Below are positions 1 through 64,000 of a stretch of DNA of 64,000 nucleotides, piece after piece. Below the pieces are notes generated by a model. The model saw only the letters and a list, made by a program, of their open reading frames with translations, was not told where the DNA came from and made no database searches. Source of the DNA: Eledone cirrhosa. Lineage: Eukaryota. Positions within the stretch are counted from its first letter, which is position 1; each line of letters starts with the position of its first letter. The DNA lies in contig OZ024750.1 of assembly GCA_964016885.1 (NCBI GenBank), positions 30,814,001 to 30,878,000 of the forward strand. Reading direction: 5' to 3'. The translations under genes and the position numbers were made by a program.

Positions 1-3000
1 GTTTCATCATCCATTGCTTCTGTTATCTCACAGAACACTGTTAAATAAAACAATTACATATTATAAAGTGTCAAAATAAAATGATAATAGTACAAATGTT
101 CTATATATGAAGGATAACATATGTAATAATTATTGCATTAATACTCACACTCAGTAGTTCTTTGGACAGTTGGAACAGCTGTCGAAGTTACAGGTGCTAT
201 TGTTGATGACACTGGTGCTATTGTTGATGACACAGGTTCTAGAATTTAGAAAGAATATCTACTTAGTGAATTGTTTTAGACAATTAAAGCAGATCTTTGC
301 ACCAGAATAATTGTAAAGAAAATAAAATGAAATATCCTAGATTTCATAGTGAATCTAATCTTTTAAATATTTGAAAATTAGAGCGTTCCACATATCCATA
401 AGTATGTATTTGTAAATTAGAGCGTTCCACATATCCATGAATAAATCTATGTATTTATATGTTGATTTGTCTAGATGTATAAAAGGTACACAGCTCAATG
501 TCAGTATTATGTTTTTCTTTCCATAAACATTATTGCTACTAAGAAATGTTTTAAGGGAGATAAGAATAAATGAAGTAAACTAATTGTTTGATTCAATGTG
601 ATATTTATTTTGACTGATGGCTGATAAAAGTTCCAGAAAATTTGGAAGGAAATGTAATAAAGTAAAATAAAATCAATATGAATTAGATTTTTTACGAAGA
701 ATAAGCTGCTGGTAGAAAGCGATATTATGTAGAAACCACAGAAAATAGTGGAGATTCAAATATTTGTATTAATAGTTGAACATGACATTAAGTTTGAAGA
801 ATTATTATTGATACAATATTTATAAACCACATTAATATAATGCCAGTAATAAACGAATGATTTACAATAGGAAAATTATATATGAATGAGACAAATTTAC
901 AAATTTTTAAAGAACTCCCTTCAGATAGATATGTCTTTCAATTAAATATATAGTTTCCATTTATGTGTGATGTAGGAATGAAGCACTTGCCTGATTAATT
1001 ATACATATGAAATATACCAGCTTTTATGTAATTGTTAGATGTTAACTGGGATTGTTTCAAAATGAGTCCTTATAAAAGAACTGTAAATTTTAAAAACAAA
1101 ACTAGAGATCCAAGTTGCAAATTAATGAAGGTTTATTGGAATTACCAAATATACAGCCATACATATATATTGAAAGATTTATCTACATTGATTCATGTGG
1201 AAAGTCATTTAACATAAAACTCACGTTGACTAGTTGTTGGTACACTTGATACAACTGCTGAAGTGGCTGGTGCCAGTGTTGTTGTAAGAGGATCTGAAGT
1301 TTAGGAAAGAAATCACAATAATCAAAATCTATGTGACTTTACAAATCAGTTGTAAATAAAGATGAGTTGCATCAGGATTAATAGAAATAAATAAATAGAT
1401 TGGAATTATCACTTACGTTTACAGATTTTGGCAGACACAGATACGACCATATCTTCTGTGATATCATCAGCTTCAATTACAATCGTCACAGTTTCTTGAC
1501 CATTACCACTTGGAATACCAACTGGTCTATCTGGGGTTGATGTCTGTAGAATGGATTTACATTTTTTATTAATGATAAGATTAAAATAAACAGTGATCGT
1601 CAAAAAATATAGACAATGTCGAAATTCCATTAATGAATGAAATAGAACACTGTCTGAATTATATGTCCTTATATTCTGTAAATTCTAGAATATCATTATA
1701 TGAATTGAAATATTAATATAAAGGAAGATACATATGAAATAAGTAGAAAGAAATATGAAACTTGAATGAAAAAATCACCATCAGATTACCTTGATTGTGT
1801 ATTCTGTTGAAGGATTTGATAACAAAACAGTATATGATTTCACATTTTCATGGTCAACAAGGCTTATTGTTCCACCGGCATTAAGCGTGGGACCAATTTG
1901 TAATGTGACAGTTCTTTTAGATTTAGCATTAGTTTTCCAGCCAACATTTGGTCTCACATCACTAGGTGATCCGACATTAGGACTTAAGGTGATTGCTGTA
2001 TCAGGGATGAAAGTTTCATCATCCATTGCTTCTGTTATCTCACAGAACACTGTTAAATAAAACAATTACATATTATAAAGTGTCAAAATAAAATGATAAT
2101 AGTACAAATGTTCTATATATGAAGGATAACATATGTAATAATTATTGCATTAATACTCACACTCAGTAGTTCTTTGGACAGTTGGAACAGCTGTCGAAGT
2201 TACAGGTGCTATTGTTGATGACACAGGTGCTATTGTTGATGACACAGGTGCTATTGTTGATGACACTGGTGCTATTGTTGATGACACAGGTGCTATTGTT
2301 GATGACACAGGTGCTATTGTTGATGACACAGGTTCTAGAATTTAGAAAGAATATCTACTTAGAGAATTGTTTTAGACAATTAAAGCAGATCTTTGCACCA
2401 GAATAATTGTAAAGAAAATAAAATGAAATATCCTAGATTTCATAGTGAATCTAATCTTTTAAATATTTGAAAATTAGAGCGTTCCACATATCCATAAGTA
2501 TATATTTGTAAAATAGAGCGTTCCACATATCCATGAATAAATCTATGTATTTATATGTTGATTTGTCTAGATGTATAAAAGGTACACAGCTCAATGTCAG
2601 TATTATGTTTTTCTTTCCATAAACATTATTGCTACTAAGAAATGTTTTAAGGGAGATAAGAATAAATGAAGTAAACTAATTGTTTGATTCAATGTGATAT
2701 TTATTTTGACTGATGGCTGATAAAAGTTCCAGAAAATTTGGAAGGAAATGTAATAAAGTAAAATCAAATCAATATGAATTAGATTTTTTACGAAGAATAA
2801 GCTGCTGGTAGAAAGCGATATTATGTAGAAACCACAGAAAATAGTGGAGATTCAAATATTTGTATTAATAGTTGAACATGACATTAAGTTTGAAGAATTA
2901 TTATTGATACAATATTTATAAACCACATTAATATAATGCCAGTAATAAACGAATGAATTACAATAGGAAAATTATATATGAAAGACAAATTTACAAATTT

Positions 3001-6000
3001 TTAAAGAACTCCCTTCAGATAGATATGTCTTTCAATTAAATATATAGTTTCCATTTATGTGTGATGTAGGAATGAAGCACTTGCCTGATTAATTATACAT
3101 ATGAAATATACCAGCTTTTATGTAATTGTTAGATGTTAACTGGGATTGTTTCAAAATGAGTCCTTATAAAAGAACTGTAAATTTTAAAAACAAAACTAGA
3201 GATCCAAGTTGCAAATTAATGAAGGTTTATTGGAATTACCAAATATACAGCCATACATATATATTGAAAGATTTATCTACATTGATTCATGAGGAAAGTC
3301 ATTTAACATAAAACTCACGTTGACTAGTTGTTGGTACACTTGATACAACTGCTGAAGTGGCTGGTGCCAGTGTTGTTGTAAGAGGATCTGAAGTTTAGGA
3401 AAGAAATCACAATAATCAAAATCTATGTGACTTTACAAATCAGTTGTAAATAAAGATGAGTTGCATCAGGATTAATAGAAATAAATAAATAGTTTGGAAT
3501 TATCACTTACGTTTACAGATTTTGGCAGACACAGATACGACCATATCTTCTGTGATATCATCAGCTTCAATTACAATTGTCACAGTTTCTTGACCATTAC
3601 CACTTGGAATACCAACTGGTCTATCTGGAGTTGATGTCTGTAGAATGGATTTACATTTTTTACTAATGATAAGATTAAAATAAACAGTGATCGTCAAAAA
3701 ATATAGACAATGTCGAAATTCCATTAATGAATGAAATAGAACACTGTCTGAATTATATGTCCTTATATTCTGTAAATTCTAGAATATCATTATATGAATT
3801 GAAATATTAATATAAAGGAAGATACATATGAAATAAGTAGAAAGAAATATGAAACTTGAATGAAAAAATCACCATCAGATTACCTTGATTGTGTATTCTG
3901 TTGAAGGATTTGATAACAAAACAGTATATGATTTCACATTTTCATGGTCAACAAGGCTTATTGTTCCACCGGCATTAAGCGTGGGACCAATTTGTAATGT
4001 GACAGTTCTTTTAGATTTAGCATTAGTTTTCCAGCCAACATTTGGTCTCACATCACTAGGTGATCCGACATTAGGACTTAAGGTGATTGCTGTATCAGGG
4101 ATGAAAGTTTCATCATCCATTGCTTCTGTTATCTCACAGAACACTGTTAAATAAAACAATTACATATTATAAAGTGTCAAAATAAAATGATAATAGTACA
4201 AATGTTCTATATATGAAGGATAACATATGTAATAATTATTGCATTAATACTCACACTCAGTAGTTCTTTGGACAGTTGAAACAGCTGTCGAAGTTACAGG
4301 TGCTATTGTTGATGACACAGGTGCTATTGTTGATGACACTGGTGCTATTGTTGATGACACAGGTGCTATTGTTGATGACACAGGTTCTAGAATTTAGAAA
4401 GAATATCTACTTAGTGAATTGTTTTAGACAATTAAAGCAGATCTTTGCACCAGAATAATTGTAAAGAAAATAAAATGAAATATCCTAGATTTCATAGTGA
4501 ATCTAATCTTTTAAATATTTGAAAATTAGAGCGTTCCACATATCCATAAGTATGTATTTGTAAATTAGAGCGTTCCACATATCCATGAATAAATCTATGT
4601 ATTTATATGTTGATTTGTCTAGATGTATAAAAGGTACACAGCTCAATGTCAGTATTATGTTTTTCTTTACATAAACATTATTGCTACTAAGAAATGTTTT
4701 AAGGGAGATAAGAATAAATGAAGTAAACTAATTGTTTGATTCAATGTGATATTTATTTTGACTGATGGCTGATAAAAGTTCCAGAAAATTTGGAAGGAAA
4801 TGTAATAAAGTAAAATCAAATCAATATGAATTAGATTTTTTACGAAGAATAAGCTGCTGGTAGAAAGCGATATCATGTAGAAACCACAGAAAATAGTGGA
4901 GATTCAAATATTTGTATTAATAGTTGAACATGACATTAAGTTTGAAGAATTATTATTGGTACAATATTTATAAACCACATTAATATAATGCCAGTAATAA
5001 ACGTATGAATTACAATAGGAAAATTATATATGAATGAGACAAATTTACAAATTTTTAAAGAACTCCCTTCAGATAGATATATCTTTCAATTAAATATATA
5101 GTTTCCATTTATGTGTGATGTAGGAATGAAGCACTTGCCTGATTAATTATACATATGAAATATACCAGCTTTTATGTAATTGTTAGATGTTAACTGGGAT
5201 TGTTTCAAAATGAGTCCTTATAAAAAAACTGTAAATTTTAAAAACAAAACTAGATATCCAATTTGCAAATTAATGAAGGTTTATTGGAATTACCAAATAT
5301 ACAGCCATACATATATATTGAAAGATTTATCTACATTGATTCATGAGGAAAGTAATTTAACATAAAACTCACGTTGACTAGTTGTTGGTACACTTGATAC
5401 AACTGCTGAAGTGGCTGGTGCCAGTGTTGTTGTAAGAGGATCTGAAGTTTAGGAAAGAAATCACAACAATCAAAATCTATGTGACTTTACAAATCAGTTG
5501 TAAATAAAGATGAGTTGCATCAGGATTAATAGAAATAAATAAATAGATTGGAATTATCACTTACGTTTACAGATTTTGGCAGACACAGATACGACCAAAT
5601 CTTCTGTGATATCATCAGCTTCAATTACAATCGTCACAGTTTCTTGACCATTACCACTTGGAATACCAACTGGTCTATCTGGGGTTGATGTCTGTAGAAT
5701 GGATTTACATTTTTTATTAATGATAAGATTAAAATAAACAGTGATCGTCAAAAAATATAGACACTGTCGAAATTCCATTAATGAATGAAATAGAACACTG
5801 TCTGAATTATATGTCCTTATATTCTGTAAATTCTAGAATATCATTATATGAATTGAAATATTAATATAAAGGAAGATACATATGAAATAAGTAGAAAGAA
5901 ATATGAAACTTGAATGAAAAAATCACCATCAGATTACCTTGATTGTGTATTCTGTTGAAGGATTTGATAACAAAACAGTATATGATTTCACATTTTCATG

Positions 6001-9000
6001 GTCAACAAGGCTTATTGTTCCACCGGCATTCAGCGTGGGACCAATTTGTAATGTGACAGTTCTTTTAGATTTAGCATTAGTTTTCCAGCCAACATTTGGT
6101 CTCACATCACTAGGTGATCCGACATTAGGACTTAAGGTGATTACTGTATCAGGGATGAAAGTTTCATCATCCATTGCTTCTGTTATCTCACAGAACACTG
6201 TTAAATAAAACAATTACATATTATAAAGTGTCAAAATAAAATGATAATAGTACAAATGTTCTATATATGAAGGATAACATATGTAATAATTATTGCATTA
6301 ATACTCACACTCAGTAGTTCTTTGGACAGTTGGAACAGCTGTCGAAGTTACAGGTGCTATTGTTGATGACACAGGTGCTATTGTTGATGACACAGGTTCT
6401 AGAATTTAGAAAGAATATCTACTTAGTGAATTGTTTTAGACAATTAAAGCAGATCTTTGCACCAGAATAATTGTAAAGAAAATAAAATGAAATATCCTAG
6501 ATTTCATAGTGAATCTAATCTTTTAAATATTTGAAAATTAGAGCGTTCCACATATCCATAAGTATGTATTTGTAAATTAGAGCGTTCCACATATCCATGA
6601 ATAAATCTATGTATTTATATGTTGATTTGTCTAGATGTATAAAAGGTACACAGCTCAATGTCAGTATTATGTTTTTCTTTACATAAACATTATTGCTACT
6701 AAGAAATGTTTTAAGGGAGATAAGAATAAATGAAGTAAACTAATTGTTTGATTCAATGTGATATTTATTTTGACTGATGGCTGATAAAACTTCCAGAAAA
6801 TTTGGAAGGAAATGTAATAAAGTAAAATCAAATCAATATGAATTAGATTTTTTACGAAGAATAAGCTGCTGGTAGAAAGCGATATCATGTAGAAACCACA
6901 GAAAATAGTGGAGATTCAAATATTTGTATTAATAGTTGAACATGACATTAAGTTTGAAGAATTATTATTGATACAATATTTATAAACCACATTAATATAA
7001 TGCCAGTAATAAACGAATGAATTACAATAGGAAAATTATATATGAATGAGACAAATTTACAAATTTTTAAAGAACTCCCTTCAGATAGATATGTCTTTCA
7101 ATTAAATATATAGTTTCCATTTATGTGTGATGTAGGAATGAAGCACTTGCCTGATTCATTATACATATGAAATATACCAGCTTTTATGTAATTGTTAGAT
7201 GTTAACTGGGATTGTTTCAAAATGAGTCCTTATAAAAGAAGTGTAAATTTTAAAAACAAAACTAGAGATCCAAGTTGCAAATTAATGAAGGTTTATTGGA
7301 ATTACCAAATATACAGCCATACATATATATTGAAAGATTTATCTACATTGATTCATGAGGAAAGTCATTTAACATAAAACTCACGTTGACTAGTTGTTGG
7401 TACACTTGATACAACTGCTGAAGTGGCTGGTGCCAGTGTTGTTGTAAGAGGATCTGAAGTTTAGGAAAGGAATCACAATAATCAAAATCTATGTGACTTT
7501 ACAAATCAGTTGTAAATAAAGATGAGTTGCATCAGGATTAATAGAAATAAATAAATAGATTGGAATTATCACTTACGTTTACAGATTTTGGCAGACACAG
7601 ATACGACCATATCTTCTGTGATATCATCAGCTTCAATTACAATCGTCACAGTTTCTTGACCATTACCACTTGGAATACCAACTGGTCTATCTGGGGTTGA
7701 TGTCTGTAGAATGGATTTACATTTTTTATTAATGATAAGATTAAAATAAACAGTGATCGTCAAAAAATATAGACAATGTCGAAATTCCATTAATGAATGA
7801 AATAGAACACTGTCTGAATTATATGTCCTTATATTCTGTAAATTCTAGAATATCATTATATGAATTGAAATATTAATATAAAGGAAGATACATATGAAAT
7901 AAGTAGAAAGAAATATGAAACTTGAATGAAAAAATCACCATCAGATTACCTTGATTGTGTATTCTGTTGAAGGATTTGATAACAAAACAGTATATGATTT
8001 CACATTTTCATGGTCAACAAGGCTTATTGTTCCACCGGCATTAAGCGTGGGACCAATTTGTAATGTGACAGTTCTTTTAGATTTAGCATTAGTTTTCCAG
8101 CCAACATTTGGTCTCACATCACTAGGTGATCCGACATTAGGACTTAAGGTGATTGCTGTATCAGGGATGAAAGTTTCATCATCCATTGCTTCTGTTATCT
8201 CACAGAACACTGTTAATTAAAACAATTACATATTATAAAGTGTCAAAATAAAATGATAATAGTACAAATGTTCTATATATGAAGGATAACATATGTAATA
8301 ATTATTGCATTAATACTCACACTCAGTAGTTCTTTGGACAGTTGGAACAGCTGTCGAAGTTACAGGTGCTATTGTTGATGACACTGGTGCTATTGTTGAT
8401 GACACAGGTTCTAGAATTTAGAAAGAATATCTACTTAGTGAATTGTTTTAGACAATTAAAGCAGATCTTTGCACCAGAATAATTGTAAAGAAAATAAAAT
8501 GAAATATCCTAGATTTCATAGTGAATCTAATCTTTTAAATATTTGAAAATTAGAGCGTTCCACATATCCATAAGTATGTATTTGTAAATTAGAGCGTTCC
8601 ACATATCCATGAATAAATCTATGTATTTATATGTTGATTTGTCTAGATGTATAAAAGGTACACAGCTCAATGTCAGTATTATGTTTTTCTTTCCATAAAC
8701 ATTATTGCTACTAAGAAATGTTTTAAGGGAGATAAGAATAAATGAAGTAAACTAATTGTTTGATTCAATGTGATATTTATTTTGACTGATGGCTGATAAA
8801 AGTTCCAGAAAATTTGGAAGGAAATGTAATAAAGTAAAATAAAATCAATATGAATTAGATTTTTTACGAAGAATAAGCTGCTGGTAGAAAGCGATATTAT
8901 GTAGAAACCACAGAAAATAGTGGAGATTCAAATATTTGTATTAATAGTTGAACATGACATTAAGTTTGAAGAATTATTATTGATACAATATTTATAAACC

Positions 9001-12000
9001 ACATTAATATAATGCCAGTAATAAACGAATGAATTACAATAGGAAAATTATATATGAATGAGACAAATTTACAAATTTTTAAAGAACTCCCTTCAGATAG
9101 ATATGTCTTTCAATTAAATATATAGTTTCCATTTATGTGTGATGTAGGAATGAAGCACTTGCCTGATTAATTATACATATGAAATATACCAGCTTTTATG
9201 TAATTGTTAGATGTTAACTGGGATTGTTTCAAAATGAGTCCTTATAAAAGAACTGTAAATTTTAAAAACAAAACTAGAGATCCAAGTTGCAAATTAATGA
9301 AGGTTTATTGGAATTACCAAATATACAGCCATACATATATATTGAAAGATTTATCTACATTGATTCATGAGGAAAGTCATTTAACATAAAACTCACGTTG
9401 ACTAGTTGTTGGTACACTTGATACAACTGCTGAAGTGGCTGGTGCCAGTGTTGTTGTAAGAGGATCTGAAGTTTAGGAAAGAAATCACAATAATCAAAAT
9501 CTATGTGACTTTACAAATCAGTTGTAAATAAAGATGAGTTGCATCAGGATTAATAGAAATAAATAAATAGATTGGAATTATCACTTACGTTTACAGATTT
9601 TGGCAGACACAGATACGACCATATCTTCTGTGATATCATCAGCTTCAATTACAATCGTCACAGTTTCTTGACCATTACCACTTGGAATACCAACTGGTCT
9701 ATCTGGGGTTGATGTCTGTAGAATGGATTTACATTTTTTATTAATGATAAGATTAAAATAAACAGTGATCGTCAAAAAATATAGACAATGTCGAAATTCC
9801 ATTAATGAATGAAATAGAACACTGTCTGAATTATATGTCCTTATATTCTGTAAATTCTAGAATATCATTATATGAATTGAAATATTAATATAAAGGAAGA
9901 TACATATGAAATAAGTAGAAAGAAATATGAAACTTGAATGAAAAAATCACCATCAGATTACCTTGATTGTGTATTCTGTTGAAGGATTTGATAACAAAAC
10001 AGTATATGATTTCACATTTTCATGGTCAACAAGGCTTATTGTTCCACCGGCATTAAGCGTGGGACCAATTTGTAATGTGACAGTTCTTTTAGATTTAGCA
10101 TTAGTTTTCCAGCCAACATTTGGTCTCACATCACTAGGTGATCCGACATTAGGACTTAAGGTGATTGCTGTATCAGGGATGAAAGTTTCATCATCCATTG
10201 CTTCTGTTATCTCACAGAACACTGTTAAATAAAACAATTACATATTATAAAGTGTCAAAATAAAATGATAATAGTACAAATGTTCTATATATGAAGGATA
10301 ACATATGTAATAATTATTGCATTAATACTCACACTCAGTAGTTCTTTGGACAGTTGGAACAGCTGTCGAAGTTACAGGTGCTATTGTTGATGACACAGGT
10401 GCTATTGTTGATGACACTGGTGCTATTGTTGATGACACAGGTGCTATTGTTGATGACACAGGTTCTAGAATTTAGAAAGAATATCTACTTAGTGAATTGT
10501 TTTAGACAATTAAAGCAGATCTTTGCACCAGAATAATTGTAAAGAAAATAAAATGAAATATCCTAGATTTCATAGTGAATCTAATCTTTTAAATATTTGA
10601 AAATTAGAGCGTTCCACATATCCATAAGTATGTATTTGTAAATTAGAGCGTTCCACATATCCATGAATAAATCTATGTATTTATATGTTGATTTGTCTAG
10701 ATGTATAAAAGGTACACAGCTCAATGTCAGTATTATGTTTTTCTTTACATAAACATTATTGCTACTAAGAAATGTTTTAAGGGAGATAAGAATAAATGAA
10801 GTAAACTAATTGTTTGATTCAATGTGATATTTATTTTGACTGATGGCTGATAAAAGTTCCAGAAAATTTGGAAGGAAATGTAATAAAGTAAAATCAAATC
10901 AATATGAATTAGATTTTTTACGAAGAATAAGCTGCTGGTAGAAAGCGATATTATGTAGAAACCACAGAAAATAGTGGAGATTCAAATATTTGTATTAATA
11001 GTTGAACATGACATTAAGTTTGAAGAATTATTATTGATACAATATTTATAAACCACATTAATATAATGCCAGTAATAAACGAATGAATTACAATAGGAAA
11101 ATTATATATGAAAGACAAATTTACAAATTTTTAAAGAACTCCCTTCAGATAGATATGTCTTTCAATTAAATATATAGTTTCCATTTATGTGTGATGTAGG
11201 AATGAAGCACTTGCCTGATTAATTATACATATGAAATATACCAGCTTTTATGTAATTGTTAGATGTTAACTGGGATTGTTTCAAAATGAGTCCTTATAAA
11301 AGAACTGTAAATTTTAAAAACAAAACTAGAGATCCAAGTTGCAAATTAATGAAGGTTTATTGGAATTACCAAATATACAGCCATACATATATATTGAAAG
11401 ATTTATCTACATTGATTCATGAGGAAAGTCATTTAACATAAAACTCACGTTGACTAGTTGTTGGTACACTTGATACAACTGCTGAAGTGGCTGGTGCCAG
11501 TGTTGTTGTAAGAGGATCTGAAGTTTAGGAAAGAAATCACAATAATCAAAATCTATGTGACTTTACAAATCAGTTGTAAATAAAGATGAGTTGCATCAGG
11601 ATTAATAGAAATAAATAAATAGTTTGGAATTATCACTTACGTTTACAGATTTTGGCAGACACAGATACGACCATATCTTCTGTGATATCATCAGCTTCAA
11701 TTACAATTGTCACAGTTTCTTGACCATTACCACTTGGAATACCAACTGGTCTATCTGGAGTTGATGTCTGTAGAATGGATTTACATTTTTTACTAATGAT
11801 AAGATTAAAATAAACAGTGATCGTCAAAAAATATAGACAATGTCGAAATTCCATTAATGAATGAAATAGAACACTGTCTGAATTATATGTCCTTATATTC
11901 TGTAAATTCTAGAATATCATTATATGAATTGAAATATTAATATAAAGGAAGATACATATGAAATAAGTAGAAAGAAATATGAAACTTGAATGAAAAAATC

Positions 12001-15000
12001 ACCATCAGATTACCTTGATTGTGTATTCTGTTGAAGGATTTGATAACAAAACAGTATATGATTTCACATTTTCATGGTCAACAAGGCTTATTGTTCCACC
12101 GGCATTAAGCGTGGGACCAATTTGTAATGTGACAGTTCTTTTAGATTTAGCATTAGTTTTCCAGCCAACATTTGGTCTCACATCACTAGGTGATCCGACA
12201 TTAGGACTTAAGGTGATTGCTGTATCAGGGATGAAAGTTTCATCATCCATTGCTTCTGTTATCTCACAGAACACTGTTAAATAAAACAATTACATATTAT
12301 AAAGTGTCAAAATAAAATGATAATAGTACAAATGTTCTATATATGAAGGATAACATATGTAATAATTATTGCATTAATACTCACACTCAGTAGTTCTTTG
12401 GACAGTTGGAACAGCTGTCGAAGTTACAGGTGCTTTTGTTGATGACACAGGTGCTATTGTTGATGACACAGGTTCTAGAATTTAGAAAGAATATCTACTT
12501 AGTGAATTGTTTTAGACAATTAAAGCAGATCTTTGCACCAGAATAATTGTAAAGAAAATAAAATGAAATATCCTAGATTTCATAGTGAATCTAATCTTTT
12601 AAATATTTGAAAATTAGAGCGTTCCACATATCCATAAGTATGTATTTGTAAATTAGAGCGTTCCACATATCCATGAATAAATCTATGTATTTATATGTTG
12701 ATTTGTCTAGATGTATAAAAGGTACACAGCTCAATGTCAGTATTATGTTTTTCTTTACATAAACATTATTGCTACTAAGAAATGTTTTAAGGGAGATAAG
12801 AATAAATGAAGTAAACTAATTGTTTGATTCAATGTGATATTTATTTTGACTGATGGCTGATAAAAGTTCCAGAAAATTTGGAAGGAAATGTAATAAAGTA
12901 AAATCAAATCAATATGAATTAGATTTTTTACGAAGAATAAGCTGCTGGTAGAAAGCGATATCATGTAGAAACCACAGAAAATAGTGGAGATTCAAATATT
13001 TGTATTAATAGTTGAACATGACATTAAGTTTGAAGAATTATTATTGATACAATATTTATAAACCACATTAATATAATGCCAGTAATAAACGTATGAATTA
13101 CAATAGGAAAATTATATATGAATGAGACAAATTTACAAATTTTTAAAGAACTCCCTTCAGATAGATATGTCTTTCAATTAAATATATAGTTTCCATTTAT
13201 GTGTGATGTAGGAATGAAGCACTTGCCTGATTAATTATACATATGAAATATACCAGCTTTTATGTAATTGTTAGATGTTAACTGGGATTGTTTCAAAATG
13301 AGTCCTTATAAAAAAACTGTAAATTTTAAAAACAAAACTAGAGATCCAATTTGCAAATTAATGAAGGTTTATTGGAATTACCAAATATACAGCCATACAT
13401 ATATATTGAAAGATTTATCTACATTGATTCATGAGGAAAGTCATTTAACATAAAACTCACGTTGACTAGTTGTTGGTACACTTGATACAACTGCTGAAGT
13501 GGCTGGTGCCAGTGTTGTTGTAAGAGGATCTGAAGTTTAGGAAAGAAATCACAACAATCAAAATCTATGTGACTTTACAAATCAGTTGTAAATAAAGATG
13601 AGTTGCATCAGGATTAATAGAAATAAATAAATAGATTGGAATTATCACTTACGTTTACAGATTTTGGCAGACACAGATACGACCATATCTTCTGTGATAT
13701 CATCAGCTTCAATTACAATCGTCACAGTTTCTTGACCATTACCACTTGGAATACCAACTGGTCTATCTGGGGTTGATGTCTGTAGAATGGATTTACATTT
13801 TTTATTAATGATAAGATTAAAATAAACAGTGATCGTCAAAAAATATAGACACTGTCGAAATTCCATTAATGAATGAAATAGAACACTGTCCGAATTATAT
13901 GTCCTTATATTCTGTAAATTCTAGAATATCATTATATGAATTGAAATATTAATATAAAGGAAGATACATATGAAATAAGTAGAAAGAAATATGAAACTTG
14001 AATGAAAAAATCACCATCAGATTACCTTGATTGTGTATTCTGTTGAAGGATTTGATAACAAAACAGTATATGATTTCACATTTTCATGGTCAACAAGGCT
14101 TATTGTTCCACCGGCATTAAGCGTGGGACCAATTTGTAATGTGACAGTTCTTTTAGATTTAGCATTAGTTTTCCAGCCAACATTTGGTCTCACATCACTA
14201 GGTGATCCGACATTAGGACTTAAGGTGATTGCTGTATCAGGGATGAAAGTTTCATCATCCATTGCTTCTGTTATCTCACAGAACACTGTTAAATAAAACA
14301 ATTACATATTATAAAGTGTCAAAATAAAATGATAATAGTACAAATGTTCTATATATGAAGGATAACATATGTAATAATTATTGCATTAATACTCACACTC
14401 AGTAGTTCTTTGGACAGTTGGAACAGCTGTCGAAGTTACAGGTGCTATTGTTGATGACACAGGTGCTATTGTTGATGACACAGGTTCTAGAATTTAGAAA
14501 GAATATCTACTTAGTGAATTGTTTTAGACAATTAAAGCAGATCTTTGCACCAGAATAATTGTAAAGAAAATAAAATGAAATATCCTAGATTTCATAGTGA
14601 ATCTAATCTTTTAAATATTTGAAAATTAGAGCGTTCCACATATCCATAAGTATGTATTTGTAAATTAGAGCGTTCCACATATCCATGAATAAATCTATGT
14701 ATTTATATGTTGATTTGTCTAGATGTATAAAAGGTACACAGCTCAATGTCAGTATTATGTTTTTCTTTCCATAAACATTATTGCTACTAAGAAATGTTTT
14801 AAGGGAGATAAGAATAAATGAAGTAAACTAATTGTTTGATTCAATGTGATATTTATTTTGACTGATGGCTGATAAAAGTTCCAGAAAATTTGGAAGGAAA
14901 TGTAATAAAGTAAAATAAAATCAATATGAATTAGATTTTTTACGAAGAATAAGCTGCTGGTAGAAAGCGATATTATGTAGAAACCACAGAAAATAGTGGA

Positions 15001-18000
15001 GATTCAAATATTTGTATTAATAGTTGAACATGACATTAAGTTTGAAGAATTATTATTGATACAATATTTATAAACCACATTAATATAATGCCAGTAATAA
15101 ACGAATGAATTACAATAGGAAAATTATATATGAATGAGACAAATTTACAAATTTTTAAAGAACTCCCTTCAGATAGATATGTCTTTCAATTAAATATATA
15201 GTTTCCATTTATGTGTGATGTAGGAATGAAGCACTTGCCTGATTAATTATACATATGAAATATACCAGCTTTTATGTAATTGTTAGATGTTAACTGGGAT
15301 TGTTTCAAAATGAGTCCTTATAAAAGAACTGTAAATTTTAAAAACAAAACTAGAGATCCAAGTTGCAAATTAATGAAGGTTTATTGGAATTACCAAATAT
15401 ACAGCCATACATATATATTGAAAGATTTATCTACATTGATTCATGAGGAAAGTCATTTAACATAAAACTCACGTTGACTAGTTGTTGGTACACTTGATAC
15501 AACTGCTGAAGTGGCTGGTGCCAGTGTTGTTGTAAGAGGATCTGAAGTTTAGGAAAGAAATCACAATAATCAAAATCTATGTGACTTTACAAATCAGTTG
15601 TAAATAAAGATGAGTTGCATCAGGATTAATAGAAATAAATAAATAGATTGGAATTATCACTTACGTTTACAGATTTTGGCAGACACAGATACGACCATAT
15701 CTTCTGTGATATCATCAGCTTCAATTACAATCGTCACAGTTTCTTGACCATTACCACTTGGAATACCAACTGGTCTATCTGGGGTTGATGTCTGTAGAAT
15801 GGATTTACATTTTTTATTAATGATAAGATTAAAATAAACAGTGATCGTCAAAAAATATAGACAATGTCGAAATTCCATTAATGAATGAAATAGAACACTG
15901 TCTGAATTATATGTCCTTATATTCTGTAAATTCTAGAATATCATTATATGAATTGAAATATTAATATAAAGGAAGATACATATGAAATAAGTAGAAAGAA
16001 ATATGAAACTTGAATGAAAAAATCACCATCAGATTACCTTGATTGTGTATTCTGTTGAAGGATTTGATAACAAAACAGTATATGATTTCACATTTTCATG
16101 GTCAACAAGGCTTATTGTTCCACCGGCATTAAGCGTGGGACCAATTTGTAATGTGACAGTTCTTTTAGATTTAGCATTAGTTTTCCAGCCAACATTTGGT
16201 CTCACATCACTAGGTGATCCGACATTAGGACTTAAGGTGATTGCTGTATCAGGGATGAAAGTTTCATCATCCATTGCTTCTGTTATCTCACAGAACACTG
16301 TTAAATAAAACAATTACATATTATAAAGTGTCAAAATAAAATGATAATAGTACAAATGTTCTATATATGAAGGATAACATATGTAATAATTATTGCATTA
16401 ATACTCACACTCAGTAGTTCTTTGGACAGTTGGAACAGCTGTCGAAGTTACAGGTGCTATTGTTGATGACACAGGTGCTATTGTTGATGACACAGGTGCT
16501 ATTGTTGATGACACTGGTGCTATTGTTGATGACACAGGTGCTATTGTTGATGACACAGGTGCTATTGTTGATGACACAGGTTCTAGAATTTAGAAAGAAT
16601 ATCTACTTAGAGAATTGTTTTAGACAATTAAAGCAGATCTTTGCACCAGAATAATTGTAAAGAAAATAAAATGAAATATCCTAGATTTCATAGTGAATCT
16701 AATCTTTTAAATATTTGAAAATTAGAGCGTTCCACATATCCATAAGTATATATTTGTAAATTAGAGCGTTCCACATATCCATGAATAAATCTATGTATTT
16801 ATATGTTGATTTGTCTAGATGTATAAAAGGTACACAGCTCAATGTCAGTATTATGTTTTTCTTTCCATAAACATTATTGCTACTAAGAAATGTTTTAAGG
16901 GAGATAAGAATAAATGAAGTAAACTAATTGTTTGATTCAATGTGATATTTATTTTGACTGATGGCTGATAAAAGTTCCAGAAAATTTGGAAGGAAATGTA
17001 ATAAAGTAAAATAAAATCAATATGAATTAGATTTTTTACGAAGAATAAGCTGCTGGTAGAAAGCGATATTATGTAGAAACCACAGAAAATAGTGGAGATT
17101 CAAATATTTGTATTAATAGTTGAACATGACATTAAGTTTGAAGAATTATTATTGATACAATATTTATAAACCACATTAATATAATGCCAGTAATAAACGA
17201 ATGAATTACAATAGGAAAATTATATATGAAAGACAAATTTACAAATTTTTAAAGAACTCCCTTCAGATAGATTTGTCTTTCAATTAAATATATAGTTTCC
17301 ATTTATGTGTGATGTAGGAATGAAGCACTTGCCTGATTAATTATACATATGAAATATACCAGCTTTTATGTAATTGTTAGATGTTAACTGGGATTGTTTC
17401 AAAATGAGTCCTTATAAAAGAACTGTAAATTTTAAAAACAAAACTAGAGATCCAAGTTGCAAATTAATGAAGGTTTATTGGAATTACCAAATATACAGCC
17501 ATACATATATATTGAAAGATTTATCTACATTGATTCATGAGGAAAGTCATTTAACATAAAACTCACGTTGACTAGTTGTTGGTACACTTGATACAACTGC
17601 TGAAGTGGCTGGTGCCAGTGTTGTTGTAAGAGGATCTGAAGTTTAGGAAAGAAATCACAATAATCAAAATCTATGTGACTTTACAAATCAGTTGTAAATA
17701 AAGATGAGTTGCATCAGGATTAATAGAAATAAATAAATAGTTTGGAATTATCACTTACGTTTACAGATTTTGGCAGACACAGATACGACCATATCTTCTG
17801 TGATATCATCAGCTTCAATTACAATTGTCACAGTTTCTTGACCATTACCACTTGGAATACCAACTGGTCTATCTGGAGTTGATGTCTGTAGAATGGATTT
17901 ACATTTTTTACTAATGATAAGATTAAAATAAACAGTGATCGTCAAAAAATATAGACAATGTCGAAATTCCATTAATGAATGAAATAGAACACTGTCTGAA

Positions 18001-21000
18001 TTATATGTCCTTATATTCTGTAAATTCTAGAATATCATTATATGAATTGAAATATTAATATAAAGGAAGATACATATGAAATAAGTAGAAAGAAATATGA
18101 AACTTGAATGAAAAAATCACCATCAGATTACCTTGATTGTGTATTCTGTTGAAGGATTTGATAACAAAACAGTATATGATTTCACATTTTCATGGTCAAC
18201 AAGGCTTATTGTTCCACCGGCATTAAGCGTGGGACCAATTTGTAATGTGACAGTTCTTTTAGATTTAGCATTAGTTTTCCAGCCAACATTTGGTCTCACA
18301 TCACTAGGTGATCCGACATTAGGACTTAAGGTGATTGCTGTATCAGGGATGAAAGTTTCATCATCCATTGCTTCTGTTATCTCACAGAACACTGTTAAAT
18401 AAAACAATTACATATTATAAAGTGTCAAAATAAAATGATAATAGTACAAATGTTCTATATATGAAGGATAACATATGTAATAATTATTGCATTAATACTC
18501 ACACTCAGTAGTTCTTTGGACAGTTGGAACAGCTGTCGAAGTTACAGGTGCTATTGTTGATGACACAGGTGCTATTGTTGATGACACAGGTGCTATTGTT
18601 GATGACACTGGTGCTATTGTTGATGACACAGGTGCTATTGTTGATGACACAGGTGCTATTGTTGATGACACAGGTTCTAGAATTTAGAAAGAATATCTAC
18701 TTAGAGAATTGTTTTAGACAATTAAAGCAGATCTTTGCACCAGAATAATTGTAAAGAAAATAAAATGAAATATCCTAGATTTCATAGTGAATCTAATCTT
18801 TTAAATATTTGAAAATTAGAGCGTTCCACATATCCATAAGTATATATTTGTAAATTAGAGCGTTCCACATATCCATGAATAAATCTATGTATTTATATGT
18901 TGATTTGTCTAGATGTATAAAAGGTACACAGCTCAATGTCAGTATTATGTTTTTCTTTCCATAAACATTATTGCTACTAAGAAATGTTTTAAGGGAGATA
19001 AGAATAAATGAAGTAAACTAATTGTTTGATTCAATGTGATATTTATTTTGACTGATGGCTGATAAAAGTTCCAGAAAATTTGGAAGGAAATGTAATAAAG
19101 TAAAATAAAATCAATATGAATTAGATTTTTTACGAAGAATAAGCTGCTGGTAGAAAGCGATATTATGTAGAAACCACAGAAAATAGTGGAGATTCAAATA
19201 TTTGTATTAATAGTTGAACATGACATTAAGTTTGAAGAATTATTATTGATACAATATTTATAAACCACATTAATATAATGCCAGTAATAAACGAATGAAT
19301 TACAATAGGAAAATTATATATGAAAGACAAATTTACAAATTTTTAAAGAACTCCCTTCAGATAGATTTGTCTTTCAATTAAATATATAGTTTCCATTTAT
19401 GTGTGATGTAGGAATGAAGCACTTGCCTGATTAATTATACATATGAAATATACCAGCTTTTATGTAATTGTTAGATGTTAACTGGGATTGTTTCAAAATG
19501 AGTCCTTATAAAAGAACTGTAAATTTTAAAAACAAAACTAGAGATCCAAGTTGCAAATTAATGAAGGTTTATTGGAATTACCAAATATACAGCCATACAT
19601 ATATATTGAAAGATTTATCTACATTGATTCATGAGGAAAGTCATTTAACATAAAACTCACGTTGACTAGTTGTTGGTACACTTGATACAACTGCTGAAGT
19701 GGCTGGTGCCAGTGTTGTTGTAAGAGGATCTGAAGTTTAGGAAAGAAATCACAATAATCAAAATCTATGTGACTTTACAAATCAGTTGTAAATAAAGATG
19801 AGTTGCATCAGGATTAATAGAAATAAATAAATAGTTTGGAATTATCACTTACGTTTACAGATTTTGGCAGACACAGATACGACCATATCTTCTGTGATAT
19901 CATCAGCTTCAATTACAATTGTCACAGTTTCTTGACCATTACCACTTGGAATACCAACTGGTCTATCTGGAGTTGATGTCTGTAGAATGGATTTACATTT
20001 TTTACTAATGATAAGATTAAAATAAACAGTGATCGTCAAAAAATATAGACAATGTCGAAATTCCATTAATGAATGAAATAGAACACTGTCTGAATTATAT
20101 GTCCTTATATTCTGTAAATTCTAGAATATCATTATATGAATTGAAATATTAATATAAAGGAAGATACATATGAAATAAGTAGAAAGAAATATGAAACTTG
20201 AATGAAAAAATCACCATCAGATTACCTTGATTGTGTATTCTGTTGAAGGATTTGATAACAAAACAGTATATGATTTCACATTTTCATGGTCAACAAGGCT
20301 TATTGTTCCACCGGCATTAAGCGTGGGACCAATTTGTAATGTGACAGTTCTTTTAGATTTAGCATTAGTTTTCCAGCCAACATTTGGTCTCACATCACTA
20401 GGTGATCCGACATTAGGACTTAAGGTGATTGCTGTATCAGGGATGAAAGTTTCATCATCCATTGCTTCTGTTATCTCACAGAACACTGTTAAATAAAACA
20501 ATTACATATTATAAAGTGTCAAAATAAAATGATAATAGTACAAATGTTCTATATATGAAGGATAACATATGTAATAATTATTGCATTAATACTCACACTC
20601 AGTAGTTCTTTGGACAGTTGGAACAGCTGTCGAAGTTACAGGTGCTTTTGTTGATGACACAGGTGCTATTGTTGATGACACAGGTTCTAGAATTTAGAAA
20701 GAATATCTACTTAGTGAATTGTTTTAGACAATTAAAGCAGATCTTTGCACCAGAATAATTGTAAAGAAAATAAAATGAAATATCCTAGATTTCATAGTGA
20801 ATCTAATCTTTTAAATATTTGAAAATTAGAGCGTTCCACATATCCATAAGTATGTATTTGTAAATTAGAGCGTTCCACATATCCATGAATAAATCTATGT
20901 ATTTATATGTTGATTTGTCTAGATGTATAAAAGGTACACAGCTCAATGTCAGTATTATGTTTTTCTTTACATAAACATTATTGCTACTAAGAAATGTTTT

Positions 21001-24000
21001 AAGGGAGATAAGAATAAATGAAGTAAACTAATTGTTTGATTCAATGTGATATTTATTTTGACTGATGGCTGATAAAAGTTCCAGAAAATTTGGAAGGAAA
21101 TGTAATAAAGTAAAATCAAATCAATATGAATTAGATTTTTTACGAAGAATAAGCTGCTGGTAGAAAGCGATATCATGTAGAAACCACAGAAAATAGTGGA
21201 GATTCAAATATTTGTATTAATAGTTGAACATGACATTAAGTTTGAAGAATTATTATTGATACAATATTTATAAACCACATTAATATAATGCCAGTAATAA
21301 ACGTATGAATTACAATAGGAAAATTATATATGAATGAGACAAATTTACAAATTTTTAAAGAACTCCCTTCAGATAGATATGTCTTTCAATTAAATATATA
21401 GTTTCCATTTATGTGTGATGTAGGAATGAAGCACTTGCCTGATTAATTATACATATGAAATATACCAGCTTTTATGTAATTGTTAGATGTTAACTGGGAT
21501 TGTTTCAAAATGAGTCCTTATAAAAAAACTGTAAATTTTAAAAACAAAACTAGAGATCCAATTTGCAAATTAATGAAGGTTTATTGGAATTACCAAATAT
21601 ACAGCCATACATATATATTGAAAGATTTATCTACATTGATTCATGAGGAAAGTCATTTAACATAAAACTCACGTTGACTAGTTGTTGGTACACTTGATAC
21701 AACTGCTGAAGTGGCTGGTGCCAGTGTTGTTGTAAGAGGATCTGAAGTTTAGGAAAGAAATCACAACAATCAAAATCTATGTGACTTTACAAATCAGTTG
21801 TAAATAAAGATGAGTTGCATCAGGATTAATAGAAATAAATAAATAGATTGGAATTATCACTTACGTTTACAGATTTTGGCAGACACAGATACGACCATAT
21901 CTTCTGTGATATCATCAGCTTCAATTACAATCGTCACAGTTTCTTGACCATTACCACTTGGAATACCAACTGGTCTATCTGGGGTTGATGTCTGTAGAAT
22001 GGATTTACATTTTTTATTAATGATAAGATTAAAATAAACAGTGATCGTCAAAAAATATAGACACTGTCGAAATTCCATTAATGAATGAAATAGAACACTG
22101 TCCGAATTATATGTCCTTATATTCTGTAAATTCTAGAATATCATTATATGAATTGAAATATTAATATAAAGGAAGATACATATGAAATAAGTAGAAAGAA
22201 ATATGAAACTTGAATGAAAAAATCACCATCAGATTACCTTGATTGTGTATTCTGTTGAAGGATTTGATAACAAAACAGTATATGATTTCACATTTTCATG
22301 GTCAACAAGGCTTATTGTTCCACCGGCATTAAGCGTGGGACCAATTTGTAATGTGACAGTTCTTTTAGATTTAGCATTAGTTTTCCAGCCAACATTTGGT
22401 CTCACATCACTAGGTGATCCGACATTAGGACTTAAGGTGATTGCTGTATCAGGGATGAAAGTTTCATCATCCATTGCTTCTGTTATCTCACAGAACACTG
22501 TTAAATAAAACAATTACATATTATAAAGTGTCAAAATAAAATGATAATAGTACAAATGTTCTATATATGAAGGATAACATATGTAATAATTATTGCATTA
22601 ATACTCACACTCAGTAGTTCTTTGGACAGTTGGAACAGCTGTCGAAGTTACAGGTGCTATTGTTGATGACACAGGTGCTATTGTTGATGACACAGGTTCT
22701 AGAATTTAGAAAGAATATCTACTTAGTGAATTGTTTTAGACAATTAAAGCAGATCTTTGCACCAGAATAATTGTAAAGAAAATAAAATGAAATATCCTAG
22801 ATTTCATAGTGAATCTAATCTTTTAAATATTTGAAAATTAGAGCGTTCCACATATCCATAAGTATGTATTTGTAAATTAGAGCGTTCCACATATCCATGA
22901 ATAAATCTATGTATTTATATGTTGATTTGTCTAGATGTATAAAAGGTACACAGCTCAATGTCAGTATTATGTTTTTCTTTCCATAAACATTATTGCTACT
23001 AAGAAATGTTTTAAGGGAGATAAGAATAAATGAAGTAAACTAATTGTTTGATTCAATGTGATATTTATTTTGACTGATGGCTGATAAAAGTTCCAGAAAA
23101 TTTGGAAGGAAATGTAATAAAGTAAAATAAAATCAATATGAATTAGATTTTTTACGAAGAATAAGCTGCTGGTAGAAAGCGATATTATGTAGAAACCACA
23201 GAAAATAGTGGAGATTCAAATATTTGTATTAATAGTTGAACATGACATTAAGTTTGAAGAATTATTATTGATACAATATTTATAAACCACATTAATATAA
23301 TGCCAGTAATAAACGAATGAATTACAATAGGAAAATTATATATGAATGAGACAAATTTACAAATTTTTAAAGAACTCCCTTCAGATAGATATGTCTTTCA
23401 ATTAAATATATAGTTTCCATTTATGTGTGATGTAGGAATGAAGCACTTGCCTGATTAATTATACATATGAAATATACCAGCTTTTATGTAATTGTTAGAT
23501 GTTAACTGGGATTGTTTCAAAATGAGTCCTTATAAAAGAACTGTAAATTTTAAAAACAAAACTAGAGATCCAAGTTGCAAATTAATGAAGGTTTATTGGA
23601 ATTACCAAATATACAGCCATACATATATATTGAAAGATTTATCTACATTGATTCATGAGGAAAGTCATTTAACATAAAACTCACGTTGACTAGTTGTTGG
23701 TACACTTGATACAACTGCTGAAGTGGCTGGTGCCAGTGTTGTTGTAAGAGGATCTGAAGTTTAGGAAAGAAATCACAATAATCAAAATCTATGTGACTTT
23801 ACAAATCAGTTGTAAATAAAGATGAGTTGCATCAGGATTAATAGAAATAAATAAATAGATTGGAATTATCACTTACGTTTACAGATTTTGGCAGACACAG
23901 ATACGACCATATCTTCTGTGATATCATCAGCTTCAATTACAATCGTCACAGTTTCTTGACCATTACCACTTGGAATACCAACTGGTCTATCTGGGGTTGA

Positions 24001-27000
24001 TGTCTGTAGAATGGATTTACATTTTTTATTAATGATAAGATTAAAATAAACAGTGATCGTCAAAAAATATAGACAATGTCGAAATTCCATTAATGAATGA
24101 AATAGAACACTGTCTGAATTATATGTCCTTATATTCTGTAAATTCTAGAATATCATTATATGAATTGAAATATTAATATAAAGGAAGATACATATGAAAT
24201 AAGTAGAAAGAAATATGAAACTTGAATGAAAAAATCACCATCAGATTACCTTGATTGTGTATTCTGTTGAAGGATTTGATAACAAAACAGTATATGATTT
24301 CACATTTTCATGGTCAACAAGGCTTATTGTTCCACCGGCATTAAGCGTGGGACCAATTTGTAATGTGACAGTTCTTTTAGATTTAGCATTAGTTTTCCAG
24401 CCAACATTTGGTCTCACATCACTAGGTGATCCGACATTAGGACTTAAGGTGATTGCTGTATCAGGGATGAAAGTTTCATCATCCATTGCTTCTGTTATCT
24501 CACAGAACACTGTTAAATAAAACAATTACATATTATAAAGTGTCAAAATAAAATGATAATAGTACAAATGTTCTATATATGAAGGATAACATATGTAATA
24601 ATTATTGCATTAATACTCACACTCAGTAGTTCTTTGGACAGTTGGAACAGCTGTCGAAGTTACAGGTGCTATTGTTGATGACACAGGTGCTATTGTTGAT
24701 GACACAGGTGCTATTGTTGATGACACTGGTGCTATTGTTGATGACACAGGTGCTATTGTTGATGACACAGGTGCTATTGTTGATGACACAGGTTCTAGAA
24801 TTTAGAAAGAATATCTACTTAGAGAATTGTTTTAGACAATTAAAGCAGATCTTTGCACCAGAATAATTGTAAAGAAAATAAAATGAAATATCCTAGATTT
24901 CATAGTGAATCTAATCTTTTAAATATTTGAAAATTAGAGCGTTCCACATATCCATAAGTATATATTTGTAAATTAGAGCGTTCCACATATCCATGAATAA
25001 ATCTATGTATTTATATGTTGATTTGTCTAGATGTATAAAAGGTACACAGCTCAATGTCAGTATTATGTTTTTCTTTCCATAAACATTATTGCTACTAAGA
25101 AATGTTTTAAGGGAGATAAGAATAAATGAAGTAAACTAATTGTTTGATTCAATGTGATATTTATTTTGACTGATGGCTGATAAAAGTTCCAGAAAATTTG
25201 GAAGGAAATGTAATAAAGTAAAATAAAATCAATATGAATTAGATTTTTTACGAAGAATAAGCTGCTGGTAGAAAGCGATATTATGTAGAAACCACAGAAA
25301 ATAGTGGAGATTCAAATATTTGTATTAATAGTTGAACATGACATTAAGTTTGAAGAATTATTATTGATACAATATTTATAAACCACATTAATATAATGCC
25401 AGTAATAAACGAATGAATTACAATAGGAAAATTATATATGAAAGACAAATTTACAAATTTTTAAAGAACTCCCTTCAGATAGATTTGTCTTTCAATTAAA
25501 TATATAGTTTCCATTTATGTGTGATGTAGGAATGAAGCACTTGCCTGATTAATTATACATATGAAATATACCAGCTTTTATGTAATTGTTAGATGTTAAC
25601 TGGGATTGTTTCAAAATGAGTCCTTATAAAAGAACTGTAAATTTTAAAAACAAAACTAGAGATCCAAGTTGCAAATTAATGAAGGTTTATTGGAATTACC
25701 AAATATACAGCCATACATATATATTGAAAGATTTATCTACATTGATTCATGAGGAAAGTCATTTAACATAAAACTCACGTTGACTAGTTGTTGGTACACT
25801 TGATACAACTGCTGAAGTGGCTGGTGCCAGTGTTGTTGTAAGAGGATCTGAAGTTTAGGAAAGAAATCACAATAATCAAAATCTATGTGACTTTACAAAT
25901 CAGTTGTAAATAAAGATGAGTTGCATCAGGATTAATAGAAATAAATAAATAGTTTGGAATTATCACTTACGTTTACAGATTTTGGCAGACACAGATACGA
26001 CCATATCTTCTGTGATATCATCAGCTTCAATTACAATTGTCACAGTTTCTTGACCATTACCACTTGGAATACCAACTGGTCTATCTGGAGTTGATGTCTG
26101 TAGAATGGATTTACATTTTTTACTAATGATAAGATTAAAATAAACAGTGATCGTCAAAAAATATAGACAATGTCGAAATTCCATTAATGAATGAAATAGA
26201 ACACTGTCTGAATTATATGTCCTTATATTCTGTAAATTCTAGAATATCATTATATGAATTGAAATATTAATATAAAGGAAGATACATATGAAATAAGTAG
26301 AAAGAAATATGAAACTTGAATGAAAAAATCACCATCAGATTACCTTGATTGTGTATTCTGTTGAAGGATTTGATAACAAAACAGTATATGATTTCACATT
26401 TTCATGGTCAACAAGGCTTATTGTTCCACCGGCATTAAGCGTGGGACCAATTTGTAATGTGACAGTTCTTTTAGATTTAGCATTAGTTTTCCAGCCAACA
26501 TTTGGTCTCACATCACTAGGTGATCCGACATTAGGACTTAAGGTGATTGCTGTATCAGGGATGAAAGTTTCATCATCCATTGCTTCTGTTATCTCACAGA
26601 ACACTGTTAAATAAAACAATTACATATTATAAAGTGTCAAAATAAAATGATAATAGTACAAATGTTCTATATATGAAGGATAACATATGTAATAATTATT
26701 GCATTAATACTCACACTCAGTAGTTCTTTGGACAGTTGGAACAGCTGTCGAAGTTACAGGTGCTATTGTTGATGACACAGGTGCTATTGTTGATGACACA
26801 GGTTCTAGAATTTAGAAAGAATATCTACTTAGTGAATTGTTTTAGACAATTAAAGCAGATCTTTGCACCAGAATAATTGTAAAGAAAATAAAATGAAATA
26901 TCCTAGATTTCATAGTGAATCTAATCTTTTAAATATTTGAAAATTAGAGCGTTCCACATATCCATAAGTATGTATTTGTAAATTAGAGCGTTCCACATAT

Positions 27001-30000
27001 CCATGAATAAATCTATGTATTTATATGTTGATTTGTCTAGATGTATAAAAGGTACACAGCTCAATGTCAGTATTATGTTTTTCTTTACATAAACATTATT
27101 GCTACTAAGAAATGTTTTAAGGGAGATAAGAATAAATGAAGTAAACTAATTGTTTGATTCAATGTGATATTTATTTTGACTGATGGCTGATAAAAGTTCC
27201 AGAAAATTTGGAAGGAAATGTAATAAAGTAAAATCAAATCAATATGAATTAGATTTTTTACGAATAATAAGCTGCTGGTAGAAAACGATATCATGTAGAA
27301 ACCACAGAAAATAGTGGAGATTCAAATATTTGTATTAATAGTTGAACATGACATTAAGTTTGAAGAATTATTATTGATACAATATTTATAAACCACATTA
27401 ATATAATGCCAGTAATAAACGAATGAATTACAATAGGAAAATTATATATGAATGAGACAAATTTACAAATTTTTAAAGAACTCCCTTCAGATAGATATGT
27501 CTTTCAATTAAATATATAGTTTCCATTTATGTGTGATGTAGGAATGAAGCACTTGCCTGATTAATTATACATATGAAATATACCAGCTTTTATGTAATTG
27601 TTAGATGTTAACTGGGATGGTTTCAAAATGAGTCCTTATAAAAGAACTGTAAATTTTAAAAACAAAACTAGAGATCCAAGTTGCAAATTAATGAAGGTTT
27701 ATTGGAATTACCAAATATACAGCCATACATATATATTGAAAGATTTATCTACATTGATTCATGAGGAAAGTCATTTAACATAAAACTCACGTTGACTAGT
27801 TGTTGGTACACTTGATACAACTGCTGAAGTGGCTGGTGCCAGTGTTGTTGTAAGAGGATCTGAAGTTTAGGAAAGAAATCACAATAATCAAAATCTATGT
27901 GACTTTACAAATCAGTTGTAAATAAAGATGAGTTGCATCAGGATTAATAGAAATAAATAAATAGATTGGAATTATCACTTACGTTTACAGATTTTGGCAG
28001 ACACAGATACGACCATATCTTCTGTGATATCATCAGCTTCAATTACAACCGTCACAGTTTCTTGACCATTACCACTTGGAATACCAACTGGTCTATCTGG
28101 GGTTGATGTCTGTAGAATGGATTTATATTTTTTATTAATGATAAGATTAAAATAAACAGTGATCGTCAAAAAATATAGACAATGTCGAAATTCCATTAAT
28201 GAATGAAATAGAACACTGTCTGAATTATATGTCCTTACATTCTGTAAATTCTAGAATATCATTATATGAATTGAAATATTAATATAAAGGAAGATACATA
28301 TGAAATAAGTAGAAAGAAATATGAAACTTGAATGAAAAAAATCACCATCAGATTACCTTGATTGTGTATTCTGTTGAAGGATTTGATAACAAAACAGTAT
28401 ATGATTTCACATTTTCATGGTCAACAAGGCTTATTGTTCCACCGGCATTAAGCGTGGGACCAATTTGTAATGTGACAGTTCTTTTAGATTTAGTATTAGT
28501 TTTCCAGCCAACATTTGGTCTCACATCACTAGGTGATCCGACATTAGGACTTAAGGTGATTGCTGTATCAGGGATGAAAGTTTCATCATCCATTGCTTCT
28601 GTTATCTCACAGAACACTGTTAAATAAAACAATTACATATTATAAAGTGTCAAAATAAAATGATAATAGTACAAATGTTCTATATATGAAGGATAACATA
28701 TGTAATAATTATTGCATTAATACTCACACTCAGTAGTTCTTTGGACAGTTGGAACAGCTGTCGAAGTTACAGGTGCTATTGTTGATGACACAGGTGCTAT
28801 TGTTGATGACACAGGTTCTAGAATTTAGAAAGAATATCTACTTAGTGAATTGTTTTAGACAATTAAAGCAGATCTTTGCACCAGAATAATTGTAAAGAAA
28901 ATAAAATGAAATATCCTAGATTTCATAGTGAATCTAATCTTTTAAATATTTGAAAATTAGAGCGTTCCACATATCCATAAGTATGTATTTGTAAATTAGA
29001 GCGTTCCACATATCCATGAATAAATCTATGTATTTATATGTTGATTTGTCTAGATGTATAAAAGGTACACAGCTCAATGTCAGTATTATGTTTTTCTTTA
29101 CATAAACATTATTGCTACTAAGAAATGTTTTAAGGGAGATAAGAATAAATGAAGTAAACTAATTGTTTGATTCAATGTGATATTTATTTTGACTGATGGC
29201 TGATAAAAGTTCCAGAAAATTTGGAAGGAAATGTAATAAAGTAAAATCAAATCAATATGAATTAGATTTTTTACGAATAATAAGCTGCTGGTAGAAAGCG
29301 ATATCATGTAGAAACCACAGAAAATAGTGGAGATTCAAATATTTGTATTAATAGTTGAACATGACATTAAGTTTGAAGAATTATTATTGATACAATATTT
29401 ATTAACCACATTAATATAATGCCAGTAATAAACGAATGAATTACAATAGGAAAATTATATATGAATGAGACAAATTTACAAATTTTTAAAGAACTCCCTT
29501 CAGATAGATATGTCTTTCAATTAAATATATAGTTTCCATTTATGTGTGATGTAGGAATGAAGCACTTGCCTGATTAATTATACATATGAAATATACCAGC
29601 TTTTATGTAATTGTTAGATGTTAACTGGGATTGTTTCAAAATGAGTCCTTATAAAAGAACTGTAAATTTTAAAAACAAAACTAGAGATCCAAGTTGCAAA
29701 TTAATGAAGGTTTATTGGAATTACCAAATATACAGCCATACATATATATTGAAAGATTTATCTACATTGATTCATGAGGAAAGTCATTTAACATAAAACT
29801 CACGTTGACTAGTTGTTGGTACACTTGATACAACTGCTGAAGTGGCTGGTGCCAGTGTTGTTGTAAGAGGATCTGAAGTTTAGGAAAGAAATCACAATAA
29901 TCAAAATCTATGTGACTTTACAAATCAGTTGTAAATAAAGATGAGTTGCATCAGGATTAATAGAAATAAATAAATAGATTGGAATTATCACTTACGTTTA

Positions 30001-33000
30001 CAGATTTTGGCAGACACAGATACGACCATATCTTCTGTGATATCATCAGCTTCAATTACAATCGTCACAGTTTCTTGACCATTACCACTTGGAATACCAA
30101 CTGGTCTATCTGGGGTTGATGTCTGTAGAATGGATTTATATTTTTTATTAATGATAAGATTAAAATAAACAGTGATCGTCAAAAATATAGACAATGTCGA
30201 AATTCCATTAATGAATGAAATAGAACACTGTCTGAATTATATGTCCTTATATTCTGTAAATTCTAGAATATCATTATATGAATTGAAATATTAATATAAA
30301 GGAAGATACATATGAAATAAGTAGAAAGAAATATGAAACTTGAATGAAAAAATCACCATCAGATTACCTTGATTGTGTATTCTGTTGAAGGATTTGATAA
30401 CAAAACAGTATATGATTTCACATTTTCATGGTCAACAAGGCTTATTGTTCCACCGGCATTAAGCGTGGGACCAATTTGTAATGTGACAGTTCTTTTAGAT
30501 TTAGCATTAGTTTTCCAGCCAACATTTGGTCTCACATCACTAGGTGATCCGACATTAGGACTTAAGGTGATTGCTGTATCAGGGATGAAAGTTTCATCAT
30601 CCATTGCTTCTGTTATCTCACAGAACACTGTTAAATAAAACAATTACATATTATAAAGTGTCAAAATAAAATGATAATAGTACAAATGTTCTATATATGA
30701 AGGATAACATATGTAATAATTATTGCATTAATACTCACACTCAGTAGTTCTTTGGACAGTTGGAACAGCTGTCGAAGTTACAGGTGCTATTGTTGATGAC
30801 ACAGGTGCTATTGTTGATGACACAGGTTCTAGAATTTAGAAAGAATATCTACTTAGTGAATTGTTTTAGACAATTAAAGCAGATCTTTGCACCACAATAA
30901 TTGTAAAGAAAATAAAATGAAATATCCTAGATTTCATAGTGAATCTAATCTTTTAAATATTTGAAAATTAGAGCGTTCCACATATCCATAAGTATGTATT
31001 TGTAAATTAGAGCGTTCCACATATCCATGAATAAATCTATGTATTTATATGTTGATTTGTCTAGATGTATAAAAGGTACACAGCTCAATGTCAGTATTAT
31101 GTTTTTCTTTACATAAACATTATTGCTACTAAGAAATGTTTTAAGGGAGATAAGAATAAATGAAGTAAACTAATTGTTTGATTCAATGTGATATTTATTT
31201 TGACTGATGGCTGATAAAAGTTCCAGAAAATTTGGAAGGAAATGTAATAAAGTAAAATAAAATCAATATGAATTAGATTTTTTATGAAGAATAAGCTGCT
31301 GGTAGAAAGCGATATCATGTAGAAACCACAGAAAATAGTGGAGATTCAAATATTTGTATTAATAGTTGAACATGACATTAAGTTTGAAGAATTATTATTG
31401 ATACAATATTTATAAACCACATTAATATAATGCCAGTAATAAACGAATGAATTACAGTAGGAAAATTATATATGAATGAGACAAATTTACAAATTTTTAA
31501 AGAGCTCCCTTTAGATAGATATGTCTTTCAATTAAATATATAGTTTCCATTTATGTGTGATGTAGGAATGAAGCACTTGCCTGATTAATTATACATATGA
31601 AATATACCAGCTTTTATGTAATTGTTAGATGTTAACTGGGATTGTTTCAAAATGAGTCCTTATAAAAGAAGTGTAAATTTTAAAAACAAAACTAGAGATC
31701 CAAGTTGCAAATTAATGAAGGTTTATTGGAATTACCAAATATACAGCCATACATATATATTGAAAGATTTATCTACATTGATTCATGAGGAAAGTCATTT
31801 AACATAAAACTCACGTTGACTAGTTGTTGGTACACTTGATACAACTGCTGAAGTGGCTGGTGCCAGTGTTGTTGTAAGAGGATCTGAAGTTTAGGAAAGA
31901 AATCACAATAATCAAAATCTATGTGACTTTACAAATCAGTTGTAAATAAAGATGAGTTGCATCAGGATTAATAGAAATAAATAAATAGATTGGAATTATC
32001 ACTTACGTTTACAGATTTTGGCAGACACAGATACGACCATATCTTCTGTGATATCATCAGCTTCAATTACAATCGTCACAGTTTCTTGACCATTACCACT
32101 TGGAATACCAACTGGTCTATCTGGGGTTGATGTCTGTAGAATGGATTTATATTTTTTATTAATGATAAGATTAAATTAAACAGTGATCGTCAAAAAATAT
32201 AGACAATGTCGAAATTCCATTCATCATCATCATCATCATCATCACCGTTTTACGTCCGTTCTTCCACGCTAGCATGGGTTAGACGGGTTGTCCTGTTGTG
32301 GGCAGTGTCTGGTCGGCTGACCATGCCTTGCTCATACAGGAACTGATCTGGCTTGATTTCTACAGCTGGATGCCCTTCCTAACACCAACCTCATTTACAG
32401 TGAGTGCTGGGTGCTTTTTCGTGGCGCCTACACGTCCACTTTACAGTGTGGGCTGGGTGCTTTTTTGCCGTGGCACCTCCACGACCACCTTGCGGTGGGG
32501 GGGGGGGGGCATATTGTTTATATGCTTCAGCATGTACCCATGGGAGGTCGGGTACCCTGTATTACTGCGTGACGCCAGAAGTCACGGTCGTGTGTCATTG
32601 ACTTTGAGAGGTGTAGTTGGGTAAGGTCGGCTTTTATCACCTCATCCCAAGTCATCTTGGGTCTCCCCACTCCGCGGTTTCCATCAACTTCTAGTGCTCT
32701 GCACCTTTTTATGCAGCTGTCATCCTTCATACGCATCACATGTCCATACCAGCGTAACCGCCTCTCCTGCACGCAGCATTTGATTCCTCTTATGCTCAGT
32801 CTCTCTCTCAATTCATTTATGCTTTGTCGTTCACGTATATTACTGTTACACATCCATCGGAGCATGCAGGCTTCGTTTCTCTCTAATCTACGTAAGTCTT
32901 CCACCTTCAGCGCCCAGGTCTCACTACCATGCAACATCGCTGTTCGGATACACGCATCATACAGTCTGCCTTTCATTCTGAGGGAGAAGCCTTTTGCAGC

Positions 33001-36000
33001 TAGCAGTGGTAGTAGTTCCCTAAACTTCTTCCATCCCGTTCTTACCCTAGTTATTGTACTTTCTGAGCACCCACCTCCGTTGCTAATTCGGTCACCTAGG
33101 TAGCAGAAGCTGTCTACTGTTTCTACAGGGCCCTCCCAGAGATTGGTGGTACTTGTTTCCTGTGGCTGTTTGCTTGCTGTTTCAGCACAGCTGCTGCATG
33201 TGAATCCTACATTCTTAATTAAGCTTCCTGAGATCCCGCTACATCTCTTGTGTACCCATTGTTTGCATTTGGGGCAAAGAATGGAGTTCCTACCTACACC
33301 TTTCCTACATACTGAGCAAGGCCATTTCCCTGAGGGGATCTGGGTTCCGTTTTCTCGTCTACTTATAAGGACCTTAGTCTTTGTCATGTTGACTTTGAGG
33401 CCCTTTCTCTCTAGTCCCTGCTTCCAGGTTTGGAATTTATTCTCTAGTTCTACCATAGATTCAGCTATGAGTGCGAGGTCATCAGCATACAGGAGTTCCC
33501 ATGGGCATCCGGTCTTAAACTCCTCCGTTATTGCCTGCAGGACTATGATGAACAGGAGAGGGCTAAGAACAGAGCCCTGGTGGACCCCAACCTGTACGCT
33601 AAATTCCTCGCTATACTCATTGCCAATCCTAACTTTGCTGACTGCTCCCCTATACATGGCTTGTACCGCTTTCACAAGCCATTCATCTACTCCTAGTTTT
33701 CTAAGAGCCCACCAGATTACTGCACGTGGAACTCTGTCAAAGGCTTTCTCAAGGTCGACAAATGCCAAGTAGAGTGGCTTACTTTTAGCTAGGTACTTTT
33801 CCTGTAATTGCCTCACAAGGAAGAGCGCATCAGTGGTGCCTTTCCCTGGAACAAACCCAAATTGCATCTCGTCTATATTCACCCGGTCCCTAATCAGCTG
33901 TGCTATAACTCTTTCTGTTACTTTCATGACCTGGTCCATCAACTTTATACCTCTATAGTTTCCTCTATCTAGTGCATCGCCTTTACCTTTGTAGCAGTTG
34001 ACAATGATGCTACTGCACCAATCTTTTGGTATGGCCCCCTCTAGTATTACCTGGTTAACGATACGTGTGGTTATAGTGTGACCTACAGACCCAGATGCCT
34101 TCAGCATCTCGGCAGCTATACCCGATGGACCGGTTGCCTTCCCTATCTTCATATCTCTGATTGCCTTACTTACTACGCTGCCGCTGACTTGTACTGCTGG
34201 TCCCTCTATAGGGTCTACGTGGGGTAGGGTCTCTTCTTCCCATGCATTCTCCTCATTTAGTAATCTATCATAATGACTCTTCCATGCATCTTTCTTCTCA
34301 GCACTTGTGAGGGCAAGCTCACCTTTATCATTCCGGATACACTTCTCTCCAATGACATCACAACTATCTCTGACACACTGCCTCGCAATCTTGAATACCT
34401 CCTGTTTCTGGTCCTCACGTTGTAAAACATGCTTGAATTTTCTATCCTCTGCTTCCCTCCTAGCTAAGTATACTTGTCGCCTAGCTTCCCTCTTGGTCTC
34501 TATGTAATGAATGAATGAAATAGAACACTAATGAATGAAATAGAACACTGTCTGAATTATATGTCCTTATATTCTGTAAATTCTAGAATATCATTATATG
34601 AATTGAAATATTAATATAAAGGAAGATACATATGAAATAAGTAGAAAGAAATATGAAACTTGAATGAAAAAATCACCATCAGATTACCTTGATTGTGTAT
34701 TCTGTTGAAGGATTTGATAACAAAACAGTATATGATTTCACATTTTCATGGTCAACAAGGCTTATTGTTCCACCGGCATTAAGCGTGGGACCAATTTGTA
34801 ATGTGACAGTTCTTTTAGATTTAGCATTAGTTTTCCAGCCAACATTTGGTCTCACATCACTAGGTGATCCGACATTAGGACTTAAGGTGATTGCTGTATC
34901 AGGGATGAAAGTTTCATCATCCATTGCTTCTGTTATCTCACAGAACACTGTTAAATAAAACAATTACATATTATAAAGTGTCAAAATAAAATGATAATAG
35001 TACAAATGTTCTATATATGAAGGATAACATATGTAATAATTATTGCATTAATACTCACACTCAGTAGTTCTTTGGACAGTTGGAACAGCTGTCGAAGTTA
35101 CAGGTGCTATTGTTGATGACACAGGTGGTATTGTTGATGACACAGGTTCTAGAATTTAGAAAGAATATCTACTTAGTGAATTGTTTTAGACAATTAAAGC
35201 AGATCTTTGCACCAGAATAATTGTAAAGAAAATAAAATGAAATATCCTAGATTTCATAGTGAATCTAATCTTTTAAATATTTGAAAATTAGAGCGTTCCA
35301 CATATCCATAAGTATGTATTTGTAAATTAGAGCGTTCCACATATCCATGAATAAATCTATGTATTTATATGCTGATTTGTCTAGATGTATAAAAGGTACA
35401 CAGCTCAATGTCAGTATTATGTTTTTCTTTACATAAACATTATTGCTACTAAGAAATGTTTTAAGGGAGATAAGAATAAATGAAGTAAACTAATTGTTTG
35501 ATTCAATGTGATATTTATTTTGACTGATGGCTGATAAAAGTTCCAGAAAATTTGGAAGGAAATGTAATAAAGTAAAATAAAATCAATATGAATTAGATTT
35601 TTTATGAAGAATAAGCTGCTGGTAGAAAGCGATATCATGTAGAAACCACAGAAAATAGTGGAGATTCAAATATTTGTATTAATAGTTGAACATGACATTA
35701 AGTTTGAAGAATTATTATTGATACAATATTTATAAACCACATTAATATAATGCCAGTAATAAACGAATGAATTACAATAGGAAAATTATATATGAATGAG
35801 ACAAATTTACAAATTTTTAAAGAACTCCCTTTAGATAGATATGTCTTTCAATTAAATATATAGTTTCCATTTATGTGTGATGTAGGAATGAAGCACTTGC
35901 CTGATTAATTATACATATGAAATATACCAGCTTTTATGTAATTGTTAGATGTTAACTGGGATTGTTTCAAAATGAGTCCTTATAAAAGAACTGTAAATTT

Positions 36001-39000
36001 TAAAAACAAAACTAGAGATCCAAGTTGCAAATTAATGAAGGTTTATTGGAATTACCAAATATACAGCCATACATATATATTGAAAGATTTATCTACATTG
36101 ATTCATGAGGAAAGTCATTTAACATAAAACTCACGTTGACTAGTTGTTGGTACACTTGATACAACTGCTGAAGTGGCTGGTGCCAGTGTTGTTGTAAGAG
36201 GATCTGAAGTTTAGGAAAGAAATCACAATAATCAAAATCTATGTGACTTTACAAATCAGTTGTAAATAAAGATGAGTTGCATCAGGATTAATAGAAATAA
36301 ATAAATAGATTGGAATTATCACTTACGTTTACAGATTTTGGCAGACACAGATACGACCATATCTTCTGTGATATCATCAGCTTCAATTACAACCGTCACA
36401 GTTTCTTGACCATTACCACTTGGAATACCAACTGGTCTATCTGGGGTTGATGTCTGTAGAATGGATTTATATTTTTTATTAATGATAAGATTAAAATAAA
36501 CAGTGATCGTCAAAAAATATAGACAATGTCGAAATTCCATTAATGAATGAAATAGAACACTGTCTGAATTATATGTCCTTACATTCTGTAAATTCTAGAA
36601 TATCATTATATGAATTGAAATATTAATATAAAGGAAGATACATATGAAATAAGTAGAAAGAAATATGAAACTTGAATGAAAAAAATCACCATCAGATTAC
36701 CTTGATTGTGTATTCTGTTGAAGGATTTGATAACAAAACAGTATATGATTTCACATTTTCATGGTCAACAAGGCTTATTGTTCCACCGGCATTAAGCGTG
36801 GGACCAATTTGTAATGTGACAGTTCTTTTAGATTTAGTATTAGTTTTCCAGCCAACATTTGGTCTCACATCACTAGGTGATCCGACATTAGGACTTAAGG
36901 TGATTGCTGTATCAGGGATGAAAGTTTCATCATCCATTGCTTCTGTTATCTCACAGAACACTGTTAAATAAAACAATTACATATTATAAAGTGTCAAAAT
37001 AAAATGATAATAGTACAAATGTTCTATATATGAAGGATAACATATGTAATAATTATTGCATTAATACTCACACTCAGTAGTTCTTTGGACAGTTGGAACA
37101 GCTGTCGAAGTTACAGGTGCTATTGTTGATGACACAGGTGCTATTGTTGATGACACAGGTTCTAGAATTTAGAAAGAATATCTACTTAGTGAATTGTTTT
37201 AGACAATTAAAGCAGATCTTTGCACCAGAATAATTGTAAAGAAAATAAAATGAAATATCCTAGATTTCATAGTGAATCTAATCTTTTAAATATTTGAAAA
37301 TTAGAGCGTTCCACATATCCATAAGTATGTATTTGTAAATTAGAGCGTTCCACATATCCATGAATAAATCTATGTATTTATATGTTGATTTGTCTAGATG
37401 TATAAAAGGTACACAGCTCAATGTCAGTATTATGTTTTTCTTTACATAAACATTATTGCTACTAAGAAATGTTTTAAGGGAGATAAGAATAAATGAAGTA
37501 AACTAATTGTTTGATTCAATGTGATATTTATTTTGACTGATGGCTGATAAAAGTTCCAGAAAATTTGGAAGGAAATGTAATAAAGTAAAATCAAATCAAT
37601 ATGAATTAGATTTTTTACGAATAATAAGCTGCTGGTAGAAAGCGATATCATGTAGAAACCACAGAAAATAGTGGAGATTCAAATATTTGTATTAATAGTT
37701 GAACATGACATTAAGTTTGAAGAATTATTATTGATACAATATTTATTAACCACATTAATATAATGCCAGTAATAAACGAATGAATTACAATAGGAAAATT
37801 ATATATGAATGAGACAAATTTACAAATTTTTAAAGAACTCCCTTCAGATAGATATGTCTTTCAATTAAATATATAGTTTCCATTTATGTGTGATGTAGGA
37901 ATGAAGCACTTGCCTGATTAATTATACATATGAAATATACCAGCTTTTATGTAATTGTTAGATGTTAACTGGGATTGTTTCAAAATGAGTCCTTATAAAA
38001 GAACTGTAAATTTTAAAAACAAAACTAGAGATCCAAGTTGCAAATTAATGAAGGTTTATTGGAATTACCAAATATACAGCCATACATATATATTGAAAGA
38101 TTTATCTACATTGATTCATGAGGAAAGTCATTTAACATAAAACTCACGTTGACTAGTTGTTGGTACACTTGATACAACTGCTGAAGTGGCTGGTGCCAGT
38201 GTTGTTGTAAGAGGATCTGAAGTTTAGGAAAGAAATCACAATAATCAAAATCTATGTGACTTTACAAATCAGTTGTAAATAAAGATGAGTTGCATCAGGA
38301 TTAATAGAAATAAATAAATAGATTGGAATTATCACTTACGTTTACAGATTTTGGCAGACACAGATACGACCATATCTTCTGTGATATCATCAGCTTCAAT
38401 TACAATCGTCACAGTTTCTTGACCATTACCACTTGGAATACCAACTGGTCTATCTGGGGTTGATGTCTGTAGAATGGATTTATATTTTTTATTAATGATA
38501 AGATTAAAATAAACAGTGATCGTCAAAAATATAGACAATGTCGAAATTCCATTAATGAATGAAATAGAACACTGTCTGAATTATATGTCCTTATATTCTG
38601 TAAATTCTAGAATATCATTATATGAATTGAAATATTAATATAAAGGAAGATACATATGAAATAAGTAGAAAGAAATATGAAACTTGAATGAAAAAATCAC
38701 CATCAGATTACCTTGATTGTGTATTCTGTTGAAGGATTTGATAACAAAACAGTATATGATTTCACATTTTCATGGTCAACAAGGCTTATTGTTCCACCGG
38801 CATTAAGCGTGGGACCAATTTGTAATGTGACAGTTCTTTTAGATTTAGCATTAGTTTTCCAGCCAACATTTGGTCTCACATCACTAGGTGATCCGACATT
38901 AGGACTTAAGGTGATTGCTGTATCAGGGATGAAAGTTTCATCATCCATTGCTTCTGTTATCTCACAGAACACTGTTAAATAAAACAATTACATATTATAA

Positions 39001-42000
39001 AGTGTCAAAATAAAATGATAATAGTACAAATGTTCTATATATGAAGGATAACATATGTAATAATTATTGCATTAATACTCACACTCAGTAGTTCTTTGGA
39101 CAGTTGGAACAGCTGTCGAAGTTACAGGTGCTATTGTTGATGACACAGGTGCTATTGTTGATGACACAGGTTCTAGAATTTAGAAAGAATATCTACTTAG
39201 TGAATTGTTTTAGACAATTAAAGCAGATCTTTGCACCACAATAATTGTAAAGAAAATAAAATGAAATATCCTAGATTTCATAGTGAATCTAATCTTTTAA
39301 ATATTTGAAAATTAGAGCGTTCCACATATCCATAAGTATGTATTTGTAAATTAGAGCGTTCCACATATCCATGAATAAATCTATGTATTTATATGTTGAT
39401 TTGTCTAGATGTATAAAAGGTACACAGCTCAATGTCAGTATTATGTTTTTCTTTACATAAACATTATTGCTACTAAGAAATGTTTTAAGGGAGATAAGAA
39501 TAAATGAAGTAAACTAATTGTTTGATTCAATGTGATATTTATTTTGACTGATGGCTGATAAAAGTTCCAGAAAATTTGGAAGGAAATGTAATAAAGTAAA
39601 ATAAAATCAATATGAATTAGATTTTTTATGAAGAATAAGCTGCTGGTAGAAAGCGATATCATGTAGAAACCACAGAAAATAGTGGAGATTCAAATATTTG
39701 TATTAATAGTTGAACATGACATTAAGTTTGAAGAATTATTATTGATACAATATTTATAAACCACATTAATATAATGCCAGTAATAAACGAATGAATTACA
39801 GTAGGAAAATTATATATGAATGAGACAAATTTACAAATTTTTAAAGAGCTCCCTTTAGATAGATATGTCTTTCAATTAAATATATAGTTTCCATTTATGT
39901 GTGATGTAGGAATGAAGCACTTGCCTGATTAATTATACATATGAAATATACCAGCTTTTATGTAATTGTTAGATGTTAACTGGGATTGTTTCAAAATGAG
40001 TCCTTATAAAAGAAGTGTAAATTTTAAAAACAAAACTAGAGATCCAAGTTGCAAATTAATGAAGGTTTATTGGAATTACCAAATATACAGCCATACATAT
40101 ATATTGAAAGATTTATCTACATTGATTCATGAGGAAAGTCATTTAACATAAAACTCACGTTGACTAGTTGTTGGTACACTTGATACAACTGCTGAAGTGG
40201 CTGGTGCCAGTGTTGTTGTAAGAGGATCTGAAGTTTAGGAAAGAAATCACAATAATCAAAATCTATGTGACTTTACAAATCAGTTGTAAATAAAGATGAG
40301 TTGCATCAGGATTAATAGAAATAAATAAATAGATTGGAATTATCACTTACGTTTACAGATTTTGGCAGACACAGATACGACCATATCTTCTGTGATATCA
40401 TCAGCTTCAATTACAATCGTCACAGTTTCTTGACCATTACCACTTGGAATACCAACTGGTCTATCTGGGGTTGATGTCTGTAGAATGGATTTATATTTTT
40501 TATTAATGATAAGATTAAATTAAACAGTGATCGTCAAAAAATATAGACAATGTCGAAATTCCATTAATGAATGAAATAGAACACTGTCTGAATTATATGT
40601 CCTTATATTCTGTAAATTCTAGAATATCATTATATGAATTGAAATATTAATATAAAGGAAGATACATATGAAATAAGTAGAAAGAAATATGAAACTTGAA
40701 TGAAAAAATCACCATCAGATTACCTTGATTGTGTATTCTGTTGAAGGATTTGATAACAAAACAGTATATGATTTCACATTTTCATGGTCAACAAGGCTTA
40801 TTGTTCCACCGGCATTAAGCGTGGGACCAATTTGTAATGTGACAGTTCTTTTAGATTTAGCATTAGTTTTCCAGCCAACATTTGGTCTCACATCACTAGG
40901 TGATCCGACATTAGGACTTAAGGTGATTGCTGTATCAGGGATGAAAGTTTCATCATCCATTGCTTCTGTTATCTCACAGAACACTGTTAAATAAAACAAT
41001 TACATATTATAAAGTGTCAAAATAAAATGATAATAGTACAAATGTTCTATATATGAAGGATAACATATGTAATAATTATTGCATTAATACTCACACTCAG
41101 TAGTTCTTTGGACAGTTGGAACAGCTGTCGAAGTTACAGGTGCTATTGTTGATGACACAGGTGGTATTGTTGATGACACAGGTTCTAGAATTTAGAAAGA
41201 ATATCTACTTAGTGAATTGTTTTAGACAATTAAAGCAGATCTTTGCACCAGAATAATTGTAAAGAAAATAAAATGAAATATCCTAGATTTCATAGTGAAT
41301 CTAATCTTTTAAATATTTGAAAATTAGAGCGTTCCACATATCCATAAGTATGTATTTGTAAATTAGAGCGTTCCACATATCCATGAATAAATCTATGTAT
41401 TTATATGCTGATTTGTCTAGATGTATAAAAGGTACACAGCTCAATGTCAGTATTATGTTTTTCTTTACATAAACATTATTGCTACTAAGAAATGTTTTAA
41501 GGGAGATAAGAATAAATGAAGTAAACTAATTGTTTGATTCAATGTGATATTTATTTTGACTGATGGCTGATAAAAGTTCCAGAAAATTTGGAAGGAAATG
41601 TAATAAAGTAAAATAAAATCAATATGAATTAGATTTTTTATGAAGAATAAGCTGCTGGTAGAAAGCGATATCATGTAGAAACCACAGAAAATAGTGGAGA
41701 TTCAAATATTTGTATTAATAGTTGAACATGACATTAAGTTTGAAGAATTATTATTGATACAATATTTATAAACCACATTAATATAATGCCAGTAATAAAC
41801 GAATGAATTACAATAGGAAAATTATATATGAATGAGACAAATTTACAAATTTTTAAAGAACTCCCTTTAGATAGATATGTCTTTCAATTAAATATATAGT
41901 TTCCATTTATGTGTGATGTAGGAATGAAGCACTTGCCTGATTAATTATACATATGAAATATACCAGCTTTTATGTAATTGTTAGATGTTAACTGGGATTG

Positions 42001-45000
42001 TTTCAAAATGAGTCCTTATAAAAGAACTGTAAATTTTAAAAACAAAACTAGAGATCCAAGTTGCAAATTAATGAAGGTTTATTGGAATTACCAAATATAC
42101 AGCCATACATATATATTGAAAGATTTATCTACATTGATTCATGAGGAAAGTCATTTAACATAAAACTCACGTTGACTAGTTGTTGGTACACTTGATACAA
42201 CTGCTGAAGTGGCTGGTGCCAGTGTTGTTGTAAGAGGATCTGAAGTTTAGGAAAGAAATCACAATAATCAAAATCTACGTGACTTTACAAATCAGTTGTA
42301 AATAAAGATGAGTTGCATCAGGATTAATAGAAATAAATAAATAGATTGGAATTATCACTTACGTTTACAGATTTTGGCAGACACAGATACGACCATATCT
42401 TCTGTGATATCATCAGCTTCAATTACAATCGTCACAGTTTCTTGACCATTACCACTTGGAATACCAACTGGTCTATCTGGGGTTGATGTCTGTAGAATGG
42501 ATTTACATTTTTTATTAATGATAAGATTAAAATAAACAGTGATCGTCAAAAAATATAGACAATGTCGAAATTCCATTAATGAATGAAATAGAACACTGTC
42601 TGAATTATATGTCCTTATATTCTGTAAATTCTAGAATATCATTATATGAATTGAAATATTAATATAAAGGAAGATACATATGAAATAAGTAGAAAGAAAT
42701 ATGAAACTTGAATGAAAAAATCACCATCAGATTACCTTGATTGTGTATTCTGTTGAAGGATTTGATAACAAAACTGTATATGATTTCACATTTTCATGGT
42801 CAACAAGGCTTATTGTTCCACCGGCATTCAGCGTGGGACCAATTTGTAATGTGACAGTTCTTTTAGATTTAGCATTAGTTTTCCAGCCAACATTTGGTCT
42901 CACATCACTAGGTGATCCGACATTAGGACTTAAGGTGATTGCTGTATCAGGGATGAAAGTTTCATCATCCATTGCTTCTGTTATCTCACAGAACACTGTT
43001 AAATAAAACAATTACATATTATAAAGTGTCAAAATAAAATGATAATAGTACAAATGTTCTATATATGAAGGATAACATATGTAATAATTATTGCATTAAT
43101 ACTCACACTCAGTAGTTCTTTGGACAGTTGGAACAGCTGTCGAAGTTACAGGTGCTATTGTTGATGACACAGGTGCTATTGTTGATGACACAGGTTCTAG
43201 AATTTAGAAAGAATATCTACTTAGTGAATTGTTTTAGACAATTAAAGCAGATCTTTGCACCAGAATAATTGTAAAGAAAATAAAATGAAATATCCTAGAT
43301 TTCATAGTGAATCTAATCTTTTAAATATTTGAAAATTAGAGCGTTCCACATATCCATGAATAAATCTATGTATTTATATGTTGATTTGTCTAGATGTATA
43401 AAAGGTACACAGCTCAATGTCAGTATTATGTTTTTCTTTACATAAACATTATTGCTACTAAGAAATGTTTTAAGGGAGATAAGAATAAATGAAGTAAACT
43501 AATTGTTTGATTCAATGTGATATTTATTTTGACTGATGGCTGATAAAAGTTCCAGAAAATTTGGAAGGAAATGTAATAAAGTAAAATAAAATCAATATGA
43601 ATTAGATTTTTTACGAATAATAAGCTGCTGGTAGAAAGCGATATCATGTAGAAACCACAGAAAATAGTGGAGATTCAAATATTTGTATTAATAGTTGAAC
43701 ATGACATTAAGTTTGAAGAATTATTATTGATACAACATTTATAAACCACATTAATATAATGCCAGTAATAAACGAATGAATTACAATAGGAAAATTATAT
43801 ATGAATGAGACAAATTTACAAATTTTGAAAGAACTCCCTTCAGATAGATATGTCTTTCAATTAAATATATAGTTTCCATTTATGTGTGATGTAGGAATGA
43901 AGCACTTGCCTGATTAATTATACATATGAAATATACCAGCTTTTATGTAATTGTTAGATGTTAACTGGGATTGTTTCAAAATGAGTCCTTATAAAAGAAG
44001 TGTAAATTTTAAAAACAAAACTAGAGATCCAAGTTGCAAATTAATGAAGGTTTATTGGAATTACCAAATATACAGCCATACATATATATTGAAAGATTTA
44101 TCTACATTGATTCATGAGGAAAGTCATTTAACATAAAACTCACGTTGACTAGTTGTTGGTACACTTGATACAACTGCTGAAGTGGCTGGTGCCAGTGTTG
44201 TTGTAAGAGGATCTGAAGTTTAGGAAAGAAATCACAATAATCAAAATCTATGTGACTTTACAAATCAGTTGTAAATAAAGATGAGTTGCATCAGGATTAA
44301 TAGAAATAAATAAATAGTTTGGAATTATCACTTACGTTTACAGATTTTGGCAGACACAGATACGACCATATCTTCTGTGATATCATCAGCTTCAATTACA
44401 ATCGTCACAGTTTCTTGACCATTACCACTTGGAATACCAACTGGTCTATCTGGGGTTGATGTCTGTAGAATGGATTTATATTTTTTATTAATGATAAGAT
44501 TAAAATAAACAGTGATCGTCAAAAATATAGACAATGTCGAAATTCCATTAATGAATGAAATAGAACACTGTCTGAATTATATGTCCTTATATTCTGTAAA
44601 TTCTAGAATATCATTATATGAATTGAAATATTAATATAAAGGAAGATACATATGAAATAAGTAGAAAGAAATATGAAACTTGAATGAAAAAATCACCATC
44701 AGATTACCTTGATTGTGTATTCTGTTGAAGGATTTGATAACAAAACAGTATATGATTTCACATTTTCATGGTCAACAAGGCTTATTGTTCCACCGGCATT
44801 AAGCGTGGGACCAATTTGTAATGTGACAGTTCTTTTAGATTTAGCATTAGTTTTCCAGCCAACATTTGGTCTCACATCACTAGGTGATCCGACATTAGGA
44901 CTTAAGGTGATTGCTGTATCAGGGATGAAAGTTTCATCATCCATTGCTTCTGTTATCTCACAGAACACTGTTAAATAAAACAATTACATATTATAAAGTG

Positions 45001-48000
45001 TCAAAATAAAATGATAATAGTACAAATGTTCTATATATGAAGGATAACATATGTAATAATTATTGCATTAATACTCACACTCAGTAGTTCTTTGGACAGT
45101 TGGAACAGCTGTCGAAGTTACAGGTGCTATTGTTGATGACACAGGTGCTATTGTTGATGACACAGGTTCTAGAATTTAGAAAGAATATCTACTTAGTGAA
45201 TTGTTTTAGACAATTAAAGCAGATCTTTGCACCAGAATAATTGTAAAGAAAATAAAATGAAATATCCTAGATTTCATAGTGAATCTAATCTTTTAAATAT
45301 TTGAAAATTAGAGCGTTCCACATATCCATAAGTATGTATTTGTAAATTAGAGCGTTCCACATATCCATGAATAAATCTATGTATTTATATGTTGATTTGT
45401 CTAGATGTATAAAAGGTACACAGCTCAATGTCAGTATTATGTTTTTCTTTACATAAACATTATTGCTACTAAGAAATGTTTTAAGGGAGATAAGAATAAA
45501 TGAAGTAAACTAATTGTTTGATTCAATGTGATATTTATTTTGACTGATGGCTGATAAAAGTTCCAGAAAATTTGGAAGGAAATGTAATAAAGTAAAATAA
45601 AATCAATATGAATTAGATTTTTTACGAAGAATAAGCTGCTGGTAGAAAGCGATATCATGTAGAAACCACAGAAAATAGTGGAGATTCAAATATTTGTATT
45701 AATAGTTGAACATGACATTAAGTTTGAAGAATTATTATTGATACAATATTTATAAACCACATTAATATAATGCCAGTAATAAACGAATGAATTACAATAG
45801 GAAAATTATATATGAATGAGACAAATTTACAAATTTTTAAAGAACTCCCTTCAGATAGATATGTCTTTCAATTAAATATATAGTTTCCATTTATGTGTGA
45901 TGTAGGAATGAAGCACTTGCCTGATTAATTATACATATGAAATATACCAGCTTTTATGTAATTGTTAGATGTTAACTGGGATTGTTTCAAAATGAGTCCT
46001 TATAAAAGAACTGTAAATTTTAAAAACAAAACTAGAGATCCAAGTTGCAAATTAATGAAGGTTTATTGGAATTACCAAATATACAGCCATACATATATAT
46101 TGAAAGATTTATCTACATTGATTCATGAGGAAAGTCATTTAACATAAAACTCACGTTGACTAGTTGTTGGTACACTTGATACAACTGCTGAAGTGGCTGG
46201 TGCCAGTGTTGTTGTAAGAGGATCTGAAGTTTAGGAAAGAAATCACAATAATCAAAATCTATGTGACTTTACAAATCAGATGTAAATAAAGATGAGTTGC
46301 ATCAGGATTAATAGAAATCAATAAATAGATTGGAATTATCACTTACGTTTACAGATTTTGGCAGACACAGATACGACCATATCTTCTGTGATATCATCAG
46401 CTTCAATTACAATCGTCACAGTTTCTTGACCATTACCACTTGGAATACCAACTGGTCTATCTGGGGTTGATGTCTGTAGAATGGATTTACATTTTTTATT
46501 AATGATAAGATTAAAATAAACAGTGATCGTCAAAAAATATAGACAATGTCGAAATTCCATTAATGAATGAAATAGAACACTGTCTGAATTATATGTCCTT
46601 ATATTCTGTAAATTCTAGAATATCATTATATGAATTGAAATATTAATATAAAGGAAGATACATATGAAATAAGTAGAAAGAAATATGAAACTTGAATGAA
46701 AAAATCACCATCAGATTACCTTGATTGTGTATTCTGTTGAAGGATTTGATAACAAAACAGTATATGATTTCACATTTTCATGGTCAACAAGGCTTATTGT
46801 TCCACCGGCATTAAGCGTGGGACCAATTTGTAATTTGACAGTTCTTTTAGATTTAGCATTAGTTTTCCAGCCAACATTTGGTCTCACATCACTAGGTGAT
46901 CCGACATTAGGACTTAAGGTGATTGCTGTATCAGGGATGAAAGTTTCATCATCCATTGCTTCTGTTATCTCACAGAACACTGTTAATTAAAACAATTACA
47001 TATTATAAAGTGTCAAAATAAAATGATAATAGTACAAATGTTCTATATATGAAGGATAACATATGTAATAATTATTGCATTAATACTCACACTCAGTAGT
47101 TCTTTGGACAGTTGGAACAGCTGTCGAAGTTACAGGTGCTATTGTTGATGACACAGGTGCTATTGTTGATGACACAGGTTCTAGAATTTAGAAAGAATAT
47201 CTACTTAGTGAATTGTTTTAGACAATTAAAGCAGATCTTTGCACCAGAATAATTGTAAAGAAAATAAAATGAAATATCCTAGATTTCATAGTGAATCTAA
47301 TCTTTTAAATATTTGAAAATTAGAGCGTTCCACATATCCATAAGTATGTATTTGTAAATTAGAGCGTTCCACATATCCATGAATAAATCTATGTATTTAT
47401 ATGTTGATTTGTCTAGATGTATAAAAGGTACACAGCTCAATGTCAGTATTATGTTTTTCTTTACATAAACATTATTGCTACTAAGAAATGTTTTAAGGGA
47501 GATAAGAATAAATGAAGTAAACTAATTGTTTGATTCAATGTGATATTTATTTTGACTGATGGCTGATAAAAGTTCCAGAAAATTTGGAAGGAAATGTAAT
47601 AAAGTAAAATAAAATCAATATGAATTAGATTGTTTACGAAGAATAAGCTGCTGGTAGAAAGCGATATCATGTAGAAACCACAGAAAATAGTGGAGATTCA
47701 AATATTTGTATTAATAGTTGAACATGACATTAAGTTTGAAGAATTATTATTGATACAATATTTATAAACCACATTAATATAATGCCAGTAATAAACGAAT
47801 GAATTACAATAGGAAAATTATATATGAATGAGACAAATTTACAAATTTTTAAAGAACTCCCTTCAGATAGATATGTCTTTCAATTAAATATATAGTTTCC
47901 ATTTATGTGTGATGTAGGAATGAAGCACTTGCCTGATTAATTATACATATGAAATATACCAGCTTTTATGTAATTGTTAGATGTTAACTGGGATTGTTTC

Positions 48001-51000
48001 AAAATGAGTCCTTATAAAAGAACTGTAAATTTTAAAAACAAAACTAGAGATCCAAGTTGCAAATTAATGAAGGTTTATTGGAATTACCAAATATACAGCC
48101 ATACATATATATTGAAAGATTTATCTACATTGATTCATGAGGAAAGTCATTTAACATAAAACTCACGTTGACTAGTTGTTGGTACACTTGATACAACTGC
48201 TGAAGTGGCTGGTGCCAGTGTTGTTGTAAGAGGATCTGAAGTTTAGGAAAGAAATCACAATAATCAAAATCTATGTGACTTTACAAATCAGATGTAAATA
48301 AAGATGAGTTGCATCAGGATTAATAGAAATAAATAAATAGATTGGAATTATCACTTACGTTTACAGATTTTGGCAGACACAGATACGACCATATCTTCTG
48401 TGATATCATCAGCTTCAATTACAATCGTCACAGTTTCTTGACCATTACCACTTGGAATACCAACTGGTCTATCTGGGGTTGATGTCTGTAGAATGGATTT
48501 ACATTTTTTATTAATGATAAGATTAAAATAAACAGTGATCGTCAAAAAATATAGACAATGTCGAAATTCCATTAATGAATGAAATAGAACACTGTCTGAA
48601 TTATATGTCCTTATATTCTGTAAATTCTAGAATATCATTATATGAATTGAAATATTAATATAAAGGAAGATACATATGAAATAAGTAGAAAGAAATATGA
48701 AACTTGAATGAAAAAATCACCATCAGATTACCTTGATTGTGTATTCTGTTGAAGGATTTGATAACAAAACAGTATATGATTTCACATTTTCATGGTCAAC
48801 AAGGCTTATTGTTCCACCGGCATTAAGCGTGGGACCAATTTGTAATGTGACAGTTCTTTTAGATTTAGCATTAGTTTTCCAGCCAACATTTGGTCTCACA
48901 TCACTAGGTGATCCGACATTAGGACTTAAGGTGATTGCTGTATCAGGGATGAAAGTTTCATCATCCATTGCTTCTGTTATCTCACAGAACACTGTTAATT
49001 AAAACAATTACATATTATAAAGTGTCAAAATAAAATGATAATAGTACAAATGTTCTATATATGAAGGATAACATATGTAATAATTATTGCATTAATACTC
49101 ACACTCAGTAGTTCTTTGGACAGTTGGAACAGCTGTCGAAGTTACAGGTGCTATTGTTGATGACACAGGTGCTATTGTTGATGACACAGGTTCTAGAATT
49201 TAGAAAGAATATCTACTTAGTGAATTGTTTTAGACAATTAAAGCAGATCTTTGCACCAGAATAATTGTAAAGAAAATAAAATGAAATATCCTAGATTTCA
49301 TAGTGAATCTAATCTTTTAAATATTTGAAAATTAGAGCGTTCCACATATCCATAAGTATGTATTTGTAAATTAGAGCGTTCCACATATCCATGAATAAAT
49401 CTATGTATTTATATGTTGATTTGTCTAGATGTATAAAAGGTACACAGCTCAATGTCAGTATTATGTTTTTCTTTACATAAACATTATTGCTACTAAGAAA
49501 TGTTTTAAGGGAGATAAGAATAAATGAAGTAAACTAATTGTTTGATTCAATGTGATATTTATTTTGACTGATGGCTGATAAAAGTTCCAGAAAATTTGGA
49601 AGGAAATGTAATAAAGTAAAATAAAATCAATATGAATTAGATTGTTTACGAAGAATAAGCTGCTGGTAGAAAGCGATATCATGTAGAAACCACAGAAAAT
49701 AGTGGAGATTCAAATATTTGTATTAATAGTTGAACATGACATTAAGTTTGAAGAATTATTATTGATACAATATTTATAAACCACATTAATATAATGCCAG
49801 TAATAAACGAATGAATTACAATAGGAAAATTATATATGAATGAGAAAAATTTACAAATTTTTAAAGAACTCCCTTCAGATAGATATGTCTTTCAATTAAA
49901 TATATAGTTTCCATTTATGTGTGATGTAGGAATGAAGCACTTGCCTGATTAATTATACATATGAAATATACCAGCTTTTATGTAATTGTTAGATGTTAAC
50001 TGGGATTGTTTCAAAATGAGTCCTTATAAAAGAACTGTAAATTTTAAAAACAAAACTAGAGATCCAAGTTGCAAATTAATGAAGGTTTATTGGAGTTACC
50101 AAATATACAGCCATACATATATATTGAAAGATTTATCTACATTGATTCATGAGGAAAGTCATTTAACATAAAACTCACGTTGACTAGTTGTTGGTACACT
50201 TGATACAACTGCTGAAGTGGCTGGTGCCAGTGTTGTTGTAAGAGGATCTGAAGTTTAGGAAAGAAATCACAATAATCAAAATCTATGTGACTTTACAAAT
50301 TAGTTGTAAATAAAGATGAGTTGCATCAGGATTAATAGAAATAAATAAATAGATTGGAATTATCACTTACGTTTACAGATTTTGGCAGACACAGATACGA
50401 CCATATCTTCTGTGATATCATCAGCTTCAATTACAATCGTCACAGTTTCTTGACCATTACCACTTGGAATACCAACTGGTCTATCTGGGGTTGATGTCTG
50501 TAGAATGGATTTATATTTTTTATTAATGATAAGATTAAAATAAACAGTGATCGTCAAAAAATATAGACAATGTCGAAATTCCATTAATGAATGAAATAGA
50601 ACACTGTCTGAATTATATGTCCTTATATTCTGTAAATTCTAGAATATCATTATATGAATTGAAATATTAATATAAAGGAAGATACATATGAAATAAGTAG
50701 AAAGAAATATGAAACTTGAATGAAAAAATCACCATCAGATTACCTTGATAGTGTATTCTGTTGAAGGATTTGATAACAAAACAGTATATGATTTCACATT
50801 TTCATGGTCAACAAGGCTTATTGTTCCACCGGCATTAAGCGTGGGACCAATTTGTAATGTGACAGTTCTTTTAGATTTAGCATTAGTTTTCCAGCCAACA
50901 TTTGGTCTCACATCACTAGGTGATCCGACATTAGGACTTAAGGTGATTGCTGTATCAGGGATGAAAGTTTCATCATCCATTGCTTCTGTTATCTCACAGA

Positions 51001-54000
51001 ACACTGTTAAATAAAACAATTACATATTATAAAGTGTCAAAATAAAATGATAATAGTACAAATGTTCTATATATGAAGGATAACATATGTAATAATTATT
51101 GCATTAATACTCACACTCAGTAGTTCTTTGGACAGTTGGAACAGCTGTCGAAGTTACAGGTGCTATTGTTGATGACACAGGTGCTATTGTTGATGACACA
51201 GGTTCTAGAATTTAGAAAGAATATCTACTTAGTGAATTGTTTTAGACAATTAAAGCAGATCTTTGCACCAGAATAATTGTAAAGAAAATAAAATGAAATA
51301 TCCTAGATTTCATAGTGAATCTAATCTTTTAAATATTTGAAAATTAGAGCGTTCCACATATCCATAAGTATGTATTTGTAAATTAGAGCGTTCCACATAT
51401 CCATAAGTATGTATTTGTAAATTAGAGCGTTCCACATATCCATGAATAAATCTATGTATTTATATGTTGATTTGTCTAGATGTATAAAAGGTACACAGCT
51501 CAATGTCAGTATTATGTTTTTCTTTCCATAAACATTATTGCTACTAAGAAATGTTTTAAGGGAGATAAGAATAAATGAAGTAAACTAATTGTTTGATTCA
51601 ATGTGATATTTATTTTGACTGATGGCTGATAAAAGTTCCAGAAAATTTGGAAGGAAATGTAATAAAGTAAAATAAAATCAATATGAATTAGATTTTTTAC
51701 GAAGAATAAGCTGCTGGTAGAAAGCGATATCATGTAGAAACCACAGAAAATAGTGGAGATTCAAATATTTGTATTAATAGTTGAACATGACATTAAGTTT
51801 GAAGAATTATTATTGATACAATATTTATAAACCACATTAATATAATGCCAGTAATAAACGAATGAATTACAATAGGAAAATTATATATGAATGAGAAAAA
51901 TTTACAAATTTTTAAAGAACTCCCTTCAGATAGATATGTCTTTCAATTAAATATATAGTTTCCATTTATGTGTGATGTAGGAATGAAGCACTTGCCTGAT
52001 TAATTATACATATGAAATATACCAGCTTTTATGTAATTGTTAGATGTTAACTGGGATTGTTTCAAAATGAGTCCTTATAAAAGAAGTGTAAATTTTAAAA
52101 ACAAAACTAGAGATCCAAGTTGCAAATTAATGAAGGTTTATTGGAATTACCAAATATACAGCCATACATATATATTGAAAGATTTATCTACATTGATTCA
52201 TGAGGAAAGTCATTTAACATAAAACTCACGTTGACTAGTTGTTGGTACACTTGATACAACTGCTGAAGTGGCTGGTGCCAGTGTTGTTGTAAGAGGATCT
52301 GAAGTTTAGGAAAGAAATCACAATAATCAAAATCTATGTGACTTTACAAATCAGTTGTAAATAAAGATGAGTTGCATCAGGATTAATAGAAATAAATAAA
52401 TAGATTGGAATTATCACTTACGTTTACAGATTTTGGCAGACACAGATACGACCATATCTTCTGTGATATCATCAGCTTCAATTACAATCGTCACAGTTTC
52501 TTGACCATTACCACTTGGAATACCAACTGGTCTATCTGGGGTTGATGTCTGTAGAATGGATTTACATTTTTTATTAATGATAAGATTAAAATAAACAGTG
52601 ATCGTCAAAAAATATAGACAATGTCGAAATTCCATTAATGAATGAAATAGAACACTGTCTGAATTATATGTCCTTATATTCTGTAAATTCTAGAATATCA
52701 TTATATGAATTGAAATATTAATATAAAGGAAGATACATATGAAATAAGTAGAAAGAAATATGAAACTTGAATGAAAAAATCACCATCAGATTACCTTGAT
52801 TGTGTATTCTGTTGAAGGATTTGATAACAAAACAGTATATGATTTCACATTTTCATGGTCAACAAGGCTTATTGTTCCACCGGCATTAAGCGTGGGACCA
52901 ATTTGTAATGTGACAGTTCTTTTAGATTTAGCATTAGTTTTCCAGCCAACATTTGGTCTCACATCACTAGGTGATCCGACATTAGGACTTAAGGTGATTG
53001 CTGTATCAGGGATGAAAGTTTCATCATCCATTGCTTCTGTTATCTCACAGAACACTGTTAAATAAAACAATTACATATTATAAAGTGTCAAAATAAAATG
53101 ATAATAGTACAAATGTTCTATATATGAAGGATAACATATGTAATAATTATTGCATTAATACTCACACTCAGTAGTTCTTTGGACAGTTGGAACAGCTGTC
53201 GAAGTTACAGGTGCTATTGTTGATGACACGGGTGCTATTGTTGATGACACAGGTTCTAGAATTTAGAAAGAATATCTACTTAGTGAATTGTTTTAGACAA
53301 TTAAAGCAGATCTTTGCACCAGAATAATTGTAAAGAAAATAAAATGAAATATCCTAGATTTCATAGTGAATCTAATCTTTTAAATATTTGAAAATTAGAG
53401 CGTTCCACATATCCATAAGTATGTATTTGTAAATTAGAGCGTTCCACATATCCATGAATAAATCTATGTATTTATATGTTGATTTGTCTAGATGTATAAA
53501 AGGTACACAGCTCAATGTCAGTATTATGTTTTTCTTTACATAAACATTATTGCTACTAAGAAATGTTTTAAGGGAGATAAGAATAAATGAAGTAAACTAA
53601 TTGTTTGATTCAATGTGATATTTATTTTGACTGATGGCTGATAAAAGTTCCAGAAAATTTGGAAGGAAATGTAATAAAGTAAAATAAAATCAATATGAAT
53701 TAGATTTTTTACGAAGAATAAGCTGCTGGTAGAAAGCGATATCATGTAGAAACCACAGAAAATAGTGGAGATTCAAATATTTGTATTAATAGTTGAACAT
53801 GACATTAAGTTTGAAGAATTATTATTGATACAATATTTATAAACAACATTAATATAATTGTTTCTACTTTAGGCACAAGGCCAGCAATTACCCAGTGCAT
53901 TACTGGTACTTTATTTTATCGACTCCGTAAGGATGAAAGGCAAAGTCAACCTCATTAATATAATGCCAGTAATAAACGTATGAATTACAATAGGAAAATT

Positions 54001-57000
54001 ATATATGAATGAGACAAATTTACAAATTTTTAAAGAACTCCCTTCAGATAGATATATCTTTCAATTAAATATATAGTTTCCATTTATGTGTGATGTAGGA
54101 ATGAAGCACTTGCCTGATTAATTATACATATGAAATATACCAGCTTTTATGTAATTGTTAGATGTTAACTGGGATTGTTTCAAAATGAGTCCTTATAAAA
54201 GAAGTGTAAATTTTAAAAACAAAACTAGAGATCCAAGTTGCAAATTAATGAAGGTTTATTGGAATTACCAAATATACAGCCATACATATATATTGAAAGA
54301 TTTATCTACATTGATTCATGAGGAAAGTCATTTAACATAAAACTCACGTTGACTAGTTGTTGGTACACTTGATACAACTGCTGAAGTGGCTGGTGCCAGT
54401 GTTGTTGTAAGAGGATCTGAAGTTTAGGAAAGAAATCACAATAATCAAAATCTATGTGACTTTACAAATCAGATGTAAATAAAGATGAGTTGCATCAGGA
54501 TTAATAGAAATAAATAAATAGATTGGAATTATCACTTACGTTTACAGATTTTGGCAGAAACAGATACGACCATATCTTCTGTGATATCATCAGCTACAAT
54601 TACAATCGTCACAGTTTCTTGACCATTACCACTTGGAATACCAACTGGTCTATCTGGGGTTGATGTCTGTAGAATGGATTTACATTTTTTATTAATGATA
54701 AGATTAAAATAAACAGTGATCGTCAAAAAATATAGACAATGTCGAAATTCCATTAATGAATGAAATAGAACACTGTCTGAATTATATGTCCTTATATTCT
54801 GTAAATTCTAGAATATCATTATATGAATTGAAATATTAATATAAAGGAAGATACATATGAAATAAGTAGAAAGAAATATGAAACTTGAATGAAAAAATCA
54901 CCATCAGATTACCTTGATTGTGTATTCTGTTGAAGGATTTGATAACAAAACAGTATATGATTTCACATTTTCATGGTCAACAAGGCTTATTGTTCCACCG
55001 GCATTAAGCGTGGGACCAATTTGTAATGTGACAGTTCTTTTAGATTTAGCATTAGTTTTCCAGCCAACATTTGGTCTCACATCACTAGGTGATCCGACAT
55101 TAGGACTTAAGGTGATTGCTGTATCAGGGATGAAAGTTTCATCATCCATTGCTTCTGTTATCTCACAGAACACTGTTAATTAAAACAATTACATATTATA
55201 AAGTGTCAAAATAAAATGATAATAGTACAAATGTTCTATATATGAAGGATAACATATGTAATAATTATTGCATTAATACTCACACTCAGTAGTTCTTTGG
55301 ACAGTTGGAACAGCTGTCGATGTTACAGGTGCTATTGTTGATGACACAGGTGCTATTGATGATGACACAGGTTCTAGAATTTAGAAAGAATATCTACTTA
55401 GTGAATTGTTTTAGACAATTAAAGCAGATCTTTGCACCAGAATAATTGTAAAGAAAATAAAATGAAATATCCTAGATTTCATAGTGAATCTAATCTTTTA
55501 AATATTTGAAAATTAGAGCGTTCCACATATCCATAAGTATGTATTTGTAAATTAGAGCGTTCCACATATCCATGAATAAATCTATGTATTTATATGTTGA
55601 TTTGTCTAGATGTATAAAAGGTACACAGCTCAATGTCAGTATTATGTTTTTCTTTACATAAACATTATTGCTACTAAGAAATGTTTTAAGGGAGATAAGA
55701 ATAAATGAAGTAAACTAATTGTTTGATTCAATGTGATATTTATTTTGACTGATGGCTGATAAAAGTTCCAGAAAATTTGGAAGGAAATGTAATAAAGTAA
55801 AATAAAATCAATATGAATTAGATTTTTTACGAAGAATAAGCTGCTGGTAGAAAGCGATATCATGTAGAAACCACAGAAAATAGTGGAGATTCAAATATTT
55901 GTATTAATAGTTGAACATGACATTAAGTTTGAAGAATTATTATTGATACAATATTTATAAACAACATTAATATAATTGTTTCTACTTTAGGCACAAGGCC
56001 AGCAATTACCCAGTGCATTACTGGTACTTTATTTTATCGACTCCGTAAGGATGAAAGGCAAGGTCAACCTCATTAATATAATTGTTTCTACGTTAGGCAC
56101 AAGGCCAGCAATTACCCAGTGTATTACTGGTACTTTATTTTATCGACCCAGTAAGGATCGATAAAATAAAGTACCAGTAATACACTGGGTAATTGCTGGC
56201 CTTGTGCCTAACGTAGAAACAATTATATTAATGAGGTTGACCTTGCCTTTCATCCTTACGGAGAATGCCAGTAATAAACGTATGAATTACAATAGGAAAA
56301 TTATATATGAATGAGACAAATTTACAAATTTTTAAAGAACTCCCTTCAGATAGATATATCTTTCAATTAAATATATAGTTTCCATTTATGTGTGATGTAG
56401 GAATGAAGCACTTGCCTGATTAATTATACATATGAAATATACCAGCTTTTATGTAATTGTTAGATGTTAACTGGGATTGTTTCAAAATGAGTCCTTATAA
56501 AAGAAGTGTAAATTTTAAAAACAAAACTAGAGATCCAAGTTGCAAATTAATGAAGGTTTATTGGAATTACCAAATATACAGCCATACATATATATTGAAA
56601 GATTTATCTACATTGATTCATGAGGAAAGTCATTTAACATAAAACTCACGTTGACTAGTTGTTGGTACACTTGATACAACTGCTGAAGTGGCTGGTGCCA
56701 GTGTTGTTGTAAGAGGATCTGAAGTTTAGGAAAGAAATCACAATAATCAAAATCTATGTGACTTTACAAATCAGATGTAAATAAAGATGAGTTGCATCAG
56801 GATTAATAGAAATAAATAAATAGATTGGAATTATCACTTACGTTTACAGATTTTGGCAGACACAGATACGACCATATCTTCTGTGATATCATCAGCTTCA
56901 ATTACAATCGTCACAGTTTCTTGACCATTACCACTTGGAATACCAACTGGTCTATCTGGGGTTGATGTCTGTAGAATGGATTTACATTTTTTATTAATGA

Positions 57001-60000
57001 TAAGATTAAAATAAACAGTGATCGTCAAAAAATATAGACAATGTCGAAATTCCATTAATGAATGAAATAGAACACTGTCTGAATTATATGTCCTTATATT
57101 CTGTAAATTCTAGAATATCATTATATGAATTGAAATATTAATATAAAGGAAGATACATATGAAATAAGTAGAAAGAAATATGAAACTTGAATGAAAAAAT
57201 CACCATCAGATTACCTTGATTGTGTATTCTGTTGAAGGATTTGATAACAAAACAGTATATGATTTCACATTTTCATGGTCAACAAGGCTTATTGTTCCAC
57301 CGGCATTAAGCGTGGGACCAATTTGTAATGTGACAGTTCTTTTAGATTTAGCATTAGTTTTCCAGCCAACATTTGGTCTCACATCACTAGGTGATCCGAC
57401 ATTAGGACTTAAGGTGATTGCTGTATCAGGGATGAAAGTTTCATCATCCATTGCTTCTGTTATCTCACAGAACACTGTTAAATAAAACAATTACATATTA
57501 TAAAGTGTCAAAATAAAATGATAATAGTACAAATGTTCTATATATGAAGGATAACATATGTAATAATTATTGCATTAATACTCACACTCAGTAGTTCTTT
57601 GGACAGTTGGAACAGCTGTCGAAGTTACAGGTGCTATTGTTGATGACACAGGTGCTATTGTTGATGACACAGGTTCTAGAATTTAGAAAGAATATCTACT
57701 TAGTGAATTGTTTTAGACAATTAAAGCAGATCTTTGCACCAGAATAATTGTAAAGAAAATAAAATGAAATATCCTAGATTTCATAGTGAATCTAATCTTT
57801 TAAATATTTGAAAATTAGAGCGTTCCACATATCCATAAGTATGTATTTGTAAATTAGAGCGTTCCACATATCCATGAATAAATCTATGTATTTATATGTT
57901 GATTTGTCTAGATGTATAAAAGGTACACAGCTCAATGTCAGTATTATGTTTTTCTTTACATAAACATTATTGCTACTAAGAAATGTTTTAAGGGAGATAA
58001 GAATAAATGAAGTAAACTAATTGTTTGATTCAATGTGATATTTATTTTGACTGATGGCTGATAAAAGTTCCAGAAAATTTGGAAGGAAATGTAATAAAGT
58101 AAAATAAAATCAATATGAATTAGATTTTTTACGAAGAATAAGCTGCTGGTAGAAAGCGATATCATGTAGAAACCACAGAAAATAGTGGAGATTCAAATAT
58201 TTGTATTAATAGTTGAACATGACATTAAGTTTGAAGAATTATTATTGATACAATATTTATAAACAACATTAATATAATTGTTTCTACTTTAGGCACAAGG
58301 CCAGCAATTACCCAGTGCATTACTGGTACTTTATTTTATCGACTCCGTAAGGATGAAAGGCAAAGTCAACCTCATTAATATAATGCCAGTAATAAACGTA
58401 TGAATTACAATAGGAAAATTATATATGAATGAGACAAATTTACAAATTTTTAAAGAACTCCCTTCAGATAGATATATCTTTCAATTAAATATATAGTTTC
58501 CATTTATGTGTGATGTAGGAATGAAGCACTTGCCTGATTAATTATACATATGAAATATACCAGCTTTTATGTAATTGTTAGATGTTAACTGGGATTGTTT
58601 CAAAATGAGTCCTTATAAAAGAAGTGTAAATTTTAAAAACAAAACTAGAGATCCAAGTTGCAAATTAATGAAGGTTTATTGGAATTACCAAATATACAGC
58701 CATACATATATATTGAAAGATTTATCTACATTGATTCATGAGGAAAGTCATTTAACATAAAACTCACGTTGACTAGTTGTTGGTACACTTGATACAACTG
58801 CTGAAGTGGCTGGTGCCAGTGTTGTTGTAAGAGGATCTGAAGTTTAGGAAAGAAATCACAATAATCAAAATCTATGTGACTTTACAAATCAGATGTAAAT
58901 AAAGATGAGTTGCATCAGGATTAATAGAAATAAATAAATAGATTGGAATTATCACTTACGTTTACAGATTTTGGCAGAAACAGATACGACCATATCTTCT
59001 GTGATATCATCAGCTTCAATTACAATCGTCACAGTTTCTTGACCATTACCACTTGGAATACCAACTGGTCTATCTGGGGTTGATGTCTGTAGAATGGATT
59101 TACATTTTTTATTAATGATAAGATTAAAATAAACAGTGATCGTCAAAAAATATAGACAATGTCGAAATTCCATTAATGAATGAAATAGAACACTGTCTGA
59201 ATTATATGTCCTTATATTCTGTAAATTCTAGAATATCATTATATGAATTGAAATATTAATATAAAGGAATATACATATGAAATAAGTAGAAAGAAATATG
59301 AAACTTGAATGAAAAAATCACCATCAGATTACCTTGATTGTGTATTCTGTTGAAGGATTTGATAACAAAACAGTATATGATTTCACATTTTCATGGTCAA
59401 CAAGGCTTATTGTTCCACCGGCATTAAGCGTGGGACCAATTTGTAATGTGACAGTTCTTTTAGATTTAGCATTAGTTTTCCAGCCAACATTTGGTCTCAC
59501 ATCACTAGGTGATCCGACATTAGGACTTAAGGTGATTGCTGTATCAGGGATGAAAGTTTCATCATCCATTGCTTCTGTTATCTCACAGAACACTGTTAAT
59601 TAAAACAATTACATATTATAAAGTGTCAAAATAAAATGATAATAGTACAAATGTTCTATATATGAAGGATAACATATGTAATAATTATTGCATTAATACT
59701 CACACTCAGTAGTTCTTTGGACAGTTGGAACAGCTGTCGAAGTTACAGGTGCTATTGTTGATGACACAGGTGCTATTGATGATGACACAGGTTCTAGAAT
59801 TTAGAAAGAATATCTACTTAGTGAATTGTTTTAGACAATTAAAGCAGATCTTTGCACCAGAATAATTGTAAAGAAAATAAAATGAAATATCCTAGATTTC
59901 ATAGTGAATCTAATCTTTTAAATATTTGAAAATTAGAGCGTTCCACATATCCATAAGTATGTATTTGTAAATTAGAGCGTTCCACATATCCATGAATAAA

Positions 60001-63000
60001 TCTATGTATTTATATGTTGATTTGTCTAGATGTATAAAAGGTACACAGCTCAATGTCAGTATTATGTTTTTCTTTACATAAACATTATTGCTACTAAGAA
60101 ATGTTTTAAGGGAGATAAGAATAAATGAAGTAAACTAATTGTTTGATTCAATGTGATATTTATTTTGACTGATGGCTGATAAAAGTTCCAGAAAATTTGG
60201 AAGGAAATGTAATAAAGTAAAATAAAATCAATATGAATTAGATTTTTTACGAAGAATAAGCTGCTGGTAGAAAGCGATATCATGTAGAAACCACAGAAAA
60301 TAGTGGAGATTCAAATATTTGTATTAATAGTTGAACATGACATTAAGTTTGAAGAATTATTATTGATACAATATTTATAAACAACATTAATATAATTGTT
60401 TCTACTTTAGGCACAAGGCCAGCAATTACCCAGTGCATTACTGGTACTTTATTTTATCGACTCCGTAAGGATGAAAGGCAAGGTCAACCTCATTAATATA
60501 ATTGTTTCTACGTTAGGCACAAGGCCAGCAATTACCCAGTGTATTACTGGTACTTTATTTTATCGACCCAGTAAGGATCGATAAAATAAAGTACCAGTAA
60601 TACACTGGGTAATTGCTGGCCTTGTGCCTAACGTAGAAACAATTATATTAATGAGGTTGACCTTGCCTTTCATCCTTACGGAGAATGCCAGTAATAAACG
60701 TATGAATTACAATAGGAAAATTATATATGAATGAGACAAATTTACAAATTTTTAAAGAACTCCCTTCAGATAGATATATCTTTCAATTAAATATATAGTT
60801 TCCATTTATGTGTGATGTAGGAATGAAGCACTTGCCTGATTAATTATACATATGAAATATACCAGCTTTTATGTAATTGTTAGATGTTAACTGGGATTGT
60901 TTCAAAATGAGTCCTTATAAAAGAAGTGTAAATTTTAAAAACAAAACTAGAGATCCAAGTTGCAAATTAATGAAGGTTTATTGGAATTACCAAATATACA
61001 GCCATACATATATATTGAAAGATTTATCTACATTGATTCATGAGGAAAGTCATTTAACATAAAACTCACGTTGACTAGTTGTTGGTACACTTGATACAAC
61101 TGCTGAAGTGGCTGGTGCCAGTGTTGTTGTAAGAGGATCTGAAGTTTAGGAAAGAAATCACAATAATCAAAATCTATGTGACTTTACAAATCAGATGTAA
61201 ATAAAGATGAGTTGCATCAGGATTAATAGAAATAAATAAATAGATTGGAATTATCACTTACGTTTACAGATTTTGGCAGACACAGATACGACCATATCTT
61301 CTGTGATATCATCAGCTTCAATTACAATCGTCACAGTTTCTTGACCATTACCACTTGGAATACCAACTGGTCTATCTGGGGTTGATGTCTGTAGAATGGA
61401 TTTACATTTTTTATTAATGATAAGATTAAAATAAACAGTGATCGTCAAAAAATATAGACAATGTCGAAATTCCATTAATGAATGAAATAGAACACTGTCT
61501 GAATTATATGTCCTTATATTCTGTAAATTCTAGAATATCATTATATGAATTGAAATATTAATATAAAGGAAGATACATATGAAATAAGTAGAAAGAAATA
61601 TGAAACTTGAATGAAAAAATCACCATCATATTACCTTGATTGTGTATTCTGTTGAAGGATTTGATAACAAAACAGTATATGATTTCACATTTTCATGGTC
61701 AACAAGGCTTATTGTTCCACCGGCATTAAGCGTGGGACCAATTTGTAATGTGACAGTTCTTTTAGATTTAGCATTAGTTTTCCAGCCAACATTTGGTCTC
61801 ACATCACTAGGTGATCCGACATTAGGACTTAAGGTGATTGCTGTATCAGGGATGAAAGTTTCATCATCCATTGCTTCTGTTATCTCACAGAACACTGTTA
61901 ATTAAAACAATTACATATTATAAAGTGTCAAAATAAAATGATAATAGTACAAATGTTCTATATATGAAGGATAACATATGTAATAATTATTGCATTAATA
62001 CTCACACTCAGTAGTTCTTTGGACAGTTGGAACAGCTGTCGATGTTACAGGTGCTATTGTTGATGACACAGGTGCTATTGATGATGACACAGGTTCTAGA
62101 ATTTAGAAAGAATATCTACTTAGTGAATTGTTTTAGACAATTAAAGCAGATCTTTGCACCAGAATAATTGTAAAGAAAATAAAATGAAATATCCTAGATT
62201 TCATAGTGAATCTAATCTTTTAAATATTTGAAAATTAGAGCGTTCCACATATCCATAAGTATGTATTTGTAAATTAGAGCGTTCCACATATCCATGAATA
62301 AATCTATGTATTTATATGTTGATTTGTCTAGATGTATAAAAGGTACACAGCTCAATGTCAGTATTATGTTTTTCTTTACATAAACATTATTGCTACTAAG
62401 AAATGTTTTAAGGGAGATAAGAATAAATGAAGTAAACTAATTGTTTGATTCAATGTGATATTTATTTTGACTGATGGCTGATAAAAGTTCCAGAAAATTT
62501 GGAAGGAAATGTAATAAAGTAAAATAAAATCAATATGAATTAGATTTTTTACGAAGAATAAGCTGCTGGTAGAAAGCGATATCATGTAGAAACCACAGAA
62601 AATAGTGGAGATTCAAATATTTGTATTAATAGTTGAACATGACATTAAGTTTGAAGAATTATTATTGATACAATATTTATAAACAACATTAATATAATTG
62701 TTTCTACTTTAGGCACAAGGCCAGCAATTACCCAGTGCATTACTGGTACTTTATTTTATCGACTCCGTAAGGATGAAAGGCAAAGTCAACCTCATTAATA
62801 TAATGCCAGTAATAAACGTATGAATTACAATAGGAAAATTATATATGAATGAGACAAATTTACAAATTTTTAAAGAACTCCCTTCAGATAGATATATCTT
62901 TCAATTAAATATATAGTTTCCATTTATGTGTGATGTAGGAATGAAGCACTTGCCTGATTAATTATACATATGAAATATACCAGCTTTTATGTAATTGTTA

Positions 63001-64000
63001 GATGTTAACTGGGATTGTTTCAAAATGAGTCCTTATAAAAGAAGTGTAAATTTTAAAAACAAAACTAGAGATCCAAGTTGCAAATTAATGAAGGTTTATT
63101 GGAATTACCAAATATACAGCCATACATATATATTGAAAGATTTATCTACATTGATTCATGAGGAAAGTCATTTAACATAAAACTCACGTTGACTAGTTGT
63201 TGGTACACTTGATACAACTGCTGAAGTGGCTGGTGCCAGTGTTGTTGTAAGAGGATCTGAAGTTTAGGAAAGAAATCACAATAATCAAAATCTATGTGAC
63301 TTTACAAATCAGATGTAAATAAAGATGAGTTGCATCAGGATTAATAGAAATAAATAAATAGATTGGAATTATCACTTACGTTTACAGATTTTGGCAGACA
63401 CAGATACGACCATATCTTCTGTGATATCATCAGCTTCAATTACAATCGTCACAGTTTCTTGACCATTACCACTTGGAATACCAACTGGTCTATCTGGGGT
63501 TGATGTCTGTAGAATGGATTTACATTTTTTATTAATGATAAGATTAAAATAAACAGTGATCGTCAAAAAATATAGACAATGTCGAAATTCCATTAATGAA
63601 TGAAATAGAACACTGTCTGAATTATATGTCCTTATATTCTGTAAATTCTAGAATATCATTATATGAATTGAAATATTAATATAAAGGAAGATACATATGA
63701 AATAAGTAGAAAGAAATATGAAACTTGAATGAAAAAATCACCATCAGATTACCTTGATTGTGTATTCTGTTGAAGGATTTGATAACAAAACAGTATATGA
63801 TTTCACATTTTCATGGTCAACAAGGCTTATTGTTCCACCGGCATTAAGCGTGGGACCAATTTGTAATGTGACAGTTCTTTTAGATTTAGCATTAGTTTTC
63901 CAGCCAACATTTGGTCTCACATCACTAGGTGATCCGACATTAGGACTTAAGGTGATTGCTGTATCAGGGATGAAAGTTTCATCATCCATTGCTTCTGTTA
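1..64000 (-). CDS. Interior of one giant multi-exon mucin-like gene: ~30 x [PTS linker + Cys-bounded discoidin-like domain], about 120 exons, no start or stop in the window
   Basis: Manual splicing of unit 1: A 2334-2161, B 2049-1790, C 1543-1417, D 1293-1225, next A 238-149, next B from 37. All introns are GT..AG (111, 246, 123, 986 bp). Exons (546 bp) plus introns (1466 bp) equal the 2012-bp period. Phases 1/0/1/1 join in frame (split codons t+tg=L, c+at=H, c+aa=Q). No transcript evidence is available. Confidence 0.88.
149..238 (-). CDS. Exon A, common 90-bp form: (Q)PVSSTIAPVSSTIAPVTSTAVPTVQRTTE, PTS-rich
   Basis: Acceptor ttctag| at 240-239 and donor |gtgagt at 148-143. Symmetric phase 1-1, no stop. 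Confidence 0.88.
375..438. repeat. 39-bp-period intronic direct repeat (core aaattagagcgttccacatatccat), normally 2 copies per unit
   Basis: Cores at 375 and 414. One copy at 43333-43357 (unit 39 bp shorter) and three at 51341-51443 (unit 39 bp longer). Confidence 0.93.
1225..1293 (-). CDS. Exon D (representative, 69 bp): (H)PLTTTLAPATSAVVSSVPTTSQ, PTS-rich; in every unit at 61-aa ORF start +193..+261
   Basis: Acceptor ttcag| after a pyrimidine tract and donor |gtgagt. Phase 1-1, GC-richer than the flanks, missed by the ORF track. Confidence 0.88.
1417..1543 (-). CDS. Exon C (representative, 127 bp): TSTPDRPVGIPSGNGQETVTIVIEADDITEDMVVSVSAKICK, C-terminal part of the repeated domain
   Basis: Acceptor ctacag| and donor |gtaagt, phase 0-1. 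It is the C-terminal part of the 73-aa ORF, whose N-terminal part is intronic. Confidence 0.9.
1790..2049 (-). CDS. Exon B (representative, 260 bp): (L)FCEITEAMDDETFIPDTAITLS...VRPNVGW...NVKSYTVLLSNPSTEYTIK, N-terminal part of the repeated domain
   Basis: Acceptor ttaacag| and donor AAG|gtaatc, phase 1-0. Matches the core of the 94-aa minus ORF present in every unit (ORF low coordinate +9..+268). Confidence 0.9.
2161..2334 (-). CDS. Exon A, expanded 174-bp form with (PVSSTIA)x6; also at 16409-16582, 18503-18676, 24621-24794
   Basis: Six copies of the 21-mer (plus strand tgctattgttgatgacacagg) lie between the same splice sites, frame preserved. Confidence 0.87.
4255..4386 (-). CDS. Exon A, 132-bp form with (PVSSTIA)x4; also at 10333-10464
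   Basis: Four 21-bp copies between the same splice sites, frame preserved. Confidence 0.86.
32221..34528 (-). mobile_element. 5'-truncated non-LTR retrotransposon (RTE-type LINE), 2308-bp insertion in the B-C intron
   Basis: The unit period jumps from 2012 to 4320 and GC content rises sharply. There is an RT ORF, a ~300-bp 3'UTR and a (CAT)7 tail at 32222-32242, read as (ATG/TGA)n on the element strand. No endonuclease domain is present, consistent with truncation. Confidence 0.95.
32527..34506 (-). CDS. LINE reverse transcriptase ORF, 5'-truncated, with a C4HC3 PHD-type finger after the RT core
   Basis: Motifs GKATGPSG, NYRGIKL, QFGF, FVDLEKAFD, GVHQGSVLSP, YADD, FCYLG and LHGSETW. Manual translation upstream of the Met at 34152 stays open up to the junction at ~34506 (..WKSHYDRLLNEEN..). 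Confidence 0.93.
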   Translation of the reverse strand, partial: YIETKREARRQVYLARREAEDRKFKHVLQREDQKQEVFKIARQCVRDSCDVIGEKCIRNDKGELALTSAEKKDAWKSHYDRLLNEENAWEEETLPHVDPIEGPAVQVSGSVVSKAIRDMKIGKATGPSGIAAEMLKASGSVGHTITTRIVNQVILEGAIPKDWCSSIIVNCYKGKGDALDRGNYRGIKLMDQVMKVTERVIAQLIRDRVNIDEMQFGFVPGKGTTDALFLVRQLQEKYLAKSKPLYLAFVDLEKAFDRVPRAVIWWALRKLGVDEWLVKAVQAMYRGAVSKVRIGNEYSEEFSVQVGVHQGSVLSPLLFIIVLQAITEEFKTGCPWELLYADDLALIAESMVELENKFQTWKQGLERKGLKVNMTKTKVLISRRENGTQIPSGKWPCSVCRKGVGRNSILCPKCKQWVHKRCSGISGSLIKNVGFTCSSCAETASKQPQETSTTNLWEGPVETVDSFCYLGDRISNGGGCSESTITRVRTGWKKFRELLPLLAAKGFSLRMKGRLYDACIRTAMLHGSETWALKVEDLRRLERNEACMLRWMCNSNIRERQSINELRERLSIRGIKCCVQERRLRWYGHVMRMKDDSCIKRCRALEVDGNRGVGRPKMTWDEVIKADLTQLHLSKSMTHDRDFWRHAVIQGTRPPMGTC
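34510..34549. repeat. 20-bp tandem duplication of target sequence (aatgaatgaaatagaacact x2) at the LINE 5' junction
   Basis: Copies at 34510-34529 and 34530-34549. Uninterrupted units have a single copy. Confidence 0.92.
53859..53952 (-). mobile_element. 94-bp 5'-truncated SINE fragment (Nin-domain-like) with 12-bp TSD cattaatataat
   Basis: TSD at 53847-53858 and 53953-53964, unit +106 bp. The minus strand reads gttgactttgcctttcatccttacggagtcgataaaataaagtaccag, which I recall as a conserved SINE core. The family call is from memory. Confidence 0.8.
55977..56263. mobile_element. Compound SINE insert: copy 1 + TSD + diverged copy 2 + inverted 106-bp duplication
   Basis: Unit +290 bp. Copy 1 at 55977-56070, TSD at 56071-56082, copy 2 from 56083, inverted arm at 56158-56263. 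Confidence 0.88.
56041..56263. repeat. Perfect inverted repeat, 106-bp arms, 11-nt loop
   Basis: 56041-56146 is the exact reverse complement of 56158-56263. Loop is cccagtaagga. Confidence 0.95.
58279..58372 (-). mobile_element. 94-bp SINE fragment with 12-bp TSD (copy propagated by unit duplication)
   Basis: Same sequence and site as 53859-53952, offset 4420. Confidence 0.8.
60397..60683. mobile_element. Second compound SINE insert with the perfect 106-bp inverted repeat (60461-60566 / 60578-60683)
   Basis: Matches 55977-56263 at offset 4420. Confidence 0.88.
62699..62792 (-). mobile_element. 94-bp SINE fragment with 12-bp TSD
   Basis: Same sequence and site as 53859-53952, offset 8840. 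Confidence 0.8.

Follow-up and report, generated by a model that had tools for sequence, protein, structure and literature searches.

A 2-kb tandem repeat in the 3.0 Gb genome of the octopod Eledone cirrhosa raises the question of whether a macrosatellite can be the coding part of a gene. The stretch of DNA analysed here, referred to as the window, is 64,000 nucleotides long (C10:30814001-30878000). The repeat is probably the central coding part of a single SCO-spondin-like mucin gene of octopods, with a predicted mRNA of ~42 kb and a predicted secreted protein of 13,943 residues. This reading is based on the exon order, the splice dinucleotides, the open frame, the flanking domain exons, the near-identity of the units, and the diverged copies at the edges.

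The four-exon cassette

The dominant period of the window is 2,012 bp. The window sits entirely within a 115-kb array (C10:30797152-30911789) of 55 units, each composed of exons A, B, C, and D, and array-wide exon mapping found AG/GT ends in 220 of 220 exons. Exons of the window were anchored on splice sites. On the minus strand, 119 complete exons follow one another in the invariant order C-D-A-B (30 C of 127 nt, 30 D of 69 nt, 30 A, and 29 B of 260 nt), and all 119 have an AG acceptor and a GT donor. The array interior and one example of each exon are as follows.

1..64000, minus strand: array interior with 119 complete exons; its complete B exons belong to units 18-46 of 55
2161..2334, minus strand: exon A, a Pro/Thr/Ser linker of phase 1-1, 174 nt (90 nt plus 0-4 extra 21-nt repeats)
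1790..2049, minus strand: exon B, 260 nt, phase 1-0, initial two thirds of a discoidin-like domain
1417..1543, minus strand: exon C, 127 nt, phase 0-1, final third of the domain with the second Cys
1225..1293, minus strand: exon D, a Pro/Thr/Ser linker of phase 1-1, 69 nt

When joined, the 119 exons give 16,540 nt or 5,513 codons with no stop, as against 315 and 614 stops in the other two frames. Inclusion of the two B exons cut by the window ends brings the hand sum to ~16.8 kb and ~5,600 aa, the figures given by a first-pass annotation, which had described an in-frame four-exon cassette on the minus strand. Its count of about 30 repeats holds for the window, but the whole array has 55 units. 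Its unit of 2012 bp with 546 nt of exon stands as the dominant period but not as a fixed length. Of the 30 copies of exon A in the window, 24 measure 90 nt and the other six 132 or 174 nt, owing to a 21-nt internal repeat, and the D-A intron ranges from 947 to 1,276 nt in the window. Indels of 17-290 nt in this intron and the 21-nt repeats of exon A are the sources of unit-length variation. The introns of a unit measure 111, 123, 246, and ~986 nt, and their splice sites match the consensus and are identical across nearly all units. No stop or frameshift occurs in the 55 units, and no N gap is present anywhere in the gene. The array linkers are only ~53 aa each and contain 24% T, 19% S, and 14% P.

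Whole-unit gain or loss would keep the frame because A, D, and B plus C are each of phase 1-1 and a multiple of three in length, and the array could therefore grow and be homogenised. Under the proposed mechanism, a single mature mRNA of ~42 kb would contain all units. Alternatively, the gene may be real and expressed with most mature mRNAs skipping most units, so that the usual protein would be far shorter and of variable length. The near-uniform splice sites would permit this, as would the phase-1 junctions among A, B, C, and D, eight of nine of which give a sense codon and stay in frame (A-to-A alone gives TAA, e.g. window 149-2334). Short introns with consensus sites favour sequential splicing, and the within-unit introns are of this kind. 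Extensive skipping is rather unlikely, and splicing of the full array is the preferred reading. Rolling-circle translation of a back-spliced 546-nt unit was also considered; it is possible on paper and unsupported. A circle of one unit is stop-free and yields the same D>A junction as linear splicing, so D>A reads on a single-unit consensus are not decisive.

The complete gene model

The flanks were surveyed over 200 kb upstream and 400 kb downstream of the window. The resulting model, built by hand, spans 215 kb and comprises 269 exons, with 41,832 nt of coding sequence, 13,943 aa (~1.47 MDa), and its sole stop at the end. It uses 268 AG acceptors, 267 GT donors, and one GC donor, and the array accounts for 73% of the predicted protein. 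Its features outside the array are as follows.

C10:30971671: start ATG, from which the 28 upstream exons join stop-free
C10:30912219-30971671: 28 5' exons and edge exon D0 (signal peptide, VWD-C8-TIL x3, LDLa), orthologue-guided and with Pfam matches
C10:30791918-30796120: PTS exon of 4,203 nt (1,400 aa), from frame and splice sites
C10:30756513-30796120: PTS exon, diverged domain copy B'/C', and 17 3' exons (TSP1, TIL, putative cystine knot, stop), assigned by hand
C10:30760016: GC-AG intron in the 3' part
C10:30756513: stop codon TAA at the end of the putative cystine-knot exon

The predicted protein begins with a signal peptide, an EGF-like region, three VWD-C8-TIL assemblies, and an LDLa domain, followed by 55 repeats of a PTS linker and a domain. 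After the array come a long Lys-rich PTS region, one more domain, TSP1/TIL/VWC-like repeats, and a putative cystine knot. The upstream exons were built with octopod 'SCO-spondin-like' proteins as guides, which were retrieved with a VWD exon (4 of 58 candidates). The PTS exon, B', C', and the 17 3' exons were assigned by frame and splice sites; three small 3' exons (47, 47, and 50 nt) were chosen on phase and cysteine pattern, and the donor of exon 4 was set by hand. The frame continues into and out of the array via diverged edge exons. At the upstream edge lies an older, diverged D-like exon (D0), and at the downstream edge a single older, diverged B'/C' domain, with B' 71% identical. Joining exon 28 directly to the first exon A gave a stop, which was resolved by D0 between them.

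Pfam matches to VWD, C8, TIL, LDLa, and TSP1 were obtained on the flanking exons, and these matches, together with exon-by-exon agreement with the orthologues, define the three N-terminal VWD-C8-TIL assemblies. Pfam recognised one LDLa, six TSP1 exon matches, two TIL, and one weak VWC. Among the 22 exon frames that were scanned, Pfam matched neither CysD nor a fourth VWD, and N-terminal queries located no additional VWD 3' of the array. The last exon encodes 12 Cys; it scores below the Pfam cut-off for Cys_knot (E=0.0035, score 18.1 vs cut-off 24) and weakly matches Norrin and sclerostin. Simple hydropathy indicates a signal-peptide-like start and no transmembrane segment, the only hydrophobic segment of the whole protein being residues 1-28 (19-residue windows starting at 1-10). 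The flanks supply what the first-pass annotation had proposed to look for there, a signal-peptide-like ATG exon upstream and, downstream, a last exon that ends in a stop and encodes the putative cystine knot. With the continuous frame, they agree with its prediction that a single gene of great size encodes a secreted glycoprotein of the beads-on-a-string type.

The long PTS exon is 59% P+T+S. It is basic (125 Lys, 2 acidic residues), as opposed to the acidic array domains (-7 each), and the sequences make charge complementarity between the two possible, within or between chains.

The repeated domain and its predicted fold

Exons B and C together encode a domain of 128 aa with a net charge of -7 and two Cys, one near each end. 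The predicted protein has 56 copies, 55 in the array and one diverged. Pfam F5/8 type C was matched neither by exon B or C alone nor by whole domains of homologues. A PDB sequence search with the domain gave nothing credible, the ESM Atlas returned only scores <=0.80, and exon B alone as the query in a word-index search retrieved 0 of 91 candidates. HMMER with the domain yielded 31 relatives, the named ones being octopus and chiton proteins. Three of the 31 (P0023, P0033, and P0035) were set aside because they look like repeats of another kind.

In the orthologue from O. bimaculoides, this domain recurs with an identical B-C join and is 58-60% identical to that of the unit. The fold model was made for this 60%-identical domain, not for the array's own, from a 12-sequence alignment, and it reached a pLDDT of 92.6. 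Foldseek matched the model to neuropilin b, DDR, factor V/VIII C2, and CBM32, and VIA-align gave a discoidin-type match with Z 12.7 and rmsd 2.8 over 125 of 129 residues. Judged from this model of its orthologue, the array domain would be a galactose-binding-like beta-sandwich of the discoidin (F5/8 type C) fold. This prediction agrees with the F5/8 domains that PMC4948705 describes as characteristic of lophotrochozoan mucin-like proteins. A discoidin-like fold alone would not reveal the ligand, and glycan, lipid, or collagen binding are candidate activities.

Many diverged copies of related domains, with PTS between them, occur in three JGI proteins (P0046, P0037, and P0011, up to 4,511 aa), which suggests a broad family of invertebrate domains not yet catalogued.

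Orthologues and paralogues

The N-terminal 1,420 aa are 79% identical to O. bimaculoides XP_052821913.1 and 75% identical to Argonauta hians GAB1608825.1. The model of XP_052821913.1 independently places its B-C join, and the join of C with a D-like linker, where the array gene has them. Its two domain copies are only 65% alike, in contrast to the near-identical units of E. cirrhosa, and a further O. bimaculoides copy lies in a partial gene (XP_052834281.1) on a 4.6-kb contig. The earlier remark that the gene may be unannotated is half right: orthologues are annotated, but their models break off before or just inside the array, one past LDLa (1,426 aa, partial) and the other after two domain copies (1,731 aa).

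Two paralogues were found in the same genome. The C5 paralogue (C5:67446764-67593653) has the SCO-spondin-like mucin architecture of the C10 array gene. It contains 22 related domains, of which twenty lie two by two in ten repeats of a 5,777-bp unit, with neighbouring units >99% identical over most of the array. Of its 64 mapped exons, 62 were joined into 4,407 codons with no stop; a linker exon expected near the 3' edge was not found. The C5 and C10 arrays both being present, cassette amplification therefore occurred at least two times independently in the family. The adjacent C10 paralogue (C10:30533128-30551433) has a single PTS frame of 6,102 codons made of Thr/Ser/Gln/Pro repeats (45% Thr), and a profile search did not find the repeated domain in this gene. 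An intron of this paralogue (C10:30556339-30576068) carries a 4.4-kb tandem repeat of about 4.5 copies, 98-99% identical, and no exon was recognised in it. Comparison of the 3' ends of the paralogues by tblastx gave mostly repeat noise.

These three paralogues became giant in two ways, two of them by amplifying a multi-exon cassette and one by a huge PTS frame, and they offer a natural comparison for the growth of repeat proteins. For a mucin family known in databases from models that stop at the repeat, the gene model supplies the full architecture, and it defines a mollusc domain family without a Pfam entry. It also means that some cephalopod 'macrosatellites' are coding. If fully spliced, the gene would be among the most exon-rich known; titin has 363 exons.

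Comparison with known systems

By its predicted architecture, the array gene belongs to the SCO-spondin-like invertebrate mucins and not to MUC2/MUC5. Vertebrate SCO-spondin carries more repeats than the octopus gene, and the central region of vertebrate MUC2/MUC5 is one large exon. The group concerned is that of the invertebrate gel-forming mucins related to SCO-spondin and hemolectin (Lang et al. 2016, PMC4948705). Compared with the members described in that paper, the octopus gene has a domain too diverged for Pfam in 56 copies, CysD is unmatched, and a fourth or fifth VWD is absent among the exons scanned. PMC4948705 also gives MUC2, MUC5AC, and MUC5B a D1-D2-D3 head, globular beads within PTS, and a cystine-knot tail; the octopus gene shares the head and the beads within PTS and has a putative knot at the tail. 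Their beads are CysD, whereas the octopus gene has discoidin beads, 220 array exons, and a TSP1 tail without D4. In the chiton 'mucin-2-like' XP_064614628.1, seven related domains, 91-96% identical to the first, alternate with PTS; they are distant in sequence from the octopus domain (27%).

The array mechanism resembles that of LPA kringle IV type 2. PMC7613587 describes the latter as an intron-bearing multi-exon tandem unit within one gene, with exons 98-100% identical and repeats making up to 70% of the gene. The LPA protein is unrelated, and its unit is 5.5 kb with two exons in up to ~40 copies, as against a 2-kb four-exon unit in 55 copies here. Copy-number polymorphism is proven for LPA, whereas the octopus array is known here from one sample. 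NBPF Olduvai triplets (PMC9584774) are likewise exon-intron units amplified in tandem, and their ~4.8-kb higher-order unit resembles the 5.8-kb two-domain unit of the C5 paralogue. Unlike the octopus gene, NBPF has an unrelated domain and is no secreted mucin. The array is real, unusual in scale, and explained by known mechanisms. No prior description of it was found in a literature search with thin coverage of subscription journals.

Predicted product and function

From its sequence, we commit to a product predicted to be a secreted mucin that polymerises and carries discoidin beads of multivalent action; an adhesive or fibre role is the main rival. A mucus gel or an adhesive coat is the most likely form. 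Family knowledge suggests that the chain would polymerise end to end via its third VWD assembly and the putative cystine knot at the C terminus, that the linkers would be O-glycosylated spacers, and that the 56 discoidin-fold beads would bind glycans or cross-link chains non-covalently and multivalently. The beads would take the position of the CysD domains in vertebrate MUC2/MUC5.

In vWF, the D3 cysteines of the C-x-C-x-C motif (1097-1101) and of the Cys1142 loop form interchain links. The motif of the Argonauta orthologue aligns with the former and the loop is absent, and the octopus gene shows the same pattern. Structure 7kwo has Ala at both D3 interchain sites.

It is possible that the gene and protein are as modelled but the role is structural or adhesive, in a Reissner-fibre-like thread or a sucker or egg coat, and not that of a swelling gel. 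SCO-spondin, too, has TSP1 repeats, LDLa, and a TIL/VWC tail, the array linkers are short, one D3 interchain site is missing, and a limpet SCO-spondin-like protein occurs in pedal adhesive mucus (PMC7333891). Against this stand the 1,400-aa PTS exon with its high P+T+S content and the presence of family members in octopus skin mucus. The latter are SCO-spondin-like proteins of O. vulgaris (PMC11431876; PMC10138644 Table S1, mentions 1-23 of 122). By eye, among the rows listed, the O. vulgaris mucus peptides resemble the adjacent paralogue more than the array gene, and none of the domain motifs searched for occurs among the Table S1 matches listed for PMC10138644.

A broader proposal, which is tentative, starts from the polymerising mucin. 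Octopods may build giant mucins in the manner of LPA, with intron-bearing cassettes for an uncatalogued lectin bead of discoidin fold amplified and homogenised independently in several paralogues. Here, all 269 exons would be spliced together to give a chain of 1.5 MDa, in which 56 acidic beads would cross-link a gel or trap microbes, and bead number might vary between individuals and tune the mucus.

Evolution and copy number of the array

The four-exon cassette and its introns would have been amplified together to 55 copies, likely via unequal crossing-over. Neighbouring units differ by 7.2 of 1,616 columns and distant units by 10-11, and variants lie in position-specific sub-blocks along the array. 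We infer that these blocks and the likeness of near units are the pattern expected of unequal crossing-over and conversion.

The first-pass annotation had called the introns about as homogeneous as the exons, and this is borne out. Over all 55 units, exons show a nucleotide diversity of 0.0051 and introns one of 0.0067, with 30 of 546 and 89 of 1,466 sites segregating, respectively (Fisher p=0.67). Exon indels are only of +21, +42, and +84 nt, and introns have about 8 non-triplet indel classes; this contrast by itself is weak (about 0.08, hand calculation). Within the array, pN/pS is 0.39 (13 N, 11 S; p=0.02), with 10 of 13 replacement variants in a single copy, and dN/dS between the edge copy and the array is 0.64, a mild constraint. 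Selection signals on the array are modest, and young, near-identical copies would stay mostly open without selection too.

The near-equal variability of exons and introns, with a retroelement hosted by one unit, is what a neutral macrosatellite within a now-silent mucin gene would show, its open frame reflecting young age only. Such an origin is very unlikely, given 49 intact non-array exons, an N-terminal part conserved with the orthologues at 75-79%, the low pN/pS, and the independent open array of a second gene. Inflation of a short array by the assembler is less likely still. Although 21 unit pairs are identical over the compared columns, the position-specific variants, one unique insertion, and the lack of N gaps speak against it. 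So do read-contig depths: relative to the unique flank, they are about 45-60 times as high for runs X1 (460 vs 7-9) and X2 (623 vs 11-14) and about 85-180 times as high for the third run, X3 (503 vs 3-6). The runs are genomic contigs of one sample, possibly the assembly's own; they show no spliced joints, which for genomic reads carries no information on expression, and their depth does not equal copy number.

The retroelement, found in one of the 55 units, lies in a B-C intron.

32220..34530 (ends approximate), minus strand: non-LTR retroelement of 2,308 nt; host intron B-C of unit 31; matched by RVT_1 and PHD

This element, the gene family, and the domain fold were all absent from the first-pass annotation. 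A genome search with the element gave no match, probably as an effect of the skipping of common words. The element, which we take to be RTE-like, has a stop-free frame of 666 codons (34527-32530) with the RVT_1 and PHD matches, in the sense direction of the gene. It is preceded by a 20-nt tandem duplication and ends in a (GAT)n tail.
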